From: a virus
Taxonomy: Duplodnaviria; Caudoviricetes
Strand: one strand, 5' to 3'
IMG/VR virus record: IMGVR_UViG_3300020577_007690
Span: 10,782 to 74,781 of that record
Length of the DNA stretch: 64,000 nt
Part shown: one piece after another, positions 1-64,000 of the stretch
Position numbering within the stretch: the first letter of the stretch is position 1
How the letters are laid out: each line of letters opens with the position of its first letter
Program-made: the position numbers and the translations under genes
The notes under the pieces: generated by a model
Told to the model about the DNA's origin: nothing
Seen by the model: the letters and a program-made list of their open reading frames with translations, nothing else
The model's database searches: none

Positions 1-8
1 GCGGCAGG

Positions 9-497
9 ATGAAGTGCTTCTCCTGCAAGGGGAAGGGGAAGCGCTACAAGCGGATTCCGTCCTTCAGCAAAGACGACATCAAGATCGACCCGCACCGGAT
101 CTGGGTGTGCAGCGGACACCGCCAGTCGGACAGCCTCGACCGTCGCGCCTGGCTCTCCTCCATGGCGACCGGGAGCGGGCGCAACAACCCCTGGCGCGGT
201 GGCTACTCCAGCGGCGTCATCGGCCTCGACAAGAAGAACTTCCGCGCCTACCCCATCGCGGAGTGGAGCACGAAGGATGTGCTCTCCTTCAACCAGTACC
301 GCAACATCCCGCCGCCCGCGCAGCTCGGCAAGGCGAACCAGGGTGGCCTCGACCTCTCGGAGAAGTGCATGCTGTGGCTGTGGGCTCACGCGCGAGCCGA
401 CTACTGGCGCGTGCTCGAAGTGTTCCCGCACGCGCACGCTCACGTCGCGGCGCGCGGACTCGATCAGGAAGCGACGCCGTCCGTCTCGTCTGTCTGA
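9..497 (+). CDS. PAPS-reductase/PP-loop family protein, C-terminal part (probably 5'-truncated by the window edge)
   Basis: Motifs SGHRQSDSLDRR, YPIAEWSTKDVLSF and DYWRVLEVFP resemble phage PAPS-reductase-like proteins that accompany ParB genes. Confidence 0.65.
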   Translation: MKCFSCKGKGKRYKRIPSFSKDDIKIDPHRIWVCSGHRQSDSLDRRAWLSSMATGSGRNNPWRGGYSSGVIGLDKKNFRAYPIAEWSTKDVLSFNQYRNIPPPAQLGKANQGGLDLSEKCMLWLWAHARADYWRVLEVFPHAHAHVAARGLDQEATPSVSSV

Positions 498-853
498 GAC
501 ACGCCTGGTGGCGGCGGTGCCTTCGGGAAGTCAATGCCCTCTTCTCTCGCCTTGCGGATCGCGTTCGTGACGGTGGGCTCCTTCAGCTCGACCAGCTTCG
601 CTGCCTTCCAACGCGGCATCCCATAATCACGCACGTACGAAGCAGCGATCCACCGTTTGTTGGTGAAGTCGATCTTGTTGCCGACACCCGGCTTGCGCTT
701 GATGCCGACAGAGCGCCGCCAAATCGCCACCGTTTCCGACGAGTTGATGCCGAGCTTGGTGGCTATCGCTTCATCCAACTCACCCTGCCTGGCGAGCTTG
801 ATGGCCGCGTGCTTGACGTCGTCTGAATATGCCGCGTGCTTGATACGGCCCAT
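464..853 (-). CDS. Helix-turn-helix DNA-binding protein (two HTH-like segments)
   Basis: AIKLARQGELDEAIATKLGINSSETVAIW and RWKAAKLVELKEPTVTNAIRK; GGAGGT Shine-Dalgarno (SD) upstream. Confidence 0.65.
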   Translation of the reverse strand: MGRIKHAAYSDDVKHAAIKLARQGELDEAIATKLGINSSETVAIWRRSVGIKRKPGVGNKIDFTNKRWIAASYVRDYGMPRWKAAKLVELKEPTVTNAIRKAREEGIDFPKAPPPPGVSQTDETDGVAS

Positions 854-890
854 CTATACCTCCAGGCCAAGAAGTGTACAATCACCACCC

Positions 891-1745
891 ATGAGCGACA
901 ATCAGGAACAGACGAGCAGCGCGGCAGGTCTGGAAGATGCTCTCGACAAGAAGGAGGGCAAGAAGACGCGACGCAAGCGCGCAGCCAAGCCCACCGTCGA
1001 GAAGGTGGCGGAGGGTGGGCTCGCGCCGCCGATCAAGTACGAGATCTTCGTCCCCACGCAGATGAACCGCACGGAACTGAAGAGCGCGCCCTACAACGAC
1101 AAGGTGCGCTACATGAACGACTTCGTGAAGGAACGACTGCGGGACAGCATCAAGCGCGGCTTGTTCCGTCCCCCCCTGTGGAACAAGCGCACCGGCAACC
1201 TCGTCGCCGGTCATCAGCGGCTGGAACAGCTCGATGCACTCGCCGAGACGGACAACTACTCCCTGACCGTGCTCGTCATCGACGTGGACGAGACGGAAGA
1301 GGAGCGCATCTCGGTGGCGGACAACAACAGCGCGCTTCAGGGGCAGTACCAGGCGGACGGCCTGTCGGAGATCATGCTGAGCTGGAAGGCGCAGGGCATC
1401 GAGCCTGCTGCCGCTGGCTTCGAAGCGTTCGACCTTCAGCAGCTCGGCGTGACACCCATCCTGTTCGACGTGGGCATCGAGACAGGTGCAGCAGAGAAGG
1501 CAGTCGCTGACCTGGAAGCGATCGGGCAGATGAAGGATCTGCGCAAGCAGCACAAGGTGAACGACCGCAAGCGCGAGACGGAGGAGTCGAGCCAGATCAC
1601 CATCGTCTGCAAGGGCAGCGCCGAGTTCGAAACGCTGATGAAGCGGCTCGGCAGGAAGCCGGAGGATGACACCTACATCCCCGGATGGCAGCTCCTCAAG
1701 GCGCTCGGCATCAGCCTGAAGAAGGACGACGACGAGGACGACTAG
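891..1745 (+). CDS. ParB/Srx-like N-terminal domain protein
   Basis: APYN...LWNKRTGNLVAGHQRL...N motif typical of phage ParB-like proteins; start placed at ATG 891 (MSDNQ), 8 nt after a TACAAT -10. Confidence 0.8.
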   Translation: MSDNQEQTSSAAGLEDALDKKEGKKTRRKRAAKPTVEKVAEGGLAPPIKYEIFVPTQMNRTELKSAPYNDKVRYMNDFVKERLRDSIKRGLFRPPLWNKRTGNLVAGHQRLEQLDALAETDNYSLTVLVIDVDETEEERISVADNNSALQGQYQADGLSEIMLSWKAQGIEPAAAGFEAFDLQQLGVTPILFDVGIETGAAEKAVADLEAIGQMKDLRKQHKVNDRKRETEESSQITIVCKGSAEFETLMKRLGRKPEDDTYIPGWQLLKALGISLKKDDDEDD

Positions 1746-1958
1746 CTACCAACTGCACCAGACGATGTAACATTCGACGGGCATCTCTTCTTTCTCCAAC
1801 CACGCCTTGAACTTCGGGTTGTATTCCGGGTTGAAAATGCGCCCAGAGTCGTTGCTGAATCTCTCCAGCACCTCGTCACGTACATCGTCTGGAAGCACGC
1901 TATCACTGATGATGCCGTACTTGGCGTAGTGCCCGGCGTGCTTGTTCTTATCAGCCAT
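1746..1958 (-). CDS. Hypothetical protein (70 aa)
   Basis: GGGAG SD; start overlaps the stop of the upstream gene. Confidence 0.55.
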   Translation of the reverse strand: MADKNKHAGHYAKYGIISDSVLPDDVRDEVLERFSNDSGRIFNPEYNPKFKAWLEKEEMPVECYIVWCSW

Positions 1959-2278
1959 CACAGCTCCCTCGCCACCGCCAGCGCGTAGCAGGAAACCGTC
2001 AGCGCCTGAAGCAGGCGCACGACGATGAGCAGGTGCCACAAGTCTGCGAATCCTGCCCACAGGAAGATGCCGAACCACAGGAGGCCCAGAAGACCGCGCA
2101 CCGCATCGAGCGGCCGACGCTCCCGATCAGAGGTGGAGGGGCTGAGCGCCGCGATCTTTGCGACGGCAGCGCCAGCGAAGAAGATGGCGATGGGCCACCA
2201 CCACACCGGCATGCGCGCGTCGAGCGCTGCCAGGGTGGCGATGACCCACACCGTATAGCTGATCCAGTAGACGATCAT
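1958..2278 (-). CDS. Membrane protein (3-4 TM segments)
   Basis: Strongly hydrophobic 106-aa ORF coupled to its neighbours. Confidence 0.65.
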   Translation of the reverse strand: MIVYWISYTVWVIATLAALDARMPVWWWPIAIFFAGAAVAKIAALSPSTSDRERRPLDAVRGLLGLLWFGIFLWAGFADLWHLLIVVRLLQALTVSCYALAVAREL

Positions 2279-3207
2279 GACGCCGCAGGCTCCGGCGCCT
2301 TGTCCTTCTTCGTGGGGAGCTTCTCCAGCTTGTGCTTGATGCTCATGTACTGGGCACGCTCGGCGGGGTCCTTGATGGGCATGATCTGCGAGGACAGCGC
2401 ACCATCGACCAGCGCAATGAGCTTGTCGCGCTCAATGACCGTCATGCGCTCCCAGGTGACGCGCGGGGCCTTCTCGACCTCGTCTTCGGGCGTCTCGCCG
2501 CGGAGGGCCGCCTTGCGGCCCTTGTCGTCCTCTGCCGACAGGTACGTCTCGATGACGGCGGCCTGCGCCTCGTGGTCGGGGAAGCGCTTGCACAGCAGGA
2601 TGGCGTCGGGGAGGATGAGCACCTCCTTGGCGACAGCCTCTTGCACCGCGGGCGACGAGGCCAGGATGCCGTTCGGCGACACGGCGCGGCGCAGCTCGCC
2701 AGGGTTGCGGAAGAAGTTGGGGAACTTCTTCAGCACGTCCTCCTCGGTGACGCCGAGGTTGAGCATGTCGTACGCCGTCGTGATCCGCGTCATGGCATCG
2801 TTGCCCTTGCGGACCTCATTCTCGGAGATGTACTTGTCGCGCAGCTCCGCGTCGCTCATGCGCTGCTCCATGAGCACGCCGATGGTGATCGGGGGCTCAT
2901 TGCGCTCCGCGCGTCGCTTGTTGACCTCGCGGCAGGCGATGACGCGCCGATTGCCGAACGCCGTCTCCTTCAGCCACTCCCCGTTGGCCTGGCGAAGGCG
3001 AACGGTGATGAGCTGAAGCACACCCTGCTTCTCGATGTCATTGATCAGCTCGATCATCTGCGGATCTTCGAGCCGGTAGCGCATGCTGCGCAGCGGGGTG
3101 TGCAGCGTGTGACCGAGATCAGCCACGGTGAGGAGATCCTCGGGCTTGAACCGCGCGAAGTCTCCTCGACCAGCCGCGCCTGCCTTCTTCAGTTGCTCCG
3201 AACCCAT
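2275..3207 (-). CDS. ParB/RepB/Spo0J-family protein
   Basis: ELINDIEKQGVLQLITVR...GNRRVIAC...ISENEVR ParB signature followed by an HTH-like region; GGAGG SD. Confidence 0.8.
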   Translation of the reverse strand: MGSEQLKKAGAAGRGDFARFKPEDLLTVADLGHTLHTPLRSMRYRLEDPQMIELINDIEKQGVLQLITVRLRQANGEWLKETAFGNRRVIACREVNKRRAERNEPPITIGVLMEQRMSDAELRDKYISENEVRKGNDAMTRITTAYDMLNLGVTEEDVLKKFPNFFRNPGELRRAVSPNGILASSPAVQEAVAKEVLILPDAILLCKRFPDHEAQAAVIETYLSAEDDKGRKAALRGETPEDEVEKAPRVTWERMTVIERDKLIALVDGALSSQIMPIKDPAERAQYMSIKHKLEKLPTKKDKAPEPAAS

Positions 3208-3231
3208 TCTTCATATCCTCCGTTGGAACGT

Positions 3232-3540
3232 TTACTCGTCGTCATCGTCGTCAGTCTGCACCACGGGCTGGCTCAGACTGGCAATTCCAGCGCGCAGCTC
3301 TCGCGCGGTCGGCAAACGACCGTTCTTCTGCGAGAACCACCCTGCGTAGTCAACACGCACACGCAGCTCATCGTAGAGGCGGTAGAACGTGTCCTCGTAC
3401 TGATCAAGGGGGACAGCGTTCAGACCGACAGCGAATTCAGCACGGCGGTTGCCGAACTGAACCGTCGGGAACGTACCCCCAAGCGTAATCTGGAGACTGC
3501 GCGTGGGCTGTGCAGCCGCACGCGGCTTCTTCTCTGCCAT
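3232..3540 (-). CDS. Hypothetical protein, first gene of box-1 operon
   Basis: CAGGAGG SD, promoter directly upstream, acidic C-terminus. Confidence 0.65.
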   Translation of the reverse strand: MAEKKPRAAAQPTRSLQITLGGTFPTVQFGNRRAEFAVGLNAVPLDQYEDTFYRLYDELRVRVDYAGWFSQKNGRLPTARELRAGIASLSQPVVQTDDDDDE

Positions 3541-3557
3541 GCCGTCCTCCTGCTTGT

Positions 3558-3605
3558 AGTCTAACAACGAGCGCCCAGGTTTCTAACACCGGACGTTCGT
3601 TCAGG
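3558..3605 (-). promoter_or_regulatory. CTGAAC-box promoter 1
   Basis: Box 3589-3605 (sense CCTGAACGAACGTCCGG), TTAGAA-N17-TAGACT; 25 nt from box to -10. Confidence 0.75.
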
Positions 3606-3624
3606 AGAACGATGTCAGACGATG

Positions 3625-4053
3625 CTAGGTGGGCGGAGTCGTGACAATCGCTGTGGCGACCAGGCGCCACTCGCGATTGACCGCACTTCGAAGTGTTGCG
3701 GTGAAGGGGTGCCACTCGCCCATGACAAGGCGCTCTCCGGTGCGCTCATCGAGCGAGAGCCACGACCAGCGGTTGCCCCTGACGATGATGGCGTTGCAGT
3801 CATCTGCACGCTGCGGATCGCCATAGACGTAGAACAGATCGCCTGTCTGGATGCCCAGGATCAGCTCTTCGATGGGGCGCCTCGACAGCGCCTCCACGCG
3901 ATCCATGGGCGTCGTCGGCGCGAGACATCCCCCTCCGGGGTCCGTCTTCTCCTCGACGTAGGAAGAGGACTGTTGCGATGGTGCGATGCGTGTACGGCCC
4001 GATCTGGAACCGCCGGGAACCGTCGCCTCCTCGGTGAAGTCGCTGAACATCAT
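3625..4053 (-). CDS. Hypothetical protein
   Basis: GAGGGAGG SD upstream of ATG 4053; GC3-biased codons. Confidence 0.6.
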   Translation of the reverse strand: MMFSDFTEEATVPGGSRSGRTRIAPSQQSSSYVEEKTDPGGGCLAPTTPMDRVEALSRRPIEELILGIQTGDLFYVYGDPQRADDCNAIIVRGNRWSWLSLDERTGERLVMGEWHPFTATLRSAVNREWRLVATAIVTTPPT

Positions 4054-4133
4054 GAACCTCCCTCTGTCCCCCAGAGAAACGTGTGCCCTAAACACAGGCT
4101 GTGCAAGCGCAAGGGCAAAATCGTCACGCTCAC

Positions 4134-4181
4134 ATCGTATCTGTGGCAGGCCGCCACAGCAAGAGGGGACGTGCGTTCAGT
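4134..4181 (-). promoter_or_regulatory. CTGAAC-box promoter 2
   Basis: Box 4165-4181 (sense ACTGAACGCACGTCCCC), TTGCTG-N17-TACGAT; 25 nt from box to -10; hairpin at 4141-4159 within the spacer. Confidence 0.65.
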
Positions 4182-4199
4182 GAGCGAGCCTACATCTGA

Positions 4200-4493
4200 C
4201 TACGCCGAAAACTCCGGCAGACCTGGAAGCCAGGGAACCTTGTGCTTCGCCTCCTTGAAGCAGACCTTGCAGAAGCGCTTCTGGCCCCTGTCACTCGTCG
4301 GAACGCGCGACGGCGTCCACGTATTGCGCGGGTCCGGCATCGTCTTCGAATCGAGCAAGGCGGAGAGCTTCTCCGCAGGGGAGAGAGGCTCCAGCCTGTA
4401 CTTGCAGACCGTCGTGGTGCCACCGTCAAGGGTGCGATGCACGCGAGACGGCATGCGGCACGAATCGAGCCAGCCGATGCGGTGTCCACTCAT
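4200..4493 (-). CDS. Hypothetical protein with CxxC
   Basis: ATGA overlap with the upstream gene; CKVC motif. Confidence 0.6.
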   Translation of the reverse strand: MSGHRIGWLDSCRMPSRVHRTLDGGTTTVCKYRLEPLSPAEKLSALLDSKTMPDPRNTWTPSRVPTSDRGQKRFCKVCFKEAKHKVPWLPGLPEFSA

Positions 4494-4795
4494 GGGCTTC
4501 GCTTCGAAGCTTCCTGGCGAACAGCGTCGCAGGAGATCAGCTCGATGGGTGGTCCCGGCGGAAGAGCGCAGACCATGCCGTTGCGCACGCAGACGTTGAT
4601 GACGCCGCCGGTATACCCGGCAGTCTCCGCGCGCTCCACGATCACGTCGATCGCGTGGCACTGAAGGCACTGGTAGGGGCCGATGGCGATCGAGCCGTCT
4701 CCGAAGTGCGGACCCATCTTGTTGCGGGTCAGCCACTGGAAAGTCAGGCCGAGGTTGTCGGACTTGATGTCGATGCCTTTCCTCTTGCGACCCAT
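4490..4795 (-). CDS. Hypothetical Cys-containing protein
   Basis: GGAGG SD; CLQC motif. Confidence 0.6.
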   Translation of the reverse strand: MGRKRKGIDIKSDNLGLTFQWLTRNKMGPHFGDGSIAIGPYQCLQCHAIDVIVERAETAGYTGGVINVCVRNGMVCALPPGPPIELISCDAVRQEASKRSP

Positions 4796-4800
4796 CGCGA

Positions 4801-5376
4801 TCAGCCTCCCTTGCCGAAGCGAGCGCAGTTGTGAGCGCCGCACCATACGTCGATGAGGAACTCGCGCTCGATCTCCTTCTCGCCCCGCTTCCACTTCGCG
4901 TGCAGGATGAGATAGTCGATGTGATTCTTCTTCTCGACGTGGATGGGCGCGTTGCCGGCATCCAAGTAGACCTCCCAGCTCAGGGAGGCATCCGAGGGCA
5001 GACCCTCGATCGCGGAGCGTATGCGTGGTTGCTCGCAAGAGCCGAGGTGCCAGTACCCCTTGAGGGGGCGGTACGCCTCCGTGTAATGGTGGTACGGCGG
5101 CGCCCAGAAGTCGTTGCCGCTCTGGACCTTGACCAGCTTCGCGGGTAGCACGTCGGCTGCGTCAGTGTAGCCGTTGCGGACGATGCCCTTCATGGGCAGG
5201 TTGAAGGTCCCACCGCCGGACAGCTTGAAGTGGACGACGAAGTCGAAGTCGTCGCGCCACGAGTCGCGGCCCGGTGTCGCGTCGCCGTTCATGCCGATGA
5301 GCATGTACTTGCGCAGCGCGGAACGCAGTTGCACGAGTGTATCGTTGGGCTTGATGCGTGTCTCTTCGTTGACCAT
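4801..5376 (-). CDS. Hypothetical protein (191 aa)
   Basis: GATAGGAGG SD upstream of ATG 5376; strong GC3 bias. Confidence 0.7.
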   Translation of the reverse strand: MVNEETRIKPNDTLVQLRSALRKYMLIGMNGDATPGRDSWRDDFDFVVHFKLSGGGTFNLPMKGIVRNGYTDAADVLPAKLVKVQSGNDFWAPPYHHYTEAYRPLKGYWHLGSCEQPRIRSAIEGLPSDASLSWEVYLDAGNAPIHVEKKNHIDYLILHAKWKRGEKEIEREFLIDVWCGAHNCARFGKGG

Positions 5377-5611
5377 GATGGTCCTCCTATCGAGTTGGGA
5401 TAGGGGCCGCGCTTCGTACGCGGTCCACTGCGTTGGAGTCCCCAACCAGGCTTGGGATTCTTCGAACCCGCGAAGCCTGGTTGAGAATGCCGACACTCTG
5501 GCGTGTGGGTCGATTCAGAGGTGTCAGACTGGAACGACTGCGGCGAATGCGTTCCGCAGTCAGGACAAGTCCACCCCTTCTTGTGACCTAGCAGCTCAGC
5601 TACCGAGGCCA

Positions 5612-5815
5612 TCAGATGTACTCCACAGTCAGACGGTGGAAGCTCGTGCCCCAACGCCAGATCTGGAAGTACGACTGATCCTGCCATGTCATGCGCAGCT
5701 CGGGTCCGCACACGCAATCCGGGTGCAGAGCAGTCCGCGCCAGCGAGATGAACGGGCAATCCATCCGATCACGACCCACGTACAACGTTCGTCCAAACAA
5801 TCGAGCCAAGATCAT
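5612..5815 (-). CDS. Hypothetical protein
   Basis: GATAGGAGG SD. Confidence 0.55.
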   Translation of the reverse strand: MILARLFGRTLYVGRDRMDCPFISLARTALHPDCVCGPELRMTWQDQSYFQIWRWGTSFHRLTVEYI

Positions 5816-5885
5816 CGGCTCCTCCTATCGTTCATGACTGACGGCGAGTCGAAAGACTCGCGCGGCAGGGATGAAGGATGGAAGA

Positions 5886-6074
5886 TCAGGTGCGCGCCGC
5901 TGCGACGATCTTTTTGACCTCCGGGTCTCGCGATCGGTTGAGCATCTCGCACAGCGACCGACACATGGTGTCAGCGTCTGCTGGATGTGTTGCACCCTCT
6001 CGACCAATCGAGATGAACGGGCGATCGTCGAGGTAGATCTGCCGTCCAGCTTGCACGGTGAACTTCTTGGGCAT
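5886..6074 (-). CDS. Hypothetical protein
   Basis: GGAGG SD. Confidence 0.6.
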   Translation of the reverse strand: MPKKFTVQAGRQIYLDDRPFISIGREGATHPADADTMCRSLCEMLNRSRDPEVKKIVAAART

Positions 6075-6243
6075 CAGTCCTCCAGGTACGATTCTTCAAT
6101 CGTACCGTCCTCTACATTGACGCGCACAGCTTCACGCAGGGTCTGTGTTGTCTCGCTGTCGTAGCACTGGATACCGACTCTTTCGAGCAGCTCGACGCAG
6201 CGCTCACGCGGGAGCTTCCAGATCTTGGCGCGTGTCTCTTTCG

Positions 6244-6810
6244 TCAAGGCTTCCTCCAGGTCGTCTCGTCCTTCGACGGCTCACCGTTCGGGCGGTAGCC
6301 GAGCGCGTGTAGAATGCGCTCTGCGCGACCATGGTGCAGGTTGCCGTTCGGGTCCTCCGCTCGCGCTTGCGCCGTCGTGATCTCGTAGCGCGTCGGCTGC
6401 ATGGTGAGACGCAGCTTGTCGCCAGGGTACATCGGCGAGCACCCGGATTTCGGTGGTGACTCCAGCCTCCCATCGTCGATGAGCGACTGCGCCTTGCTCA
6501 TGTCGAGCGGTAGAATCAGCTCGAACATGGTGCCGGAGCCCGGCACCTCCGGGTCGCAGACGATACCATATGCCATAAGCCACACCGCGAACGCCTCGGG
6601 TGTCTCGAAGGCGGTCCAGCTCAGAGCAGCGCTACGCGGCGAGTAGATCAGGAACTCGTAGTTGTGCGAGACCCGCATCGCCTTCTGATCGGCGCTCAGG
6701 CGATACGCCATGACACGCTTGCCTGGGTTCTCCAGAATCTCTTGCTCGGTATCATCGTATCCGAGCGACTGGCACATGTGCGCCAGCTCGTAATTGCCTC
6801 TTCGGAGCAT
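6244..6810 (-). CDS. Hypothetical protein (188 aa)
   Basis: GATAGGAGGGAG SD; GC3 bias. Confidence 0.7.
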   Translation of the reverse strand: MLRRGNYELAHMCQSLGYDDTEQEILENPGKRVMAYRLSADQKAMRVSHNYEFLIYSPRSAALSWTAFETPEAFAVWLMAYGIVCDPEVPGSGTMFELILPLDMSKAQSLIDDGRLESPPKSGCSPMYPGDKLRLTMQPTRYEITTAQARAEDPNGNLHHGRAERILHALGYRPNGEPSKDETTWRKP

Positions 6811-6836
6811 TGCTCCCTCCTATCATCAACTCACGC

Positions 6837-6866
6837 GCACCGTGGAGCGGTGAGGCTCCACGGTGC
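6837..6866. terminator. GC-rich hairpin (terminator or processing site)
   Basis: GCACCGTGGAGC-6nt-GCTCCACGGTGC, 12-bp perfect intergenic stem; no clear U tract. Confidence 0.55.
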
Positions 6867-6870
6867 TCCG

Positions 6871-7251
6871 TCAGGCGACGAGCGGAATGGTGGACGGGTC
6901 GATCTCGGACAGCCACCGAGAGCCGATGATCTGGCCGTGCTTGATGATGACCCGTGCGAAGTGGTCGAAGATGATCACTTCGAAGTGCAAGTGATCACGG
7001 TCGATGGTGATCATGTTCGCGTTGACGAACGCGATCAGATCGCCGCTCGGGTAAACCGCGAGACTCGCCAGCCGCTTGCTTGGCGAGACACGGCAGTCCG
7101 TCACGATGCAGTACGGACCGATCTGCATCCCGCCTTTCGACTTCGGCGAGGCGAACGGCATCTTCGGATTGTGACCGCTCGGGTACTTCTCGAAGCGCGA
7201 GAAGAAGTCGTGGAAACTTCGCTTCTCGGGCATGTACAGCTTGTCCGACAT
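6871..7251 (-). CDS. Hypothetical protein (126 aa)
   Basis: GATAGGAGG SD. Confidence 0.65.
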   Translation of the reverse strand: MSDKLYMPEKRSFHDFFSRFEKYPSGHNPKMPFASPKSKGGMQIGPYCIVTDCRVSPSKRLASLAVYPSGDLIAFVNANMITIDRDHLHFEVIIFDHFARVIIKHGQIIGSRWLSEIDPSTIPLVA

Positions 7252-7362
7252 TGGACCTCCTATCTACTGCTCAGAAGAAGAGCGTGGGCGACCAGCTCCA
7301 CGACCGGATGTCTCTGTGCTCCTGCGCGTCCATGACGCAGAAGTACCGGGTGCTCCTCTGCT

Positions 7363-7390
7363 GAGCGGTAGGCAGGAGCGCCTACCGCTC
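7363..7390. terminator. GC-rich hairpin
   Basis: GAGCGGTAGGC-6nt-GCCTACCGCTC, 11-bp intergenic stem. Confidence 0.5.
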
Positions 7391-7394
7391 GCCG

Positions 7395-7631
7395 TCACGC
7401 CGACGGATTGAGGTAGTAGCGATCCGGGTCCGGCTTGCCACCGTAGCGACGCGCCAGCTCCGCTGCCGGAAGCTTCCGGCACAAGATCAGATCCGGCATA
7501 CCGATCCGATGGATCGGATCACAGTCGATGCCGCTGCGCAGCATGGCGCGCAACATGGTCCGAATGCGACCATGCGCCGCGCGCTTGCTTGCCTTGCGCG
7601 CCATTCGGTCGCGCTTGTCTCCGTTTGCCAT
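7395..7631 (-). CDS. Small basic hypothetical protein
   Basis: GATAGGAGG SD. Confidence 0.6.
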   Translation of the reverse strand: MANGDKRDRMARKASKRAAHGRIRTMLRAMLRSGIDCDPIHRIGMPDLILCRKLPAAELARRYGGKPDPDRYYLNPSA

Positions 7632-7643
7632 CTCTTGATCCTC

Positions 7644-7814
7644 CTATCCGAGACTGCGCACACGCTTGCGCTGGAAACTCGGCGAGGACACCTTGCGCGC
7701 ATCGCGCATAGGCGCCTTGACCACCGTCTTAGGTCCGACCACGAAAGCACCGCGCACACTGGCGAGCACCTTCGCCGCAATCGGATCGATCGCGTCCGGC
7801 TTGTCACGCTTCAT
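7644..7814 (-). CDS. Small basic hypothetical protein (56 aa, not in ORF track)
   Basis: MKRDKPDAIDPIAAK...RSLG; GATAGGAGG SD; its stop lies inside the SD of the next gene. Confidence 0.55.
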   Translation of the reverse strand: MKRDKPDAIDPIAAKVLASVRGAFVVGPKTVVKAPMRDARKVSSPSFQRKRVRSLG

Positions 7815-7942
7815 AGTGCGATCCTCCTATCGATCGGCGCACAGATACGCAGCGTCAACACGCTAGCGCTCGCATGCTCATTTCAGTGCACCTATGCGCC
7901 GATCGATAGCCTGTAGCGCTCCGCGGAGCGCTACAGCGTGGA

Positions 7943-8095
7943 TCAACGCCAATCCGCTGGCGCTACCTGTAGCATGTCGCGATCGTCACGCAAAACGATC
8001 GCGACATGCGCGGCATTCATTCGCCGCGCGCGGCGAATTGCAACGATCAGAGCAGACTCCGAAGGATTGACAACAATTATCCGTTTAGTTTCCAT
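7943..8095 (-). CDS. Small protein METKRIIVVN...(50 aa) starting inside the left inverted-repeat arm
   Basis: Start codon mirrors ATG 8537 in the right arm. Confidence 0.45.
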   Translation of the reverse strand: METKRIIVVNPSESALIVAIRRARRMNAAHVAIVLRDDRDMLQVAPADWR

Positions 8096-8195
8096 CTCTC
8101 ACTCCGTCCTTTCACCACCTAGTCTAGTCACGCTTCACAGGATTCCAACACTGAACAAACAACTATTTTGTTCAGTGCTGCTTTTCCTGTCCTAC
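8088..8195 (-). repeat. Left arm of ~107-bp inverted repeat
   Basis: Reverse complement of 8439-8544 apart from a 2-nt indel, one substitution and a small local rearrangement. Confidence 0.95.
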
Positions 8196-8288
8196 CTGGT
8201 ATCAGCCTCTAGACTAGCTCCATTTCAACGCAGGATGAGCTAGGACAAGCGATCGGCGTCTACCTGGTACACCTATACAGGCTTCAAG

Positions 8289-8297
8289 TTATCCACA
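8289..8297 (+). promoter_or_regulatory. Consensus DnaA box TTATCCACA
   Basis: Exact 9-mer in the low-GC spacer between the inverted repeats. Confidence 0.55.
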
Positions 8298-8438
8298 GGC
8301 TACAGGAGAGTAGGCAATTGGTCCAACCATCCGATATCTGACCATTGGATGGTAGGATATCCTACCTGTAGGTTATTGGATGGTTGGATAGGTGGTTATC
8401 GGATGGCTCAATGGTCCAACCATCCAATGTGTGCTGAT

Positions 8439-8544
8439 GTAGGACAGGAAAAGCAGCACTGAACAAAATAGTTTGTTGTTCAGTGTTGGAATCCGGTGAA
8501 GCGTGACTAGACTAGGTGGTGAAAGGACGGAGTGAGATGGAAAC
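8439..8544 (+). repeat. Right arm of ~107-bp inverted repeat, carrying an outward promoter, SD and ATG
   Basis: Contains CACTGAACAA..TTGTTCAGTG palindrome, TTGGAA-N16-TAGACT, GAAAGGA/GGAG SD and ATGGAAAC. Confidence 0.95.
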
Positions 8545-8929
8545 GACGGAAACGAAACAGGCGCCGCGCGCATTCGATTGGATCGGCAGTATGTGCGCCG
8601 CTGTGATCATGTCCGATCGCAAGCGCCGCGAGCCTACGATCGCGCCGCGCAGTGCCAGCATGATCGATCGGACCTTCGCACGCAACGATCGGACGCATGC
8701 GGAGAACATGCGTCAAGCGCGATCGGTGGCGCGGCGTCCGAGCGCTCCGCGCATGATCGAGCGCTCCGCACCGATCGCGGCGCCGATCGAAGAAAGCACT
8801 TCAGATCGTGCGTGTGACGTTGCCGCGCATGAGGACAATTTGATGATGATGCTACACATTCGTTGCCTGCTAGGTATCGGCGGCGATCTGCCTGACATCA
8901 GCAAGGATCGCCTAGACAAAGGCGTCTAG
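8537..8929 (+). CDS. Low-complexity Arg/Ala/Ser-rich protein, first rightward early gene
   Basis: Starts inside the right arm; repeated MIDR/MIER units; GATC-rich DNA. Confidence 0.5.
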   Translation: METTETKQAPRAFDWIGSMCAAVIMSDRKRREPTIAPRSASMIDRTFARNDRTHAENMRQARSVARRPSAPRMIERSAPIAAPIEESTSDRACDVAAHEDNLMMMLHIRCLLGIGGDLPDISKDRLDKGV

Positions 8930-9003
8930 TCTTTCTCGGATTCTGAGGCGAGCGCTGCCACCGAAAGGTGGCCGCTCACCTCACTACCCGAGAGGAGGTC
9001 TCA

Positions 9004-9123
9004 ATGGAGATCGAGATCATCAAGCGTCGCCGTCTGCCTGACGGATCGCTCAGCATCGCCCGCAGGTACATCGCTCCGGCGATCTACTTCGTCGAGTGTG
9101 CGGACTGGTGGGTGACGTCGTGA
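9004..9123 (+). CDS. Small hypothetical protein (39 aa)
   Basis: GAGGAGG SD; MEIEIIKRRRLPDG... Confidence 0.5.
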   Translation: MEIEIIKRRRLPDGSLSIARRYIAPAIYFVECADWWVTS

Positions 9124-9158
9124 CGCGCCTCACGCTCTCGTCGGAGCAGGCTGTGCCG

Positions 9159-9719
9159 ATGGCACGGCTTGCCTTCCCAGACTTCACCGGGAAGCGCTTC
9201 GAGTTCGACACGCGGACCATGTACGAGGTCCGATCGTACGAGCTGTGCTGGTCTGAAGGAACCAAGAAGGAGGTCAAGATCCTCCGCCAGCGACCGGAAG
9301 GCGGCCTGGACGTCGTCGAGTTGACAGCGCTGTCTCCCTGGGACAACGGTCGCTGGTTCACCGAGGACTTACCCAAGAACATGCTCATCGTCGAGCGGCA
9401 CTACAGCGGCAACCGGCAGTACGTGACCTTCACCGCGGCGCCCGGCTCGACCTTCGTACCGCAAGGCTTGCTCGACAAGCCGCAGATGGAGCTGACGCGG
9501 GATGAGCGGATGGTGTTGCTTGCTCACAAGCAACTCACCTCTGCGGCCCGCCCAGCGAGCTATGTACGGAATGGCCTCAATCCGGCGCGGCTGGAAGCGG
9601 CGATCGTGTCCCTCGTGAGCAAGAAGTTGCTCACGCGAAACCGTGCCGGATCGTCCATGGCGACGATCGAAGGCAAGAACGTGGCGCGAACCTTGCCCGA
9701 AGCAGGTTCGTTCTACTGA
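9159..9719 (+). CDS. Hypothetical protein with possible C-terminal winged helix
   Basis: GC3 bias; C-terminal AAIVSLVSKKLLTRN. Confidence 0.65.
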   Translation: MARLAFPDFTGKRFEFDTRTMYEVRSYELCWSEGTKKEVKILRQRPEGGLDVVELTALSPWDNGRWFTEDLPKNMLIVERHYSGNRQYVTFTAAPGSTFVPQGLLDKPQMELTRDERMVLLAHKQLTSAARPASYVRNGLNPARLEAAIVSLVSKKLLTRNRAGSSMATIEGKNVARTLPEAGSFY

Positions 9720-9763
9720 ACGAACGTCCGGCCCTCGGCTGGACTCAGCCCGTGAGGTATGCT
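9715..9763 (+). promoter_or_regulatory. CTGAAC-box promoter 3
   Basis: Box 9715-9731 ACTGAACGAACGTCCGG; -10 TATGCT at 9758; 26 nt. Confidence 0.65.
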
Positions 9764-9794
9764 TCGCTGGCTGAGTCGATTCGAGGAGGATTCC

Positions 9795-9887
9795 ATGTCC
9801 CTGATCAACAGGATTGAGCGCGGCGGCTTCGTGCTGTCGTGCGTGTTACTCGGCCTCGCCTACCGCCTGCTCAACAGGGGGCGGTGA
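9795..9887 (+). CDS. Very small hydrophobic peptide (30 aa)
   Basis: GAGGAGG SD; TGATG coupling to the next gene. Confidence 0.5.
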   Translation: MSLINRIERGGFVLSCVLLGLAYRLLNRGR

Positions 9888-10096
9888 TGGTGATCGTCAA
9901 GCTGGATGATCCGAAGTACCCGTCTGGACCCGGCACTGTCGTCGGGCACTGCAACTCCGTCGAGGAGTACCGCAAGCAGACGGAGGATCGCGACGGTGCG
10001 CCCAACCGCAACATGCGGCTGCGCCACGGTGACATGGCTATCGGCACGCGCGTCGCGACGGCGCAGTACCACGGTCCCAACAACAAGGAGCGCTGA
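9887..10096 (+). CDS. Hypothetical protein
   Basis: Translationally coupled on both sides. Confidence 0.55.
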   Translation: MVIVKLDDPKYPSGPGTVVGHCNSVEEYRKQTEDRDGAPNRNMRLRHGDMAIGTRVATAQYHGPNNKER

Positions 10097-10347
10097 TGGT
10101 CGAGTACCACGTCGACATGCCGAATGGGAGTACGCGCATCTGCAACGATGCGCAGCAGGCGCAACTTCTGGCGGTGTCGATCGCCATGACAGGGCGCACC
10201 GCTACGATCGACGTGGTCTGCTGGACGGAGGAGGATGCAAAGGCGTACGGCGGCGACGACGCTGTCAAACGTTACCGCGATGACCCCGACGCCTCTGTCT
10301 TCGATCGGATCGAGATCCGTGCGGAGAGCAAAGGCATGGTGCCCTGA
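10096..10347 (+). CDS. Hypothetical protein
   Basis: AAGGAG SD; GC3 bias. Confidence 0.65.
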   Translation: MVEYHVDMPNGSTRICNDAQQAQLLAVSIAMTGRTATIDVVCWTEEDAKAYGGDDAVKRYRDDPDASVFDRIEIRAESKGMVP

Positions 10348-10390
10348 ACGAACGTCAGGTGTTAGATCTGACGGACCGGATGATTAGACT
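10343..10390 (+). promoter_or_regulatory. CTGAAC-box promoter 4
   Basis: Box CCTGAACGAACGTCAGG, TTAGAT-N17-TAGACT; 25 nt. Confidence 0.8.
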
Positions 10391-10678
10391 AGAAACCAGG
10401 AGGGAACGATGATCCGCTACTAGATGGCAACGAGTTTTCCCGTGCAGTGTACAACCCAACTTGCGGGTTGGGTGCTGCGGTTCTGAGAGAGCGTCTGTCC
10501 AGGCACTGATGTTATGCGCTACCTGCGAAGGTAGAGAGCAAATTGGATTAGCCTGGCGGTCCCGAGGGCTTTTTGCCCTGAGCGATCGTACTTCCGGCGT
10601 GACGGCTAGGAAGGACAGAAGGAGGAGATGTCCCTCCCTGCTCAGGACCGCAGCACCGAACCCGCAACAGAGGAGCCC

Positions 10679-10870
10679 ATGACCATCAAAGCGTACTTCG
10701 AAGAGGCCGGGAGCGGTCGCAAGCCCGTTCGCATCAACATCGTCGACTTCAGTGCCTTCGTCCACGCCGGACCAGAAGAGTACGTGCCCGTGTTCCCGGA
10801 GGACGGCAACGAGAGCCAGTTCTTCGTGCTGAAGAAGACACTCACCGACCTGGAGGTGGTGAGCCTCTAG
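10679..10870 (+). CDS. Hypothetical protein
   Basis: AGAGGAG SD before ATG 10679. Confidence 0.6.
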   Translation: MTIKAYFEEAGSGRKPVRINIVDFSAFVHAGPEEYVPVFPEDGNESQFFVLKKTLTDLEVVSL

Positions 10871-11011
10871 GAGGCGCCCAGCTCTTGTGGGCTGGGTGCT
10901 GCTGTCAGACGGAAGCCGGATCTAGAGGCATGGCGAGCCCCGGCCGAAGGTCGCAAGACCCCATCGCGTCAATCTGACATCAGCACCGAACCCACAAGGC
11001 AGGAGGATCGA

Positions 11012-12280
11012 ATGATGTTCGAACAGGGGGCCGCGAGCGATGTCGCTCGCGCCGTGGAGGATGCCAAGCTTGCGCTCGCCGCAGGCTTCACCCTCCCAGA
11101 GACAGTGGTCCCGTTCGGGACCAAGGTGATCGACAGCGGCCAGGGGCTGTACCGCGAGAGCGAGCAGGCATTTGACGCGATGGAGAACGTGGACGACGTT
11201 CTCGATCAGCTTATCGCCCGCGTCGCCATGGAGGACCGTCGAGACATCAAGCTCGACTCGCTCTTCCGCAACCTGATGATGCGCAACGATGGGGCGCTCA
11301 TCCTGAAGGGTCAGCCGAACGCTCCCTCTCTCTTCATGAGCGAGACGGCGTTCGGCCAGCTCGCCAACTATGAGTACAAGGGCAAGCGGCTCATGCCGTC
11401 GAGCGCCATGTCGTACCTCTCGGACGACATGACGCCGATCGAGCACCGCGCCCGCGACGTCTCGGACTGGATACAGCGTGCGCAGCCGCCGCACAAGATG
11501 AAGCTGCGCACGCGGATGAAGAAGGGGCTCCCCCTGGAGAAGGGGGTAGCGGCGCGCGAGCTGTTCGCGATCACCAGCCCGACCTACAACACGGACGGGG
11601 ATGTGGACAAGGTCGCCGGCATGCTCAAGGAGATGCAGCTTCAGGGCGCCAAGGGGCGCGCGAAGTACGACGGCGAGCGCTGGACGATCACCTGGCTCTA
11701 CCACTCGACCATCGGCCAGGGTGAGAGCGTCGTCGCCGGAGAGGTCTTCGAGCTGGCGATCGTCGTCGGCGGCGCCGACGCGCGGAACGGCGGCCTCTGG
11801 GTCCAGATGCGCGTGCGGCGCAACCTGTGCCTGAACTGGATCATCATCGGAACCGCCGTGCAGAACCTGGGCAAGACCACCCACAACCGGCGCGACCTGA
11901 AGGGCTGGATCTTCGAGCAGGTGGCCGACGCCCTGAAGAGGAGCGACGGCTTCATCCAGAAGTGGAACGACGCCTGGAAGGCGAAGCTCCTCGGCAAGGA
12001 TTACGCCTCGCCCGAGGACGGCTTCGCGGATCTGGTCGCGAGGAACTACCTCAAGCCGCCTGCGGGGAGCGGTCTCGACAAGAAGGACTACATCGCGCGG
12101 CTGGTGTCCAACCACTACCGCGAGAAGGCGGCCTCGCCTTACGGCTACCTGTCGTGGGCGGACGCGGTGAACGCGGCGACGCGCATGCACGAGCATAGCT
12201 GGAAGTCGCCGTGGGCCGTCGATGACCAGGTCGAGCAGGGTAGCGCGCTGCTTCAGCACGTCTACGTGCTCGACAACTAG
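11012..12280 (+). CDS. DUF932-family protein
   Basis: FAITSPTY...KYDGER...GEVF...GGLWV...RRNLCLNW pattern matches the DUF932 core; very strong GC3 bias; CAGGAGG SD. Confidence 0.7.
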   Translation: MMFEQGAASDVARAVEDAKLALAAGFTLPETVVPFGTKVIDSGQGLYRESEQAFDAMENVDDVLDQLIARVAMEDRRDIKLDSLFRNLMMRNDGALILKGQPNAPSLFMSETAFGQLANYEYKGKRLMPSSAMSYLSDDMTPIEHRARDVSDWIQRAQPPHKMKLRTRMKKGLPLEKGVAARELFAITSPTYNTDGDVDKVAGMLKEMQLQGAKGRAKYDGERWTITWLYHSTIGQGESVVAGEVFELAIVVGGADARNGGLWVQMRVRRNLCLNWIIIGTAVQNLGKTTHNRRDLKGWIFEQVADALKRSDGFIQKWNDAWKAKLLGKDYASPEDGFADLVARNYLKPPAGSGLDKKDYIARLVSNHYREKAASPYGYLSWADAVNAATRMHEHSWKSPWAVDDQVEQGSALLQHVYVLDN

Positions 12281-12289
12281 GATGGTGTC

Positions 12290-12800
12290 CGACCCCGGCG
12301 GCCGTACAGTTGACGGCTGCCGGCACCACCGGACCCATTCGCAACGCTGCACGCGGATAGGATAGGCCGCGACAGAATGGAGGCAAGTCACCCGGAACCT
12401 GTACAGCTCCAACCGACCGTGGCGCAGCGGCTGCGGTCGGTCCCTACTCCCCTATATGGGCAGCAAACGAGAAACAGGCTGGTCAACAGAATTCAACAAG
12501 GCTTGGGGGCCTCACAATTCCCCGGTTTATGTGTTGCACGGTCGCGTGCATAGGGCACGCGATGGCTCACCCCCCATTCGTCGAAAGTGAGAACGCCCGC
12601 TAGTGCAGGGCTTGGCAGGCCACATCTTCCCGCACCGCGAGACGTTAAACGGAGTAGCGCTCTGCGGGTCAGGCTGGGTGCCGATAAAGGATGCGAGCAC
12701 TTCCTTCTTTCAACCCTGCCTCTGATCGTCACCGCGAAGCTTGAAGGCGAAGACGAGGGCGACATACTGCCCATCCGCCCCGCCGGGGACGGAACCAGCC
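12290..12800 (+). ncRNA. Candidate structured non-coding region
   Basis: ~570-nt gap without a credible ORF; many stems, including G-U pairs valid only on the plus strand. Confidence 0.4.
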
Positions 12801-12856
12801 GATGAGGCCGAGCGACTGAACGATCCGAGGTAGTCCTGAACGATAGGAGGTTTCCC

Positions 12857-13249
12857 GTGGCGTACAAGTGGAAGTTCATGTGCAGGTTGGAGCCGCAAGG
12901 GCACAGGCTGTTCCTCAGCGAGCCGAGCCATCGAGTGTCGGTCGCCGACAACAGCGGAGCAAGCCCAGAGCAGACAGAGGATGGTGTGCTGTGGTTCGAT
13001 CCGACTCGACCGATCGACGTCGGCAAGAACGACTGCGCCATCCCCCTGCTCGACGATGCGGGGCGAAAGTCGCATACCGCGACAGGGCACCTCGGGGCGG
13101 CGCGTCTGGTACAGATGCTCCGCGCGCTCTACGCAGAGAGCGATCCCGGGGCGCCTGCTCTGATGGTCCACACGACGGAGCCCGCTTCCTTCACTGCGCG
13201 TGCGGCGGCCCATTTCATCAAGAGGGGGGTCACGGAGCCTGAGATCTGA
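12857..13249 (+). CDS. Hypothetical protein
   Basis: GATAGGAGG SD; GTG start. Confidence 0.65.
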   Translation: MAYKWKFMCRLEPQGHRLFLSEPSHRVSVADNSGASPEQTEDGVLWFDPTRPIDVGKNDCAIPLLDDAGRKSHTATGHLGAARLVQMLRALYAESDPGAPALMVHTTEPASFTARAAAHFIKRGVTEPEI

Positions 13250-13252
13250 TTT

Positions 13253-13452
13253 ACTGGAAGACGACTTGTGCCGACAGACGCCAGGGCCGACGCCGTGTAG
13301 TTCGCGGCAGGTAGCAGCGGATGGGCGGCGCAGGCTCTTCCAGTTCTTTGTAGGGCGCTCGTCAGGTCTTCGTTCTGTAGTAGCCTACCTGCCTTGTGGG
13401 CGCAGAACGCGGGCATAAACAGACGAGCGTCCTCTAAAGAACTGGAGGAAGA
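13253..13452 (+). promoter_or_regulatory. Structured 5' leader able to sequester the SD of the 13453 operon
   Basis: 26-bp stem 13338-13363/13422-13447 covers GGAG; alternative 9-bp pairing 13253-13261/13336-13344. Confidence 0.5.
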
Positions 13453-13644
13453 GTGAAAGACGAAATGAACGTGGCGGGGGAGAAGCTGATCCTCGCCAAG
13501 TGCAAGGACAAGTCGCACGCCCACAACGCTCCGCTGGCGCTTCAGTCGGCGGAGAAGCTCACCAAGCGTGTCAAGGCGACGTGCCTGGGCACCGAGCACG
13601 ACCTGGAGCCTGTGGAGCGGAAGAAGAGAGGCAGGAAGGCATGA
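13453..13644 (+). CDS. Small basic protein
   Basis: GGAGG SD; ATGA overlap with the next gene. Confidence 0.6.
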   Translation: MKDEMNVAGEKLILAKCKDKSHAHNAPLALQSAEKLTKRVKATCLGTEHDLEPVERKKRGRKA

Positions 13645-13937
13645 GCAAGATACCCAAGCCAGAAGAGCTGTTCGAAGACCTGTCGCAGGAGGAGACGGAG
13701 ATCCTCAACACGACGCGAGACGTCCTGCTCAAAGAGATGCAGAAGAGGCGGGCGCAGCTCAAGAAAGACGGCTCCATCTATGTCGATGAGCCGGAGGGGG
13801 CGTACCGCGTCTTCGATCGTCTCGCCGCGGAGTTCCGCGCGCAGGGATGGCAGCTCGCACGCAAGTCCGGCAGGCAGGAGCTGTTCATCGAGGTCAGGGT
13901 GCTGGCGTCGTCGGCGCAGGACTTCTACGACAAGTAG
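13641..13937 (+). CDS. Hypothetical protein
   Basis: GGAAGG SD; coupled start at 13641. Confidence 0.65.
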   Translation: MSKIPKPEELFEDLSQEETEILNTTRDVLLKEMQKRRAQLKKDGSIYVDEPEGAYRVFDRLAAEFRAQGWQLARKSGRQELFIEVRVLASSAQDFYDK

Positions 13938-13993
13938 TCCTCGCACAAGGCTAGACGCGGCGGGCGCAGATCGCGTACCTTGCAGTGGTCTAG

Positions 13994-14338
13994 ATGTCCG
14001 ACCACTCAGAAACCGAAGCCGAGGATGACCTTCCCCCACGTCCGCGCACACGCAAGGACTGCCAGCTCGGCGGTAGCAACGACACGCGCCCCTGCGCATT
14101 CGTGAGCTGCCGCCACCATCTCTATCTCGACGTCAACCCCGAGACTGGAAGCATCAAGTTCAACTACCCACACCTTGAAGTGTGGGAGCTGCCGCAGAGT
14201 TGCGCACTTGATGTCGCCGATCGGGGTGGTGTTACACTAGACGAGGTTGGTGAGATCACGAACTTGACCCGCGAACGGATACGTCAGATAGAGGTCAAGG
14301 GTCTGTTGAAGCTGAAGAAGAAATCAAGGGAGGATTGA
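13994..14338 (+). CDS. Stand-alone sigma70 region-4 HTH protein with N-terminal Cys/His motif (myxobacterial type)
   Basis: RPRTRKDC...[16 protein letters not shown] and [28 protein letters not shown] (region 4.2 TRERIRQIE signature). Confidence 0.85.
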
Positions 14339-14341
14339 GAC

Positions 14342-14830
14342 ATGAACATCAGAACGTTGCGCCCCGTGGTGGCGCTCTTCGCGATGGCGATCATCGCGCT
14401 GGCATGCAACCAGCGCGGGTGTCAGACCCGCCAGAGCGACGTCCTCGACAAGGCGCTCTGGTACGCCGAGCGTCTCGTCGATCACAAGGGGGAGATGCGC
14501 GCTCAGGTCTGCGGCGAGAACATCCGCCAGGCCAAGAACGACGCGCAGGCGGTGCTCGACGCGCGGGCGGAGGGCGCCGACAGCAGCAAGATCAGGCTGC
14601 TCGTCGAGACGGCGGACCGCTCCGAGGCGGCGATGGAGGTGAGCTGCGGCTGGCTGGGCAAGCCGCAGGCGGTGGACATGACGCCGCCGCCTGACCTGAC
14701 CAAGCCCGCCGATCTGCGAGCGCCTGACCTGGCGTCTCCGTCCGACATGAAGCCGCCGAGCCCCGACGGCCACGCCGAGGAGCGGCACACGAGCACGGCG
14801 ACGATGCTGGGGATGGGCTATGTCCGCTGA
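14342..14830 (+). CDS. Lipoprotein with PDL/DM-type Pro-rich tail
   Basis: Signal peptide ending in IIALA-C lipobox; PPPDLTKPADLRAPDLASPSDMKPP. Confidence 0.7.
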   Translation: MNIRTLRPVVALFAMAIIALACNQRGCQTRQSDVLDKALWYAERLVDHKGEMRAQVCGENIRQAKNDAQAVLDARAEGADSSKIRLLVETADRSEAAMEVSCGWLGKPQAVDMTPPPDLTKPADLRAPDLASPSDMKPPSPDGHAEERHTSTATMLGMGYVR

Positions 14831-14843
14831 AGGAGGATCGCGC

Positions 14844-14999
14844 GTGGGTGAGATGATCGTGCTCGCTCTGGACGGGTTGCTCAGCGCCATCGGCCTCGTG
14901 CGGAAGAAGAAGGCGCAGGCCGAGGCTGCCAAGGGGCGCGGGACCGGCGACAAGATCGAAGCCAAGCTCACCGAGGCTGGCATCCCCAAGCCACAGTGA
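14844..14999 (+). CDS. Small membrane-associated protein (holin-like architecture)
   Basis: AGGAGG SD; hydrophobic N-terminus and basic C-terminus. Confidence 0.45.
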   Translation: MGEMIVLALDGLLSAIGLVRKKKAQAEAAKGRGTGDKIEAKLTEAGIPKPQ

Positions 15000-15283
15000 A
15001 GCGCTCCTACGTCGCCGATCGCGACGCCTACCTCCGCACCCAGAAGTCACATCCACCGCTCGACTGCGCACCCGGCGAGCGCGTATGCCTGACGCGCTAC
15101 CATCTGGTCTGCCTCAACACGGGCGTGACAGACCCTGCGTGGTTCCAAGAGGGGTTGGTCACAGAGCTACCAGAGCACTTGCCCGAGCATGCGCGTGTGC
15201 TTTGGGACCGTGAGCAAGAAGCAGTCCTCGTACATCGAGGCAACCTCGCCCACCTGGGCGCCAACCTTCGGAGGTGTGAATGA
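14996..15283 (+). CDS. Hypothetical protein
   Basis: GTGA overlap with the upstream gene. Confidence 0.55.
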   Translation: MKRSYVADRDAYLRTQKSHPPLDCAPGERVCLTRYHLVCLNTGVTDPAWFQEGLVTELPEHLPEHARVLWDREQEAVLVHRGNLAHLGANLRRCE

Positions 15284-15438
15284 GCTACGGCAAACAGATG
15301 CAGATCAGTCCGCACGACAGCGCGGGGCCTTGGAAGCGCTTCACGAAGAAGTGTACGGTGAGAAGGATGAGGCGTCGTGCGAAGCGCGACCCGGAGAACG
15401 CTCCTGTGAAGAACAGCTACCTGGACTACTCCAACTAG
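15280..15438 (+). CDS. Small Arg-rich protein (52 aa, not in ORF track)
   Basis: GGAGG SD; ATGA overlap; ends convergent with the late cluster. Confidence 0.5.
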   Translation: MSYGKQMQISPHDSAGPWKRFTKKCTVRRMRRRAKRDPENAPVKNSYLDYSN

Positions 15439-15857
15439 GGCAGCCGCACCGACTGAAGCAGCCGCAGCGGTGAGAGCGGCACGACGCAGTAGCGGTCGCT
15501 GGCGCTGTCCACGAACCACACGTCCCAGAAGTACCGCTGACGGTTCTCTTCTTCGAGTCGCTTCGTGTCGAGCGGCGTGATGGAGAAGCTGCACCACCCC
15601 TCTCCCTCGCTCGTCAGGACCGTCGCCGTCTTCTCGAATTTCTTGTCGCCGAAGCTGCCTGGGCGATCCTTCACCATGAGGAGGACGGAGCCGCCTGCCA
15701 GGCTCTGCCACACCCCGTTGGACCGGACGATCCGCATCTTGACCGTCGTCGTCTCGCCGACGCGAAGCGCCAGCGTACGATACGCAGCCTGCGGGACGTT
15801 CAGCCCGCGCACACCACCAACCTCTACCACACCGATGACGTCGTCGAAGATCATCAT
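15435..15857 (-). CDS. BppU-N-like Ig-fold structural protein
   Basis: GETTTVKMRIV...FSITPLDT...YFWDVW pattern; last gene of the tail operon. Confidence 0.6.
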   Translation of the reverse strand: MMIFDDVIGVVEVGGVRGLNVPQAAYRTLALRVGETTTVKMRIVRSNGVWQSLAGGSVLLMVKDRPGSFGDKKFEKTATVLTSEGEGWCSFSITPLDTKRLEEENRQRYFWDVWFVDSASDRYCVVPLSPLRLLQSVRLP

Positions 15858-17089
15858 GCCCTCGTGTAGCCGACGAACGCCTTGACACGGAGCGCGCCAG
15901 TCGTGATGAGTGCGCCACCGACACACTCGATGCGGAGTGAGTCGCTTGGGAGCATGGTGAAGGCGTTCAGATCGTTGATAACATCGACGCTTGTGCCGCC
16001 CGCAAGGAGCGTTGCGGCGATGACCTGATCGAGTCCGTTCTTCTGGAGGGTGTAGACCTGGCTGTCGTCCACAGGACCGACGCCAGCTCGGATGCTGAGC
16101 CTGTTGATCCGCACCGGGTACGGCGGCGACCACTCGCCCATGACGGCGGCGACTAGAGGCGCCTGGCGGTCTTCTGTGCCCAGGTCGAGGAAGCATTCGG
16201 TGGTGTCGTTGCGCGTCGTCGTGTTGCCGAAGACGATGATGCCTCCGTTGTCACGGAGGAGAGCGTGCCCATCGAACATGAAGTCGTAGGTGAGCCCGAC
16301 GATGTCCACCGCGACCACCTGGCCGATCTGCCGCGGGATGGTGCCTGGCGTGAACCACGACGGCGAGCCGGCATCGCTGGCGAACACCGGATCTCCGGCC
16401 AGCTCGGAGCCTGTACCGGGCATGCTGCGTACCAGCCCGTGCTTGCGTGCGTAGAGCACCGCTCCGTTGGCAGGAGCAGCGCTACCGTCCACCCCTGTCG
16501 AGAGGATGTAGAGGTCGTTCTGCATGTTGCCAGCGATGTTGGCGAACGCGCGGTGAACGACTGGTAGCGTCTCCTCACCAGGCAGCCCGGTCTTGATCTT
16601 CGTGGTGCCGTCCACCATGAGGACGTGACGTGTCTGAAGACCGATCTGCCCTGCCACTGCGACAAGCAGACCGGAGTCTGCTTGAAGGTCGGTCACGCGC
16701 TTGTTGTAGCGGTTCTGCGCAGTCGCCCACCCGTTCGCGCCGTCCACTTCGAGCGTCTCGCCAGCAGCGGGCCGCCGCTCCCCGGTCTTGACGTCGCGTG
16801 TCCACGGGATGCACGTCGTGACCTTCTCGTCGGCGAGGTTCTTGTTCACCGTGAGCTGCACGAGAGGAGAGCCCTCGTAGTCGACGTTGAGAAGCTTCGG
16901 TGCCTGGATGTTCGGGTTGTCGAGAACGACGGCGCTCCCCTCCGGCTTCGAGACGATCTCCCAGAGGTACGAAACCTCCCCACCGTTGTTGACGTTGTTG
17001 AGCTGGACGTCTGTCGTTGCGGGCCAGGTGAGCGGAACTTCGCGCGCTCGCGTGGTCACACCGTTGATCTGTGTGAGGGCTTGGGTCAT
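15854..17089 (-). CDS. Tail fibre/receptor-binding-like structural protein
   Basis: N-terminal PKD/Ig-like segment (YLWEIVSKPEGS), beta-rich C-terminal domain; position after baseplate genes. Confidence 0.6.
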   Translation of the reverse strand: MTQALTQINGVTTRAREVPLTWPATTDVQLNNVNNGGEVSYLWEIVSKPEGSAVVLDNPNIQAPKLLNVDYEGSPLVQLTVNKNLADEKVTTCIPWTRDVKTGERRPAAGETLEVDGANGWATAQNRYNKRVTDLQADSGLLVAVAGQIGLQTRHVLMVDGTTKIKTGLPGEETLPVVHRAFANIAGNMQNDLYILSTGVDGSAAPANGAVLYARKHGLVRSMPGTGSELAGDPVFASDAGSPSWFTPGTIPRQIGQVVAVDIVGLTYDFMFDGHALLRDNGGIIVFGNTTTRNDTTECFLDLGTEDRQAPLVAAVMGEWSPPYPVRINRLSIRAGVGPVDDSQVYTLQKNGLDQVIAATLLAGGTSVDVINDLNAFTMLPSDSLRIECVGGALITTGALRVKAFVGYTRA

Positions 17090-17100
17090 CGCGTGCTCTC

Positions 17101-18273
17101 CTAATCGATCGCCACGTTGAAGCTGTACTCGATCGGGTCTGGGAACCCAGTCTCAGACGTTGCGCCGGCAACCTGCCGCATCGCATAGAACTGGATAAGG
17201 ACCCCGTTTTGTCTTGTGCAGAGCAGCGTGACCGGATCAGTCACCGCAGGATCTTGAAGGATTGTGCGAACCGCCGGGTCGAGGATGCGTCCGATGCTGA
17301 TCTGCGCAACCTGCTCGACCAGGATGTCTGCGATGTTGAAGCCGCCGCGAACGATCTTGACCGTTGGGTGAGCCTTGGTGATGCCGCCACCGAGGATGTA
17401 TAGATCGACACGTCCGCTGTTGAGCGCCACGCCGTGCGCCGCCACCTTGATGCCGGGCGGCGCACTCAACGAGAGAAGCGTCGGCTTGACGTTGGCGGCA
17501 GTGCGCAGCGAGATGCGACCGGACACCACACCCTGACCGTGAGGGTAGATCAGCGCGCGTTCGTCTGTGATGAAGTCGCCGTCCACGGTGCCGGGCGGGT
17601 TGTCCACCGCGTTGCGCACGACGATCTCGGCGATCTTGATGTAGCCCGCGGAGGTCGGCGGCGGGACTTCTGTCCCGGTGATCGCCGCTGCACCGACCTT
17701 GTAGCCGATCGGCGTCGTCGACTCTGCGGGAGTGTTGACCTGCCCCGTCAGATCGTCCATGGCGAACGACAGCGTCTTGCGCACGAGCGCAGGGATGAAG
17801 TCGTCCTGCGGCTCCGAGAACATCGTTCGCGTGCTCGGATCGTCCAGGTAGCGCGTGTAGCGCACCTCGATGATATCGATCCGGGTGTTGCCTGCCGCAG
17901 GCGCAGGCGCGAGCGAGATCTGCTGGAACTTGGTGAGTACCAGGGGCTTGATGGCGCTCACATCGTCGAGTCCGCCGACGCTCTCGAAGTTGGTGACGAT
18001 TCCTTCCGACGTCTCGTCAACTTGGAACCCCAGGCCGGGTGTGATGCGTACCGTGCTGCTCGGCGGAGACGTCGGCAGGACACGGAAGCCGCCGCCGATG
18101 AAGCCATCGGCAGGGAGTCCAGGCGACGGGTCAGCGATGGACGCGCGCCTCCTCGTCAGATGGAACAGATAGTCGCGGATCGACTGATCGATCTGGGAAG
18201 ACGTGAGGTTGAAGTCGGCGACGGTCGGTCGCTCTCGCAGGTTGATGTAGCCACGGTCGAATGTCTTGCGCAT
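17101..18273 (-). CDS. Baseplate/tail-fibre attachment protein, paralog A
   Basis: Shares KPLVL, RIDIIEVxY, KTLS, IGYKVG and GYIKIAEIxVRN blocks with 18277-19473. Confidence 0.65.
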   Translation of the reverse strand: MRKTFDRGYINLRERPTVADFNLTSSQIDQSIRDYLFHLTRRRASIADPSPGLPADGFIGGGFRVLPTSPPSSTVRITPGLGFQVDETSEGIVTNFESVGGLDDVSAIKPLVLTKFQQISLAPAPAAGNTRIDIIEVRYTRYLDDPSTRTMFSEPQDDFIPALVRKTLSFAMDDLTGQVNTPAESTTPIGYKVGAAAITGTEVPPPTSAGYIKIAEIVVRNAVDNPPGTVDGDFITDERALIYPHGQGVVSGRISLRTAANVKPTLLSLSAPPGIKVAAHGVALNSGRVDLYILGGGITKAHPTVKIVRGGFNIADILVEQVAQISIGRILDPAVRTILQDPAVTDPVTLLCTRQNGVLIQFYAMRQVAGATSETGFPDPIEYSFNVAID

Positions 18274-18276
18274 GTA

Positions 18277-19473
18277 CTATCTCCCGATCGTCCCGCTCAG
18301 TCGATACGTGACGGTGGAACCGATGTCCGCTGGCGCCTCGCTCGGATTGCCTGCGCCACCTGCCCAGGCGAGCGCCGACAGCTCCAGTCTGAGGCATGGC
18401 TGACCTACCGCGACCTTGATACCTGCGGGGGAAGCGTTCGGACCTGCGATGGCTGTCTGATCTCCGCTCGTGATCGTCGTGGACGCGAGACGCTTTGTCA
18501 CGTCGAACATGCGAGGTGGGTCGATGATGCGCTTGAACAGCTCGATGTCCACGTCGTATGCCAGGTCGGCGTTGTTGTTCCCGGCGATGATGTAGACGGT
18601 GTGGCGAGCGCCGACAACATCGGTGGCGACCGACACTAGCTTGACCCCCGGCGGCGTGTTGATGTGCGTGACCGTCGGTGCGGCGAGCGCGCCAGTCGGA
18701 ACGGCGATCTTCGCCGAGAAGTTGAGCAGGCCGAACTCGCCGAGGAGGGGACGAACGTCCTTGATAAAGTCGTCGTCGATCGTGCCCGCCGGGTTGTCCA
18801 CCACGTTGCGGACGAGGATTTCAGCGATCTTGATGTAACCAGCGGTCGTGGCGGGGGCAGCGGGGACCGGCGCTGGGATGCCGACCTTGTAGCCGATGTT
18901 GGCCGTGCTCGGGTTCGGGTCGTTCACCTGCCCCGTCAGTGTGTCGAGCGCCCACGACAGGGTCTTGGGGACTTCGTTCGTCGGGTCGAAGCGCTCGGCA
19001 CCAGGGTTGAGGATGTCGCGCACCTGCGCATCCGTCGGATAGCGCGCGTACTTCACCTCGATGATGTCGATGCGACTGTTCGGGGCGGCGGGGACAGCGG
19101 CCAGGTTGATGACGATGTCGTCGAAGAGGACAAGCGGCTTATAACCCTCGACGTCGTTTGTCCCCAGCGTGTTGGGGATCGTCGTCGAGATGTCGGACGG
19201 ACGATCAGCGTCGTTGAGCTGGTAGCCGATGCCCTTGCGGAGCGTGACCCGGTTGCCGAGCGGGTCTGTGGCGCGCACCTTGAAGCTGTCGGACAGGAAG
19301 CCGCTCGGGGCGGTCGCGCGCCGGTCGTCTGCGTCGGAGAAGCGCGGCGTGTAGAGGAGCCGCGCGAGCACGCGACCAGTCTGGTCGGCGTAGGATTGGA
19401 GGCGGTTCAGATCCCTGGAGAGCAGCTTCTCCAGGTTGTTCTGCTGCATGCGGTCGAACGGCTTGTCACCCAT
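18277..19473 (-). CDS. Baseplate/tail-fibre attachment protein, paralog B
   Basis: Tandem paralog of 17101-18273; leaderless-type start. Confidence 0.65.
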   Translation of the reverse strand: MGDKPFDRMQQNNLEKLLSRDLNRLQSYADQTGRVLARLLYTPRFSDADDRRATAPSGFLSDSFKVRATDPLGNRVTLRKGIGYQLNDADRPSDISTTIPNTLGTNDVEGYKPLVLFDDIVINLAAVPAAPNSRIDIIEVKYARYPTDAQVRDILNPGAERFDPTNEVPKTLSWALDTLTGQVNDPNPSTANIGYKVGIPAPVPAAPATTAGYIKIAEILVRNVVDNPAGTIDDDFIKDVRPLLGEFGLLNFSAKIAVPTGALAAPTVTHINTPPGVKLVSVATDVVGARHTVYIIAGNNNADLAYDVDIELFKRIIDPPRMFDVTKRLASTTITSGDQTAIAGPNASPAGIKVAVGQPCLRLELSALAWAGGAGNPSEAPADIGSTVTYRLSGTIGR

Positions 19474-19491
19474 GCGACGATGCTATCACGT

Positions 19492-20736
19492 CTAGGTCGG
19501 TGGCTTGATCTCCGTCAGGCAGATCTCCAGGCTCCCGTCGTAGCCGCCCGACTTGATGCGCTGGATGAGATCGTTGAGCCCACCGTAAGCAGCCCTACGT
19601 TTCTGGTCCACTCCGTCACACGCCGCGGGGCCGCGCGCCCAGTTCTGCGGCAGATCACAAGCGTCGAAGCCGCGACGCCAGCCAGGGCGCCCCTTGGTCG
19701 AGAAGTCGGTGACGGTCAGGCCAGGATCGTCACAGACCATCGCCATGGAGCCGAAGCACTGAAGGTTGGGCACGAGGATGATGAAGCTACCTGCGCAATC
19801 GTCTTCCGACATCCAGCGGTTGCGGAAGGGGTACTCCGATCGCGGGTCGTCGAGCACGAAGACGTTGGGCTTGTAGTTGCCCTTCGTGATGGTTGGTCCG
19901 TCCCAGCACGTCTGATAGTCGAGGCCGTATGGCTCGATGTAGACGAACGGGACGTTGAGCTGCGACAGGTAGAAGTAGACCGAGCGCATGATCGCGAGCG
20001 GGCTCACCGTGTCGGGGAGCTGCCGCAGTCGCGCGCGGAACATCTCCTCCGACTCGCCATCGCGCATCGAAGTGCCGCGCTCAATGCCCAGCTCTTCGAG
20101 CATGGCGCCTGCGCCTCCGCTCGCGTCTACCAGGTTGGCGCAGGTGATGGTGTGGTCCCAGAAGACGGGGTCGGTGATCAGCTCGTCGACCGTGTCGATC
20201 TCACCAGGGATCGTCTCGCCTGCTGCGGTGACGCGCGGCCCCTGAACGTTGTACTCCCATCCTGTCGCCTCGGCGCGGCACATCGCTGTGTGCGGTCCGA
20301 CGTCGCCGATGCCGAACGCAAGGTCAGTCGTCAGAATGAACCGGCGACCACCCTTCGACGTCTTGACCTTCGTGCCTGCCTTCACGACGCCAGCGCCAGC
20401 GCCAGCGTTCGCACGAGAAAACGCTACCTCCGTGCAGGTAGCGAATGCGCCGCGCTTTGCCCACGAGATGAACGTGCTCTCCGCGTTGTTGACCTGCGCC
20501 TGGCTGGCGCGCTCACCCACTGCCGCCATCGCCTTGAACAGCTCGTAGCCTTCTCCGCTCTCTCGGATCGGCGTGATGTAGTTGTCAGGGAAGATGCGAT
20601 CGAAGAGCCGCAGGAAGAACGCCTGGTCGAGCACCTGAAATGGGCTCGGACCGATGTTCCCTGCGAGCAGGAAGACGAGCAGGTCGTCTGGATTCTCTGG
20701 CGGAGGAGGCGGGGAGTCGACATAGGTGGTCGGCAT
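19492..20736 (-). CDS. Baseplate wedge protein (J-like segment plus gpI-like region)
   Basis: VKAGTKVKTSKGGRRFILTTD...GWEYNV...IDTV baseplate-J-like segment; position. Confidence 0.65.
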   Translation of the reverse strand: MPTTYVDSPPPPPENPDDLLVFLLAGNIGPSPFQVLDQAFFLRLFDRIFPDNYITPIRESGEGYELFKAMAAVGERASQAQVNNAESTFISWAKRGAFATCTEVAFSRANAGAGAGVVKAGTKVKTSKGGRRFILTTDLAFGIGDVGPHTAMCRAEATGWEYNVQGPRVTAAGETIPGEIDTVDELITDPVFWDHTITCANLVDASGGAGAMLEELGIERGTSMRDGESEEMFRARLRQLPDTVSPLAIMRSVYFYLSQLNVPFVYIEPYGLDYQTCWDGPTITKGNYKPNVFVLDDPRSEYPFRNRWMSEDDCAGSFIILVPNLQCFGSMAMVCDDPGLTVTDFSTKGRPGWRRGFDACDLPQNWARGPAACDGVDQKRRAAYGGLNDLIQRIKSGGYDGSLEICLTEIKPPT

Positions 20737-20753
20737 GTCTTCATGCTACAACA

Positions 20754-20800
20754 CCTGAACGAACGTCAGGTGTTGGAATCCTGCGGGAGATGACTATGAT
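20754..20800 (+). promoter_or_regulatory. CTGAAC-box promoter 5 (drives the ncRNA candidate)
   Basis: Box CCTGAACGAACGTCAGG within palindrome 20749-20775; TTGGAA-N16-TATGAT; 24 nt. Confidence 0.8.
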
Positions 20801-20806
20801 GTTCTC

Positions 20807-21396
20807 TGTCCTCGGCACTCGTGAAGAGGTCTCGAAAAGCGGACGCTGGTTACGCCCTGGTCGACACAGAGCCGAAGCTGTGAACTTCGCAGCAGGCAAG
20901 GCTTAAAGCCGGATGGCCGCAGTACCCCACTGAAGACAAGCCCTGAACGGTGGGTCAGATGACCGTGGGCCACGGGGTCACTGTAGCGCGCGTCGTCGAA
21001 AGACGATCTTCTCCCAGTGACAGCCGAGGACACCCTTTATACCTTGAGCAGCGCGCCGAAGACGCGAGAGAAGTGATGCCTCTTGATGGACTGCGCCGAA
21101 AGGCGAGTGTGAGTCGCTGCTCCGGGGACCTTTGCTTGATGAGGTGATGTCTTCGCACGCCTGACAAGCGATAGGGGTGTCGTTAAGCCCTGTAGAAGTG
21201 ATCACCATCGCCTCATCGAGCTTTTTTCTTATGGCGCGCGTAACGCGAATGAACAGCTCCGGCCACAAGCTGGGTGTGCAGAGTGAAACCTGCCGCGCGC
21301 CACTTCTTGAGAACTTCTCGCAACCACCGACCCCTAAGTAGCCAGCCCGACTCGGCGTAAATCGAGGTAGGCGCACGGCGTTGCGGGAAGTTCTCT
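20807..21396 (+). ncRNA. Candidate large structured ncRNA (~590 nt)
   Basis: No credible ORF; 5' end pairs with 21023-21032; 16-bp stems 21134-21149/21206-21221 and 21309-21324/21380-21395 with U-G wobbles valid only on the plus strand; GAAA tetraloops at 20998 and 21098. Confidence 0.65.
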
Positions 21397-22599
21397 TTAT
21401 CCGAAGCTGTCGGCGTTGACGCTGAGCGTGAGCGGGCGATCAGGCTGCACGCTGTTCGCAGTCACGTTGGCGAGCGAGCTGCGGAACACCTGAAGCGGCT
21501 TGGCGACAACGTCTCCGATGGGGGAAGCGATCTCGTTGCCGGTGAAGCTCACACCGCGCACACGACGGAGCGCGTCTCGAAGCGTGGTCAGAGAGAGCGT
21601 CTGCCCGCGGCGGAGCAGGTTGATCTCGTTCACTATGGCGACGCGCGCTCTGTAGGCTGTGTCGTTGATGTCGGCGCCTGCGGTGAACGTCAGGTTCAAG
21701 TTGACGGGCATCACGATGACGCTCGCCAGCTCGACGAACACAGGTCCGCCACCCGATCGCGTGTCAGCAAGCGCGTCCTGCACGGTCTGCGCGAGCACAC
21801 GCGACTGCGACTCGTAGACGGGCGGTACGGTTGTCTGGTCGATCAGCAGCTCCGTGAACCTGTCGGTGATGCCGAGCAAGACCACCTTGTTCGGGAGCCC
21901 CAGGTTGTTCAGCACCTCCGTTGCCACGGCGGTCTTGACGCCAGGCACACGCAGAGCACGCGCTTCGATGGCAGCCAGCGTCCCGCGGCGGGCTGCATCG
22001 AAGAAGCGCTGTGCGCTCTGCCTGTAGTCGGGGTCTGAAGCCTCGTCGTCACCGACCGTCGCTGCACGAGGGTTGGTGACGCGCAGATCAGTTGGTGCGT
22101 TCGGGATCTGGGTGATCAGGTTGGTGATGGTGTTGGGGAGCGCGTACTGGTCGCGGCCTGCGAGCGCAGAGCGAACGCGGACGGTCAGCGGCCCGCGAGA
22201 ATTCTTGGGGAACGTCGCGTCGTGCGTGGTGAGCCACTGCACACCGGCCTCGTCCGAGATGATCGTGTCGTGTTCGATGGGGAACGCAGCCAGCGTGAGC
22301 GCGTCTGTCTCGAAATCGACGGAGCAGAGCGAGACGGCGGCGCGCTTCCTCGCCAGGGCGATGCTGTCGAGCAGCTTGTAGTCGAGCTTGTCGCCTCGCG
22401 CCGAGGCGTTGTAGTAGGCGCTCTGGAACGCGATCTGCTGCCCCATGAGCGCGTCTCCGACAGCCGCCATTCCTTGTAGGAGTGCCCAAGCGTCTGTGCC
22501 TGGCGTCTCAACAGCCAGCCGCGTCAGCTTCGGTTGATCTTCGAGGAGGGCTACCTTCGCGACGCGAAGGAAATCCGCTTTGGTTGGAAAGTCCGCCAT
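21397..22599 (-). CDS. Baseplate J-like protein
   Basis: ARGDKLD...LARKRAAVS...GDDEASDPDYRQ...RRGTLAAIEARALRVPGV. Confidence 0.85.
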   Translation of the reverse strand: MADFPTKADFLRVAKVALLEDQPKLTRLAVETPGTDAWALLQGMAAVGDALMGQQIAFQSAYYNASARGDKLDYKLLDSIALARKRAAVSLCSVDFETDALTLAAFPIEHDTIISDEAGVQWLTTHDATFPKNSRGPLTVRVRSALAGRDQYALPNTITNLITQIPNAPTDLRVTNPRAATVGDDEASDPDYRQSAQRFFDAARRGTLAAIEARALRVPGVKTAVATEVLNNLGLPNKVVLLGITDRFTELLIDQTTVPPVYESQSRVLAQTVQDALADTRSGGGPVFVELASVIVMPVNLNLTFTAGADINDTAYRARVAIVNEINLLRRGQTLSLTTLRDALRRVRGVSFTGNEIASPIGDVVAKPLQVFRSSLANVTANSVQPDRPLTLSVNADSFG

Positions 22600-22612
22600 G
22601 AGTGAATTCTAC

Positions 22613-22659
22613 ACTGAACGAACGTCAGGCGTTGGAATTGCGATGGGAGCACTTATGCT
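22613..22659 (+). promoter_or_regulatory. CTGAAC-box promoter 6
   Basis: Box ACTGAACGAACGTCAGG; TTGGAA-N16-TATGCT; 24 nt. Confidence 0.8.
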
Positions 22660-22693
22660 ACTGTGGAACAACCAACGTGTATCAGGAGAGAAC

Positions 22694-23362
22694 ATGAGGA
22701 CAGCAGCATTTGTAGGAATCCTTCTATTGGTAGTTGGGTGTGGCTATTACCCAACCAAACCGCCATCGCAGACGCCGCCTGTCGAGGAGCCGCCCCAGGA
22801 CATGGGGCTACCGTACACGTCCGCTCCGCCGCACGTCGGCGAGAGGAGCGTAGCGGGCGGCCTCACGAGCGGCACGCGCCTGAAGGTGCAGCGCATCGGT
22901 GGTCAGGATGGTAGCACGCAGGCGCTCAACCTCTTCTGGGACAGCGTGCTCTCCATGGAATGCACGTTCCTCTCTGCCGGAGAGCCTGACGGCGTGACGC
23001 GCTGCCTGCCGGTGGGCAGCAACGAGCAGATCGCAGTCCCCGACTTCTACACCGACGACCGCTGCGACGCGCCCGTCTTCGTCGTGCCGTCGTGTGACAA
23101 GCCAGTGCAGTACCTGACGGCGATCCGGCCCGTGTTCGGGCTCCCGAACCGTCCAGCGTACTGCCGCGGTGCGATCTCCGTGTGGCGCCTGCGCGAGGTG
23201 CTGCAAGTCGATCTGCCGCAGAGCTTCTACTACTGGGATGGCGTGGAGTGTCGCGCAGTGCGCTACAACGCTTCGCTGTACATGCGCTTCCTGGTGCCTG
23301 ACGGAGCGGCTGAGCCGCTGGAGAACTTCGTCAAGGGAACGAAGATCGTCATCGACAACTAA
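22694..23362 (+). CDS. Cargo (moron) lipoprotein, myxobacterial-type Cys-containing domain
   Basis: LLVVG-C lipobox; SGTRLK...WDS...ECTF...DGVTRCLP motif; antisense to baseplate genes; AGGAG SD. Confidence 0.75.
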   Translation: MRTAAFVGILLLVVGCGYYPTKPPSQTPPVEEPPQDMGLPYTSAPPHVGERSVAGGLTSGTRLKVQRIGGQDGSTQALNLFWDSVLSMECTFLSAGEPDGVTRCLPVGSNEQIAVPDFYTDDRCDAPVFVVPSCDKPVQYLTAIRPVFGLPNRPAYCRGAISVWRLREVLQVDLPQSFYYWDGVECRAVRYNASLYMRFLVPDGAAEPLENFVKGTKIVIDN

Positions 23363-24180
23363 ACGAGCACGCCTGGTAAGGCGTAGTCCGCGCTGACAGG
23401 CTCGTCGGTGAACGACGCCAGCACCCGCGCGCGGATGTACACGATTCCACTCTCATCGTCAGTCTCCAGCTCCACAGCAGCGCTGCGCACTTCTGGGTCG
23501 CGAAGGAACCCTTCTTCGATGCGGCGCTGTAGCGCTGTAATGTCCCCGATGGGTAGCGGCTCCTTTTCCTTGAAGCCAATGCCGAACGTATCATCGCCTG
23601 GCAACGTCCCTGGCGCCGTGATCAGCATGCGCTTGAGGCGTTTCTTAAGCGCCTCGATCTTCGCTTCCACTTCGTATAGACCGCGCCCGCCGATCTGAAT
23701 CGTCGGACCTTCTTCCAACGATCTGTTCCTGATGTCTACCACGCCCTGATACCGCGGAAGCGGATCGAGCGCGTTCGTGTTCTTCGTGCCGGCGAAGTCG
23801 ATTCGGTTGGGCGCTGCGATCCGAATACCAGAGCGTGTCCGCAACGTGGTCGATGACACACGGTGCCGTACTGCGACGACGCCGAGCCTGCGCAGCGTGA
23901 ACAGATCCCAGACCAGCGGGTGGTCGAAGCGGCGGACGCCGATGACGATGAGATCTTGCCCCGTATCCAGGCGGGTGACGCGCCACGTCAGCGGCGTGTA
24001 GACGTCGCCTTCCAGGTAGGGAGTCAGGTTCTGCGGCTCGCGCGTCAGACCGATGCGCAGCGACGTCTCGCTCGTGGCGTAGGCGAAGCTAAGGGCGAGA
24101 GGCGCCGCTGCACCGAAGAACGCTTCTGCGTCTCCGCCAAACTTGCCGAAACCGAATGCGCCCTTCTTTAGATCAGCCAT
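23359..24180 (-). CDS. Baseplate gp25/gpW-like protein with N-terminal Ig-like domain
   Basis: LKRMLITAPG...FGIG...RDPEVRSAAV C-terminal gp25-like pattern. Confidence 0.7.
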   Translation of the reverse strand: MADLKKGAFGFGKFGGDAEAFFGAAAPLALSFAYATSETSLRIGLTREPQNLTPYLEGDVYTPLTWRVTRLDTGQDLIVIGVRRFDHPLVWDLFTLRRLGVVAVRHRVSSTTLRTRSGIRIAAPNRIDFAGTKNTNALDPLPRYQGVVDIRNRSLEEGPTIQIGGRGLYEVEAKIEALKKRLKRMLITAPGTLPGDDTFGIGFKEKEPLPIGDITALQRRIEEGFLRDPEVRSAAVELETDDESGIVYIRARVLASFTDEPVSADYALPGVLV

Positions 24181-24182
24181 GA

Positions 24183-24776
24183 CTACGATCCTACCTCAAC
24201 ACGACTGGCCTTGATCTCTGGGACGTTCGGCGAAGATGCTGTGGGTGGGTTGGTCGTACCGGAGCATGCCGCCAGCGCAACAACGCCTGTGAAGGTGTGC
24301 GTATGCCCATCCTTCCAAGCCTTGTCTCCATCGAGATAGCTCTTCAGGGTTGTCGCTTTTGTAGCAGGCTCGTGATTGTCCTTGTCGCCGAGGATGATCT
24401 TGCCCGTGTCTTCGCACAAGATGTACGCCTTGCCTTGGCCCGCCACCTCAATCCAGACGCTCTTGTCTTTCTTGATGGTGAGCACAACATCTTCCTTCTG
24501 GTCGATTGCGCGCTGCGGTGGCTCGTGTGACGGGCTCCACGCCTTGGCAAAGGCGACACAGCCCTCCATCGGATCGCCGGATGGAGAGACGATCACGATC
24601 TCGTCGTCGGGCTCTGGCGGCATCCACAGACCATGCGCCTTGCCTGTGTACGGCGAGAACCACCGGCAGGTGAGGCCGTAAGGACCGGCAGGCATGACAT
24701 CCACTTCGACAAACACCCCACTCTTTGAGATGTTCACTTCGGTGACGATGGCAAGGCTACTCCACGGAAAGTCCAT
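24183..24776 (-). CDS. Baseplate central spike (gpV-like)
   Basis: OB-fold N-terminus (WMPPEPDDEIVI), C-terminal HTH His-x-His apex motif. Confidence 0.8.
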   Translation of the reverse strand: MDFPWSSLAIVTEVNISKSGVFVEVDVMPAGPYGLTCRWFSPYTGKAHGLWMPPEPDDEIVIVSPSGDPMEGCVAFAKAWSPSHEPPQRAIDQKEDVVLTIKKDKSVWIEVAGQGKAYILCEDTGKIILGDKDNHEPATKATTLKSYLDGDKAWKDGHTHTFTGVVALAACSGTTNPPTASSPNVPEIKASRVEVGS

Positions 24777-24777
24777 C

Positions 24778-26646
24778 TTATGACCCCAGCTTGTCGAAGA
24801 GTGGATCGCCGATGATGCTCTTGTCCACCGTCAGCTTTTCGAGCTTGCGCAGCGGTGGCTTCTTCTTCCCGGTGCCGCCACCATCGTCCGCCGTGCTGCC
24901 GTACGCAGCTTCGATGTAGTTGTGCGCCTTGCCGTTGATCTTCAGGTACGGATTGTCCCACGACAGCTCCACTTCGAACACGCGGTACGTGAGCTGCGTT
25001 TCGACAACGGAGTTGCGGGCGGTCGCCACGATGGCGCGTGCGAGGTTCATGTCACCATGGAAGCGGCGCGCGATCTCCATGACCGCATCGTCGAAGCTGA
25101 GGGACTCCAGGCGGTTCAGCTCGGAGACGACGTCCGCTTCGCCGCGCTTTCGCGTACCGATGCTGGTCGCGTCGATGGCGAACGACGCACCGTCGCCAGG
25201 GCGGAGGTAGACCATGTCGGGGTCGTCGTTGTGCTCGTAGTTCGCCAGGCCCAGGTAGCTCGCCAGCTCCTTCACCTTGAACTGCACCTCGACCTCGCGG
25301 TGCGCGCGGGACTCGAAGATGGCGCGGGCGACGTCTTCGAGCTGCGAGATTGTGGTCAGACCATAGACGGGGATGACCTCCTTCTCTGTCTCGCTGCCAC
25401 CGCCGCCAGGCGCGATGCTCGTGCCCTTGCCTCCCTTCCCCGCGCTTTTCTTCTTGGAGTCCTCCAGCTTCTTGGCGATGTCCTTCGGCCACTTGACGCT
25501 CAGCAGCTTCTGCTTGCCCGGTTTGTCGCTCGACGTGTCCAGGCACACCACCTCGATGATCTTCGGCTTGTGGTTCCCGTGGAAGTTCCGCTTGAACTCC
25601 ATCTCGTCGATGTTCTTGCCGTAGATCAGCTTGCGCTGAACGAAGGGGGCGCCCGCGCCGAAACCGATGCGTGGCTGGTTGTCCTTGAACGGCGATCGGA
25701 TGGCGGGGTTGAAGCCGTCCGCGATCTTGTCGATGTTGCGCATGTCGTACAGCGACGCGACCGGACGGATGAAGATGTCGCGACCGTGGAAGTACGGGAT
25801 GGCGCCGACGAGGTAGCAATACTGGACGATCAGATCCCAATATGTCAGCTTGCTGTTGGGCGCCGGAGGATGTGCCTTGGCGCTCTTACCTGCGGCACCC
25901 TGGTTGACACGCGTGACGTTTCCAGCAGCGCACGGATGAGGGATCTTGTCTGGGTTCGGCCAGTCGACAGCCTGCACCACGATCTCGACACCCTTGAACA
26001 GCGGCTGCGATGCCAGGATGTCGCGAACCACGTAGTGGATGGGCTGGTCCAGGTTCAGCCCCTTGATGAGATCTCTCTCTACGTGGTAGTCGAGCAGGAC
26101 ACCACGAAGGTCTCTACCCTCGATCGTGACCAGACCGTTCTCCTTGCCAAACTTGATGCTGTGCGAATCGAACAGGCCCCAGCACGCGAGCTTCTTCAAG
26201 TCCGGCATGCCGGCATCATCGTAGACGCGGAGCTGCGACTCTCTGATCTGCCCAGGCTTCCCGGCAGAGATGCCTTTGGCGAAGCTGTCTTTCGGCACCG
26301 TGCCGAAGAAGACACGGCACTGCCCAGCGCGAATCAAGAGGGGGTTGATCGGTAGCACATGCCACGGCACCGAGACGGAGAACGTCGCCGCCTTGCGATA
26401 GCCGTCGAGCTTGACGTTGGCCTTGGTCGGGACCATATTGAGCGCCCACGACAGTTCGTCGCTCGGCGGACCAACAAGCAGCGGCTCCGTCTCCTTCTTC
26501 GAGAATGGGAACGGGTCGTTCTGCGGTTGGTCCGCCAGCAGGTTCTCCACGGAGCCCTTGTTCGCGCGAGTGCCCTTGCTCACAGAGAATGTGTCGTCGA
26601 ATCGGATGCCGATGGAGACACTGCACGCTGGGTAGTAGATCGGCAT
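24778..26646 (-). CDS. Baseplate hub / late-control gpD-like protein
   Basis: TIEGRDLRGVLLD motif; size and position between spike and LysM gene. Confidence 0.7.
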   Translation of the reverse strand: MPIYYPACSVSIGIRFDDTFSVSKGTRANKGSVENLLADQPQNDPFPFSKKETEPLLVGPPSDELSWALNMVPTKANVKLDGYRKAATFSVSVPWHVLPINPLLIRAGQCRVFFGTVPKDSFAKGISAGKPGQIRESQLRVYDDAGMPDLKKLACWGLFDSHSIKFGKENGLVTIEGRDLRGVLLDYHVERDLIKGLNLDQPIHYVVRDILASQPLFKGVEIVVQAVDWPNPDKIPHPCAAGNVTRVNQGAAGKSAKAHPPAPNSKLTYWDLIVQYCYLVGAIPYFHGRDIFIRPVASLYDMRNIDKIADGFNPAIRSPFKDNQPRIGFGAGAPFVQRKLIYGKNIDEMEFKRNFHGNHKPKIIEVVCLDTSSDKPGKQKLLSVKWPKDIAKKLEDSKKKSAGKGGKGTSIAPGGGGSETEKEVIPVYGLTTISQLEDVARAIFESRAHREVEVQFKVKELASYLGLANYEHNDDPDMVYLRPGDGASFAIDATSIGTRKRGEADVVSELNRLESLSFDDAVMEIARRFHGDMNLARAIVATARNSVVETQLTYRVFEVELSWDNPYLKINGKAHNYIEAAYGSTADDGGGTGKKKPPLRKLEKLTVDKSIIGDPLFDKLGS

Positions 26647-26647
26647 C

Positions 26648-27781
26648 TTAGGTGCTCACCTGTTGGCTGGCGCGCGGGATGAGAAGCTCCAGACCAACAG
26701 TCACCTCCGGCGAATCGAGACCGTTGTAGAGCATGATCCGTTGCCACCCATCGCGCGTGTTGTAGAACTTGCTGCTGATGATGTAGAGATCCTCGCCACT
26801 TCTCACGCGGTGGGTTGCGATGGTGTCGAAATCGAGCTTCTGCTGCGACTCGTCTCGGAACTCCACAGCGCGCGACTTGACAGTGCCGCCTTCCTCCCCG
26901 AGCTGCCTTGCCCAGGCAGCAGCAGCGATGCCCTCTCCCGCAGTCGCCTGGGCGACATCGGTGTAGCCGTTCAACTCGCGGTACACCTGCTCCTGCGTCG
27001 ACTCGACGAGCGCGCGGGCGTCGCTCACCGATGCGGCGGCGAGTCCGAGCGTGCGCCGCACGGACTGGCTCGCAGACATGATCGAGGAGGTGAAACCCGC
27101 GACAGCGTCCTTCGCCTGTTGCGCTCTGTCCTCGATCAGGCTGACCTGATCTCGCACGCGCGACAGGATGTCTCCGTTCCTGATCTCCTCTGGCGGGTTG
27201 TCGACGAGATCGCGGAGCGTCTGCGCCTTGTCCGTGAGCTGCGAAGCGAAGCTGTTGACGCCTGTCTGCGCCGGTAGAGACGCCGGAGACGGGGAGGACT
27301 GCATGCCGGTGACGACGAATTCCAACGTCCACGAAATGTCGTGGACTGTGCCGCCAGCTCCCTCCTTCATTCGCACCGGCTTCCAGTCAAACTTTTCGAT
27401 GATGCCGTAACGGACGTGGCGCCCCCAGGAGAGGCGGATCTGCTGACCGTGCGCGCACATCTCGAAGAACGTCTCGGCGAGCGTCTCGGCGGAAGCTACC
27501 TGTGGGCCTGGCTGCCCGTTGAAACCGACGCGAGCGACACCATCCGGGTTGGCGCCGAGCATGTGCCGGTCGCGCCAGATGTTGCTCAGCTTGATCGGCT
27601 TGAGCTGTGGGCCGCCGATCTGACAGGTCGCGTCTGGAGAGCCTTGCGGCCAGTCCAGATCGTTGCGCTGCTCGATTCCAAACTCGATCTCTTCGGGAGC
27701 GCAACGTCCCGAAAGCTCGACCTTGCGCCGTCGTCCCCCCAGCTCGTCGAAGGTGAGTGTTGGTTGTGCCTGCGTTGCCAT
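26648..27781 (-). CDS. Tube-initiator (gpU-like) protein with C-terminal LysM/gpX-like domain
   Basis: HRVRSGEDLYIISSKFY...WQRIMLYNGL...GLELLIP. Confidence 0.75.
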   Translation of the reverse strand: MATQAQPTLTFDELGGRRRKVELSGRCAPEEIEFGIEQRNDLDWPQGSPDATCQIGGPQLKPIKLSNIWRDRHMLGANPDGVARVGFNGQPGPQVASAETLAETFFEMCAHGQQIRLSWGRHVRYGIIEKFDWKPVRMKEGAGGTVHDISWTLEFVVTGMQSSPSPASLPAQTGVNSFASQLTDKAQTLRDLVDNPPEEIRNGDILSRVRDQVSLIEDRAQQAKDAVAGFTSSIMSASQSVRRTLGLAAASVSDARALVESTQEQVYRELNGYTDVAQATAGEGIAAAAWARQLGEEGGTVKSRAVEFRDESQQKLDFDTIATHRVRSGEDLYIISSKFYNTRDGWQRIMLYNGLDSPEVTVGLELLIPRASQQVST

Positions 27782-27782
27782 C

Positions 27783-27980
27783 TTACTCCTCCCTCTTCAC
27801 CTTGCGAACGCGCACCTCTTGCTTCGTCACAACGCGGAGTGCGACCCCGTAGCACTCCCGAACGAGCTTGTCGAGGCACGACTTACCGACGGCAGCAGGG
27901 GCCGCGTCGGACATTGGATCGTTGTGGAAGATGGGCTGGCAGGCGCTGTTGCGGCAGAAGGTGCAGATGTTGGCGACCAT
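27783..27980 (-). CDS. Small Cys-rich protein
   Basis: CTFC..C..C..C; lies in the operon. Confidence 0.5.
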   Translation of the reverse strand: MVANICTFCRNSACQPIFHNDPMSDAAPAAVGKSCLDKLVRECYGVALRVVTKQEVRVRKVKREE

Positions 27981-27992
27981 GTCGCCAGGATA

Positions 27993-29711
27993 TCACATGA
28001 GCGCGAACAGGGGCGTCAGGCCGCTCTCCAGCGCAGCCTTCTTCGGGATCTCCGCCTTGAACGCGGTGGCGATGCGATCCGGGTCGTACTCCTTGGCGAA
28101 TGCCATCTCGATGTTGAACTTCGAGCCGCGGAAGTCCTGGTTGACGACGGGCTTGAGCTTCTCTGGTGGACGTGGCGGACCGAATTGCTCGTTAGAGCCG
28201 ACCTTGCTGCTCAGACCCTTGATCCACGCAGAGAGATCATCGACACCGAAGGTCTTGCTGACGGCGCCCTCCGATGCTTGCGTCGCGATCTCATTCCACG
28301 CGATGCCCAGCTTCTGGATGATTTTGATCAGCCAGTCCGCCGTCTCGCTGATGAGGTTGACGCTCGTCTGGAAGAGCGGCCCCAGCTTGGCTGCGAACCA
28401 GGAGTACACGCCGCCGAGCACCTTGGCTCCGATGAGGAGCGAGTCCATGAACACCTGCGCGACGAACCCGACAGCCGTGCTCAGCAGACGGAAGACAGGA
28501 CCGAGTGTATCGAAGATGAGCGCGCCGAAGTCCATCAGCCCCATCCAGAGCAGACCGACCACGCTGAGCACGGCGTGGAAGCCAGTCGCGAGCGGAGGAA
28601 GCAGCGGCTCCACGATGTCGATCAGGGCGTAGCCGAGGCTGCGGAAGAAGTTGATCGTCGAGTCGAGCACCGGGCCAAGCTCACCGAAGCCCGTCATGAT
28701 CTCCATGAACGATCCGACCCATGTCGTGGCTTCGATCGGGTTCGTCGCCCTGTTCTCCGTCACGCTGTCTTGCGTGTAGGGTCCGAACATCGCACCGCTA
28801 CCAACGCCGAAATCGCTGGTCGCCCCGCCAGGCACCATCTGCCCCTTCAGATACTTCACCGTGCTGGTGATCGCCTTGGCCGCGCCGCGCCCGAGGTGCT
28901 CGGCGATGAGGATGACCTTCTCCTGCATCGAGCCGAATTCGTCGTTGAGCCACTTCACGCCCCTCTTGAACTCTTCAAAGGCGGGGTTGGTCAACGCGCG
29001 CATCGTGTTCTCGGCGTAGCTCGTCGCCGTGCTGCTGATCGCCTCCCAGGTGTTGTCGAACTCCCCGAGCATCCCGCCGTATGCCTTGACGACCTTCTCC
29101 AGCAGCTTGATTCGCTCGGCCGCCGACTTCTGGTTGAACTCCTCGGTACTCTTGACTCCCATGACGTCCTTGAACGTCACGAAGGAGCGCACGTCCATAC
29201 CCGCACGGCCCTGCGCCATCTGCATGACGTCGCGCGCGGCCTGGCCCGAGTCGATGCCCTGGCTGATGGCGGTCGCCATCAGGTTGTTGCTCAGGGTGAG
29301 CATCTTGGACAGGTCGGTCATGCCCGCCGCCTTGAGCGCAGGCATGGTGTAGCTGAAGCCCTGCATGAACTGGGCTTCACTGCCAGGGAGCTTGGCGGCC
29401 TCCTCCCGGTTCTGCTTCATGAGATCGTTCGTCAACTCCAGCGAGTGGTTGAACGACTTCGTGAAACCTGCGGCGCCGATGCTCCCGGCGAGCCGCATCT
29501 TCGTCTCTTCGAGGTTCTTGTTGAGCTTGATGATCTGGTCGATGCCGAAGCCGATGGCAGCGCCCAAGACGATGTTATTGAACATCGAGGCGGCGCGGTT
29601 GAGCGAGTTGAACTTGCTGAGCACGTCGTCGACACCGCCACCGATGTGCCCAAGCTGCTTGAGCGCATCGCCGCCGATGTTGAAAATTTGCTCGATCAGA
29701 TCCTCACCCAT
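27993..29711 (-). CDS. Tape measure protein (572 aa)
   Basis: Helical, Ala/Gly/Leu-rich with amphipathic repeats; follows the tail chaperone. Confidence 0.75.
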   Translation of the reverse strand: MGEDLIEQIFNIGGDALKQLGHIGGGVDDVLSKFNSLNRAASMFNNIVLGAAIGFGIDQIIKLNKNLEETKMRLAGSIGAAGFTKSFNHSLELTNDLMKQNREEAAKLPGSEAQFMQGFSYTMPALKAAGMTDLSKMLTLSNNLMATAISQGIDSGQAARDVMQMAQGRAGMDVRSFVTFKDVMGVKSTEEFNQKSAAERIKLLEKVVKAYGGMLGEFDNTWEAISSTATSYAENTMRALTNPAFEEFKRGVKWLNDEFGSMQEKVILIAEHLGRGAAKAITSTVKYLKGQMVPGGATSDFGVGSGAMFGPYTQDSVTENRATNPIEATTWVGSFMEIMTGFGELGPVLDSTINFFRSLGYALIDIVEPLLPPLATGFHAVLSVVGLLWMGLMDFGALIFDTLGPVFRLLSTAVGFVAQVFMDSLLIGAKVLGGVYSWFAAKLGPLFQTSVNLISETADWLIKIIQKLGIAWNEIATQASEGAVSKTFGVDDLSAWIKGLSSKVGSNEQFGPPRPPEKLKPVVNQDFRGSKFNIEMAFAKEYDPDRIATAFKAEIPKKAALESGLTPLFALM

Positions 29712-29961
29712 CTTTGCTCCTCTCGGCTTCTTCCACTTCGGCCAGCATGCGCAGACCGTCGCAGTAGGCGTACAGTCTGGTGATGGGGAGACTCATGACC
29801 CAATCGGCGGGCTGTCTGCCGTACCGTCCTACCCGTACGACGATCTGCCAGATGTCGTCGTGGAGCTGCTCCAAGTTCTCCTTGGAGTAGCGAAGGGAGG
29901 CGAGGACGATGTCGGTGACTACTCGTCGATCTGCACCATCTCCTCGTTCTCCTCGAAAAAA
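29704..29961 (-). CDS. Tail chaperone GT extension (-1 frame)
   Basis: Open -1 frame through slippery site TTTTTTC (29955-29961); WVMSLPITRL resembles TAC-T segments. Confidence 0.65.
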   Translation of the reverse strand, partial: FFRGERGDGADRRVVTDIVLASLRYSKENLEQLHDDIWQIVVRVGRYGRQPADWVMSLPITRLYAYCDGLRMLAEVEEAERSKDG

Positions 29962-30647
29962 TTTGCGCCGACTTGCGCCCTCACCTGCGCCAGCTTCGCG
30001 ATGATCGGCATCGCGCCACGGAGCATCGGGTGCCACGCCGCGATAGCCTCCTCGACATCGCCGACGGGCTCCCCGTTCACCTGCACGAGAGTCGCCGCGG
30101 TGATGGCGCGCATGTAGCGCAGCGGGTTCCCGCCGCAACCCTCGATCGCGGTGATCTCGTCTTCCGCGGTCTGGATGCGCAGCCCCACAGTCGAGACGAT
30201 GGGGTACTTCGTCGCCTTGAACTCGTCTTGCGCCGCCTGCGGGATGGTGTAGGTGTAGACCACCTTGCCCCCCTTGCTGGTCATCTTGCGCTTGTCGACG
30301 ATGGACTCGTTGAGCGCCATCTCATGCCGGCGGTTCCACGACTGTCCGAAGAACTGACGGAGATCGGGGTGCCAGGACTCGTACTCCGCCGTGCTGGACC
30401 CGTCGTGGTGCCGCAGCTTCACGCACGTCGGATCTCCCTCCTTCCCCTTCCACGACTCTAGCAGCGTGCGGTTGAAGAGCGTGCGCTTGTACTTGAGGGT
30501 GTTCGTCCCCGCCAGGTCCATCGCGATCTCTTCGTCCTCGAAGGTCGCGAGGCGGAAGGCGAACTTGTGTACGACGGGGAAACCCGTCGTGCGCGAGTCC
30601 TTGATGATGTTCGGGGGGACGTTGATGCGGAAAGCGGAGGTAGACAT
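29919..30647 (-). CDS. Tail assembly chaperone (G)
   Basis: Between tube and tape measure; duplicated R..T.EDE..A domain; slippery site near the 3' end. Confidence 0.75.
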   Translation of the reverse strand: MSTSAFRINVPPNIIKDSRTTGFPVVHKFAFRLATFEDEEIAMDLAGTNTLKYKRTLFNRTLLESWKGKEGDPTCVKLRHHDGSSTAEYESWHPDLRQFFGQSWNRRHEMALNESIVDKRKMTSKGGKVVYTYTIPQAAQDEFKATKYPIVSTVGLRIQTAEDEITAIEGCGGNPLRYMRAITAATLVQVNGEPVGDVEEAIAAWHPMLRGAMPIIAKLAQVRAQVGANFFEENEEMVQIDE

Positions 30648-30680
30648 ATGTGCAGCCTACTCTACGAGCGGCGGCGCTGT

Positions 30681-31121
30681 CTAGGACGTCAGGAACTTCG
30701 GCTGGGAGCAGGAGCAGTTGAGCCCCGACTCCATGTAGCGGTTGCGCGCCGAGATGTCGAGCGGGATGTCCCCGTAGACGAGCGGGCTGAACAGCACCTT
30801 GCGGACGCGCCCCGTGCTGAACTTGATCGCGCACTGCGCCGTCAGGATGATCTGCTTCTGCCGATCGCTCGCGCTCTCCAGCAGGGTCTCGACGACGGCC
30901 AGGTACTTGTCGTCGTCCACGTTGAACTTGATGTCGATGTCCACGCCGTCCGAGATGTTGTCGTAGCTCGGGTTCTGGCGCCCCAGGTACTGCTCCGTGA
31001 TCTTCTCCACCTTGAACTTGATGGAGAAGCTCTTGATCGCCGTCACCTCGACGAGCGGGGCGTTGTCCTTGATCAGGGACACGACAACGTCGCGTCCCAG
31101 CGTCTCTCTGCTCTTCGCCAT
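30681..31121 (-). CDS. Tail tube protein
   Basis: 146 aa, beta-rich, directly downstream of the sheath. Confidence 0.75.
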   Translation of the reverse strand: MAKSRETLGRDVVVSLIKDNAPLVEVTAIKSFSIKFKVEKITEQYLGRQNPSYDNISDGVDIDIKFNVDDDKYLAVVETLLESASDRQKQIILTAQCAIKFSTGRVRKVLFSPLVYGDIPLDISARNRYMESGLNCSCSQPKFLTS

Positions 31122-31136
31122 GACTCTGTGGCTCCT

Positions 31137-33170
31137 TTACGAGGCGTCCTTGACGACCACGGCGCCCTGCCCGACTTCGAGACCCAAGACGAGGTGGTCC
31201 TGGGTGGCGAGCATGCTAACGGTGATCATCATGACGAAGATGCCGAGCGCTTCCTGCTCGGGTGTGTTGCCGGACACGATGTCCACGTCGTAGTCCTTGA
31301 TGCGCTGGCGCTTGGGGTTGTTCGTCGACTTCAGGTCTTCGAGGAACGCCACCACGACGCCCTGCTCCTGGTCCTTCAGCTCATCGGTCAGCGGCTCCTT
31401 CGCGTAGGAGTCGAGCCCGTTGGCGAAGCTCTTGGAGAGGAAGTCGAACATGCGGACGCGGTTGGCGGGCTTGCGCGCCGTGAGCTGGATCTCCGTCGTC
31501 ACGCCGCTGTAGAACGCGACCTTCCCCTCGGCGAAGCGTGGCATCTGCACACCGTTGGCCTTCGCCAGGATGTACTCCGCCATCGTGAGGACAGGGGCGC
31601 CGCGCTGGAAGCCGAGCACGTTCGCCAGCACGCGCGGGACCGGGTCGCTGTGCTGTGCCGGGTTGCGCTCTGGCAGCAGGTTCGACAGGATGCACGCCAT
31701 CCACTCGTCGGACGGGGTGTCGAGGATGCCGTCTGTCGTGGTGTCGCCGTCCGCAGTCGCAATCGAGATGCCCACCGCCTCCTTGACGAAGGTGGTGAAC
31801 CCCGGCCACTGCACCCAGCGGCGCTCGTCTCGCAGCGCACCGACGCCAGGATCGGTGTTGCTGGTCAGGATCGTCGTCGCGTTCAGCTCGTCCAGCTCGG
31901 GGCTCTGGAGCGTGATGCGGTTCAGACCATCGGCCGTTGCGGCGAGAACGTGGGCGCGCAGCGCCGAACGGATCGTCGAGGACTTGCGCGCCGCGATGAC
32001 GATGTCGATGTAGCTCGCCAGGTCGCCACCGCGGGTCGCGTCCATCGCCGCCACGTAGAGCGCATCTAGCTCCGCGCTGTTGGCCCGGTTGGGCGCCTGG
32101 ATGTTGGTCGTGAACGCGAGGTTGTTGGTTGGGTGCGTGAAGCCCTTGAGCCCTGTGAGCCCATCCCACTGCGCCCCCGTGCCAGCGAGCGGCGCCACGG
32201 TGGGCGACAGCGTCGTGGCAGAGTTGACGGTGGCATCGAGCGGGCGAGCGGGGATCAGGTAGCCGGTGGCGCTCGACAGGACGCACTCACCGCCGGAGTC
32301 AGCGGTAGCCGCGGGGTGGATGCGGTAGGCGATGGCCGCCGATGCCATGCCAGCGGTCCACTCGAAGTCTGCGCCGTCCATGCGCTGGAGGGTCAGCTTC
32401 GTCGCGCTGTCGATCACGGTCACGCGGTACGTCGTCTGTGCAGTCGCGACGAGCAGGTTCGCAGACCCTGCGGAGGCGTTGAGGCTGCCGAGGACGACGA
32501 TGTCGCCGACCTTGACGCCGGTCTTCCCGTCAGGGCGAACGACGGTGGTGAAGGCGCCGCTTGCGCTCGTGATGAACTGGGTCGCCGCCGCTGCACTGGC
32601 GATGATGGTCCCGTCGAGGCCGCTCGCGTAGTGCGCGCGACCCTCGAAGATGACGCGCGTGCCGACCTTGACGCGGTTCGTGCTGCTGCGGAACTCGCGA
32701 CCCGCAGCAACAGCAGCGCCGCTGACCGGGACGATCGGCGTCGCGTCGGTGGCGCTCTTGTTCGTCGGCAGATCGCGCACGTAGCGCGTCGCCCACTGCG
32801 AGCAGAGGTTGATCGGCGCGATGAGCAGCGACGCCGACGCCCACGGCTTGTTGGCGACCGCCACGTAGCCGTTGCCCATATCGGAGCCGAACTTCCCGAT
32901 CGTCGAGTCGAAGCCGCCGTACTTCGTGATGAAGTCGATGGCAGAGAGCGCGAAGTCGAGCTGGAGGTTGGTCGTCACCTCGCCCGTGGTCTTGTTGACC
33001 TTGACCGCCTTGCCCATGTCGGCGAACTCGCCGAGGAGGCACACGCGCCCGATCGGCACGCCTTGGATCGGTCCGGTAGGAGCCAGGTCGGCGATCATGA
33101 TCCCTTCGATCTGGGTGATCTCCTCCCGGCCAGGAAAATAATTGCGGACGCGCGTGAACGTAAGACCCAT
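31137..33170 (-). CDS. Contractile tail sheath protein
   Basis: 677 aa; C-terminal RVRMFDFL...VVAFLEDL sheath-like region; position. Confidence 0.85.
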   Translation of the reverse strand: MGLTFTRVRNYFPGREEITQIEGIMIADLAPTGPIQGVPIGRVCLLGEFADMGKAVKVNKTTGEVTTNLQLDFALSAIDFITKYGGFDSTIGKFGSDMGNGYVAVANKPWASASLLIAPINLCSQWATRYVRDLPTNKSATDATPIVPVSGAAVAAGREFRSSTNRVKVGTRVIFEGRAHYASGLDGTIIASAAAATQFITSASGAFTTVVRPDGKTGVKVGDIVVLGSLNASAGSANLLVATAQTTYRVTVIDSATKLTLQRMDGADFEWTAGMASAAIAYRIHPAATADSGGECVLSSATGYLIPARPLDATVNSATTLSPTVAPLAGTGAQWDGLTGLKGFTHPTNNLAFTTNIQAPNRANSAELDALYVAAMDATRGGDLASYIDIVIAARKSSTIRSALRAHVLAATADGLNRITLQSPELDELNATTILTSNTDPGVGALRDERRWVQWPGFTTFVKEAVGISIATADGDTTTDGILDTPSDEWMACILSNLLPERNPAQHSDPVPRVLANVLGFQRGAPVLTMAEYILAKANGVQMPRFAEGKVAFYSGVTTEIQLTARKPANRVRMFDFLSKSFANGLDSYAKEPLTDELKDQEQGVVVAFLEDLKSTNNPKRQRIKDYDVDIVSGNTPEQEALGIFVMMITVSMLATQDHLVLGLEVGQGAVVVKDAS

Positions 33171-33291
33171 TACACTTTCTCCGTGCTGGGAAGCGCCAGC
33201 TTCGTGAGGGATTCCTGGGCCAATGGTACACCGCTTGCGCAGATCTCCATAACGGAGACGCTGAACAGAGGTTCTGTCGACGGTGGCTAGG

Positions 33292-34011
33292 CTACGGCGG
33301 GGATTCGTCGGGGGTGTTGACGGCGATACCGACGCGGGGCTTGACGACGGGGCGGGCGACGACGCGGATCTGAGGGCAGGAGACGCTGACCGTACACCAC
33401 GCCTTCCACCGACCCTGACGAGCAGCGACGCCTGCCTCCTCGTAGCGCATCTTCATCTCGGCGGCGTAGACGGCGCGCACCCCGTGGTAGTGCGGCAGCT
33501 CCAGCTCGAAGCCGGCCTGCGGGTCGGAGCCAGGGAGTCCCTCGGGGTTGAAGTCGTCCTCCAGCATCTTGCAGAGCCACATGCGAGACGGCTTGTCCTG
33601 CGACACCATCTCGATCTGGAGGCTCTTGCGATACTCGGCGGGTCGCGCGCCGTAGAACTTCCAGCCACCGCGCGCGTACTTCCCGCTCGGGTTGACGACC
33701 ATCTCCAGCTCGTTGGAACGGGTGATGATGTTGCTCATCCCCTTCGGCTCGTACATGCCGTCATCGCCAGCGCCTTGCACGCCAGCGACAGGGAGCACCG
33801 CCTTCTCATCGAGATCGCCGAAGGTGTCGTAGACCTTCGTGAACGCGAGCGTGCGCCCAGAAGGTGTCTCGATGGAGAGCTGCTGGAGGTACTCGGCGAG
33901 CCCGCGGCGGACGGCTGTCTCCAGATCCGCCTCGCAGCGATTCGTCAGCGGCTTCTCGACGTCGCGTGCGTGCTCGATGAGACGTGACAGACCGTCGAGA
34001 TGGGTGTACAT
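33292..34011 (-). CDS. Tail terminator/neck protein
   Basis: Position immediately upstream of the sheath; size. Confidence 0.55.
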   Translation of the reverse strand: MYTHLDGLSRLIEHARDVEKPLTNRCEADLETAVRRGLAEYLQQLSIETPSGRTLAFTKVYDTFGDLDEKAVLPVAGVQGAGDDGMYEPKGMSNIITRSNELEMVVNPSGKYARGGWKFYGARPAEYRKSLQIEMVSQDKPSRMWLCKMLEDDFNPEGLPGSDPQAGFELELPHYHGVRAVYAAEMKMRYEEAGVAARQGRWKAWCTVSVSCPQIRVVARPVVKPRVGIAVNTPDESPP

Positions 34012-34181
34012 CAGCCCTTCTTCCGCAGCGCGGGCACGAGGCGCTTGTTCCCCGGACCCTTCTGCTTCTCCTTCAGCTCCTCAGTGGCGCTGTGGCCCTC
34101 CTCCTTCGCCTCGCGTGCCACGTCACGCGCGGTGATGCGCTTTCGCATGGGAGCGTCTTTTTTCATGGCGCAGCCGTTCAT
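34011..34181 (-). CDS. Small basic protein with MNGCAMKK leader (56 aa, not in ORF track)
   Basis: ATGA overlap upstream and TGATG overlap downstream. Confidence 0.6.
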   Translation of the reverse strand: MNGCAMKKDAPMRKRITARDVAREAKEEGHSATEELKEKQKGPGNKRLVPALRKKG

Positions 34182-34408
34182 CGCTTGCCGCCCTTCCCAG
34201 GGTAGCCCTGGTGCTTGATTGTGACGAACGGCAGCGAGCCGATCGGAGCGTGCGTGTCACCGCTCACGAAGAAGCCGTGCCCTCCGCCTGGGTGCGCCCC
34301 TGCCTTGCGCTGCGGAGGTAGGCGACGCTCGTGGTTCAGATCGCGCACGGTCTGCTCCGCCAGCACCTTCGCTGGGGAGGGACCGTTCGTGCCGGTGCTC
34401 TTGCTCAT
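34178..34408 (-). CDS. Small basic/Gly-rich protein
   Basis: GGAG SD; ATGA overlap. Confidence 0.55.
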   Translation of the reverse strand: MSKSTGTNGPSPAKVLAEQTVRDLNHERRLPPQRKAGAHPGGGHGFFVSGDTHAPIGSLPFVTIKHQGYPGKGGKR

Positions 34409-34875
34409 GCTTTTCTCCAACTCTCGATGAGGGCGGTCTTCACAGCTCGTCTGAGGATCATTCTCATCTGCCTGCGGCTCGACCGCAAGATCCGCTTTCC
34501 GACGAGGCCGCGCTGGGCGATCTTCCGTCCGATGAGGAAGGCAGTGCTCTTCGCCTGCGCGCCTGTCTGCCCGAAGCGGCGCTGCACCCATGCCAAGATG
34601 ACGTCTGGAGGCGGCGCCTTCCCCGGAGCGCGCCCGTTGTCGATGAAGCCACTGCCGGGGCGGATGTTGACGATGCGGACGCTCTTGCCGCGCCGCACGA
34701 CACGCCAGCCTGCCGCGAAGCCTCCTGTGTCCACCCCCGCCGCCTGCGACTTCTGCTGAAGCATCGGCAGGCACTCCTGCGCGCCGCGATAGAGACCCTC
34801 GCGCTGCGCAGCTTCGAGCTTGCCTCTGTAGCTGCGGAGCTTCTTGGCAAACTGTGCGAGGGTGATCTTCGGCAT
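34405..34875 (-). CDS. HK97 gp10-like neck/virion morphogenesis protein
   Basis: VDTGGFAAGW...GRAPGKAPPPDVILAWV...IGRKIAQRG. Confidence 0.7.
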   Translation of the reverse strand: MPKITLAQFAKKLRSYRGKLEAAQREGLYRGAQECLPMLQQKSQAAGVDTGGFAAGWRVVRRGKSVRIVNIRPGSGFIDNGRAPGKAPPPDVILAWVQRRFGQTGAQAKSTAFLIGRKIAQRGLVGKRILRSSRRQMRMILRRAVKTALIESWRKA

Positions 34876-35393
34876 CAGCGTCGCGCGCTCGCATCGCGCA
34901 GCACAACGACTTCCTTCTCGCTCTTCCCCTTCCCCAGCACCTTGTCAAAGTCGATGGCGGCGGTCTTTCCGTTCACCTTGATGGACGTCGGCTTCTTCTG
35001 TCCAGGTGACTTGAAGAACATCGCCCCTTTCTCGGATCGACTGTACGCCTGTGGTGCTCGCGTTGCGATGATGCCGCCACGGTGCAGAACGGTGTCGCCG
35101 GGATGAAGATCGGCGAGATGCCCGCCTTTGACAGTGTGCGGAAGAAGTTGCTTCATCGCCTCCTTGACGTGCGGTGGGGCCACTTCGTCTTGCTGCCAGT
35201 GCGAGACAATCGTCTTGACGATGAAGTCACGCTGCGGAGAACCAGGACGCAGCAGCTTTTCGAGTCGAGGCCCCTTGAGCTTGAACACGTCGCCGACAGA
35301 GAGGCCCTTCTTGTGCGAGTCGGGGTTGTTCCCTCGACCGACACCCGGCATCTCGACGTCTTTCCGCGGTCGCTTCATCGACGGTCCGTACAT
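34875..35393 (-). CDS. Basic protein with MYGPSMKR...MPGVGRGNNPDSH leader
   Basis: GAGGG SD before ATG 35393. Confidence 0.7.
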   Translation of the reverse strand: MYGPSMKRPRKDVEMPGVGRGNNPDSHKKGLSVGDVFKLKGPRLEKLLRPGSPQRDFIVKTIVSHWQQDEVAPPHVKEAMKQLLPHTVKGGHLADLHPGDTVLHRGGIIATRAPQAYSRSEKGAMFFKSPGQKKPTSIKVNGKTAAIDFDKVLGKGKSEKEVVVLRDASARR

Positions 35394-35400
35394 CGTGCCC

Positions 35401-35991
35401 TCAGTCGATGTTGGCAAAACCAAGGAAGCGGTGAGAACCGCGTAGTCCCTTATGAAGTTCAATTATCGACACGGATTCCCGTACGTGAACTTTTGCAGGG
35501 AAGTCTCCTTCATTCGCACCGATCGTGTCGATGAGCAGGTTCAGCACGTTGATGCGGCGGAGCATGTTGACGTGCCCGGCGCGGCGCTTGATGTCTCGCT
35601 CGTAGAAGAGCACCGCGGCGCGGTGCATCGCCTCTGCTAGGTCTTCCGGCGTCGGGAAGCCGGTGACGTCTCGGTAGAGGCCGCGCAGGATGTAGCCCTG
35701 CCGCATGCGCTCAGCGGATATGCTGCGGGGCATGCCGGACTTCGCCCGCGTGTGAACGAGCGACACCCAAGCAGCGCACCACATATCACCGGGGCGGCGC
35801 GTGCGCGGGTTGTCGTAGTTCAAACACTCGATGACGAACGGACCTTCGTTGTTGCCGCCCTCCTCTCCCTTGCCGATGTCCTTGTCCGCCTCAGCGAGGA
35901 CGATGTCCGCCATCGAAAGGATGAGCTTCTCCGTGGGCGCCAGTGAGAGCGGCAGCGGGATCGCAGGATCGGTCTTGTCAGCGTCGCTCAC
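35401..35991 (-). CDS. CHAP-type (Cys/His) peptidoglycan hydrolase, likely endolysin
   Basis: GEEGGNNEGP...WCAAWVS...AGHV...TIGAN; catalytic Cys and His present. Confidence 0.75.
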   Translation of the reverse strand: MSDADKTDPAIPLPLSLAPTEKLILSMADIVLAEADKDIGKGEEGGNNEGPFVIECLNYDNPRTRRPGDMWCAAWVSLVHTRAKSGMPRSISAERMRQGYILRGLYRDVTGFPTPEDLAEAMHRAAVLFYERDIKRRAGHVNMLRRINVLNLLIDTIGANEGDFPAKVHVRESVSIIELHKGLRGSHRFLGFANID

Positions 35992-36000
35992 GTTCGTCTC

Positions 36001-36360
36001 CTACCAGAGTCCGTGTTTCTCTCGAAGCTGTGCAGCGCGTTGACGCATGATATCGCCCTTTGCAATCTGCTGCGGCGTCCTTCTTTCCGGCCTGCCGCTA
36101 GGGATGTGCGCCATCAACGGCAGCATGCTGTTGATGTGACGTTCGATGGTGCTGACTCTGTTTTCTGCCAGCCCTCTTCTCTTATCTTCGCTATCTCTAG
36201 AAAGACGCTTCTTGTCGCTGTAGGACAGATCTGGATCGTTCCGTTCCATCTTGAGCTTCGTGCCGGGTGTGATTCTCTTCCTGACGTGACTCGCCGGGTT
36301 GTTGCCACGACCGACGCCAGGCATCTTCGCGCCGCTGCGTTTCATCGACTTGCCGTTCAC
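36001..36360 (-). CDS. Basic protein with MNGKSMKR...MPGVGRGNNPASH leader
   Basis: GTG start overlapping the upstream TGA. Confidence 0.65.
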   Translation of the reverse strand: MNGKSMKRSGAKMPGVGRGNNPASHVRKRITPGTKLKMERNDPDLSYSDKKRLSRDSEDKRRGLAENRVSTIERHINSMLPLMAHIPSGRPERRTPQQIAKGDIMRQRAAQLREKHGLW

Positions 36361-36893
36361 GACTGCATCTCTCCGTTCCGCGCGCGGTCTTGCTGGGCGC
36401 GCTCCAAGCTCACGTTCCACCCGAGCGTCTTGTACTCGGGGTTCGACTTCAGGTGGAAGCGGCGCTGGTAGCTCGCTCCGTTGTGTCCGAGGAACTCGAT
36501 CTCCCAGAATACCGTTGCATCACTCTGTGGCGGCGTACCGTCGTCATCGTGCCCGCGCAGCTCTTCCTCGGTGTAGTTCGCGTTGATCTTGGACACCATG
36601 ACCGTACCGACTTCGAACATGCCGCCGCTCTCGACGCTGTTCTCCACGCTCCCCATCCCTTCCACCTTCGGCGTCGGCAGGATGTTACGCACGAGATCGA
36701 CGTACTCCTGACCCTCTCCGACTGCGAGTCCGCTCCATCGCGTACGCACGATGCGGACGTGCATCGGCCGCAGACCGAAGAAGGTGAGCAGATCGCGCAG
36801 ATCGGGGACAAGGTCCGTCGCCAGGTCACGCGCGAGCGCCTGCTTGAAGTCCTTGAAGTCGAGCAGGGTGAACTTCTTCTCGTCGACTGACAT
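36357..36893 (-). CDS. Head closure/stopper-like protein
   Basis: Beta-rich; follows the adaptor; TGATG coupling. Confidence 0.6.
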   Translation of the reverse strand: MSVDEKKFTLLDFKDFKQALARDLATDLVPDLRDLLTFFGLRPMHVRIVRTRWSGLAVGEGQEYVDLVRNILPTPKVEGMGSVENSVESGGMFEVGTVMVSKINANYTEEELRGHDDDGTPPQSDATVFWEIEFLGHNGASYQRRFHLKSNPEYKTLGWNVSLERAQQDRARNGEMQS

Positions 36894-37288
36894 CAGCACA
36901 CCGTGACGTTGCCGACGCCGCAGTCCACATCGACACCGCCCGCGTTGATAGGACAGTTGAGGAGCTGTCCGAGGCGCTCTTGCTCGGCGCGGTACTCCCG
37001 CCGCAGATCCTTCAGGTAGTCCTCGCGGAGATCGAGATCTTCCAGCTTCGAAGCGATGAGCGCCTTGATGCCCAAAGTGCGCTGAAGCTCCAGGTTCTTG
37101 TCGAGCGCGCCGATGCACCCCTCGATGAAGGGGATGGCGGCCTCGGGGACGCGCTCCATGGCCCCGATGATCAAATACATGGGCTGGATGCTGATCGGGA
37201 TGCCCGCAGCGTACGCCTGCCCCTCGTTGACGAGGGGGTAGCCCATGTGGAACTTGATCTTCTGCTTCAGCGGTTCGGAGAGCGGCAT
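36893..37288 (-). CDS. Head-tail adaptor-like protein
   Basis: Small helical protein (KIKFHMGY); first gene of the neck operon; leaderless-type start. Confidence 0.6.
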   Translation of the reverse strand: MPLSEPLKQKIKFHMGYPLVNEGQAYAAGIPISIQPMYLIIGAMERVPEAAIPFIEGCIGALDKNLELQRTLGIKALIASKLEDLDLREDYLKDLRREYRAEQERLGQLLNCPINAGGVDVDCGVGNVTVC

Positions 37289-37337
37289 GGCTCGATTCTA
37301 CCATGCCGGGAGGGTGGGCCTGTGGCCCAGGAGGGGG

Positions 37338-38006
37338 CTAGCGGGTGGGGCCGTAGTACAGCTCGTAGACGTCGGGCGGGAGCTGCTTGCGCATCCGGTC
37401 GTAGCCCTGCTCACCGAGGTGCTCGACGCGGTAGATCTGACCGGCGCTTGCCGTCGTCATGCCGCCACCAGGCACCGAGACAGCGTAGTCCATCTTCATC
37501 TTGATGGGCGGACGCTCGCCGTGCTTCTCCTTGTTGGCCTCGTGCAGCAGCACTTCGAGCCTGCCCTTCGCGCGGGCGAGCAGATCCATGAAGGTGCTGA
37601 GCAGACCGTGGTCCTCGTCGGGCTTGATGGGCTCGGCGTCCTCGTGCAGGAAGCGCGAGAAGAGCTGCGGGAGCTGCGCTAGCTCACCGAAGCCGCTGTC
37701 ATCCACGACGCGGTTGATCTGATCGTCGAGGGTCGCGATGTGCTTCTCTGCTGCCGCGAGGTTGCTGCGCAGCGTCGTGATCTCATCCGCCTGCTGGTTC
37801 AGCTTCTCGCGGAGGAGGGTGTTCTCCTCCTCTGCGCCACGGAGGAGCTTCTGCGTCTCCGCGAGCTGGATCTGCGCGTCGGCAGGGATCTCGACCTTGG
37901 GCTCTTCGAGCGGTGGCTCCGGCGGCTTCGCATCCACCTTGGTCTGCTCGGTGCTCTCGGGCTTCTTGTCGTTCTGCTGCGGCTTCTTGTCGTCGTTCTT
38001 CGCCAT
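37338..38006 (-). CDS. Coiled-coil, charged protein of unknown function
   Basis: GAGGTG SD; heptad-rich central region. Confidence 0.7.
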   Translation of the reverse strand: MAKNDDKKPQQNDKKPESTEQTKVDAKPPEPPLEEPKVEIPADAQIQLAETQKLLRGAEEENTLLREKLNQQADEITTLRSNLAAAEKHIATLDDQINRVVDDSGFGELAQLPQLFSRFLHEDAEPIKPDEDHGLLSTFMDLLARAKGRLEVLLHEANKEKHGERPPIKMKMDYAVSVPGGGMTTASAGQIYRVEHLGEQGYDRMRKQLPPDVYELYYGPTR

Positions 38007-38450
38007 CAGATCACCTCGTGAAGAAAAATCATGGGAGAGAGGATATCACGCGCACCGTCGGACTTACGGCTTCTTTCGGCGTTAGCCACCCGTGCCTTCT
38101 GGCGCCCCGTGCGGGCACGCTCCATCCTCTCCCCCATGTGCTCTCCGCGGTCCCTACTACCCCGAAGGAGAGCCTTCACCAGTGACCCAAGCGACTGCTC
38201 GGCAGCATCCTCGGCGTTACGCGCGCCTCTACCCAGCATGCACACGACCATCTCCGGGGAGAGATCGGCGTACTGGACGGACACAAGGTCCGCTCGGAGA
38301 CTCCCACTTACTGCCGCCGAAGCGGCCTCCGTCAGGAAAGGCGCCGCACTCGCAATCGCTCGCTGGTGAAGCCGCTGTCGGACCCTCCGGGTCACAGATG
38401 CCCGACAGCAAGAATTGGTGAACACGAGAGGAAGCCTATAAGATCAGACC

Positions 38451-38798
38451 ATGAATGGCAAGCGCATGCGCCGGTCCGACGTCAAGATGCCCGGCGTTGG
38501 CCGAGGGAACAACCCGAACAGCCACAAGAAGTCGAGCAAGATCGTGCCCAAAGACTCTGTGGTCGCATACGCTCGTCTGGGAAGTGGACACGCTTCAGGC
38601 TCGCCCGCACATCGCGCCCACTTTGAAAATCTGGAGAAGCTGCTGCGCCTGACCTACGGGAGCGACAAGGCGACGCACAGAGCGCTCGCCAAGCACCACG
38701 ACAAGCTCTTCGATGCGGCAAAGACTGCGGGCGACGCGAAGGAGAAAGCAGCGCAGGCCAAGCTGTCGCTCATCCACGAGCACATCGGCACTGAATAA
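38451..38798 (+). CDS. Basic protein with MNGKRMRR...MPGVGRGNNPNSH leader, antisense to the late cluster
   Basis: TAAGAT-6nt-ATG start; His/Lys/Ala-rich. Confidence 0.7.
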   Translation: MNGKRMRRSDVKMPGVGRGNNPNSHKKSSKIVPKDSVVAYARLGSGHASGSPAHRAHFENLEKLLRLTYGSDKATHRALAKHHDKLFDAAKTAGDAKEKAAQAKLSLIHEHIGTE

Positions 38799-38836
38799 AA
38801 AAACAGCCCCCGGCGCCACACAGACACCGGAGGCTG
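38797..38836 (-). terminator. Intrinsic terminator after the major capsid gene
   Basis: CAGCCTCCGG/CCGGGGGCTG stem followed by T7 on the minus strand. Confidence 0.8.
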
Positions 38837-38863
38837 GGGGCCTCTGCGAAGAGGAAGGGAGGG

Positions 38864-40294
38864 CTAGCCAGAGCAGATCGCCATGCAGCGCTTGTAGCGC
38901 GCGGCGTCGCCGACGACGCCATCGGGGCGCGTCGAGTAGGCGGCGACGAACTTCCAGGCCATGCCGATCTGATCGGCGTGCCGGTTCTTGGCGGCCTGCA
39001 TGATGAAGCTGACGTCCTGGGTGTAGATCGTCATCTCGTCGACCGAGAGGCTCGCGTCGAACTGGCCGACGAGCCCGGTGACGCCCGCGTCCGTCAGGTA
39101 CTGGTCCTGCTTCTGGATGTACTCCTTCAGCAGACCAGCGCCGAGCAGCAGCGAGTGGAAGACCGGGTCGCCAGTCGGCGTGCCGTCGTTCGTGGTCTCC
39201 GCGCCGACCGGGTCCGCCTCGGAGTAGGTCGCCGAGGGACCGCCGACCTTGGTCGACCCCGCCGCCGAGTCCTCGCCGAAGGTCCAGGTCAGGTTGTTCT
39301 CCAGCCAGATGCAGCCGACGCCGATCCGCTGCACCTGCTCGACGAACAGGAAGAAGTCGGGCAGGTTCGCCAGGCCCGTCTCCGTGAGGCGCTGGAACTC
39401 CGGGTCCGCCATGATCTGGCTCATGGGGGTCGGGTCGAGGTGCAGGTGCCAGTAGCCGTCGTCGTGCCGCGCCACGTTCTGCTTGCGGAACCGGGTCGTG
39501 GCGGTGCGGACGTCGGCGAGGGTCAGCTTCTGCGCCGGGGTCACGTCGTCGATGCGGCCCGCGTTGCCGGAGCCCACGCGGTGGATGAAGGTCGCGTCGT
39601 CCGCCTTGACGAGCGCGCGGTCCGCCACGGTGACGGCGGCGCTCAGCAGCAGGACGCCGGGGCCGTAGATGTCATCGGGGATGTCCGGCGTGAAGCCGAT
39701 GACCGTGTTGGCAGTGCCGTTGACGGTGATCTTGAGCGGGTTGGTGCTCGACACCGGCATGTACTTGACGACGGCGGTGAGGCGCAGATCGGGGCGCCGC
39801 GCTGTCGTGAAGCCGTTGATGCGCGCGACGCGCAGCGACGTGACAGCGTTCTGCGCGCCGTCGGCGACGGTCCAGCCAGCCAGGGCCGCGTTGTAGAGCG
39901 GCGCGCGGCTGATCTTGTTCAGCGACTCGCCGCACTGCACGCCCAGGCTGTGGATCTCGACGAACAGCGTGTTGACGATGCTGTTCGCGGCGGCGACCAT
40001 GTTGACGTCCTGGGCGCCCTCGTCGGGGTACAGCTTCAGCTCGGCCTCCCACTGCTCCAGAGGCGTGGTGATGACCTTCGGGTCGTTGCCCGGGGTCAGC
40101 GGCTTGGCCGACGGACGGGCGCGGCCCTTGGCGGTGAAGGTGCGACGCTCGCCCGCGTGCCCCTCCCACTCCTCAGGCTCGCCAGCCTCCGCGCGCCACA
40201 TGAGGGCGGGCATGAGACCGTCGAGGATGCGGCGAACGAGGAAGCCCTGCTGGACAGCGGCTTGCAGCTCCGGGGTGTTCAGGATAACGGCCAT
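38864..40294 (-). CDS. Major capsid protein
   Basis: EQWEAEL...LGVQCGESLNKISRAPLYNA pattern of N4-gp56-like capsids; strongest codon bias; follows scaffold; own terminator. Confidence 0.85.
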   Translation of the reverse strand: MAVILNTPELQAAVQQGFLVRRILDGLMPALMWRAEAGEPEEWEGHAGERRTFTAKGRARPSAKPLTPGNDPKVITTPLEQWEAELKLYPDEGAQDVNMVAAANSIVNTLFVEIHSLGVQCGESLNKISRAPLYNAALAGWTVADGAQNAVTSLRVARINGFTTARRPDLRLTAVVKYMPVSSTNPLKITVNGTANTVIGFTPDIPDDIYGPGVLLLSAAVTVADRALVKADDATFIHRVGSGNAGRIDDVTPAQKLTLADVRTATTRFRKQNVARHDDGYWHLHLDPTPMSQIMADPEFQRLTETGLANLPDFFLFVEQVQRIGVGCIWLENNLTWTFGEDSAAGSTKVGGPSATYSEADPVGAETTNDGTPTGDPVFHSLLLGAGLLKEYIQKQDQYLTDAGVTGLVGQFDASLSVDEMTIYTQDVSFIMQAAKNRHADQIGMAWKFVAAYSTRPDGVVGDAARYKRCMAICSG

Positions 40295-40336
40295 CTATCT
40301 TCTCCTTCTATCGTGGGCCGTGCCCAGCGAATGGTC

Positions 40337-41401
40337 TTACTCTTGCTGCTCCGCCATCTGGCGGCGCATCGACTTGATGGGGGCCTGCGTCTGACCCCCA
40401 GCGGCCTGGCGGCCGAACTGCCTGGCGAACTCCGAGGCGACTTGCGCCTTGGACGTCTTCGGGTTCATCACCTTGTCGCGCGTGCTCGCCGCGGGACCGC
40501 CTGCCGCCGCCTTCGCCGCCGAAGCAGCGTCAGCGGGGCGCTCGTCACCCGCGCGCGTCCCCGTGTTGGCGGGACGGCGGGGGACCGGCGGCGCCGCCGG
40601 AGTCTCGGTCTCGGTCTGCGTGGCGCTCTTGAAGTAGTAGGCGGCGGCCTCGGGGTCCTTCTTCAGGGCGTCGAAGCAGACCTCCTCCCACAGCTTGAGG
40701 CCGTCGGGGGAGGCGTTCAGCTCCTCCACGACCTCATCCGGCAGCTCACCGAGGATGCGCTGCGCGTACGCCTCGACCTCCCGGATGCGGCTCTGCTTGA
40801 TGCCGAAGTGCTTGACGGCGAGGGTGCGGAACTCCTTCCAGCTCTCGTCGTGCTCGGCCTGCGCCTGGGCAGCCTGCTCCGCAGCCTCGCGCTCCTCGCG
40901 CCAGGACTTCTGCTCGTCGAGCTGGTCCTTCAGCTCCTTGAGCTGCGTCCCGTACTCGGCGTCGAAGACCGCCTTGGCGCGCTTCAGCCACTCCTCTTGC
41001 GACTCGCCTGCCTTGGGCGGCGTGACTTCCGCCGCCGCAGCCTGCGCCGCGTTCTTCGGCGCAGCCGGGGCGTCCTTGCCCTTGTCGGACGCGGGCGGTG
41101 CGAGCTTGCTCTTCAGCTCCTCGACGCTCGCCAGGCCCAGCTCCTTGAGCAGCAGCTTGGTGCCCTTCTCGCGCTCCGCTCGCTTGATCTGACCGAAGCT
41201 GCGCGTCGGGATGTGAACCATCCCGACGTCTGCCTCCGTGTCCGCGTCCGCGTCCACCTTCTTCGGCGGCTTGGCACGCGCCTGCTCGCTGTTCTGCCGC
41301 TGTCCCTCGGACTGGACGGTCGGCAGCACACCCAGCTCGGCGCGCAGAGCATCCTCGGATTCGAACCCCAGGGCCTTCAGCTTCTCCAGTGAAATCGGCA
41401 T
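40337..41401 (-). CDS. Capsid scaffolding protein
   Basis: Ala/Glu/Lys-rich helical protein directly upstream of the capsid gene. Confidence 0.75.
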   Translation of the reverse strand: MPISLEKLKALGFESEDALRAELGVLPTVQSEGQRQNSEQARAKPPKKVDADADTEADVGMVHIPTRSFGQIKRAEREKGTKLLLKELGLASVEELKSKLAPPASDKGKDAPAAPKNAAQAAAAEVTPPKAGESQEEWLKRAKAVFDAEYGTQLKELKDQLDEQKSWREEREAAEQAAQAQAEHDESWKEFRTLAVKHFGIKQSRIREVEAYAQRILGELPDEVVEELNASPDGLKLWEEVCFDALKKDPEAAAYYFKSATQTETETPAAPPVPRRPANTGTRAGDERPADAASAAKAAAGGPAASTRDKVMNPKTSKAQVASEFARQFGRQAAGGQTQAPIKSMRRQMAEQQE

Positions 41402-41502
41402 CGTCTCTCTCCTTCTCTGTGGTTGGCCTGACCCCCGAAGGGGTCAGTAAACCGACTGTGCTCCGTCGTCGAGTGTCGGAAGGGAGCTTCTCCTTCTTCG
41501 CT

Positions 41503-42327
41503 CTATCGCGGCTGCGGGCTGTTCCGCCCGATCATCGCCAGGTCGCAGGACGGGCCACCCGCGCCCCAGTTCAGGACGGCGTCGGTGACGGTGGTCGGGA
41601 AGATGAGGCGGCGCCCGTAGTAGCTGGTCGCGAAGCCCGCGCCCGTGACCACCGGCAGGGCGCCTCGCGCCGTCGCGACCTGGGCTGCCACGAGGCCCGC
41701 GCCCGTGTCGCCGGTCTTCACCGCGGCCACCGCCCACTGCGAGAACGTGGCATCGGCGTTGAGGGCGGCGACGATGTCCGTCGCCGTCTCGGTGGCGTCC
41801 ACCGTCGAACCGTCCGTCGTCTTGATGCGGAGGATCACCTCCTTGACGGGGTTGTCGTCGAACGGCAGGCTCTCGCTGTTCTCGTCGATGCAGGTGATGC
41901 GGCGGGGCAGGATGGCGGCGGCGTTGACGCCCGGCACGTACTGCGCGTAGCGCAGGGAGACGCCCGTCTTGGGCGTGATGGTCACGCCGCCGTTCGCCGC
42001 ACCGTCGATCGTCAGGCCCGCCGCGGGGACCTCGATGCTCATGATGCCGATGTTGCGCCAGAGCTGGCTCACCGCCGACGTACCACCCGCGCGCACGTTG
42101 ACGTTGGCGCCGGGGGTGCAGGGTGCGATGCGCGCCGTCGTGTCGATGGTGTCCAGGTCGATCATGTCGGCGGCGGCCGACGAGGACTGCGTGACCACCT
42201 TGCCGCGAACGCCCGCGAGCATGAGACCGAGCAGGCTCTTGCGCGCGATGTCCGAGAGGCGGTTGTCGGTGAGCGCCGCACCGCTGTTCAGCTCATCCTT
42301 GAAGGAGGGGACTGCTGCGACCGTCAT
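41503..42327 (-). CDS. Virion structural protein (possible head decoration)
   Basis: Ala/Thr/Val-rich; very strong codon bias; ATDIVAALNA motif. Confidence 0.6.
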   Translation of the reverse strand: MTVAAVPSFKDELNSGAALTDNRLSDIARKSLLGLMLAGVRGKVVTQSSSAAADMIDLDTIDTTARIAPCTPGANVNVRAGGTSAVSQLWRNIGIMSIEVPAAGLTIDGAANGGVTITPKTGVSLRYAQYVPGVNAAAILPRRITCIDENSESLPFDDNPVKEVILRIKTTDGSTVDATETATDIVAALNADATFSQWAVAAVKTGDTGAGLVAAQVATARGALPVVTGAGFATSYYGRRLIFPTTVTDAVLNWGAGGPSCDLAMIGRNSPQPR

Positions 42328-42713
42328 TAGCTCTTCTCTCCTAGCGTCACGTCACAGTAGACCTGAACGCCTGCGGGACGTTGAAGGGTCAGGGCGGTGT
42401 AGCCGATCGTCTTGGAGATGAGGATCATCTCCGGTTCGATGACGACGATCTGCGACGAGCCCGATTCACTGGTGAGGCGAGCGGTCACGTAACCACCGCG
42501 CACGGCGATTTTCACGACGTGCGCGGTGGTTACGCCACCGCCGAAGTTGATCGTCCTGGCGCTGTCCGATTCGAGCGGGATGTCGGACTGGTCATCCGTC
42601 GCCTTGCACACGATCTGGACGTTGGTTGGAACGCCGAGCGTGCTCTGCCCCGACGCCAGGCCAGAAGGCGGCTCGGCGGTAAGGCTGGCGGTGACGATGA
42701 CCCGTTTCGACAT
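42327..42713 (-). CDS. Small beta-rich structural protein
   Basis: Coupled to the downstream gene. Confidence 0.6.
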   Translation of the reverse strand: MSKRVIVTASLTAEPPSGLASGQSTLGVPTNVQIVCKATDDQSDIPLESDSARTINFGGGVTTAHVVKIAVRGGYVTARLTSESGSSQIVVIEPEMILISKTIGYTALTLQRPAGVQVYCDVTLGEKS

Positions 42714-42729
42714 GGTGCCTCAGCTCGGT

Positions 42730-42939
42730 TCAGACGTTGCCGAACTTGCCCTTGACGCTGTAGCACTTCTTCTGCGCGGGCGGCGCCTGCTTGAACGGGT
42801 CCTCCGCGCTGGTGTTGTGCTGGGTGAAGTTGGTCCCCGGCTGGCGACCGTAGATCGAGTCGATCGCCTCCTTGGACGTGACCTTGCCGCGACCCGCCGC
42901 GACCTCTCGTGCTCCGTTCGATGGCTTCGCCATGTTCAT
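42730..42939 (-). CDS. Small hypothetical protein
   Basis: AAGGAG SD; strong GC3 bias. Confidence 0.6.
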   Translation of the reverse strand: MNMAKPSNGAREVAAGRGKVTSKEAIDSIYGRQPGTNFTQHNTSAEDPFKQAPPAQKKCYSVKGKFGNV

Positions 42940-42965
42940 GCTCCTTCAGATGGTGCGATCGGGGA

Positions 42966-43754
42966 CTAGAACTCCAGCGCCCTGATGCGGTAGAGGATCT
43001 CGATCTTGAGTGGGCTGTTGCCCGTCGTGATCTCGCCGGTCAGCATGTGCGCCACGATCGCCGCGTTCGCGACCGGCTCGACGTTCGCCGCCAGATTGAT
43101 CGGGTAGGTCAGGCGGTGTGCGTCCGCGGTCGCGTCGAGGAAGCCCGTCGTCTCGATGGCGGTCAGCATCTGCGCGCCCGAAGCATTCGTCCACTTGAAC
43201 GAGATGTCTTCGCCCGCCGCGATGCCCGCGTACGCCGCCGAGTTGTAGTCGAGCCAGGCGTGCAGCGAGATCGGCTCGATGAACAGGCCCGCGCCCGGTG
43301 CGGCGATGAGGGTCTTCGGCGTCGCGTTGAGCGCGAGCAGCTCCGCCGACGAGATGGTCACGGTCGCGCGCTGCACACCGCCCAGCTCCTCGAAGACGAT
43401 GTTGCTGCTGCCGAGCGTGAAGCTTGACACGCCACGCGCCTTGAAGACCTTGTTCTTGTTGACGGTGCCCTGGCTGACCGGCACCACCATGTCCTTGCAC
43501 TGCGCCGTCGTCGCGGCGTCGACCGCGCGCGTCAGCGGCGCGGTGCCGGTGGCGACCGTGCCCACCGTGTAGATCCCGTTGGCGGTCTGCGACGCCTGGT
43601 CCTTGACGAGGAGCCGATCGCCCTGGACAAGCGTCACGCCGTCCTGGGTGACGCTCGCTGCGGTCAGATCGGAGATGGCCGCGGTGGTTGCCGCGACACA
43701 GGCCGCCTTGAAGTTGCCCTGGCCCGCGCCGTACTGTGCCTCTTGTCCGCTCAT
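42966..43754 (-). CDS. Head/tail fibre-like protein
   Basis: DGVTLVQGDRLLVKDQ...NGIY...RAVDA, a common phage fibre domain. Confidence 0.7.
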   Translation of the reverse strand: MSGQEAQYGAGQGNFKAACVAATTAAISDLTAASVTQDGVTLVQGDRLLVKDQASQTANGIYTVGTVATGTAPLTRAVDAATTAQCKDMVVPVSQGTVNKNKVFKARGVSSFTLGSSNIVFEELGGVQRATVTISSAELLALNATPKTLIAAPGAGLFIEPISLHAWLDYNSAAYAGIAAGEDISFKWTNASGAQMLTAIETTGFLDATADAHRLTYPINLAANVEPVANAAIVAHMLTGEITTGNSPLKIEILYRIRALEF

Positions 43755-43768
43755 GTGCGTTCAGCTCC

Positions 43769-44353
43769 CTAGTTGTGTGCGGCGGAGGACGCCACGATGT
43801 CGACGGCCATGTTCCACTGGATGTTCGTCGCCGCCTTGCCCGAGACGCGGACGGTCAGGATGCTGCCGCTCACCGAGAAGGCAGGATCGGAGACGACGCC
43901 GATCGTGTCGACGTCCGGCGTCGGCGTGAGGGGCATGCCGACGTCGATGACAGCCACACCGCCCTCATGGTACGCCGACAGCACGCGCTCGTAGCGGATG
44001 TGCCCAGCGGCGTCCTGGTCCTTCGCGGAGAAGATGAAGTGCCCCGAGAAGTGCGAGTTCTCCGGGAGCGTCCACGTCCAGATGACGTCGCCGCCAGCGC
44101 CCGTCGTCTCGATGGACGCCTGACGATAGTCGTCGAACGGATCGTAGTCGTCGAAGCCGTTCGCTGGGACCTTCGACAGCTCGATCGTCTCCAGCACCAG
44201 CTCGGCGGGCTTCTTGTTCAGGCCCCCAAGGAGCGTCAGGACAGCCGCGACCTCATCGCGCAGGTAGCCGATGACACCCGGCTTGAGCGCCTTGTTGTAG
44301 GGGCGCGGGAGCGTGAAGGGCTCTTTTCCGTTGTAGAAGAACTTGGTCGGCAT
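43769..44353 (-). CDS. Structural protein of unknown function
   Basis: Start reassigned to ATG 44353 (TATCAT-6nt-ATG); strong GC3 bias only from there. Confidence 0.65.
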   Translation of the reverse strand: MPTKFFYNGKEPFTLPRPYNKALKPGVIGYLRDEVAAVLTLLGGLNKKPAELVLETIELSKVPANGFDDYDPFDDYRQASIETTGAGGDVIWTWTLPENSHFSGHFIFSAKDQDAAGHIRYERVLSAYHEGGVAVIDVGMPLTPTPDVDTIGVVSDPAFSVSGSILTVRVSGKAATNIQWNMAVDIVASSAAHN

Positions 44354-44448
44354 GAGCCGATGATAGGGGCAAATCGGCGAGAGATGCAAACGTTCAGTAT
44401 TGATCTCGTCATTTACCGTCGGTACGGTTCGCACCGAAAGAGGGACAA

Positions 44449-44661
44449 GTGGTCAAAATACCTAGCTTCACCATCGCTGATGCAACCGGAACGGTCATCG
44501 ACTTCGTGTCCCCTGACGATGGAAGGCGCTACCAGATCACGGTCCGCCTGGCAGTCGTTTCGATAACGGATAACGGATCGCAGGTGGATATGAACAAGGA
44601 CAGATTCAAGGTCGATGGGATCGTGAATATGACGGTAGAGGCGAAGGCGAAGGGGTCCTAA
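44449..44661 (+). CDS. Small antisense cargo protein
   Basis: GAGGGA SD; lower GC than neighbours. Confidence 0.45.
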   Translation: MVKIPSFTIADATGTVIDFVSPDDGRRYQITVRLAVVSITDNGSQVDMNKDRFKVDGIVNMTVEAKAKGS

Positions 44662-44897
44662 CAGCACTTCCCACGGAACTTGCTCTGCACCTCGTAGTAG
44701 GGGCACAGCAGACAATACTTGCGGCACGTCTGCATCTCGCACGTCGGATACTTGTTCGGGTACGGCTTGACCCAACTGTCGCAGTGCCAGATGTCGCTCA
44801 TCATGTGGTCGCAACGAATGCCCTGTGAGAGGGCGGGCGCCGCAAACACGGCGATGAGCGACAAGCAGAGCAAGGCGTCGCGCAAGAACGAACGCAT
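44658..44897 (-). CDS. Secreted Cys-rich peptide (8 Cys in the mature part)
   Basis: Signal peptide ending PALS-Q; mature region ends in CC. Confidence 0.55.
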   Translation of the reverse strand: MRSFLRDALLCLSLIAVFAAPALSQGIRCDHMMSDIWHCDSWVKPYPNKYPTCEMQTCRKYCLLCPYYEVQSKFRGKCC

Positions 44898-45178
44898 CAC
44901 GGTTTCTTCGGCGGAGCGCGCTTGATCACGAGGAAGCGTTCGTCGAGAAGGTCCCCACGCTCGACGCTGAACTGGTAGCGCTCCTCCATCACCTTCAGCA
45001 CCTCCATGCGGCGGGCTCGCGCCGGGGCGCACACGCGCTCCTCCTCCAGCACGGCACGCGCCAGAGCGTCGCTGTCAGCCTGCGAGAGGCGATCGGGCGG
45101 GGTAGGGGCGCCCGCCTTGGTTGGCGAGCAGGCCAGGGCGAGCAGAGCACCGAGGAAGAAGATCTGGAGCCGGCGCAT
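44897..45178 (-). CDS. Lipoprotein (possible spanin-like)
   Basis: LLALA-C lipobox followed by a Pro-rich then helical segment. Confidence 0.6.
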   Translation of the reverse strand: MRRLQIFFLGALLALACSPTKAGAPTPPDRLSQADSDALARAVLEEERVCAPARARRMEVLKVMEERYQFSVERGDLLDERFLVIKRAPPKKP

Positions 45179-45498
45179 CACTCCTCCTCCACGACGAGAG
45201 CGCGGGCGGCCTCCAGAGCGGTCACGGCGGCGTTGTAGCGGACGCTGACGGAGTCGCGCGTGGCCCGCAGCTCGACCAGCACGTCTTCCTGATCGAGCTT
45301 GAGGCGCGTCTTCGCCCGCTTGTCCTCGTCCGTGGCGGTGTCGCTCAGCTCCGCTACAGCCAGATCGGCGACCCGGGTCGCCAGGATGGCTTCCGCAGCG
45401 GCAACGCCAGTGTCCTGTTCGGTCAGCATGGCTTCCAGCACCGTCTTGCGACGGGCGGCGAGGTTGACAGCGGTGTTTTTCTCTCTCAGCGTGGGCAT
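45178..45498 (-). CDS. Coiled-coil protein
   Basis: GGAGG SD; Ala/Glu/Leu heptads. Confidence 0.6.
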   Translation of the reverse strand: MPTLREKNTAVNLAARRKTVLEAMLTEQDTGVAAAEAILATRVADLAVAELSDTATDEDKRAKTRLKLDQEDVLVELRATRDSVSVRYNAAVTALEAARALVVEEE

Positions 45499-45552
45499 TC
45501 AGTACCTCCGCGAGCACTGTGCTTCAACGCGAAATGCCGTGTCAAGCGGTTG

Positions 45553-45885
45553 CTACGAGCAATGCCCTTTGACGCACGTCTGATCGACCTGGCATCGCGC
45601 GGCGCAGTTGCCGCAGTTGATCGGATCGTTGAAGAAGTCGACGCAACGCCCCCCGCAGCACAGCCACTGCACTTCGTCGATGCGCGTGACGCCCAGATCG
45701 GGGTTGCCGACCACGCCGAAGTCGTAAACGTCGGTGCGGCACGGCCCGCAGCCGCCGCAGTTCTGCGAATCAGACGCGAGCGGACCGGCCGTTACCGGAA
45801 CGCAGACTTGATCTGTAGGAGGAAGAGAGGCTGTGCAGGCAGAAGCAACGACCAGAGCGGGCGTCAGCTTGCGGAGAATGTGCAT
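45553..45885 (-). CDS. Cys-rich lipoprotein with myxobacterial/Stig1-like repeat
   Basis: VASA-C lipobox; DSQNCGGCGPC and CVDFFNDPINCGNCAARC...CVKGHC. Confidence 0.7.
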   Translation of the reverse strand: MHILRKLTPALVVASACTASLPPTDQVCVPVTAGPLASDSQNCGGCGPCRTDVYDFGVVGNPDLGVTRIDEVQWLCCGGRCVDFFNDPINCGNCAARCQVDQTCVKGHCS

Positions 45886-48332
45886 GTCAAACCAGCTCCA
45901 TTGTTAGCACTCGCGTTCGTCACACCCTTCATGGAGACACGATCGCCAGCAACAACCGTGAACGTGTCCGACACGTTGTTACATGACGTGCCGGGATCGG
46001 TGATCGTGCATGCCGTAGCCTGATCTGAGCCGTTCTTGCGTACCGTCGAGACCAGTGTGCCAGCGCCGCCACCGCCTGGAGCGGTGCCCATGTAGCAGTA
46101 CAGGTTGCGGATGGTCATCGCCTTCGTCGCGATGAACACCGGGTTCTCGCCCGCAGACCACGTCACGCCTACCGCGTTCAGGTAGCGCGTGGTGCCGGCG
46201 GCCAGCGCGCCTTCGGCGCCCGCAGTGAACACGCCAGAGACGATGCCGGTCAGACCCGAGCCGTCCCCGGAGATGGTGCTACCGAGCGACACAGCACCAT
46301 CGAAGCGGGAGGTTCCGGCCTGCACCCAAAGCGCGTAGGCGTTCGTGATGGTGGCGTTCGTTCCAGCAGCGGGCGCGCCGCTGATCGCCACAGTGGCCGC
46401 GTTGGTCAGCGTGCTGGCGCCGACAAAGGCATAGGTCGCTGGCTGGAAGAGGTACTGCCGTTGCGTCGTGAGCGCGCCGGTCGCAAACTGCACCGTGCGG
46501 GTGCCGTTCCAGTTCCAATCCGGCTTTTCCGTCGAAGCGGTCAGGGCGGTGTGCGCGCCGCCCGTGTAGATGTAGCCGTTCGCAGTGCCGCCGCTTACGG
46601 CGTTCTGCGTGAGGTTGACGCGCGCCGACAGAATCGTGCCGGCGCCCTGCGGCATCGACCACGTACCCGTGGCATTCGAGCCGAAGAAGTAGCCGGTGCC
46701 CGCCTCGAAGCCAAACCCTTCGTTGGCCGAAACAAACACTTCGCCGCTCGTCCCAGATACGCGCAGCGACGTAGTTCCTCCGATCTGAAAATAGATGTCG
46801 CCGACGGTACTTGCCTGCCCTGTGTTGAGTACAATGTTGCCGCCATAGCTGGAGTACAGATTCAGGCTGAGGCCGGAGTAGACCGTCAAATTCGACGACA
46901 CGCCCGACTGCACGGTGATCCCGTTGCCACCGCTGACGGTCGTGGTCGAGTTGTTGGTCCCGATCTGGGTTGTCGATGTGCCGTACAGCGTCGCTGCCGT
47001 GCTGGAGATGGTGAGGCGCGAGTTGCTGTTGACGATAAAGCTGATCGATTTGCCAGAGGCGCCCGCGTAGTTCCAGGAGCCAGTGGGCATCGACGTGTCG
47101 CCGGTCCCACTCCCGAGCGACAAGCCGCCCGTGCCCGCGGCCATCAACAGAGACTTGTTCGCTGCGAGCGTGGTCGTCTGGGCCAGCGTGATCGCCGTGG
47201 CCGTCGTCGTGCCGAGGGCCAACGTCCCCGCGCTTGGCGAATCAAGTAGCGGCGTCAGCAGCGAAGTCGAGCCCGTGAGCGTCGTCACCGATGGCGTCGC
47301 GCTGTACGCCGGAGCGACACCGACCCCGCCGGAAGTGAGCACCTGGCCCGTCGCCACGTCCGGCAGTCGCGCCCAGGCGGTCGTGCTGCTCGCGTAGAGC
47401 AGGTCCCCGACCGCCTGCGAGGCGATGAGCAGCTTGTCGGCAGCGAGCTGGTCGGAGGTGATCAGCACGTTGCTGCCCACCGTGAACGTCTTGCCCGTCG
47501 ACAGACTCGTGCTCTGCCTGAGCACGATCGATGTCGCGGTCGTCGTCCCGATGTTGAGCGCGCCCGCCGAGACCGCATCGAGCAGTGGTGCCAGCACGCT
47601 CGTATTGCCGGTGACGGTCGTTCCTGTCACCGCGGCGGGCGTGCTGCTACCGAGTGCAGACGGACTCGCCCAGTTGATGCGCGCGTTGTCGAACGTGCCG
47701 GTGGTGATATCCGACGCGGACGGCATTGCATGGACGTGATCGGCGCGGGAGGCGTCCCCACTGCTACCTGACGCGGCGACGCCGAGAGCAGACGGCGTCG
47801 CGTCACTGAGCGCGGGACCGCTGCCACCGCCAGCACCAGGCTCGATAGAGCCGAGGCCAGCAGACGGTCCAGAGACCTCGTCGATGGCGACGTACGCGGT
47901 CGTCCCCGCCGACTTGTAGACGTGCCAGTGCCTGTTGCCGCGCTTGGTGATGTAGCGGCACAGGGTCAGAGCAGTCGTGACCGTGCAGTCCGATCCATGG
48001 ATGACCCAGCGAGAGTCGTCGCGGTAGTATTCGATCAGGTTGAGCGTTGCCGTGGACGACCCGGTGCGCGCGTAGATGTCAATCCGCACCGTGTCGGCGT
48101 AGAGGCCGCCAGCCACGTTGCAGGAACCGCCCAGCGCCTCGGGGCAGTTGCTTGACGACTGCGAGAGGGACGCGATGGGCGTCAGCGTGACGGCGCTGAC
48201 AGCCACCTTGTCGACCTTCTCTTGTGTGGTCGGCGCCTGGACGACCATCACCGGGCGCAGGTTGTTGGTCAGCGCGACCAGCGAAAGAGCAGAGACCGCG
48301 AGTAGCGCGATCCACTTCGAAGAGATTCTCAT
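45864..48332 (-). CDS. Long Ser/Thr/Gly-rich fibre-like protein with N-terminal signal/anchor
   Basis: Start at MRISSKWIALLAVSALSLVAL; contains the TPSALG..ASRADHVH fibre motif; beta-rich repeats. Confidence 0.7.
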   Translation of the reverse strand: MRISSKWIALLAVSALSLVALTNNLRPVMVVQAPTTQEKVDKVAVSAVTLTPIASLSQSSSNCPEALGGSCNVAGGLYADTVRIDIYARTGSSTATLNLIEYYRDDSRWVIHGSDCTVTTALTLCRYITKRGNRHWHVYKSAGTTAYVAIDEVSGPSAGLGSIEPGAGGGSGPALSDATPSALGVAASGSSGDASRADHVHAMPSASDITTGTFDNARINWASPSALGSSTPAAVTGTTVTGNTSVLAPLLDAVSAGALNIGTTTATSIVLRQSTSLSTGKTFTVGSNVLITSDQLAADKLLIASQAVGDLLYASSTTAWARLPDVATGQVLTSGGVGVAPAYSATPSVTTLTGSTSLLTPLLDSPSAGTLALGTTTATAITLAQTTTLAANKSLLMAAGTGGLSLGSGTGDTSMPTGSWNYAGASGKSISFIVNSNSRLTISSTAATLYGTSTTQIGTNNSTTTVSGGNGITVQSGVSSNLTVYSGLSLNLYSSYGGNIVLNTGQASTVGDIYFQIGGTTSLRVSGTSGEVFVSANEGFGFEAGTGYFFGSNATGTWSMPQGAGTILSARVNLTQNAVSGGTANGYIYTGGAHTALTASTEKPDWNWNGTRTVQFATGALTTQRQYLFQPATYAFVGASTLTNAATVAISGAPAAGTNATITNAYALWVQAGTSRFDGAVSLGSTISGDGSGLTGIVSGVFTAGAEGALAAGTTRYLNAVGVTWSAGENPVFIATKAMTIRNLYCYMGTAPGGGGAGTLVSTVRKNGSDQATACTITDPGTSCNNVSDTFTVVAGDRVSMKGVTNASANNGAGLTCTFSAS

Positions 48333-48481
48333 CGGGGGTCTCCCTTGCCGTTGCTCTTGCGGAGCGTGAGCGTCGCCGTGATGCACAAGCCCACGTTGAC
48401 CACGTCCTTCTGATAGGCGAAGTACGCGGCCAACACCAAGAGGGCGATGGTGATGGCGAAGTTCTGTTGGCGCGTGGTCAT
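48329..48481 (-). CDS. Small membrane protein (holin-like)
   Basis: FAITIALLVLAAYFAY TM segment, basic C-terminus; ATGA overlaps. Confidence 0.5.
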   Translation of the reverse strand: MTTRQQNFAITIALLVLAAYFAYQKDVVNVGLCITATLTLRKSNGKGDPR

Positions 48482-48843
48482 AGGCGCGACCCGTCGAGCG
48501 ACAGCGCCACGTCCCCATCGCCGGAGGTGCGAAGGAAGGCGTAGTACGTCTCGATGCCGAGCAGATCCTTGTAGACGTGGCTGAATCGACCGTCGTCGAT
48601 CGTGGGGTCCGCGCTGATCGCGACGTCGTTGTGGAAGAACCACAGCTTGTGCGACGCGGACCAGTAGATCAGGCGCCCGCTCATCGGATCGTTGCTGACG
48701 ACACCGTTGAGCTGAATCGACGCGCAGCTCAACGGGCGGCAGTATTTCGTCATTGCCTGGTTGGTCGGAGCGAGCGTCGGAAGCGCGCCGATCGCGAGAC
48801 CCGCCTCCGGCACGTTCTCATTCATCATGATCGTCAGAGCCAT
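48478..48843 (-). CDS. Hypothetical protein
   Basis: GAGGA SD. Confidence 0.6.
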   Translation of the reverse strand: MALTIMMNENVPEAGLAIGALPTLAPTNQAMTKYCRPLSCASIQLNGVVSNDPMSGRLIYWSASHKLWFFHNDVAISADPTIDDGRFSHVYKDLLGIETYYAFLRTSGDGDVALSLDGSRL

Positions 48844-48851
48844 TTACGTCC

Positions 48852-49889
48852 TCACTTCTTGCCCGGCTTCTTGGCGGGCGGCTTCTTGGACTTGGTTCCG
48901 GCTTCCGGCGCCGGGTCTTTGAGCTGCGCCGCCCCTTCTTCGAGCTTGCGTGCTCTGGCGAGCTGCTTGATCGCGTTCTTGGTGTCGCCCGACTCCATGA
49001 ACAGCTCAGCGTACTCGTGGCTCTCCGCCGCCTTCGCCATGCGGAGGTAGTGCTCAGCCGCCTTGCCCTTGCCCTTGGCAAGAGCCTCCTTGGCGCCTTC
49101 CTCGAAGTAGAGACGGCGCCGTCCGTGGTTGACGCCAGCGGGCATCTTCCCTTGGAGCACGGCCTGCTTGTCCGCCTCGCGCTTCGCACCCTCGCGCTTC
49201 TTCATCTCGCGCGCGTTGGCGTCCTTGTAGGCGCTGACCGCCTTGCCAGGTGCGCTCTTGATCGCGTCGACAGCCTTACCGGGCGCAGCCTTCAGACCTT
49301 CCTTCAGGCGAGAGCCGAGTGACTTGGCTCCGTGCTTCACCTGGGCGACCTTGAGGCGGGCGTCGAAGGAAGCGGTCTGCTTGGCCTGCGCCATCTTCAG
49401 CCGCGCGCCGAAGGATGCGTTGCGCCCCGCATCCTTGATCTTGGAGCCGATCGACTGCATGCCAGCCTTGAGGCGAGCGCCGAGCGACTTCTTGTTGACG
49501 GTGTTCTCCGTCGGCTTCTCGGCAGGCTGCGGCTTCTGCCCGTGCGCCGCCGCGTTCACCATGCCTTCGTTCTGGACCTTGACGCCGCCCGTGTGGACCT
49601 TGTTGATCGGCGCGATGCTGTTGATCGCGCCAGGCGCAGGCTTGGTGACGGCTGGCGCGGGCACAGCGCCAGGGTTCCGCTTGGCGAGGAAGTTCTGCGT
49701 GACAGACGGCGTGCCCTGGCGCTTGGCGAGGAAGTTCTTCGCCGCGGACGGAACAGTAGTGGTGCGCGGGCTCGGCTTCTTGCCGTAGCGCACCACGCCA
49801 GCCTCCGTCTTGTAGAAGTTGTGCGAGCCGCGAGCGCCAGGGTTCTGCACCCCCTTGGCTCCGCCTACCTTCATCGCCGAGCCACGCAT
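48852..49889 (-). CDS. Lys/Ala-rich, repetitive DNA-binding/internal-head-like protein with MRGSAMK leader
   Basis: Repeats NFLAKR x2, S[LF][GD][AS]RLK x4 and APGKAV x2; TGATG coupling. Confidence 0.7.
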   Translation of the reverse strand: MRGSAMKVGGAKGVQNPGARGSHNFYKTEAGVVRYGKKPSPRTTTVPSAAKNFLAKRQGTPSVTQNFLAKRNPGAVPAPAVTKPAPGAINSIAPINKVHTGGVKVQNEGMVNAAAHGQKPQPAEKPTENTVNKKSLGARLKAGMQSIGSKIKDAGRNASFGARLKMAQAKQTASFDARLKVAQVKHGAKSLGSRLKEGLKAAPGKAVDAIKSAPGKAVSAYKDANAREMKKREGAKREADKQAVLQGKMPAGVNHGRRRLYFEEGAKEALAKGKGKAAEHYLRMAKAAESHEYAELFMESGDTKNAIKQLARARKLEEGAAQLKDPAPEAGTKSKKPPAKKPGKK

Positions 49890-50338
49890 CAGACCCTCGA
49901 CTCGAAGTTGCCCAGGTACTCGCGCTCGAAGGACTTGCGCGCCATCGACACGATCTTCTGCACCGCGACGCCGCGATCCCACTGCACGTACGCCGCGGAG
50001 CTGAGCTTGCGCTGCTCCTCCGCGACGAGCAGCTCGGTGGGCTTCTGGCAGCGGATGCAGCCGAAGATGGAGCGGATGAAGTGGTACTTCGCACCCATCT
50101 TGGCGTGGTTGAAGGTGCGGACCGGGCCGCCGTAGTTACCCAGGATCAGCCCGAGCGGGTCCTGGCGGCGGATCACATCCTGCGGGAGGTAGATGCGCGC
50201 CTCCAGCGCGATCGGCCCGTTGCCGCAGAGCGTGCAGGGCGTGTTACCCCACACGATGCGGCGGTGCATCTCCTGTGGCGTCTCGCGCTCGAAGAGCTTG
50301 CCGGACGGCGCCATTCCGTAGTGCGGGTTCGTTCTCAT
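49889..50338 (-). CDS. Zinc-binding hypothetical protein
   Basis: CTLC and CIRC pairs; GAGGAG SD. Confidence 0.65.
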   Translation of the reverse strand: MRTNPHYGMAPSGKLFERETPQEMHRRIVWGNTPCTLCGNGPIALEARIYLPQDVIRRQDPLGLILGNYGGPVRTFNHAKMGAKYHFIRSIFGCIRCQKPTELLVAEEQRKLSSAAYVQWDRGVAVQKIVSMARKSFEREYLGNFESRV

Positions 50339-50341
50339 CGT

Positions 50342-52126
50342 TCACTCCTCAAAATCGAGATCGTCGTCTTCATCTTCGGGCTCTTCTTCATCTTCGAGCG
50401 CTTCATCGTCGATGTCGGGCGGAGCTGCCCCCGCTGCGTTCTGCGCCGCCTGCTGCTCCTGCTCTTGCTGCTGCGCCTCCGCCATCTTCTGCTCGATCTC
50501 TTCGATGGTGCGCTGCGGGTCCTCATCGTCGAAGTAGCGAGCGCACTTGCGCACCGCCTTCTCCAGCGTCGTGACCTGCGGGCCGCCACCAGCACCAAGC
50601 GCTGTGGTCGCCATCGTGACCACCATGCTCCCCTCCTCGACGGACGTCTCGTCGAGTGGCGGCCACTCCAGCTTGATGTACGGCGGGCGCCCGGTGTCGG
50701 GCGGTAGCACGCGATCTTCCACGTTCGTCTCATCGGCGGAGATGCGATCGACCTTCGGCGGCAGGATGATCTGCGGCAGATACGCCTCGCCTGTCTCCGG
50801 GTCCGTCTTCTCCGTCGTCTCGACAAGGCGGATGACCTTGATCATGATATTGATGAGGCGCTTGACGCCGTACTCGCCCCATCGCTCGCGGAGCGTGCCG
50901 AGCTTCTTCCACATCGGCGCGTAGCGCTTGCGGATCTCGGTCGCCGTCTTCTCCCCTGCGGCGGCCTGGTCCTGATCGAGCACGCACGCCGTGACTTCGA
51001 GGAACTGCCCGCGTAGCTGCTTCGCCATCTCAGCGGCGGTCTTCGGACCTTCGAGCGCCGTCTCCAGGTAGCGCGCGTCGCCGGTCGGGTCCTTCTCAAA
51101 CTTGATGGCGTTGCGTGAACCCTTCTTCAGCTTCGCCGGGATCTTGTTGTCCGACTTGAGGATGAGCGTCGGATCGCAGTTGTAGAGCGTCCCGTCGATG
51201 GACGCGCTCTGCAACTCGTCGATGCGCCGCGCCATGTTGTAAGTGCTCTGCGGCCCGATGTCCGTCTCGCCGTAGATGTCGCCTGGCTGTGGCGGCGGCA
51301 GGTTGATGATCCACACACCCGGGAAGAAGCCGTAGCCGTGCTCGACCTGCTCCTTGATCTCCCACTCTGGCTCGCGCCCCTTCTCATCCACCGGAGCAGG
51401 CTCGAAGTAGGTGTCCTTCTGCTCGTCAAGGATGCGACGATGCCAGAAGGGTACCGTGACGAACTCCCCCGGCTTCTTCTCGATCTCGACCGGGAAGATG
51501 AAGCGCTCCTCGATGGAGGACAGGATGAGGCGCTCGCGGTCCTTGAACGTGGGCGTCGTCCACCGAGGGTCGTGGTAGTCGATCACCGGCTCACCTTCGA
51601 GGATCTTGAACGACAGGCAGCACGCACCCATCGCGCCGCCTTGGCTGCGTGCCTCGCTCATCACCGCCCAGAAGCGAGAGGCTTCCAGTACCCCGGCGAT
51701 GTAGTCCTCCAACGGATCGTCACCGAGCACCTGGACCCTCGGGTGCATCCCCTCGCCGAACAGGTGCGCCGTGAACGTGTCGATGACGCGCCGCGGAAGG
51801 TGGTACTCGCACATGGGGCGGCGCAGCTTGAACGGCGTCTCGTCGCTGCGGCTGTTGTCGGTGAAGCCGGGCGCCATGAAGTTGCCCGCCGTCACCGCCT
51901 CCTGCGCGGCTGGCGTCAGGTGCGGCGTGCCGTCCCAGTCCACGGTCTGCGTGTCGTACTGGACACCGTTGTACCAGGCGAGCAGCCAGTTCAGCTCCTG
52001 CTGCCTCGGGGACATGCCGAGACGCCTGATGTTGCGGGGGTCGTACCTCGACCCGCTCATCGACGAGCCGAGCTGGCCGAGCAGCTTGAAGATTTTGGAA
52101 GACGCCTCGGCGTCGCGAACGGGCAT
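50342..52126 (-). CDS. Portal protein (SPP1 gp6-like)
   Basis: 594 aa directly after the terminase; HGYGFFPGVWI...GETDI motifs; acidic tail. Confidence 0.85.
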   Translation of the reverse strand: MPVRDAEASSKIFKLLGQLGSSMSGSRYDPRNIRRLGMSPRQQELNWLLAWYNGVQYDTQTVDWDGTPHLTPAAQEAVTAGNFMAPGFTDNSRSDETPFKLRRPMCEYHLPRRVIDTFTAHLFGEGMHPRVQVLGDDPLEDYIAGVLEASRFWAVMSEARSQGGAMGACCLSFKILEGEPVIDYHDPRWTTPTFKDRERLILSSIEERFIFPVEIEKKPGEFVTVPFWHRRILDEQKDTYFEPAPVDEKGREPEWEIKEQVEHGYGFFPGVWIINLPPPQPGDIYGETDIGPQSTYNMARRIDELQSASIDGTLYNCDPTLILKSDNKIPAKLKKGSRNAIKFEKDPTGDARYLETALEGPKTAAEMAKQLRGQFLEVTACVLDQDQAAAGEKTATEIRKRYAPMWKKLGTLRERWGEYGVKRLINIMIKVIRLVETTEKTDPETGEAYLPQIILPPKVDRISADETNVEDRVLPPDTGRPPYIKLEWPPLDETSVEEGSMVVTMATTALGAGGGPQVTTLEKAVRKCARYFDDEDPQRTIEEIEQKMAEAQQQEQEQQAAQNAAGAAPPDIDDEALEDEEEPEDEDDDLDFEE

Positions 52127-52249
52127 GGGGCCAGGATAACATGGGCGCGGACGTTCAGTGTTGCGCTCCGTCGCCTACATTGCTACCTTCTCCCTGCGCT
52201 CGCGGCACGGTCCTCCTGCCTGCTTCTTCATGCCGCCGCCGCGGGCGCG

Positions 52250-53899
52250 TTACCTCGCTCGGTACTGGTTCTTCTCGATCTTCACCTCGCCGAGCCCGAT
52301 GCGGCACCCCTCCCGACCGATCCATGTCGCCATGAGCCTGTCGCCGCTGTGCTCCAGCGGCGAGTAGCGCACCATGTCGCTGATGAGCTGGCGAAGGTCC
52401 CGCTCCAGGTGCGACAGGACGTCGTTGAGCTTGGCGAACGGCCACCTGCCCGACTCGTCCACAGCGGGAGACGGGAACTCCCAGCGTCCGATGTGCATCT
52501 CGCCGCCGAGCGACTCAACGCCGAAGTGCTCATCGAACTTGTTGTAGCGGTGGGTGTCGAAGCACCGCACCTCCAGCTCGTCTGCGTAGTGACCACCGAG
52601 CGCTTGCACCACGGCGGGATCGTCCGCGAAGTCGGTGATGTACTTCTGCGCTCCGTTGGTCTCGACCCAGAATTCTGGCACCTCGCCGCCAGGGATGGTG
52701 AAGCGACGATGGAGCGAGATCATGCAGCGGATGATGTCGGTGCCGTGGAAGCGCCCAGACTCGATGCACAGGAGGCGGCGTGACCAGTTGGGGCGCATGC
52801 CGATCACGGTGAAGACCGTCTCGTCTGTGCTCTTCTTCGCGCGTCCCGGCGGGCGCTTCGTTGCTAGGTCCACACCGATGAAGATCTTGAGGAAGGTCTC
52901 TCCCTTGCCGTCTGTGCTTGTCGCCTCGCTGACGTTCTCGCACCACGGCAGACCAGCGCCCTTCTTCAGGGCGCGCATGATCCAGTCCTCCTTGAAGATC
53001 TCCGTTGCGTCGTCTCGTGCGACGCACTCGTACTGCCGAGCAAACGCCTTCTGGTTGTCCTCCAACTCCTCCCGCTTCTCCATGATGCGGTCGATCGGCC
53101 ACTGCTCGGGCCAGCAGCTCTTCATCCAGCATCCCTTCTCCTCGACGTAGACGGCGTCTTTCTCTCCTTCCTCCGCCTTCTCCCAGATCGGGTAGCGTTC
53201 CGTGTGCCACACACGCTCGTTGTGGAGCTTGTGGAGCATGTCCCGCGGGTGCCAGGCGTTGGCGACCATGATGACCTGCGCACCGCGCGTGAGGCGCCCG
53301 ACGAGCGTCTCGTTGTACCAGTTGTAGAGATCCTCGCGCATCTCCTCTGTGCGCGTGTTCTCCTGCGACAGGGGGTCGTCGAGCACGAGCAGATCGATAC
53401 GAGAGCCGAGGATGTTACCGTGCGCGCCGAACGCCTGGACGGTCGGGTTGCGACCATCCCAGCCTGCGACGGTGATCGTCGTGGAGTTCCACGACTCACC
53501 CTTCGTGATGTGGGGGAAGATCTCGCGGTAGCGCTCCGACAGCAGCACCTTCTGAAGACCGGCGATGATCTTCATTGCCTGCGGGCGCTGCGTGTTGCTC
53601 ATGATGGCGACACGCAGACGCGGGTTGCACCCGATGCGCCAGGCGACGTAGCCGATCGACACCTGTACCGACTTGCCGATCTCGACAGAGCCCCACAGGA
53701 TGAAGCGCTTGTGTTTGTTGCAGTGCGCGTGCCATTCCTTGTGGATGCGCGCCATCTTGATGCGGCGACCCGTCGCCTCGTCTTCGAGCACGTAGGCGGC
53801 GAACGTCGCCGAATCGGAACGGCAGAGCGCCAGGAGCGCTTCTTTTCGCTTCTGAGGAGGGAGTTCTGCTAGGGATTGGTAGATGGTGGCGCTTTGCAC
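52250..53899 (-). CDS. terL: Terminase large subunit
   Basis: Walker A variant GSVEIGKS, Walker B LLVLDDP, nuclease IGVDLA and late DRLMA. Confidence 0.9.
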   Translation of the reverse strand: MQSATIYQSLAELPPQKRKEALLALCRSDSATFAAYVLEDEATGRRIKMARIHKEWHAHCNKHKRFILWGSVEIGKSVQVSIGYVAWRIGCNPRLRVAIMSNTQRPQAMKIIAGLQKVLLSERYREIFPHITKGESWNSTTITVAGWDGRNPTVQAFGAHGNILGSRIDLLVLDDPLSQENTRTEEMREDLYNWYNETLVGRLTRGAQVIMVANAWHPRDMLHKLHNERVWHTERYPIWEKAEEGEKDAVYVEEKGCWMKSCWPEQWPIDRIMEKREELEDNQKAFARQYECVARDDATEIFKEDWIMRALKKGAGLPWCENVSEATSTDGKGETFLKIFIGVDLATKRPPGRAKKSTDETVFTVIGMRPNWSRRLLCIESGRFHGTDIIRCMISLHRRFTIPGGEVPEFWVETNGAQKYITDFADDPAVVQALGGHYADELEVRCFDTHRYNKFDEHFGVESLGGEMHIGRWEFPSPAVDESGRWPFAKLNDVLSHLERDLRQLISDMVRYSPLEHSGDRLMATWIGREGCRIGLGEVKIEKNQYRAR

Positions 53900-53942
53900 G
53901 CCACCATCTCACCACAGCGAGAGCTGTGAGGGCAACAGGTGT

Positions 53943-54278
53943 TCAGCCTGTTGGCGGAGGCTCCGATTCACTACCGACAGTGATCTCGACAGTGATCTCG
54001 GTGGCAACCCCACGGCTCTGCTTCCACCGCTCGATGCGTCTGCGAACCGTGCCTGGGTGCTCTTCCTTGTCCACCAACGCGGACAGACCATCCCTCATCC
54101 CCATAAGCACAGCTCTGATGGTGCTGTCGCTGTACGACAGCGATGAGTAGCCGTGCTTGTTGGGGTACGGCCAGTCCACGCGCGCGAAGTAGCTGCTCCC
54201 GTGCTTCGTGAGGCAGAGCACGGGGTCCTTTCCCAGCTTCGCGGCGATGGCAAGCGTTGGAGGGTGGTCATAGATCAT
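53943..54278 (-). CDS. Hypothetical protein upstream of terL
   Basis: ATGA overlap; no recognisable TerS motif. Confidence 0.55.
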   Translation of the reverse strand: MIYDHPPTLAIAAKLGKDPVLCLTKHGSSYFARVDWPYPNKHGYSSLSYSDSTIRAVLMGMRDGLSALVDKEEHPGTVRRRIERWKQSRGVATEITVEITVGSESEPPPTG

Positions 54279-54982
54279 TGGATGATCTTCGCATCCTTCA
54301 AGACGTTGATGAACGCCTTCTTCCAGTCCTCTCGGTAGCACATGATGGCACGCTCGATCGGCATGAACGCGCAGTCGCCCTCGGGACCAACCCAGATCGT
54401 CTCCCACTCCGGCGGCGCCTCGCCGACGAACACCGTCATAGGCTTGTCGTCGTGCGTCGTTGCGAAGATGATCTGTTGCGCTATGAAAATCGGCTTCTTC
54501 CCAGTCTCCTCTTCCAGTTCGCGTAGCGCTGCCATCCACGGCGTCTCGCACTCCACCTTGCCACCAGGCATCGCCCATCGCGGACCCTGGCAGAGAAGGA
54601 TGGTGTCACCGCGCGTGAGCAGGCAGAGCGCCGAGAAGCACGGCGTCTGCTCCCAGATCTCCTGGCGCAGGTAGACCGCTGCGTCGAGTAGCTCCTGGTA
54701 GACGTCGATGAGCGGCTTCCGGTTGTTGAACGGCTGAAGGGGCGTGCCGTACTTGGCCTTGCCCATCTCGTTGCGGTCGGCCATGTCCTTGTCGAGATTG
54801 ACCCCGAGACGACGCGCAAGCAGCTTCAGCTCGGACAAGACACCACTGTACAAGTGCTTGGTTTGTCGTGTCTCCGGTCCAACAGTTATAGTGGTCATAT
54901 CCTTTCGAACAAGGTCCCACAGTGTGGGGAGCGCGTGGCGGTAGGGGGCGGGTGCAACTTGCTCTTCGATCGGCTTCTTCAC
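54275..54982 (-). CDS. MazG-like nucleotide pyrophosphohydrolase fused to a NUDIX hydrolase
   Basis: GKAKYGTPLQPFN...DVYQELLDAAVYL then a complete NUDIX box GGKVECETPWMAALRELEEETG; GTG start overlapping the upstream TGA. Confidence 0.75.
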   Translation of the reverse strand: MKKPIEEQVAPAPYRHALPTLWDLVRKDMTTITVGPETRQTKHLYSGVLSELKLLARRLGVNLDKDMADRNEMGKAKYGTPLQPFNNRKPLIDVYQELLDAAVYLRQEIWEQTPCFSALCLLTRGDTILLCQGPRWAMPGGKVECETPWMAALRELEEETGKKPIFIAQQIIFATTHDDKPMTVFVGEAPPEWETIWVGPEGDCAFMPIERAIMCYREDWKKAFINVLKDAKIIQ

Positions 54983-55392
54983 GCGGAACCTCCAAACCAT
55001 TCGGGGAACTGTCTCTTGATACCGCCGAAGAAGATCTTCCACTGCGGCGAGTCCCTGTCATCGAACTGCTCGGCCTCTTCGTCGCTCAGCTCGGAGATGT
55101 ACGCCGCCGCCATTGCCACGATCGGGTCGAGGTAGCGCGGCTGGAGTCCTGTGCGGAGCGCTCTCGTCTTGAAGATCTCCCATGCCTCCTTGCGCTGGGC
55201 TTCGCTCATCTCCGGCACATCGCATTCGTCAGGCGTCGTCATCACGAACAGCATGGGTGTATCGCACAGCAAGCATTGCGGTACGAAAGCATCGTGATCG
55301 GCAGGCACGTCGCCTTCGATGTAGAAGACGCACTCCACATCTGCTGGGCATTTGTCGTTACAGCACTGCCAGGCGGAACGGGTGTCGCTCAT
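54979..55392 (-). CDS. Zinc-finger-like hypothetical protein
   Basis: CCNDKC and CLLC. Confidence 0.6.
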   Translation of the reverse strand: MSDTRSAWQCCNDKCPADVECVFYIEGDVPADHDAFVPQCLLCDTPMLFVMTTPDECDVPEMSEAQRKEAWEIFKTRALRTGLQPRYLDPIVAMAAAYISELSDEEAEQFDDRDSPQWKIFFGGIKRQFPEWFGGSA

Positions 55393-55745
55393 CGCTCTGT
55401 CCAGTGCCCGACCTTGGTTCCGGTCTCGTCGTACTTGATGCCTTGTGCAGCAGGACGAGGCAGCGCCTCCTGCGTGAAGGGTGGACCTGTTAGCCACGAG
55501 CAGTTGATGAAGTTCAGCACCGTATCCATCCGGTTGAGCGGGATCGTGCCCTCACCGGGGACAAAGACGTGAAGAGAGACGTAGCCGCTGTAGGAGAACT
55601 CGAAGCCTGGGGTCAGCGGAGCGGAGTCGCCTTTCTTCCCCCAGCACTCGGTGATGATCGCGGCCAGCTTGCGCGGCGCGTTCGAAGGTCCGGCGATGTA
55701 GAACACCACGTCTCCAAGACGCGGCGTACAGGGAGGTTTTTCCAT
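55389..55745 (-). CDS. Hypothetical protein (SH3-like)
   Basis: PRLGDVVFY...AAIITECW. Confidence 0.6.
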   Translation of the reverse strand: MEKPPCTPRLGDVVFYIAGPSNAPRKLAAIITECWGKKGDSAPLTPGFEFSYSGYVSLHVFVPGEGTIPLNRMDTVLNFINCSWLTGPPFTQEALPRPAAQGIKYDETGTKVGHWTER

Positions 55746-55819
55746 GCCGGTAACGCTACTCGACTCGACGCCGACACCGCAATCCTGAACATCCGGCTGC
55801 CCCGTGATAGACTGTCGTC

Positions 55820-56902
55820 ATGGCGTACAAGCTCACCTCTGGCAGCCTTTCCGAAGGCGCCCTCCAGGCGCACAACAAGAGCCACAGCGACCGCTCACAC
55901 GCTGGGTGCTCCCACTTCGACGGTCCTGACTGGTCGAGCGGGTCGAGCCCCGCAGAACAGACCGTCGACAAGACGCTGGTTGCGAGCGGCGTGACCGCAG
56001 CGCCGACCTACGGCAGCACGACGGGTCTGACGCACGCGCTGCTCGTCTTCGAGGAGGTGCGGCGCATCCACAACCTGGAGCACCGGCTGAACCACAACAG
56101 CGGCGCCGCTGTCGGCACCTACCCCTACGGGGTGTGGGCGCACAAGGCGGCGGAGGCATCTTCGACGGAGATCACGACCGGCTCCTACCCGACGATGCCG
56201 ACCGGGTCCGCCGCCGAGACCGCGCTCTTCTCCGCCATGTACCCGCTGGCGAACGACCTGCTCAACCAGTACGAGCTGGGCCACCGTCGCGACAAGAAGT
56301 ATCTCGACGGGACCACGGTCGACTTCCACACCACCGACGACGTCATCAACTACCTCGGCACGGTGACGCTGCTGACCGGGTCGAACAACAAGAACGACCT
56401 GGCCGAACGCGCCAACCTGCTTCAGCGCGTCATCGTCGCCCACCTTCGCAAGGCGGGTGGCACGCACAGCGCCGCCGACACCGCGCGTGCGGACGTCCTC
56501 GAAGCGATCACCCCAGCGGCGAGCGGGGACGACTGGGACGCCATCAAGCTGGTGCTCGAAGGCTGCCAGGCGGCGCTCGATGGGCACCGAGCCGACGCCG
56601 GCATCCACGCGAACGCCGACACGTTCAACGACGTCACCGCGACGATCACGATGCCGGCGACGCTGATCGGCGCAGGGACGCTCCCACGGGGCATCCTGAC
56701 GCTGTACATGCAGCACCTGACCGCTGTGGACAGCGGCGGCGCCCCCATCCATGCGAACACGCCTGGCGGCGCGGAGCTGCTGACCTACAGCAACCCGACC
56801 ACCATCGCCACGCTCATCGCCGCCGCCGCAGAGCTGTACGTCGCACAGCCTGCGCACCAGCGCTCGGCACCCATCAGCCAGGCTCTGCGCTTCCTCAGCT
56901 AG
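55820..56902 (+). CDS. His-pair repeat protein, probably virion-associated
   Basis: 5-6 repeats of helix-H-x(6-19)-H, several followed by x3-D; strong codon bias; leaderless start. Confidence 0.7.
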   Translation: MAYKLTSGSLSEGALQAHNKSHSDRSHAGCSHFDGPDWSSGSSPAEQTVDKTLVASGVTAAPTYGSTTGLTHALLVFEEVRRIHNLEHRLNHNSGAAVGTYPYGVWAHKAAEASSTEITTGSYPTMPTGSAAETALFSAMYPLANDLLNQYELGHRRDKKYLDGTTVDFHTTDDVINYLGTVTLLTGSNNKNDLAERANLLQRVIVAHLRKAGGTHSAADTARADVLEAITPAASGDDWDAIKLVLEGCQAALDGHRADAGIHANADTFNDVTATITMPATLIGAGTLPRGILTLYMQHLTAVDSGGAPIHANTPGGAELLTYSNPTTIATLIAAAAELYVAQPAHQRSAPISQALRFLS

Positions 56903-57258
56903 GCGACCTTCGCCAGCTTCCTCAGCTTCTCGAAGAGGGCGCGCAGATCGAAGGGCTTCGTCACGAGCCCGTCGGCGCCCGACTCCACCACCGCCGTCTT
57001 CCCTCTCGAATTCGATGCTGCGGTCATCAGCAGCACAGGCAGGCGCTCACAGACGAAGCGCTTGGAGAGCGCGATACCGTCCAGGCCGGGCATGCAGACG
57101 TCCACCAAGCAAACGTCCGGCTTGACAAGATCAGCCACAGTGATAGCCAGCTCACCCGAATCAGCCACCGCCACCTCAAACCCTTCATCCTGCAAGATAT
57201 CAGCGAGCGTTTCTCGAATCCTCCCATCGTCGTCCACCAAAAGAACCATCGTAGCCAT
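56899..57258 (-). CDS. Stand-alone response-regulator receiver domain (CheY-like)
   Basis: LLVDDD, PDVCLVDVCMPGLDG (phospho-Asp), LMTA and KPF all intact. Confidence 0.9.
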   Translation of the reverse strand: MATMVLLVDDDGRIRETLADILQDEGFEVAVADSGELAITVADLVKPDVCLVDVCMPGLDGIALSKRFVCERLPVLLMTAASNSRGKTAVVESGADGLVTKPFDLRALFEKLRKLAKVA

Positions 57259-57264
57259 GCACAG

Positions 57265-57312
57265 AACATGGGCCTTTTGAAATTAAAAGGAAAGTGCGAA
57301 CGTGCGTTCAGT
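57265..57312 (-). promoter_or_regulatory. CTGAAC-box promoter 7 (response regulator, leaderless)
   Basis: Box 57296-57312; TTTCCT-N17-CATGTT-6nt-ATG; 25 nt. Confidence 0.65.
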
Positions 57313-57386
57313 ACAAGGCGATGGCGACGATGGTGAGGCGCTTTGCTACAGCGTGGCGGGAGAGAACTAGAACGGTAGTTCGAAAA

Positions 57387-57707
57387 CTACGAAGACTTCT
57401 TCGACTTCTTGGGCTCGCGGACGGTGACGATGGTTTCGTCCGCCATCACAAGCAAGTCGTCGATGACCGTGAACGCGCTCATCGCTTTGTCCGCCCGGTC
57501 CTTTATCTTCGACACGTCGAGAAGGTAGTTGGCGAGCCCGATGGCCGTTTCGTGCGAGAGATGCACGCACTCCTGACTCGCAGTAACACCCCCATCTGTC
57601 ACCTCGTTGAGCACGTCGACTGCTCGTTTCGTCTCCGCGTCAGGCTTCCACTTGGGCTTCTTCTCTTCCTTGAGGACAGTGATGCCATCGTTCTTCTGCT
57701 TGCTCAT
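57387..57707 (-). CDS. Hypothetical protein
   Basis: ATGA overlap with the Dam gene. Confidence 0.6.
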   Translation of the reverse strand: MSKQKNDGITVLKEEKKPKWKPDAETKRAVDVLNEVTDGGVTASQECVHLSHETAIGLANYLLDVSKIKDRADKAMSAFTVIDDLLVMADETIVTVREPKKSKKSS

Positions 57708-58564
57708 GACCATGCCTTTCCGATGAGGAAGATGAGTTCTTTGCACCCATCTCTGTTGTGACCCTCGCTATTGACGGAGCGTCGCGCGTGGACAGCCTCC
57801 ACACGCCAGGGAATCTTGGTGCCGAGGATCTGATGCGCCAGATCCTCCATGCAGGAGTAGCTGCCGCTGGAGAGCATGACGTTCGCCCCACGCGACGCGG
57901 CGGTGAGGCAGCACTCGATCAGGTGCCGATCCTCCTTCTCGTCCCAGCCCTTGGCGGTGTATTGCGTGTATCCGCCACTGTACGGCGGATCGCAGTACCA
58001 GAACGAGCCCACTCGGCAGAAGTCGACGAACGCAGACACGAAGTCCATGTGATCGATCTTCACGCCGCGCAGCGCCGACGACGCGGCACGTAGGTTGTCG
58101 ATGTCGAAGACGGGCGGAACGACCTCCTTCTTGTTGTTGCGACCGATCGGCGTGTTGAACAGCCCGCCGCGGTTGTAACGCACCACGCCGTTCATGCAGG
58201 CGCGGTTGAGCCAGAGGAAGCGCGCCGCCGCGGTCTTGGTCGGACCAGGTAGCTTGTTGCGCAACTGGTAGTAGTAGGTCTCGAAGCCCTCCTTCTCGGC
58301 GAACTTCATCATCATCGACAGGTCTGCCTGTAGACCGTCAACGTCGTCGCGGACCCGCTTGTACGTGCTCACGATGTCGTTGTTGTAGTCGGAGAGGTAG
58401 ACATCCTTGTCCGCGAGCACGCCCTTCTCCTGAAGCGCGAAGAACAGCGCGCCGCCGCCGAGAAAGACTTCATGATACGAAGTAAAACTCTCCGGGACAT
58501 ATTTCGTCAGCTCCGGCAGGAGCTGTCGCTTGCCGCCGACGATGCGAAGGATGGGCTCAGCCAT
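57704..58564 (-). CDS. dam: Dam-family N6-adenine DNA methyltransferase
   Basis: GGKRQL, YHEVFLGGGALFF, FLWLNRACMNG..RYN..G.FNTPIG and DPPY. Confidence 0.9.
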   Translation of the reverse strand: MAEPILRIVGGKRQLLPELTKYVPESFTSYHEVFLGGGALFFALQEKGVLADKDVYLSDYNNDIVSTYKRVRDDVDGLQADLSMMMKFAEKEGFETYYYQLRNKLPGPTKTAAARFLWLNRACMNGVVRYNRGGLFNTPIGRNNKKEVVPPVFDIDNLRAASSALRGVKIDHMDFVSAFVDFCRVGSFWYCDPPYSGGYTQYTAKGWDEKEDRHLIECCLTAASRGANVMLSSGSYSCMEDLAHQILGTKIPWRVEAVHARRSVNSEGHNRDGCKELIFLIGKAWS

Positions 58565-59042
58565 GTGCGTGTCTCTTTCCGTTCTTTATGCGGTTGATGG
58601 ACGATGGGTGTACGCCGAGATCCTTGGCGATGGCTGTACACGTTTCGGAATTGAGTCTCCGCTTGATGAGCGGCACAAGCGGGGCGAGATCGACGTATCT
58701 CTTGTGCCGTTGATATGTCATGTCTGCGGCGCTACCCCAGAACAGGTTCTCCAGGCGGTTGTCAGCCTGGACACGATTCTTGCGTAGTGCAAAATGCCTC
58801 TTCGGGCGCGGCCCGACAAAAGCGAGCAGCACCAGCTCCCCGACTGTTCTGTGCCCACCGACGGCGCCAAGCGCTGCGTATTGCACGCGACCTTGCATGA
58901 AGAGTCGCATGACGCGCGGCTTGCCCGTGCGCTGGAACGAACGGACGCGGCCGAGGTTCGACACCTGGTAGCGCCGCTCGAAGCCGGGTATCCACCGCCA
59001 CTCTTCAGGCGCTTCTGGCGACATGATCGACCATGTAGCCAC
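58557..59042 (-). CDS. NUMOD4-HNH protein with degenerate active site and C-terminal HTH
   Basis: EEWRWIPGFERRYQVSNLGRVRS; VHRLV replaced by VGELV and HNH His missing. Confidence 0.75.
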   Translation of the reverse strand: MATWSIMSPEAPEEWRWIPGFERRYQVSNLGRVRSFQRTGKPRVMRLFMQGRVQYAALGAVGGHRTVGELVLLAFVGPRPKRHFALRKNRVQADNRLENLFWGSAADMTYQRHKRYVDLAPLVPLIKRRLNSETCTAIAKDLGVHPSSINRIKNGKRHAHG

Positions 59043-59166
59043 GAACGATGCTCATCAACCGCCCGCAGCCGCAACAGTACACCTTGTAGTTCCGCTTGAG
59101 GATGCGGCCGTTTTTCTTGAACAGAGAACCGCTCACCCAACACTGGTTCTTGTAGCGCGTCTTCAT
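59005..59166 (-). CDS. Small Cys-containing protein
   Basis: CCGC; TGATG coupling. Confidence 0.45.
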   Translation of the reverse strand: MKTRYKNQCWVSGSLFKKNGRILKRNYKVYCCGCGRLMSIVRGYMVDHVARSA

Positions 59167-59432
59167 CAGTACGCCTCTCCCGGGTAGCACCACGCCTCGA
59201 CGCAGCGCCACTCTCCTGTGGGTTCCAGCCAGAACGTGGCCTCGAATCGGTCTGGTTTGAGCATGATGCCCTTGAACGATCCGTTCCAGACGTACACTCG
59301 CCTCGTATCGGCCACCATACGCGAGAGCGCGCAGCGCGCCAGATACTCCGCACCCTTCCTCTGAAGGGTGGCGATCTCTTCAGGCGTTGGTGTGTACCGG
59401 ATGCGCTCAGCGATGTTAGGCAGCATCCCCAT
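59166..59432 (-). CDS. Hypothetical protein
   Basis: AGGAG SD. Confidence 0.55.
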   Translation of the reverse strand: MGMLPNIAERIRYTPTPEEIATLQRKGAEYLARCALSRMVADTRRVYVWNGSFKGIMLKPDRFEATFWLEPTGEWRCVEAWCYPGEAY

Positions 59433-59808
59433 CTCCTACCGAAAACTGGCGGTCGCAGCGCGAGCACTGGTACTGAAAGCTCCCCTTGAACGCGATGTCG
59501 CCGTGACAGAACGGGCAGAAGTTGGCGCTCAGAGCCAGGGGCGCCGGGAACTTGTCCGCCAGCTCGAAGCCGCTCGTCATGGTGCCCGCCTTGAGCCACC
59601 CCTTCCTGCGCAGCGCCTTGAGACGGCACCACACAGCGTGCGTGGTGATGCGGAACTCGCCGCACACGTCGCGGATGGTCGCGTGCGGGTTGTCGATGAT
59701 GTAGCGCAACGTCTGCTCCTGCACGACAGAGAGCAGCACGGAGCCGTGTCGGTGCGCTTCGAGATCCTGCGGCGACAGCGGCCCTCGCCTACGTTTTTGA
59801 GCGTCCAT
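59416..59808 (-). CDS. LexA-type winged-helix DNA-binding domain fused to a zinc ribbon; no S24 peptidase domain
   Basis: LSVVQEQTLRYII...TIRDVCGEFRITTHAVWCRLKALRRKGWL matches the LexA N-terminal pattern; C-terminal CPFC...CSRC. Confidence 0.7.
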   Translation of the reverse strand: MDAQKRRRGPLSPQDLEAHRHGSVLLSVVQEQTLRYIIDNPHATIRDVCGEFRITTHAVWCRLKALRRKGWLKAGTMTSGFELADKFPAPLALSANFCPFCHGDIAFKGSFQYQCSRCDRQFSVGDGDAA

Positions 59809-59815
59809 GGAACGG

Positions 59816-59864
59816 AGCATGCGTTAAGTAGACGATTCCTGGCAAGCCCGTACGTCTGTTCAGC
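59816..59864 (-). promoter_or_regulatory. CTGAAC-box promoter 8 (LexA-like gene)
   Basis: Box CCGTACGTCTGTTCAGC, 16/17 to CTRHAMRYBYGTTCAGS; TTGCCA-N18-CATGCT; 26 nt. Confidence 0.7.
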
Positions 59865-59939
59865 GTCGGTGCGGACTCGCACCTATAGGCGGTCGGAGCA
59901 GCTTGATATACTGTGGGGGAGCACACCGACGGAGACTCG

Positions 59940-60422
59940 ATGCGCGTCCAAGCAACCAAGATTCAAGATCTCGCGCGAGGCACGCACTCGCGCATTGCGG
60001 ACTCAACGGCTATGGACCCCGATCGGACTGGTCCGATCGTAGCGAAGGACAGGAAGCAGATCTGGGTAGGAGAGTTGAGGAGGTTCAAGGGGTGGTTCGG
60101 CAAGTGGGCTCTGCACGAGAGCGCCACGTCGCTCGACCATGCGTTCCGGTATCCAGGCTCGCGCCTCATCATCAGGGGTCCGGTGCAGCTCGTCACTGGA
60201 CCCGTCGCAGACTACAAGGTCTTCAGCAACGACGTGGTCGAGGAGCGCACGAAGGAGTACGACGAGCTGTCACAGCGAAGGGAAGTCAAGGCGGTCGTTC
60301 GCACGCTGAACAGCGTGTACGAAGTCCAGGTGCTCCCGAACAAGGAGTACGTGGAGAAGATGCTCGGACCAGAGGCGGTCGCACGCGCCAAGGAGATCGC
60401 CGACAGCGAAGACTCCATCTGA
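59940..60422 (+). CDS. Hypothetical protein, divergent from the LexA-like gene
   Basis: TATACT -10 and GGAG SD upstream. Confidence 0.65.
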   Translation: MRVQATKIQDLARGTHSRIADSTAMDPDRTGPIVAKDRKQIWVGELRRFKGWFGKWALHESATSLDHAFRYPGSRLIIRGPVQLVTGPVADYKVFSNDVVEERTKEYDELSQRREVKAVVRTLNSVYEVQVLPNKEYVEKMLGPEAVARAKEIADSEDSI

Positions 60423-60465
60423 ACGCTCGTTCCCTCTCGACGCTGCCATTCGTGCGGCGTACTCT
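60418..60465 (+). promoter_or_regulatory. CTGAAC-box promoter 9 (leaderless)
   Basis: Box 60418-60434; TCGACG-N17-TACTCT-6nt-ATG 60472; 25 nt. Confidence 0.65.
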
Positions 60466-60471
60466 CCTCTC

Positions 60472-60669
60472 ATGAAAGAGATCAGCGCCAGCACAAAGCG
60501 TAGCCTCGTCGGGCTGCTCCTGTTTCCGCAGCTTCGTCCGCCGGAGACGTACGTGCTCAAGAACGCCGGCTACTGGGACGACAAGAACGAGTGCCTCACA
60601 CCAGCAGGTAGGGAAGTCGCGCTCGTCGTGCTAAAAACGACGATGCGGCTTCATGGGTTGGTCCCATGA
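60472..60669 (+). CDS. Small hypothetical protein
   Basis: Leaderless start; ATGA overlap downstream. Confidence 0.6.
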   Translation: MKEISASTKRSLVGLLLFPQLRPPETYVLKNAGYWDDKNECLTPAGREVALVVLKTTMRLHGLVP

Positions 60670-61460
60670 GTGATCAACTCTCTCCTGGCGATTCGTGCCT
60701 GGTCGATGTCAACCCGAAGAAGGGGTTCGACCGACGTCCTGACTGGCAGCCTGGTGTTGTCAGCGAGGCAGTTGGCAAGGGATACATGGTGGCGCTGGAC
60801 TCCGAACCAGAGAAGCAACAGTGGTATCCAGCGAAGATCGTCAAGCCTGGGCGGAAAGTGACGGCGCTCTCCGACATGACCGCAAAGGAATTCGTCGCAC
60901 GAGCGCAGCAAGACCCGCGTGAGGTTCTACAGGTCACGCCGCGTAATCCATGGGTCGCAAGCAGCGGACGATCTGCGGACGATCCGCAGTGGGAAGAATA
61001 TCAAGCGGTGCTCAAAGCACAGCCAAAGCCGGACAAGCCGGAGAAGAGCCCCGCCTTCCTGGCGTTCTGCCGTCAGCGCGAGTGCCAGAACCCCGGGTGC
61101 GGCACGCCACCACCGAACGAAGCGCACCACCAAGGCACCGGCAGCAATGAACGCGGCGTCGGGCAGAAGGTGCGGGACACGAAGTGTGTGACGCTCTGCA
61201 ACTACTGCCATGCGATCTACACAGGCGGTCCAGGCAGGCCGAGCCTGCAACTCCCTGACCGGCAGGCGACAGCACAGGAGAAGAGCCTGGTGCTCCGCTC
61301 GAAGGAAGAGACTGAGCTGATCCTGCGACGGGCGCAGATGGAGACCATCCGCGAGGCGCTGAACTACCTGCCCATCGAGAAGCGGGTCGAGGTGCTCAGC
61401 AAGGCGCTGGCGCTCATGCCAGAAGAGCTGCTAGAAGAGTACCTACCCAAGTCGTGTTGA
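60666..61460 (+). CDS. DUF968/Ref-like HNH-fold protein with N-terminal Tudor-like domain
   Basis: AFLAFCRQREC..CG...EAHH..G..G.GQKVRD..CVTLCNYCH. Confidence 0.7.
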   Translation: MSDQLSPGDSCLVDVNPKKGFDRRPDWQPGVVSEAVGKGYMVALDSEPEKQQWYPAKIVKPGRKVTALSDMTAKEFVARAQQDPREVLQVTPRNPWVASSGRSADDPQWEEYQAVLKAQPKPDKPEKSPAFLAFCRQRECQNPGCGTPPPNEAHHQGTGSNERGVGQKVRDTKCVTLCNYCHAIYTGGPGRPSLQLPDRQATAQEKSLVLRSKEETELILRRAQMETIREALNYLPIEKRVEVLSKALALMPEELLEEYLPKSC

Positions 61461-61915
61461 CCATACTCTGCCGCTCCTGCCGCACACGCACCACGCTAGC
61501 TCCTGGCGCGACCTACCCGCGCTGCTGCACCAAGCCTGACCTCGTCAACGAGGCTGCTCGCGCTTCCGTGAAGAAGGCGGGCGTGATGAATGGCACCGAG
61601 GCTGCCTACGCGCTCGTATTAGAAGAGCGCAGGCGCCTCGGGCTCATTCGAGAGTGGTCGTACGAGTCCGAGAAGCTGACCATCGCCTACCGCTGCAAGT
61701 ACGTCGTCGATTTCCGTCTCGTGATGCCCGATGGCTCCATCGAGTACCACGAGATCAAGGGCAGCAAGCGCAACGGGCGCTTCTACACGCGGGACAAGGG
61801 GCTGATCAAGATCAAGGTAGCGGCGACCCGATACTCAGATCGCCGCTTCTACATCGTGTGGAAGGTGAAGGGGGAGTGGCGGCAGGAGCTGGTCCCGCCA
61901 GAGGCTAGCGGCTGA
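61454..61915 (+). CDS. DUF1064-like PD-(D/E)XK nuclease
   Basis: MNGTEAAY...YE..KLTIA...YVVDF...HEIKG...KIKVAA. Confidence 0.75.
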   Translation: MLTILCRSCRTRTTLAPGATYPRCCTKPDLVNEAARASVKKAGVMNGTEAAYALVLEERRRLGLIREWSYESEKLTIAYRCKYVVDFRLVMPDGSIEYHEIKGSKRNGRFYTRDKGLIKIKVAATRYSDRRFYIVWKVKGEWRQELVPPEASG

Positions 61916-62234
61916 ACGGCCCGTGCGGTACGACGAATACAGCGAGCACGATCACAGCGCACGACAGAAGCACCAGGCGGACCAGCAGCTCGCCGATGAT
62001 GACGCCGCGCTGGGTGCTCAGACGCGGACCAGAGACCGCGCGACCGCGCGCCAGGAAGCCGTCATGACGCCCGCACAGGTAGGCGAACGCCGCAGCGTAG
62101 GCTGTCGTCATGATGGAGAAGGCGCGGAAGTTGGTCGGGATGCTTGTGGTGCAGATGACCACGCCGACCGCGAGCACGAGGATCGAGAGGAGAAGGACAG
62201 GGATGATCATGTGACCGGACTGAGTGTTTCGCAT
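61905..62234 (-). CDS. Membrane protein (3 TM)
   Basis: Three hydrophobic segments. Confidence 0.6.
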   Translation of the reverse strand: MRNTQSGHMIIPVLLLSILVLAVGVVICTTSIPTNFRAFSIMTTAYAAAFAYLCGRHDGFLARGRAVSGPRLSTQRGVIIGELLVRLVLLSCAVIVLAVFVVPHGPFSR

Positions 62235-62247
62235 GTACGTTCCTTTG

Positions 62248-62688
62248 TCAGTTGACGAGTGTCAAGGCAGGGCGTAGTCGGAGTCGACCGTCGATGGCGT
62301 CCATGGCGTGCTGCGCGAGCTTCTCCGCGACGCGATCACGGATGGTGTTCCAGCGCTTCTTCCCTTGCTCCGCGCGCTCCAAGCCGCAGTGGATGATGCG
62401 CTCCTGTTGCAGCTTGTCGAGCCACTCCGGGAGGCTACGATCGAGGCCGATCATGGCGTTGGTGAAAGACGTAGGCAGGTTGTGCCCCTTCTCCAGCTCC
62501 TCGATGGCGATGTCGATGGTGGGGAGCGCCTCGGTCATGAGCGACATGAGCTGCGCTTCGACCTCGGCCTGATCGGCAGAAGCCAACAGCTCGAACATGC
62601 CCGCCTCGCAGGCGAGCTGCATCCTGGCGATGATGGCGCGCATCGTGGTGCGGAGAGAGCGGAACTTGTCCAGGGTGTCAGTGCTCAT
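62248..62688 (-). CDS. Helical hypothetical protein
   Basis: GAAGG SD before MSTDT; GC3 bias. Confidence 0.6.
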   Translation of the reverse strand: MSTDTLDKFRSLRTTMRAIIARMQLACEAGMFELLASADQAEVEAQLMSLMTEALPTIDIAIEELEKGHNLPTSFTNAMIGLDRSLPEWLDKLQQERIIHCGLERAEQGKKRWNTIRDRVAEKLAQHAMDAIDGRLRLRPALTLVN

Positions 62689-62932
62689 CGACCTTCTTCC
62701 TTGCGGCAGCGCCGCTCCTTGTCCCATTTTATGAAGCACGGGGTGCAGCGGCCAAGCAAGAGAGGCGCCGCGCCACATTCGCATATGTTCTGTACTGCCC
62801 CAAAGCCAGCTAGATAGGTTTGCTCAATACCACGTATCTCGGCAGAGATGATTTGCAAACTTCTCTCTATGGTGAATAGCTCTTTCGGCATCGCTTGGTG
62901 CGATACTCCCCACTTCGGCGGGAAGAATCAAT

Positions 62933-62980
62933 GCTGAACGTGCGTTCTTACTTGTGCTACAGCCCCTACATGAGCAGGAT
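62933..62980 (+). promoter_or_regulatory. CTGAAC-box promoter 10 (leaderless)
   Basis: Box 62933-62949; TTGTGC-N17-CAGGAT-6nt-ATG 62987; 25 nt. Confidence 0.65.
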
Positions 62981-62986
62981 TGAGCC

Positions 62987-63199
62987 ATGAGCGCACACAT
63001 CATCACTCCGAAGCGCCGTATCGAGTTCACCATCCGCGAAGGGGACCGCGTCGCCAAGACCATCGTGCTCGACGCGGATCGAGTCATCATCGCCAAGGAT
63101 CTGGACGGCAAGACCCATGTCGAGCTGATCGGCGATGAGGCGCCTCCGGCTCCGCTGCGCCGGATGCCTGCGCCGCAGTCCGCACGCCTGACGCACTGA
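62987..63199 (+). CDS. Small beta-rich protein
   Basis: Leaderless start; GC3 bias. Confidence 0.6.
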   Translation: MSAHIITPKRRIEFTIREGDRVAKTIVLDADRVIIAKDLDGKTHVELIGDEAPPAPLRRMPAPQSARLTH

Positions 63200-63241
63200 A
63201 CGAACGTCAGGGCTAGATTCCCCTGTAGCCGCTGTTAGAAT
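63195..63241 (+). promoter_or_regulatory. CTGAAC-box promoter 11
   Basis: Box ACTGAACGAACGTCAGG; CTAGAT-N17-TAGAAT with extended TG; 24 nt. Confidence 0.8.
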
Positions 63242-63284
63242 ACGCGGCATCGGCACCTTTGCCGTATCCACACAGGGGAATCCA

Positions 63285-63560
63285 ATGAAGATCCGTCGCT
63301 TCCTTCCTGCCTTGCGTATCGCCTTGCTCCTCGCCATGGCCGACGACTGCGCCGGCATGAAGACTGGAGGCATGACTGGCCTCCAGGTCACAGGGGTCTC
63401 CACGACCGTCAACATCAACGCGGCAGCGAGCGGCGCCGCCGAAGGTGCGGCGCAGGCTGGGATGGACCCGGCGGCGGGCCAGAAGGGCGCGACCGAGGTC
63501 CAAGGGCCTGTCCAGCACGGCTGCCTGAAGACCCCGGGCCGCGAAGACGTCTGCTGGTAG
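63285..63560 (+). CDS. Exported small protein (possible atypical lipoprotein)
   Basis: Basic then hydrophobic signal followed by ADDC; CLK...CW tail. Confidence 0.6.
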   Translation: MKIRRFLPALRIALLLAMADDCAGMKTGGMTGLQVTGVSTTVNINAAASGAAEGAAQAGMDPAAGQKGATEVQGPVQHGCLKTPGREDVCW

Positions 63561-63564
63561 ACCG

Positions 63565-63864
63565 ATGACGATCGAGCGAGAGGTGCGCAAGCGCCTGGCG
63601 TGTCTCTCCCCTCTGGAGGAGTTCATCATCCGTGCGCGCTACCTGCGCACCTCTCCGCTCAGTCGTTGTGACACCGCCAAGCTCCTCAAGCAGAAGGGCT
63701 GGGGTCGCTTCCGCGGAGCCAAGGCGGTGATGCGCCTCGAAGAGGGTGCGCTCCTGAAGCTGAAGCGGCTCCTACGCTACCTACTCGACCAAGAACAAGA
63801 TCCTGCGCCGCCTACCATCTGGGAGGAGACGATCAGGAACCTTCACGAAGGACAGGACAGATGA
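63565..63864 (+). CDS. Second sigma70 region-4-like HTH protein
   Basis: LSPLEEFIIRARY...VMRLEEGALLKLK. Confidence 0.6.
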   Translation: MTIEREVRKRLACLSPLEEFIIRARYLRTSPLSRCDTAKLLKQKGWGRFRGAKAVMRLEEGALLKLKRLLRYLLDQEQDPAPPTIWEETIRNLHEGQDR

Positions 63865-63962
63865 AAAAGATCGCCCTCGCCTTGCTGCTCTCTGCTTGCG
63901 GCCCTGACTCGGCGCCGAAGCAGGACAACGGAGGGCAAGCCCCATGCCTAGCCATGACATGA
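63861..63962 (+). CDS. Very small lipoprotein (33 aa)
   Basis: MKKIALALLLSA-C lipobox; ATGA overlap. Confidence 0.55.
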   Translation: MKKIALALLLSACGPDSAPKQDNGGQAPCLAMT

Positions 63963-64000
63963 CCCCCGAAGAGATGCGCGACGAAATCGAGCGCCTACGC

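Follow-up and report, generated by a model that had tools for sequence, protein, structure and literature searches.

A LexA-like box at one fixed distance from the promoters of an uncultured 75-kb phage

Predicted promoters of an uncultured 75-kb phage (contig of 74,781 bp) are preceded by a recurring box that resembles the binding site of LexA, the DNA-damage repressor of bacteria, and the question is which protein reads this box and whether it turns the promoters on or off. We analyzed a 64,000-nt stretch of the contig, called the window. A preliminary description had counted 11 boxes in it as one regulon; all of these were recovered, with coordinates at most 1 nt off, and the 11 listed -10 hexamers were all correct. 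The regulon is, however, larger than claimed. The contig contains 13 boxes, each joined to a promoter at an identical distance, and in addition two related palindromes with a 13-nt spacer (N13) at the main early promoters (Table 1).

With the first position weight matrix (PWM), 13 sites on the whole contig scored at least 20 bits and the next best 10.8 bits; PWM scores of the 13 boxes were 14.6-30 bits. In the whole-contig comparison with shuffled sequence that had been proposed, a retrained PWM gave 15 hits of at least 12 bits versus 0-3 in each of ten Markov-shuffled copies. Six boxes have the exact 13-mer CTGAACGAACGTC in common; the reversed pattern, searched on the contig as a control, had no copy. 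After correction of gene starts all 13 boxes are non-coding (p ~8e-12, based on ~14% of the contig being non-coding), and all have the orientation of the unit downstream, as claimed. The consensus CTRHAMRYBYGTTCAGS, which is that of M. xanthus LexA (Sheng et al. 2021, PMC9705874), is matched at 13-16 of 17 positions by the 11 window boxes, in agreement with the earlier count, and at 12 and 13 positions by the two boxes beyond the window; random positions have a mean of 10 matches, and 1.75% of them reach 13.

The box forms a palindrome of 8+8 nt, CTGAACGn followed by ACGTTCAG. Its GAAC-N4-GTTC core with CTGAAC half-sites is of the Cheo/Myxococcus LexA-box type, as had been proposed, and promoters of cellular lexA genes contain this core too. 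Conservation is symmetric (C1/G16, G3/C14, C6/G11, G7/C10), which fits binding of a dimer. The right half is imperfect in 8 of the 13 boxes (GTC[AC]; GTC[AC]G is one base out of register). The complete module reads CTGAACGnACGT[TC]Cnnn, one base, a TTG-type -35, 16-18 nt and a [TC]AnnnT -10. The TTG-like -35 begins at position 19 in every module, and [TC]AnnnT is found at offset 40-42 in 13 of 13. The pattern of box-to--10 gaps was described correctly, with values 1 nt too high (24-26 claimed, 23-25 recomputed). Transcription is predicted to start ~7 nt past the -10, often at the A of a leaderless ATG; such an ATG stands at offset 53-55 in six modules and opens ORFs of 61-130 codons (binomial p = 1.6e-6). 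None of the modules passed a strict scan for the sigma-70 consensus, and their -35-like hexamers are weak. The putative promoters are recognized by positional conservation, not by consensus strength; the available RNA data are assembled contigs, a form that hides the 5' ends of transcripts.

Table 1. Boxes, promoters and candidate reader genes. Positions are those of the window unless the contig is named; SD, Shine-Dalgarno sequence.
Feature	Position	Strand	Elements	Downstream unit or remark
Module 1	3558-3604	-	box CTGAACGAACGTCCGGT 3588-3604; -35 TTAGAA 3581-3586; -10 TAGACT 3558-3563	SD-led genes 3232-3540, 2275-3207 (weak ParB_N match), 1958-2278
Module 2	4134-4180	-	box CTGAACGCACGTCCCCT 4164-4180; -35 TTGCTG; -10 TACGAT	~80-nt leader, then gene 3625-4053 (142 aa, no assigned function)
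Module 3	9716-9763	+	box CTGAACGAACGTCCGGC 9716-9732; poor -35 CTCGGC; -10 TATGCT	30-aa membrane peptide 9795-9887, then 9887-10096, 10096-10347
Module 4	10344-10390	+	box CTGAACGAACGTCAGGT 10344-10360; -35 TTAGAT; -10 TAGACT	+ strand gene run 10628-15283, including the sigma-70 region-4 protein
Module 5	20755-20800	+	box CTGAACGAACGTCAGGT 20755-20771; -35 TTGGAA; -10 TATGAT	candidate RNA; ~590 nt without credible ORF
Box 5, reverse side	20734-20770	-	box, 6 nt, -10 TAGCAT 20743-20748, 6 nt, ATG 20734-20736	gene 19492-20736; predicted operator centre ~-26.5; repressor geometry
Module 6	22614-22659	+	box CTGAACGAACGTCAGGC 22614-22630; -35 TTGGAA; -10 TATGCT	lipoprotein 22694-23362, DUF7481-like
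Box 6, reverse side	22597-22629	-	box, TG, -10 TAGAAT 22606-22611, 6 nt, ATG 22597-22599	baseplate wedge gene 21397-22599; predicted operator centre ~-22.5
Module 7	57265-57311	-	box CTGAACGCACGTTCGCA 57295-57311, perfect GAAC-N4-GTTC; -35 TTTCCT; -10 CATGTT	receiver-domain protein 56899-57258; leaderless ATG at 57258
Module 8	59816-59863	-	box CTGAACAGACGTACGGG 59847-59863; -35 TTGCCA; -10 CATGCT	LexA-like gene; leaderless ATG at 59808
Module 9	60419-60465	+	box CTGAACGCTCGTTCCCT 60419-60435, perfect GAAC-N4-GTTC; -35 TCGACG; -10 TACTCT	leaderless ATG 60472 (65 aa), then 60666-61460, 61454-61915
Module 10	62934-62980	+	box CTGAACGTGCGTTCTTA 62934-62950, perfect GAAC-N4-GTTC; -35 TTGTGC; -10 CAGGAT	leaderless ATG at 62987 (70 aa)
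Module 11	63196-63241	+	box CTGAACGAACGTCAGGG 63196-63212; -35 TAGATT; -10 TAGAAT	63285-63560 and 63565-63864
Box pair beyond window, back to back	contig 5583-5599 and 5610-5626	- and +		ribbon-helix-helix (RHH) gene behind the pair
Left early promoter	8093-8175	-	CTGAAC 8151-8156, 13 A/T-rich nt, GTTCAG 8170-8175; TTGGAA 8143-8148, 16 nt, TAGACT 8121-8126, SD, ATG 8095	within 99-nt inverted repeat
Right early promoter	8459-8539	+	CTGAAC 8459-8464, N13, GTTCAG 8478-8483; TG, TTGGAA 8486-8491, 16 nt, TAGACT 8508-8513, SD, ATG 8537	mirror copy of the left
LexA-like protein	59419-59808	-	130 aa; LexA N-terminal domain (winged helix)	candidate box reader
Sigma-70 region-4-only protein	13994-14338	+	114 aa; 37.7 bits	in module 4 gene run

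The contig (G000) was compared with three other phages, G002, G003 and G006. G003 (IMGVR_UViG_3300020576_006644) is an uncultured 113-kb phage with 40% terminase identity to G000; it holds ~31 module copies and G002 holds 5, next to the 13 in G000; relatives other than G003 have the module as well. The box-to--35 distance has zero variance over these ~49 modules of three diverged phages, which bears out the claim of a fixed distance, and the spacers are unrelated and carry no information. An invariant distance with unrelated spacers points to stereospecific contact with RNA polymerase, as in the case of the phage protein gp6 of GIL01 (PMC6182141). G003 resembles G000 in the module itself (CTGAAC-N4-GTTCnGG-ATTGC), in a box-preceded gene for a LexA-domain protein that lacks S24, in divergent leaderless structural promoters that share one box, and in the synteny of tail and baseplate genes. 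In G003 the -35 is strongly ATTGC; in G000 it is looser.

The protein encoded at 59416-59808 had been called LexA-like, and it is indeed a homologue of the LexA N-terminal domain in which the S24 peptidase domain is absent; a CPFC...CSRC zinc ribbon forms its C-terminus. Its Pfam LexA_DNA_bind score of 16 bits falls short of the cut-off. When its family profile was compared with the PDB, the nine best matches were LexA structures (E 2e-5 to 1e-3) and spanned the whole DNA-binding domain. The topology of its AF2 model is alpha1-3 plus wing, and superposition on LexA from T. maritima gives 2.0-2.6 A. LexA_DNA_bind proteins without S24 adjoin a box in G000, G002 and G003. Their recognition helices differ (RITTHAVWC in G000, RSTNGVNDH in G003, RATPGAHEC in G002), although the boxes are nearly identical; hence the phage protein may not be the common reader. 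The G003 protein keeps the cellular helix and has an extra N-terminal HTH, whereas that of G000 combines a diverged helix with the zinc ribbon. Furthermore, the complete and unrelated phage G006, which has no protein in common with G000, contains a single perfect module, and no LexA-like gene was detected in it. Either LexA or a phage protein had been suggested as the reader; G006 favours a host reader more than that suggestion allowed.

The fact that 13 LexA-like sites lie at one promoter distance in a phage with its own cut-down LexA-like protein indicates that LexA-type proteins probably switch a whole class of phage genes. With a probability of roughly 0.5, we regard the boxes as operators for LexA-type winged-helix proteins, held in fixed register in one class of phage promoters and likely to serve forward activation. 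A dimeric LexA-fold protein would sit on the palindrome, centred at ~-45.5 to -47.5; it could be the phage 130-aa protein, host LexA, or both in competition. On the -35 side it would most likely aid RNA polymerase in a class-II-like manner, as gp6 does from -43.5. On the divergent -10 side (the baseplate-region genes at 20736 and 22599) it would cover the -35/spacer region and block transcription, so that boxes with both flanks in use would act as two-way switches. Many forward cores are weak, above all in G003, and weak cores that fail a strict sigma-70 scan are typical of activator-dependent promoters. Counting against activation, the predicted centre lies 2-4 bp upstream of the gp6 site and 4-6 bp upstream of the classical -41.5.

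The closest known case is GIL01, a tectivirus of Bacillus thuringiensis that uses host LexA with gp7, plus gp6 (Fornelos et al. 2018, PMC6182141). Late promoter P3 of GIL01 is activated from a palindrome by gp6, which is a truncated homologue of LexA (PMC6182141). Both phages encode only the DNA-binding half of LexA, carry LexA-type boxes in their promoters, with a palindrome just upstream of or over the -35 (a predicted location in G000), and have no detected classical CI repressor. GIL01, however, has three promoters, and its gp6 site (GACACAC-GTGTGAC) differs from its LexA boxes; G000 has a single LexA-type site 13 times (~31 in its relative) at one fixed distance, a sheathed tail, a 75-kb genome and a zinc ribbon on the LexA-like protein.

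Lambda CI at OR2 activates PRM and represses PR from one operator region. Likewise, a dimeric repressor-type protein beside the -35 could aid one promoter and block the divergent one, a geometry matched at boxes 20755 and 22614. The analogy is one of mechanism only, since the folds differ, and the phage lacks a cooperative operator triplet and has many dispersed copies.

Repression alone is a possible but clearly less probable explanation. Host LexA and/or the uncleavable phage copy would shut the promoters on either flank. On the -35 side, it would take up the position of the alpha-CTD/UP element and encroach on sigma region 4; LexA cleavage in the SOS response would release the promoters, and the fixed distance would be the best-repressing arrangement. 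Almost every known LexA acts as a repressor. The Cheo-type LexA (SOS) box is CGAACRNRYGTTYC, and the cellular lexA promoters that were fetched carry TAGAACGCGCGTTCAG. Where full-length cellular LexAs have the RSTNGVNDH helix, as in the G003 protein, G[AT]AC-N4-GTTCAG occurs in 48 of 58 lexA promoters, between TTGACG and the -10; these promoters are self-repressed, and the reverse-side baseplate promoters of G000 share their geometry, a textbook one for a repressor. Several boxes with an imperfect right half precede cores equal to those of the box-less early promoters (TTGGAA/TTAGAA-N16/17-TAGACT), so these promoters may need no activator; the equivalent stretch of the early promoters is A/T-rich and UP-element-like. 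The G006 module without a phage LexA-like gene also suits repression by the host. Against this, no core element is covered by an operator whose end lies 2 nt upstream of the -35, and repressor sites usually vary in position, as do the box centres on the reverse side (-22.5 to -33.5), whereas the forward distance is constant. The weakness of many forward cores is a further argument. In addition, searches of G000 and of the complete G003 turned up neither a tyrosine nor a serine integrase; an SOS-inducible prophage lifestyle is therefore not evident. Cheo and M. xanthus boxes share the GAAC-N4-GTTC core and the GTTCAG end with those of G000, and the first 12 nt of box 59847-59863, reverse-complemented, occur in the lexA operator of M. 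xanthus (PMC9705874); however, the cellular boxes lie between -35 and -10 or at varying places, before repair genes, and those of G000 upstream of the -35, before phage accessory genes.

It is improbable that another conserved phage protein reads the box and that the likeness to LexA is coincidental or secondary. The 114-aa region-4 protein is a rival candidate for this role or for that of a late-gene factor; of two sigma region-4 proteins described previously, it is the one above the Pfam cut-off on the contig. It and the RHH protein, whose gene itself lies behind a box, are each conserved at 41% identity in G003, whereas divergence keeps tblastn from linking the LexA-like proteins, and region-4/GerE-type HTH dimers are able to bind palindromes beside a -35. 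However, the palindrome is, base for base, the operator of cellular lexA promoters, LexA-domain genes adjoin boxes in three phages, no box precedes the G003 RHH homologue, and the module occurs in G006, which shares no protein with G000.

A non-regulatory repeat (a chance motif, a recombination or packaging signal, or the remnant of a duplicated promoter cassette) is very improbable: the identical 13-mer and similar -35 flanks of six copies could reflect recent copying, but shuffled controls give only 0-3 hits, spacers and flanks are unrelated, the module persists at 40% terminase identity and also in the unrelated G006, and the copies deviate far from chance in placement, orientation and ATG phase.

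The targets had been described as accessory functions, not core structural genes. Structural genes are involved too, as boxes 20755 and 22614 also overlap leaderless promoters that point the other way, into genes of the baseplate region, including a wedge gene. The label "ParB operon" for the module 1 genes is based on a Pfam match with an E-value of 0.009. The DUF7481 lipoprotein family, to which the module 6 product is similar, is commonest in Myxococcota and gives the sole hint of a host.

The eleven boxes reported in the preliminary description are all present (11/11), and recomputation bore out the hexamers, the gaps and the 13-16 matches to the 17 positions of the M. xanthus consensus. 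A scan of the whole contig with a position weight matrix added two boxes, which lie back to back beyond the window. With the first matrix all 13 boxes scored at least 20 bits, vs 10.8 bits for the next best site. A retrained matrix gave 0-3 hits in ten Markov-shuffled genomes. Every box (13/13) is non-coding and faces the unit downstream of it. Six boxes have the exact 13-mer CTGAACGAACGTC in common, and the head and tail block (22630-57295) contains none.

All 13 modules follow one plan, which consists of the 17-mer box, one base, a TTG-like hexamer, 16-18 nt and a [TC]AnnnT hexamer (13/13). The TTG-like hexamer starts at module position 19 in every module, and the spacing to the second hexamer is of the sigma-70 type in 13/13; the spacers themselves are not conserved (information near 0). 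Measured against E. coli promoters the hexamers are weak, and in a strict sigma-70 consensus scan no module reaches 9 of 12 matches. On the forward side, i.e. that of the promoter whose -35 adjoins the box, the box ends 2 nt upstream of the -35 and overlaps no core element. Six modules have an ATG 6-7 nt past the -10, at offset 53-55 (p = 1.6e-6), which opens a leaderless ORF of 61-130 codons. We consider it almost certain that each module joins a promoter to the operator of a binding protein. An UP element was ruled out because the box is G+C-rich and palindromic. The box could also have been an ECF-sigma promoter, with a GGAAC-like -35 and a CGT-like -10 separated by 16-17 nt and a start about 7 nt further on; this was ruled out on spacing, since no more than 4 nt separate GAAC from CGT, and the position of the leaderless ATGs, 53-55 nt from the first base of the box, does not agree with it either.

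Coordinates of the features discussed in the text (window positions unless another source is named)
Feature	Position	Strand	Description
Box-pair locus (L007)	contig 5360-5945		two boxes 10 nt apart
Box of the pair	contig 5583-5599	-	
Box of the pair	contig 5610-5626	+	
Inverted repeat	8097-8195 / 8439-8537		99 nt, 97% complementary
Repeats between early promoters	8319-8433		direct and inverted copies of TGGTCCAACCATCC / ATTGGATGGTTGGA
Module 4 box	10344-10360	+	
Downstream of module 4	10391-10430		SD, then mini-ORF ATG ATC CGC TAC TAG
Region-4 protein	13994-14338	+	114 aa; Pfam 37.7 bits; 41% identity in G003
~400-aa gene	15854-17089	-	
~400-aa gene	17101-18273	-	
~400-aa gene	18277-19473	-	
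~400-aa gene	19492-20736	-	
~400-aa gene	21397-22599	-	baseplate wedge
Receiver domain	56899-57258	-	119 aa; Pfam 89.5 bits
LexA-like protein	59419-59808	-	130 aa; predicted winged helix and C-terminal four-cysteine zinc ribbon (CPFC...CSRC)
LexA-domain protein of G003			184 aa; extra N-terminal HTH and winged helix
LexA-domain protein of G002			235 aa; LexA winged helix after a second, similar-looking N-terminal segment (read by eye, uncalled by Pfam)
Module locus of G006	G006 37835-38099		box, ATTGCTA, CACCAT, leaderless ATG at offset 55

The pair of boxes outside the window drives divergent leaderless genes, whose products are a 61-aa ribbon-helix-helix protein (weak RHH_5 match, conserved in G003) and a 93-aa protein; such a layout resembles that of a small genetic switch. 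Downstream of module 4 a Shine-Dalgarno sequence precedes a mini-ORF of four codons, and a new ATG directly follows its stop codon. A stand-alone response-regulator receiver domain is encoded behind a leaderless box module.

Conservation in the phage and its relatives is symmetric across the box (C1/G16, G3/C14, C6/G11, G7/C10), which makes the box an 8+8 palindrome with the halves CTGAACGn and ACGTTCAG. Judged from its sequence, this palindrome, GAAC-N4-GTTC, is a LexA box of the Cheo/Myxococcus type. The 8-base core is perfect in three of the 13 boxes (57295, 60419, 62934) and has one mismatch in nine and two in the box at contig 5610 (GAGC, GTCA). Eight of the 13 take a second form, CTGAAC-[GA]A-ACGTC[AC]-GG, in which the right half is one base out of register and the module length is kept. 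Because both forms recur in G003, a 113-kb relative, the difference is a maintained one rather than noise. The printed M. xanthus operators of lexA (CTACACGTCTGTTCAGG) and recA2 (CTAAAAGCGCGTTCAGG) agree with the pattern of the phage box and the cellular operators, and the box at 59847-59863 has 12 consecutive bases in common with the former (PMC9705874).

A terminase profile identified relatives in IMG/VR whose terminases are 40-51% identical and whose head, tail and baseplate genes are syntenic; four of these contigs were examined in full. The complete genome of G003 (112,623 bp) contains about 31 modules of the form CTGAAC-N4-GT[TC]C-nGG-ATTGC, about 10 of them with a leaderless ATG at offset 53-56, and five, three and two modules were counted in G002 (a fragment), G005 and G001. 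The distance from box to -35 is invariant across about 49 modules of three diverged phages. The present phage is a second, more diverged carrier of the module system of G003. Collections of viral and of bacterial genomes contained no match to the exact 23-nt module pattern. When the 16-nt box was searched by itself, IMG/VR returned 25 single matches, of which 24 stand without promoter context and look like chance; the remaining one (L029) is a real module in G003, at site 79596.

Three of these phages encode LexA-domain proteins (see the table). In a six-frame Pfam search the LexA_DNA_bind family (PF01726) was matched by G002 with 37.6 bits and by G003 with 33.8 bits, both over the Pfam cut-off of 23.7, while the match of the present phage (59416-59808) is weak, with 16-16.9 bits. 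The latter protein has few relatives; for a profile of this family, the nine PDB entries that match best are all LexA structures (E 2e-5 to 1e-3). The alignment spans LexA residues 3-71, the whole DNA-binding domain, with the signature LT.RQ...L..I...P..RE...S..AV...L.AL..KGW...SR..L. An AF2 model (pLDDT 73) contains helices alpha1-3 and a wing, and its superposition with T. maritima LexA gives 2.0-2.6 A; Foldseek returned only generic winged-helix matches for it (E > 0.001), which do not discriminate LexA vs MarR, and a model from the single sequence was poor (pLDDT 57). The S24 peptidase domain (PF00717) had no match in this phage or in G001, G002, G003 and G005. Since the protease half is absent, the 130-aa protein is best read as a LexA-domain relative and is not a LexA. 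An IMG/VR search for relatives of the 130-aa protein turned up a single weak locus, which has no box. A 114-kb contig encodes a LexA-zinc-ribbon protein (P0054) with 61% identity to it. In each of the three phages the LexA-domain gene adjoins a box, and in the present phage and G003 it is the leaderless gene of a forward module.

The full-length LexAs closest to the G003 domain have the identical recognition helix, RSTNGVNDH. We retrieved 80 metagenomic lexA loci of this kind (L071-L150) and counted promoter elements in 58 upstream regions. These promoters have the form TTGACG-ata-GaACGcgcGTTCAG-tagcct-N(about 10)-ATG. Of the regions, 48/58 contain G[AT]AC-N4-GTTCAG, and 56/58 have GTTCAG at -24 to -19 relative to the start codon. 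It follows from this pattern that the phage box is the stronger half of a real lexA operator taken twice. The same sequence thus appears to serve also as the operator of cellular lexA promoters, where it would mediate autoregulation. Across many metagenome samples the promoter of these lexA genes is nearly invariant (TTGACG-ATA-GAACGCGCGTTCAG-TAGCCT), with the start codon about 10 nt past the -10.

The comparative evidence supports a LexA-type reading of the boxes, and we estimate a probability of about 75% that the reader has a LexA-type winged helix. Two features point to a reader from the host. The box is constant while the recognition helices of the phage proteins differ (RITTHAVWC in the present phage, RSTNGVNDH in G003 and RATPGAHEC in G002). 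Furthermore, a complete 46.7-kb phage with 68% G+C and terminal repeats (G006, IMGVR_UViG_3300044842_000216) has one perfect module, in front of a leaderless gene for a 69-aa membrane protein; it shares no protein with the present phage and has no LexA_DNA_bind match at E <= 1. The odds are slightly in favor of host LexA taking part, and much the same can be said for a phage LexA-domain protein. Less likely readers are the 114-aa region-4 protein and the ribbon-helix-helix protein encoded behind the outside box pair, both of which are conserved in G003. The former consists of little beyond sigma-70 region 4; its gene, which adjoins the tail and baseplate block, belongs to the run that module 4 heads, and the protein could be a late-gene factor.

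The arms of the inverted repeat carry two mirror-image strong promoters. These early promoters read TTGGAA-N16-TAGACT, followed by a Shine-Dalgarno sequence and ATGGAAAC, and upstream of each is CACTGAAC-N13(A/T-rich)-GTTCAGTG. Their half-sites are 13 nt apart, vs 4 nt in the boxes; the promoter-proximal one is at most 1 nt off the register of the box to the -35, and the distal one lies another 9 bp away from the promoter. The direct and inverted repeats between the two promoters have an iteron-like look and may mark an origin.

A LexA-type protein at the boxes could act by simple repression, which is the usual role of LexA. Several variant-B modules have good cores, and where the two strong early promoters have the matching stretch, it is an UP-like spacer rich in A/T. 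On the other hand, the invariant forward distance across the roughly 49 modules of three diverged phages, the unrelated spacers and the weak cores argue for a stereospecific, positive contact of the bound protein with RNA polymerase. A precedent is gp6 of GIL01 (PMC6182141). This truncated LexA homologue acts from a palindrome centered at -43.5, and its activation of transcription is described as rare among LexA homologues. The present phage also encodes a truncated LexA homologue, and its box centers lie at -45.5 to -47.5 from the leaderless ATG, a likeness in geometry only. Taken together, we infer that the effect on the forward side is somewhat more probably positive than negative.

On the reverse side, i.e. 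that of a divergent promoter on the other flank of the box, the geometry is different. Many boxes of G003 and G002 lie between divergent promoters; the far side has no -35 but a good -10 (TAGGAT, TAGCAT), 9-13 nt from the palindrome in most cases and further in a few, and a structural gene with a leaderless ATG comes next (sheath-like, baseplate or portal). The present phage has two such sites on its minus strand, box-GTGTTG-TAGCAT-GAAGAC-ATG behind box 20755 and box-TG-TAGAAT-TCACTC-ATG behind box 22614, which lead into the fourth and fifth ~400-aa genes of the table. Here the box covers the -35/spacer region. The operator centers vary from -22.5 to -33.5, as expected for a repressor site, and the reverse-side baseplate promoters are laid out as in a lexA promoter under self-repression. 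The five ~400-aa genes are consecutive and look paralogous; two match one G003 gene (tblastn), and only the last belongs to a known family. Opposite-strand inserts, a candidate RNA and a lipoprotein, separate the last genes of the run, and the layout in G003 is the same.

One bound LexA-fold protein might work as a two-way switch, helping an accessory or middle promoter on one side and blocking a structural promoter on the other. If host LexA were lost in the course of infection or DNA damage, or if the phage's uncleavable LexA domain competed for the sites, the whole genome would flip from one program to the other. That a lineage of large phages without integrase runs most of its non-early transcription on SOS-repressor operators, with two-way switches and a genome-wide flip, is an unlikely extension of these data.

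Phages such as GIL01, CTX-phi and coliphage 186 use LexA at single promoters. The phages studied here are a poorly known environmental group, sampled from wastewater, rivers and freshwater, and build a LexA-type site into the architecture of 13 to about 31 promoters per genome; in this genome-wide use of the LexA fold they also differ from GIL01. A literature search on myxophages and LexA gave no description of such a module system. If the reading is true, borrowed SOS-repressor specificity can be the basis of an entire temporal or conditional class of phage genes, class-II-type activation by LexA-fold proteins can occur outside tectiviruses, and a single operator between two divergent promoters can have opposite outcomes. 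The module would also be a compact, portable promoter-operator unit for GC-rich hosts.

The phage contig is linear and 74,781 bp long (the window covers its bases 10782-74781), with an estimated completeness of 84% and 63% G+C. Its large terminase (549 aa) was named from homologues; the other named genes encode the portal, a baseplate wedge subunit, a DNA methyltransferase, an HNH endonuclease, ParB-like proteins and a dUTPase, and the tail sheath is a weak match only. Most of its proteins have no family match, and most box target genes matched nothing in PHROGs or Pfam. No tyrosine or serine integrase was found in the genome, and neither tRNA genes nor Rfam families were found within the window. 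A megablast of 24 kb against cultured phages gave no match, and in tblastn the terminase reached only 21-26% identity to cultured phages, so this route gave neither a cultured relative nor a host. A terminase profile search found no prophage in bacterial genomes. The sole hint to the host is a lipoprotein of the DUF7481 family, which is commonest in Myxococcota. Contigs from three wastewater metatranscriptome runs and one river metagenome match the phage at 95-100% identity over most of 44001-64000, and these assembled sequences cover structural and accessory parts alike. The strain variants among them are mostly transitions.

Follow-up and report, generated by a model that had tools for sequence, protein, structure and literature searches.

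What is the function of a locus in which two long inverted copies of the same DNA, separated by a short non-coding spacer, face away from each other into two long divergent operons: control of transcription, initiation of replication, DNA inversion, or the formation of genome ends? This question is raised by a hub located within the window analyzed here, that is, a stretch of 64,000 nucleotides comprising bases 10782–74781 of a 74.8-kb viral contig that is classed as linear and is estimated to be 84% complete. The contig has a GC content of ~63% and is very distant from any cultured phage; its large terminase (TerL; 52250–53899) shares at most 24% identity with known terminases, and the few Pfam matches are to baseplate J, LysM, NUDIX, Dam-type methylase, dUTPase, and GNAT. 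We consider it fairly probable (roughly 0.6) that the locus acts as a bidirectional promoter hub, containing a control platform for protein binding and also serving as a joint for module exchange.

A repeat search identified two arms of 99 nt (8097–8195 and 8439–8537) that are 97% complementary, with 243 nt between them; when a 2-nt indel is allowed, the repeat extends past the ATG to 8088 and 8544 (108 and 106 nt, respectively), in agreement with the ~107-bp inverted repeats around a 243-bp spacer described in a first-pass annotation of this DNA. There is no second inverted pair of this kind anywhere in the 74.8-kb record. Because the repeat runs through the start codons, both first ORFs begin with M-E-T, as had been noted, and direct reading recovers the other elements previously assigned to each arm, namely, a palindrome (with 10-nt half-sites; two matches in the window against none expected), the TTGGAA-N16-TAGACT hexamer pair, a Shine–Dalgarno sequence (SD), and an ATG. 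The arms are the AT-richest 50-bp windows of the contig, and the hub is the AT-richest stretch of the whole contig at scales of 50–400 bp. The features of the arms are as follows.

8088–8195, minus strand: left arm, a predicted promoter cassette pointing left, with a 20-nt arm-specific upstream element and a CTGAAC box
8149–8177, 8143–8148, 8121–8126, and 8093–8095, minus strand: palindrome, −35, −10, and ATG, respectively, of the left arm, which also contains an SD
8439–8544, plus strand: right arm, the mirror copy, a predicted promoter pointing right, with the CTGAAC box at 8459–8464
8457–8485, 8486–8491, 8508–8513, ~8523–8532, and 8537, plus strand: palindrome, −35, −10 (after a 16-nt spacer), SD, and ATG, respectively, of the right arm

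A generic sigma-70 scan did not call the arm promoters because these match at only 8 of the 12 positions. Scanning the window with a phage-specific −35/−10 pattern yielded nine sites, both arms included, against 1.4 expected; six of the nine lie upstream of genes or RNAs, and five of these six have a CTGAAC box. In the best copies (3599, 10344, 20755, and 22614), the box is located 12 nt 5′ of the hexamer TT[GA]GA[AT], and the copy at 63196 has a weaker hexamer at the 12-nt distance; in promoters of this type, a TAnnnT hexamer lies 16–17 nt beyond the TT[GA]GA[AT] hexamer. From this shared layout, we infer that the arms belong to a class of promoter cassettes found throughout the genome and are active as promoters. 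Copies of the CTGAAC box at 57306, 60419, and 62934 read GAAC-N4-GTTC, which is the Cheo-type LexA core of Gram-positive bacteria; deviations from this sequence are seen in the best-conserved copies of the box.

Relatives of the hub were reached via homologs of two flanking proteins and the members of their clusters, which led to about six related metagenome contigs (L146, taken from a 114.7-kb contig, L151, L156, L005, L147, L142, and L154). One protein that was used to find relatives is the following neighbor.

11012–12280, plus strand: 422-aa protein, DUF932-like by language-model features and predicted structure

Among the more distant relatives found through this protein (L006–L010, 28–41% identity), no comparable repeat, DnaA box, or motif was detected; in such distant relatives, the DUF932-like gene is part of a replication module that also encodes primase, PolB, and RecA-like proteins. 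The hub has no nucleotide match in known phages and plasmids; in the viral collection, protein queries retrieved no close relatives and scans with DNA patterns produced chance matches or none, and the matches listed for a metagenome scan with an 11-mer pair include unrelated repeats. With regard to the host, a tRNA search of the contig found none and hence gave no clue. A cyanobacterial host, suggested by the HIP1 idea, was dropped because the contig lacks the octamer GCGATCGC, despite 80 copies of the CGATCG core of this octamer. GATC occurs 591 times in the contig (approximately once per 127 bp), with a single copy inside the hub, and the phage encodes a Dam-type methylase (57704–58564).

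Three of the related contigs, L146, L151, and L156, which come from other samples and other assemblers, cross the hub in full and are collinear across it, in the same arrangement and orientation, which rules out both an assembly artefact and genome ends joined during assembly; the earlier proposal of inverted terminal repeats joined in the assembly is rejected on the same grounds. More broadly, the hub might be a cis-acting site of the genome end, such as a pac or cos site, a telomere-resolution site, or a stop signal for injection similar to that of phage T5, and, in this respect, four contigs terminate in or at an arm (one of the arms in the case of L142 and L154; the left arm, with the spacer retained, in L005 and L147). 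The proposed T5 injection-stop region likewise consists of conserved non-coding repeats and DnaA boxes next to variable genes (10.1101/866236). Specifically, repeat region 3 of T5 contains eight paired DnaA boxes in 131-bp repeats located ~3 kb apart within the terminal repeat, the injection-stop function itself being only a hypothesis (10.1101/866236). The hub resembles this region in being strongly conserved and non-coding, with inverted repeats, a spacer, a consensus DnaA box, and poorly conserved neighbors, but differs in having one DnaA box instead of eight paired ones in 131-bp repeats. Moreover, four assemblies (the window, L146, L151, and L156) read through the locus, and contig breaks come as no surprise where a junction varies among strains and where a repeat exceeds k = 31; the variability of the junction among strains accounts for several contigs breaking at the arm. 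The pac or telomere-resolution site entertained in the first-pass annotation likewise finds no support: no protelomerase (ResT/TelK) was detected, the dyad is interrupted by 243 bp, and TerL is 44 kb distant. A genome-end function of any of these kinds therefore seems very improbable.

The two mirrored promoter/SD/ATG modules, which were proposed to head the divergent operons, are retained in five related contigs, in support of that proposal. In all 10 arms (10/10), the −35 and −10 hexamers are invariant, and the positions between and after them vary. The palindrome follows a different pattern. The window and L156 have its 10-bp stem, owing to a 9-bp insertion in both arms that creates the palindrome, but the stem is missing from the arms of L146, L151, L147, and L005; the arms of the L146 clade have exactly the ordinary geometry, with the box 12 nt from the −35 hexamer and only one half of the palindrome. 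The palindrome is haplotype-specific and, being absent from the L146-clade arms, is not an essential hairpin or operator dyad. A role as an intrinsic terminator was rejected, given that the palindrome points inward, forms a weak stem, and is lost in one clade.

The arms evolve in concert. Within a genome, the left and right arms are 1–5 events apart, compared with 5–12 events between same-side arms of different haplotypes, and the 9-bp indel along with several substitutions are common to both arms of a genome. The length of the homogenized tract varies: it covers the inner 69 nt in L146 and L151, and extends over the full arm in L147, L156, and the window. The simplest explanation is that the inverted copies undergo gene conversion. 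Recombination between the arms could, in principle, also invert the spacer, as suggested by the first-pass annotation, and, given that the conserved platform within the spacer (see below) is asymmetric and lies near the right arm, such inversion would shift it to the other promoter. The arms do recombine, as gene conversion implies, but all five contigs that retain the spacer (5/5 assembled contigs) have it in the same orientation relative to the right-hand genes, and no tyrosine or serine recombinase (PF00589, PF00239) was found in the 74.8-kb, 84% complete record. Furthermore, the promoters lie within the arms, so that flipping the spacer would not rewire the links between promoters and genes. 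We consider inversion to be highly unlikely.

A different type of exchange is apparent at the left arm. On the right side of the hub, synteny with the window is preserved in L146 and L151, with 71–90% identity over the ~14 kb compared; on the left side, L146 has a stretch of at least 16.5 kb that matches nothing in the 74.8-kb contig, whether nucleotide or protein sequences are compared. Between 8097 and 9033, L156 matches the window with 97% identity but, outside the left arm, is similar to L146 (113/139 positions, against 49/139 for the window), which locates the crossover at the outer boundary of that arm; by this comparison, L156 is evidently a natural recombinant. In L142, the left operon of the window type is kept, with a different first ORF. 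Judging from these alignments, strains swap their entire left-hand gene module by crossing over at the left arm. Neither this module swap nor the gene conversion figured in the first-pass annotation, whose description of the hub otherwise mostly held up. In the L146 clade, the left module encodes a 790-aa SF2 helicase (ResIII/Helicase_C) with an intein (L152:13380–15752), and nothing resembling this helicase is encoded in the window's own left module. In the contig bases to the left of the window, there are two adjacent genes with SCP2 sterol-carrier domains (L145:5962–6681 and 6828–7805), one of which also carries a dUTPase/dCTP-deaminase-like domain, a fusion that is odd for a phage.

The first segments of the transcripts predicted to start in the two arms are as follows.

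7815–8087, minus strand: left leader, haplotype-specific and structured, with three hairpins and a long stem (7827–7909)
8537–8929, plus strand: gene 1 of the right operon, 130 aa

The three hairpins reported previously are all present, at 7911–7936 (a perfect 13 + 13 match), 7972–8009 (15-nt arms), and 8019–8038 (10 + 10). The first ~300 nt of the left transcript (window positions 7815–8122, minus strand) fold far better than shuffled sequences (z = −9.0, with local z of −4 to −6), and a 50-aa ORF (7943–8095) with a low GC3 of ~0.5, by hand count, overlaps the leader hairpins. A 49-bp element (7896–7944) that includes the 26-bp perfect palindrome 7911–7936 is 100% identical in L142, where the surroundings differ; this palindrome lacks a U-tract. 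These three outer hairpins are not part of the conserved hub. On the right side, the product of 8537–8929 is 65% identical to a 158-aa form in the L146 clade, and this ORF evidently is a real gene. Around its end (8850–9000), we observed a local fold (z ~−5) with a terminator-like hairpin at 8909–8929, which might act as an attenuator separating gene 1 from the remainder of the operon. Searches of Pfam and PHROGs provided no annotation for the neighbor genes of the hub.

Between the arms, the spacer contains a compact set of conserved sites.

8196–8438, no strand: spacer, 243 bp, non-coding, 48.6% GC against 63% for the genome
8286–8301, plus strand: DnaA-box island, 16 conserved nt with a perfect DnaA box at 8289–8297, flanked by variable 8279–8285 and 8302–8308
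8309–8435, no strand: near-invariant block of 127 bp that carries M1 sites and site M2c
8322–8335, plus strand: M1 site 1, one mismatch
8344–8357, minus strand: M1 site 2, one mismatch in the window and none in the L146 clade
8375–8388, minus strand: M1 site 3, perfect
8398–8411, minus strand: M1 site 4, degenerate (10/14), by direct reading
8415–8428, plus strand: M1 site 5, perfect
8191–8201 (plus strand), 8259–8269, and 8361–8371: M2 sites a, b, and c, respectively, 11 bp each, direct

The DnaA box is the sole perfect one in the window, as the first-pass annotation had it, with a probability of 0.0016 of arising by chance in a shuffled spacer, and a scan of the spacer found no further DnaA boxes with up to two mismatches. 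It is conserved in all haplotypes; "perfect" here refers to the consensus, and the preference of the host may differ. The direct repeat previously seen at 8320–8332 and 8413–8425 is real and belongs to M1, a 14-bp motif with five copies in the spacer and none elsewhere in the genome; by direct reading, every M1 site consists of two −35-like pentamers in tandem. M2 has five matches in the window (0.8 expected), three of which are at the hub. The conserved blocks (M2a, M2b, the 16-nt DnaA-box island, and the M1/M2c block) are separated by variable patches (~8210–8228, 8248–8258, 8279–8285, and 8302–8308), and, as an island conserved between such patches, the DnaA box behaves as a discrete constrained element. 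Within the 150-nt core (8286–8435), 148 of the 150 positions are identical in the L146 clade and 145 in L156, compared with ~71% nucleotide identity in the neighboring gene, an invariance that could be due in part to recent exchange rather than constraint, with the three hub haplotypes compared all being close relatives. On the strength of this footprint, the conserved spacer sites are candidate protein-binding sites.

An alternative is that a weak promoter inside the spacer drives transcription of a small structured RNA or of a long structured leader. The spacer does fold better than shuffled sequences on both strands (z = −2.7 and −3.3) and contains two −35/−10-like pairs, but a modest fold signal of this kind is what inverted DNA sites produce anyway, and the internal −10 of the leftward pair is destroyed in L156. 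There is no Rfam match, no terminator, and no canonical CTGAAC-box promoter pointing into the spacer, and the invariance of the block leaves no covariation to weigh. An RNA product of the spacer thus appears improbable.

A more serious contender is an origin of replication, possibly in addition to the promoter role, with the host DnaA bound to its box and a phage initiator bound to the 14-bp sites, and with the AT-rich cassettes or divergent transcription helping to melt the DNA. The improbability of a perfect DnaA box and its conservation between variable patches, the five repeated sites next to it that occur nowhere else in the genome, and the location of all these in the AT-richest region of the contig speak for this function. 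Searches of the contig recognized no Rep3 (Rep3_N), DnaB-type helicase, PolB, or ParA (AAA_31), and, in the absence of a recognizable phage helicase or polymerase, dependence of replication on the host is plausible. In P1 oriR, pSC101, and R6K gamma, a DnaA box, about five short repeats, and the promoter of an adjacent gene are packed into ~250 bp of AT-rich DNA. The hub, which resembles P1 oriR and pSC101 in its layout, follows the same order, from the DnaA box through an array of about five repeats to a promoter, within ~250 bp of AT-rich DNA, but, unlike these iteron-type theta origins, has 14-bp repeats in mixed orientation and uneven phasing, a single DnaA box without degenerate companions, and no recognizable Rep3 or other initiator. 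The orientations of M1 (+ − − − +) and the irregular center-to-center spacings (22, 31, 23, and 17 bp) indicate that these are not classical iterons, that is, phased direct repeats.

Other observations also weigh on the origin. GC skew, a check called for in the first-pass annotation, shows no clear minimum at the hub; it is flat on the left and rising on the right, and is confounded by gene orientation, which makes it uninformative. The two ParB genes invoked previously are reduced to a single ParB_N match (2275–3207, minus strand) that scores 16–18 bits against a cut-off of 26.3; this sub-threshold gene, ~5 kb from the hub, does not amount to a ParABS partition system. Finally, the sites are invariant even though the left module is wholly different between the clades, with an SF2 helicase in one of them, so that any cognate initiator would be encoded either by the host or on the right side. 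Of the plasmid-like origin originally proposed, then, the conserved DnaA-box island and the AT-richness stand, whereas the iterons, a Rep or ParA protein, and an above-threshold ParB do not, and there is only one DnaA box. We rank the regulatory or architectural platform first and keep the origin as a live, if tentative, second, the two being compatible. A point against the platform is that, if purely regulatory, it has no obvious need of a DnaA box.

With respect to the proteins that might occupy the putative platform, three candidates are encoded in the window, all of them within the conserved backbone.

9096–9719, plus strand: gene 3 of the right operon, 560 bp from the hub, with an N-terminal beta domain and a C-terminal winged helix
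13994–14338, plus strand: sigma-4.2-like protein, 114 aa, the last ~38 residues of which match region 4.2 of primary sigma factors, the helix-turn-helix that reads the −35
59416–59820: wHTH/zinc-ribbon protein, a candidate binder in the conserved backbone

The gene 3 product has no Pfam or PHROG match and is 52% identical between the clades. A Foldseek search with the 204-aa model yielded only Ig-like noise for the N-terminal domain; the winged helix (pLDDT 85–93) emerged from a wide structural search, where residues 126–204 matched many MarR, HxlR, TubR, and F-93 chains (Z of 8–9.4), and this domain makes the protein a candidate for binding the hub. The sigma-4.2-like protein has a Cys/His-rich N-terminus and is conserved in every one of the related contigs. 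Unusually for a phage, its sigma-4 domain is free-standing, and it could act as a −35 competitor or decoy reader. With each M1 site composed of tandem −35-like pentamers, this protein is an intriguing candidate partner of M1.

Comparison with known systems helps to place the hub. The immunity region of phage lambda spans ~2.4 kb, with the repressor gene between OL/PL and OR/PR, each of which contains three operators. The hub is similar in that two related, mirrored operator–promoter modules, here predicted, serve divergent early operons; it differs in that the modules are only 243 bp of non-coding DNA apart and are near-identical over ~100 nt, including the SD and ATG. A closer parallel is the PeSL cassette of T4-type phages, which consists of an AT-rich upstream sequence, a sigma-70-like promoter, an optional stem-loop that may sit upstream of the −35, an SD, and a start codon (PMC2839356, PMC4122927). 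PeSL copies border variable gene blocks, and modules are shuffled when these copies recombine (PMC2839356, PMC4122927). The arms of the hub share this anatomy, with an AT-rich upstream sequence, −35 and −10 of a predicted promoter, SD, and ATG, and the hub, too, borders a variable block, with shuffling seen in L156 and L146. Unlike PeSL, there are no numerous dispersed copies but only two near-identical ones, inverted back to back around a conserved non-coding core, and the approximately four further promoters share with them just the box and the hexamers; the stem-loop is present in only two of the three hub haplotypes; the cassette has an extra CTGAAC box at a fixed distance; and the host and the phage lineage are unrelated to those of T4-type phages. 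With these differences, the hub is best filed as PeSL-like promoter cassettes combined with a divergent-promoter control region.

According to the favored reading, the bidirectional promoter hub, two inverted regulatory cassettes, each consisting of an AT-rich upstream element with the CTGAAC box, −35, −10, a short 5′UTR, SD, and ATG, would fire outward into two long divergent operons. Gene conversion would keep both cassettes of a genome near-identical, and the left one would also serve as the crossover point for exchange of the left module. The platform between them, with one DnaA box, five M1, and three M2 candidate sites, would most likely be bound by DnaA of the host and by one or more DNA-binding proteins of the phage, thereby setting the activity of both promoters. 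A more speculative combination, which we regard as rather doubtful, is an origin gated by the host DnaA and enclosed between gene-converted mirror promoters, where divergent transcription and DnaA would jointly open the AT-rich core and the cassettes would be the joints for swaps of early or replication modules around a fixed origin; as an added twist, the free-standing sigma-4.2 protein (13994–14338) could read the putative M1 pentamers.

For the biology of this phage lineage, which is otherwise almost unannotatable, the hub provides a testable cis-element, and the footprint in the spacer reduces it to a short list of sites (one DnaA box, five M1, and three M2) along with the three candidate DNA-binding proteins. 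More generally, this locus apparently extends natural module exchange at a promoter cassette beyond T4-like phages, with an actual recombinant, L156, at hand and with one flank of the junction taken up by a wholly non-homologous module at least 16.5 kb long. Inverted regulatory cassettes that are kept identical, probably by gene conversion, would matter for the modeling of phage mosaicism.

What the first reader, a model, noticed from the sequence alone, without database searches (positions are those of the whole stretch)
20807..21396. Candidate ~590-nt ornate non-coding RNA inserted antisense inside the baseplate module
Seen: a ~660-nt gap between two baseplate genes holds no ORF with phage-like codon use, and box promoter 5 points into it. 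The predicted +1 (about 20807) is exactly where a 10-bp helix begins (TGTCCTCGGC 20807-20816 with GCCGAGGACA 21023-21032), closing a ~225-nt domain. Further helices are 20977-20983/21015-21021, 21046-21053/21115-21122, 21134-21149/21206-21221 (16 bp, followed by T6) and 21309-21324/21380-21395 (16 bp, ending 1 nt before the baseplate J stop). The mismatches in the long helices are U-G wobbles on the plus strand and would be A-C on the minus strand, so the fold is strand-specific. GAAA tetraloop hairpins lie at 20993-21006 and 21094-21105. Established: phages carry large structured RNAs of unknown function such as GOLLD and ROOL. Inference: this is a multi-domain ncRNA, possibly a new class from a myxobacterial phage, and co-regulated with the box regulon.
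Basis: partly seen in the sequence, partly recalled or inferred. Interest (0 to 1): 0.88.

Follow-up and report, generated by a model that had tools for sequence, protein, structure and literature searches.

The report
Swappable non-coding RNA cassette in phage
The 660-base gap between two baseplate genes of this uncultured phage holds a self-contained, protein-less cassette with its own promoter and hairpin stops. It most likely makes a folded RNA of unknown job, is kept in a reshuffled form by one related phage, and is missing from another.

Summary
The new evidence is comparative.

- **Derived insertion.** In five distant relatives, baseplate J abuts the next gene (8 bases apart at most).
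- **Three alleles in the window's clade.** All are swapped between the same two breakpoints, the J stop and the middle of the operator box. They are this 626-nt cassette (E1), an 857-nt mosaic homologue (E2, locus L008), and an unrelated 40-nt filler (L005). L005 is almost identical to L008 elsewhere.
- **Conservation between E1 and E2.** Neutral sites differ by about 30%. Yet the promoter, the first 30 or so transcribed bases, a hairpin in domain 1 and an 80-nt block are 94-100% identical.
- **Structure between E1 and E2.** Domain 2 keeps its pairs through compensatory changes. The two 16-bp hairpins are replaced by unrelated hairpins at the same positions. No ORF is shared.
- **Limits.** Nothing matches Rfam, tRNA or tmRNA models, or any searched collection. 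Whole-length folding energy is not exceptional, only two variants exist, and expression could not be tested.

Verdict: probably a real, dispensable, moron-like non-coding RNA cassette. It is not shown to be a GOLLD- or ROOL-like ornate RNA. The scan noted this same stretch once more in an overlapping window, and found no look-alike on other DNA.

The parts
20749..20775 (.). Operator box, a 10-bp palindrome with a 7-nt spacer. It is shared by the plus-strand cassette promoter and the minus-strand start of the 414-aa baseplate gene. The left cassette breakpoint falls after 20769, inside the box.
   Evidence: Breakpoint.
20770..21395 (+). The cassette as an exchange unit (626 nt, allele E1). It is replaced by 40 unrelated nt in L005 and L016, and by an 857-nt mosaic homologue in L008, L010, L011 and L017-L021.
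20773..20800 (+). Sigma-70-type promoter, TTGGAA-16-TATGAT. The predicted +1 lies near 20807. It is 97-100% identical in E2.
20807..21032 (+). Domain 1, a multi-branch domain closed by a perfect 10-bp helix (20807-16 with 21023-32). Both helix arms and the first 30 or so nt are identical in E2. The inner arms are replaced by different hairpins.
20919..20971 (+). Conserved core of domain 1. Its 48-nt centre (20923-20970) is 95.8% identical to E2, against about 70% expected at neutral sites. It is a nested 4+5-bp hairpin with a 10-nt loop. It also holds a box-like word at 20943-58.
21042..21126 (+). Domain 2, a branched fold closed by the 8-bp helix 21046-53 with 21115-22. It is 79% identical to E2. 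Three pairs show compensatory changes, five show G-U-compatible changes, and none is broken in the consensus fold.
21134..21228 (+). Domain 3, a 16-bp hairpin with a 56-nt structured insert, then T6. It is a candidate terminator or RNase III site. In E2 an unrelated hairpin plus a U-rich tract sits at the same position.
   Evidence: z = -4.9 on plus, -2.2 on minus.
21229..21308 (+). An 80-nt block that is 100% identical in E2. It holds domain 4, a 71-nt three-way junction closed by the 9-bp helix 21232-40 with 21294-302.
   Evidence: (I13). Neutral divergence of 0.30-0.34.
21309..21399 (+). Domain 5, a 16-bp hairpin ending 1 nt before the J stop, followed by TTTAT. In E2 the stem is replaced by an unrelated G+C-rich stem. 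A 13-nt word inside the loop (21332-21344) is identical, and the inner hairpin is kept with one compensatory change.
   Evidence: The compensatory change was read by hand from the sequences.

Best explanation
A dispensable, moron-like cassette whose cargo is RNA rather than protein.

**Transcription (inferred).** An operator-controlled promoter of the same class as this phage's protein-gene box promoters (20773-20800) starts plus-strand transcription near 20807. This runs antisense to the baseplate operon.

**Products (inferred).** The transcript folds into hairpin-closed modules. The 16-bp hairpin plus U6 at 21134-21228 ends most transcripts at about 420 nt, or serves as a processing site. 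Read-through continues through the invariant three-way junction to the second long hairpin at 21395. That hairpin keeps antisense transcription out of gene J.

**Working parts (inferred).** These would be the blocks held nearly constant between alleles:
- the 5' 30 or so nt,
- the 20919-20971 hairpin,
- the 80-nt block at 21229-21308,
- the loop word at 21332-44.

The variable stems act only as scaffolds. The RNA most likely acts in trans on a host or phage factor as an accessory function, either counter-defence (a decoy) or regulation.

**What is shown and what is not.**
- Shown: the cassette boundaries, the absence of coding, the conservation pattern and the pair-preserving changes.
- Inferred: transcription, transcript ends and any function.
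For: 1. **Insertion.** In five relatives whose J protein is 44-54% identical, J is followed within 8 nt or less by the next gene.
2. **Cassette behaviour.** Three alleles are exchanged between the same two breakpoints. L005 (empty) and L008 (E2) differ at only 2.8% of fourfold sites in J.
3. **Non-coding.** No codon signature is present. No ORF is shared by E1 and E2 apart from the trivially identical block. Pfam and PHROGs give no hits. The 132-aa ORF has no relatives.
4. **Selective conservation.** Fourfold sites in the flanking genes differ by 0.30-0.34. The promoter and 5' end show about 3 changes in 100 nt, 20923-20970 is 95.8% identical, and 21229-21308 is identical at 80 of 80 positions.
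5. **Structure kept.** The domain 2 consensus fold has 27 pairs with 3 compensatory changes, 5 one-sided changes and 0 broken. With the structure predicted from E1 alone, the counts are 20 same, 4 one-sided, 3 compensatory and 1 broken, permutation P about 0.01-0.025. Domains 3 and 5 are replaced by unrelated sequences that again form long hairpins followed by U-rich tracts.
6. **Strand.** The promoter is on plus. All hairpin-plus-U tracts read on plus. Four of the five one-sided changes in domain 2 and the wobbles in the long stems are G-U on plus and would be A-C on minus.
7. **Composition.** The cassette is 0.57 GC against about 0.64 in the flanks.
Against: - No expression data could be obtained.
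- Whole-length folding energy lies within the range of coding controls. For E2 the minus strand scores better, z = -2.97 against -1.96.
- Only two distinct sequences exist, so covariation is thin.
- The mosaic pattern shows recombination. The 80 of 80 identity could therefore be a recent exchange rather than selection.
- A near-identical phage lacks the cassette, so it is not needed for growth.
- Hairpin-plus-U tracts inside the element argue against one 590-nt functional molecule.
- Long hairpins with inserts of about 50 nt also occur in other intergenic regions of this phage.
- No copy was found elsewhere.
Confidence: 0.55

Rival explanations
1. A regulatory spacer without a trans-acting product. 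The cassette is a promoter followed by a stack of terminator or insulator hairpins. What matters is the act of convergent early transcription and its containment before gene J, together with the shared operator that also controls the 414-aa gene. The RNA itself is incidental.
For: - The box is shared back-to-back with the start of the minus-strand gene.
- Two domains in E1 and four in E2 end in a hairpin plus a U-rich tract on plus.
- Similar long hairpins sit in other intergenic regions.
- The promoter and operator are among the most conserved parts.
Against: - It does not explain the near-invariant blocks well inside the transcript (20923-20970 and 21229-21308).
- It does not explain pair-preserving changes in domain 2, which is not a terminator.
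- The L005 allele loses the plus promoter altogether. Distant relatives have no gap at all at this position.
Confidence: 0.2
2. A DNA-level or selfish mosaic. The stretch would be a recombination hot spot filled with exchangeable junk or mobile fragments. The identical blocks reflect recent lateral exchange, or protein-binding DNA such as a second operator, rather than RNA function.
For: - Module boundaries are sharp and both flanking stems have been swapped.
- Near-identical phages differ by presence or absence.
- A box-like word lies 188 bp from the box.
- Thermodynamic strand preference is ambiguous.
Against: - There are no terminal inverted repeats and no convincing target duplication. The 7-nt end repeat is absent in E2.
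- No transposase, integrase or reverse transcriptase was found among 64 phage proteins.
- The box-like word has the wrong spacing, and its key T is changed in E2.
- The wobble asymmetry and compensatory changes are RNA-type signals.
Confidence: 0.15
3. A small protein gene with atypical codon use, either the minus-strand 132-aa ORF at 20978-21376 or the 36-aa plus-strand ORF starting at 21232.
For: - Open frames exist.
- A gene caller called a 114-aa product in this stretch in L014.
- The first 26 codons of the 21232 ORF are identical in E2.
Against: - No coding signature is present.
- The 132-aa frame is not kept in E2 and has no homologues.
- The 21232 ORF has no Shine-Dalgarno site, its start codon lies in a 9-bp helix, its C-terminus differs between alleles, and it shows no synonymous change where about 30% is expected.
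Confidence: 0.04
4. A diverged member of a catalogued RNA family, such as GOLLD, ROOL, a self-cleaving ribozyme, tmRNA or a tRNA-like RNA.
For: - A weak Hammerhead_3 match in E2 (E = 3.3).
- A T-loop-like hairpin in the E2-only 3' module.
Against: - Nothing reaches the gathering score in the whole window, and only noise appears at E of 10 or below.
- The hammerhead match lacks the GAAA core strand.
- ARAGORN finds nothing in the window or in L008.
Confidence: 0.02

Closest known systems
Phage morons: promoter-cargo-terminator cassettes inserted between adjacent late genes, as described for HK97 and HK022-type phages (from my own knowledge)
   Same: It is inserted between two genes that abut in relatives. 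It has its own promoter and hairpin plus U-tract stops. Its G+C is lower than the flanks. It is present or absent among close relatives and is dispensable.
   Different: The cargo has no ORF. It points antisense to the late operon. Its promoter carries the phage's own operator box. The cargo is itself a mosaic of exchangeable modules.
GOLLD and ROOL large ornate RNAs of phages and prophages (PMC12286853)
   Same: It is several hundred nt long, multi-domain, non-coding and phage-borne, with no known function. The E2 allele has a T-loop-like module, and GOLLD often lies near tRNAs (the latter from my own knowledge).
   Different: No covariance-model match was found. It is known from one narrow phage clade with two variants. 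Internal terminator-like hairpins suggest several shorter units. No evidence of higher-order assembly exists.
Orphan intergenic and antisense ncRNAs mapped in phage transcriptomes, for example by ONT-cappable-seq of Pseudomonas phages (PMC10914365)
   Same: It is a stand-alone promoter-to-terminator unit in a gene-free gap, and no RNA family matches it.
   Different: Those RNAs were seen as transcripts. This one is predicted from sequence and comparison only.
T7-type intergenic RNase III processing hairpins (from my own knowledge)
   Same: The stems are long and imperfect, with internal inserts, and lie between functional units. Similar hairpins sit just before ribosome-binding sites at 10884-10998 and 13336-13449 in this phage.
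   Different: Here the hairpins bracket non-coding modules. They are followed by U-tracts on the strand antisense to the operon. Cleavage was not tested.

Membership tests
GOLLD / ROOL / other Rfam large RNAs, introns, ribozymes | Covariance-model score at or above the family's gathering threshold | tested here: not met
   One search found no match in the whole window. Searches gave only noise (E of 1.2 or more) for E1 and E2.
Hammerhead ribozyme (type III) | A three-stem junction with the CUGANGA and GAAA core strands | tested here: not met
   One search gave 16.1 bits against a gathering score of 48.5. CUGAAGA is present, but the GAAA strand is missing and the stem topology differs.
tRNA / tmRNA | A cloverleaf or tmRNA architecture detected by ARAGORN or Rfam | tested here: not met
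   Searches found no genes. No tRNA or tmRNA row appears. A 24-nt word of the E2 T-loop-like module has no exact match in species genomes.
Phage moron | Inserted between genes that are adjacent in related phages | tested here: met
   Searches show gaps of 8 nt or less in five relatives. Searches give the cassette breakpoints.
Phage moron | Own promoter | tested here: inconclusive
   A consensus match lies at 20773-20800. It belongs to a recurring box/-35/-10 class and is conserved in E2. No transcript data exist.
Phage moron | Own terminator | tested here: inconclusive
   A 16-bp hairpin plus T6 lies at 21134-21228, with a matching arrangement in E2. The terminator scan did not call it because the loop exceeds 8 nt.
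Phage moron | Protein-coding cargo | tested here: not met
Structured functional ncRNA (generic) | Base pairs maintained by compensatory change across homologues | tested here: inconclusive
   Domain 2 has 3 compensatory and 5 compatible changes with 0-1 broken, P about 0.01-0.025. Only two distinct sequences exist.
Structured functional ncRNA (generic) | A discrete transcript on the predicted strand | not testable with these tools

The most novel reading that the evidence does not exclude
A new class of modular phage RNA. It would be an early-expressed array of 600-850 nt built from exchangeable hairpin-closed modules around a few invariant cores (the domain 1 hairpin, the 71-nt three-way junction and the loop word at 21332-44). 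Related phages would shuffle it as counter-defence or host-takeover cargo. One example is a decoy for an RNA-sensing or RNA-guided host system, with the E2 allele adding a T-loop-bearing module.
Probability: 0.2. Interest if true: 0.8.

Novelty: new member of a known kind. Interest (0 to 1): 0.5.

Why it matters
Accessory loci that differ between near-identical phages are where counter-defence and host-manipulation functions tend to sit, and almost all known ones encode proteins. This would be an RNA-only cassette with the same population behaviour: three alleles at one site, invariant cores and swappable scaffolds. If it is transcribed, the natural with-and-without pairs of phages offer a ready-made experiment on what a phage accessory RNA does. 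If it is not transcribed, it is an ordinary variable regulatory spacer.

Tried and rejected
**Known RNA families.** The Rfam gathering and permissive scans of E1 and E2 found nothing. ARAGORN found nothing.

**Other copies of the DNA.**
- Own record: only the box recurs.
- GenBank phages, searched with E1 and with E2: none.
- Exact 20-32-nt words in viral contigs: none.
- Exact words in metagenome contigs: none.
- Exact words in species genomes: none.
- Earlier notes of this scan: only this same stretch.

**Relatives by protein.**
- Relatives of J or the 414-aa protein in viral, metagenome or genome contigs: none.

**Coding.** The 132-aa ORF was searched as a protein to catch mis-called ORFs in other copies, and none was found.

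**Paralogues.** A covariance model of domain 2 against the window and seven loci found no paralogues. A 14-nt identity between domain 4 and 'Element B' at 38214-27 does not extend and was judged chance.

**Mobile-element features.** The 7-nt direct repeat at the element's two ends (20801-07 and 21390-96) is absent in E2 and was judged chance.

**Partner proteins.** No reverse transcriptase, Ro/TROVE, RtcB or integrase was found among 64 phage proteins.

**Expression.** It could not be tested.

Full report
**Setting.** The window is part of a 74.8-kb IMG/VR virus record. The finding lies between two minus-strand genes. One is 21397-22599, a Baseplate_J protein (Pfam E = 4.8e-8). The other is 19492-20736, a 414-aa protein with a faint baseplate-wedge PHROG match. 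The gap is 20737-21396.

**Observation.**
- The two 16-bp stems carry three T-G wobbles that would be C-A on the other strand. T6 follows the first stem.
- No frame in the gap has this phage's codon bias. All frames score below 0, against +0.3 to +0.76 for 15 real genes.
- A promoter-like site, TTGGAA-16-TATGAT, lies at 20773-20800. It belongs to a recurring arrangement of box, -35 and -10. The clearest other copies (3604, 10344, 22614) run into a Shine-Dalgarno site, with an ATG visible at 3604 and 10344. This copy has neither.

**Is the fold more than chance?**
- The whole-length z-score is -2.62 on plus and -1.15 on minus.
- Eight 590-nt coding controls from the same phage, folded on both strands (16 folds), average -0.6 with sd 1.3 and reach -2.9. 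Total folding energy therefore does not settle anything.
- The long hairpins are individually strong, at z = -4.9 and -4.6.

**Comparative evidence: the insertion.** Baseplate J has relatives in public assemblies.
- In five loci with 44-54% protein identity (L006, L007, L022, L023/L024, L025/L026), J is followed within 8 nt or less by the next gene. The gap is therefore a derived insertion.
- Within the window's own clade there are three alleles:
  1. The window, with two 100%-identical JGI contigs, L013 and L014.
  2. L005 and L016, where window positions 20770-21395 are replaced by 40 unrelated nt.
  3. L008 and seven other ENA or Logan contigs, all identical to each other. Their gap is 891 nt and holds a homologous but mosaic version, E2.
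- Breakpoints are the same in every comparison: the J stop codon on one side and the centre of the operator box on the other.
- L005 and L008 differ at only 2.8% of fourfold-degenerate sites in J. The window differs from both at 28-34%.
- The site therefore behaves as an exchangeable, dispensable cassette.

**Pattern between E1 and E2, against a neutral divergence of about 0.30:**
- Promoter, operator and the first 30 or so transcribed nt: about 3 changes in 100 nt.
- 20923-20970: 95.8% identical.
- Both arms of the 10-bp closing helix: identical.
- 21229-21308: identical at 80 of 80 positions. This block contains a 71-nt three-way junction closed by a 9-bp helix.
- A 13-nt loop word at 21332-44: identical.
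- The inner arms of domain 1 are replaced by other hairpins.
- Both 16-bp hairpins are replaced by unrelated sequences. These again form long stems at the same positions and are again followed by U-rich tracts.
- E2 has two extra modules. One is a 105-nt module ending in a hairpin plus U5. The other is a 3' module with a T-loop-like hairpin.
- Domain 2 is 79% identical. Its consensus fold has 27 pairs, with 3 compensatory changes, 5 one-sided changes and none broken. Using the structure predicted from E1 alone, the counts are 20 same, 4 one-sided, 3 compensatory and 1 broken. A permutation of the observed substitutions gives P about 0.01-0.025.
- Four of the five one-sided changes create or remove G-U pairs on the plus strand.
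- No ORF is shared by the two alleles except where the DNA is identical.

**Interpretation.** The best reading is a moron-like cassette with RNA cargo.
- It would be transcribed on the plus strand from an operator-controlled promoter.
- It folds into modules whose stems are free to vary and whose cores are held constant.
- The hairpin-plus-U tracts probably act as terminators or processing sites. They give a product of about 420 nt and a read-through form of about 590 nt, and they keep antisense transcription out of J.
- Function is unknown. The presence-or-absence polymorphism among near-identical phages, and the neighbouring box-driven plus-strand cargo gene at 22580-23362, fit an accessory role. 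I judge a counter-defence or regulatory RNA most likely, but that is inference.

**Limits.**
- Transcription is untested.
- Only two distinct sequences exist.
- The mosaic itself shows recombination, so the identical block may be recent exchange.
- For E2 the minus strand folds at least as well overall.
- Long hairpins with inserts of about 50 nt are a general feature of this phage's intergenic regions.
- No copy or paralogue was found anywhere else.
- No RNA-partner protein is encoded nearby.

**Comparison with known families.**
- It is not GOLLD, ROOL, a known ribozyme, an intron, a tRNA or a tmRNA.
- It behaves like a phage moron in every tested respect except that the cargo is not a protein.
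- It resembles the orphan ncRNA units seen in phage transcriptomes (PMC10914365), and the orphan phage RNA genes this scan has noted in other genomes (unchecked here).
- It is a new, family-less example of a known kind. It is moderately interesting because the natural alleles make its function testable.

Noticed in passing
window 22580-23362 (+), box at 22614: This is a second plus-strand cargo inside the minus-strand baseplate module. It is a real protein gene (codon score +0.31, GC3 0.75) behind a box promoter, with a weak DUF7481 match below the cut-off. Homologues of 222 and 207 aa sit at the same place in L005, L008 and L006, but not in L007.
   Followed up: partly
window 10884-10998 and 13336-13449: These are very long imperfect hairpins (33- and 28-nt arms with inserts of about 50-58 nt). 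They end at or overlap the Shine-Dalgarno sites of plus-strand genes and look like T7-style RNase III processing sites.
   Followed up: partly
L008:2607-2700:- (3' module of allele E2) and L008 about 3111-3205 (105-nt module): The E2 allele carries two modules that the window lacks. One ends in a hairpin plus U5. The other has a T-loop-like hairpin stacked next to an 8-bp UUCG-capped stem. ARAGORN and Rfam do not call it a tRNA or tmRNA.
   Followed up: partly
window 20943-20958: A box-like word (CTGAAC, 5 nt, GTCAG) lies inside the conserved hairpin of domain 1, 188 bp from the true box. Its spacing is one base longer than in the box, and its T is changed to C in E2.
   Followed up: partly
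window 21229-21233 and 21332-21337: UAUGG and CCUAAG are the two strands of the classical 11-nt GAAA-tetraloop receptor. Both fall inside blocks that are invariant between E1 and E2. They are not placed to form one internal loop in the predicted fold, so this may be coincidence.
   Followed up: no
The similarity does not extend beyond it and is probably chance in G+C-rich DNA.
   Followed up: partly
L008 7207-7824: A free-standing HNH / His-Me endonuclease gene (weak Pfam match) sits among the tail and baseplate genes of the L008 phage. A NUMOD4-motif protein also occurs somewhere in the window.
   Followed up: no
L022 226-1566: A distant relative has a 1.3-kb stretch with no called gene just upstream of its Phage_base_V gene. 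This may be another cargo site.
   Followed up: no
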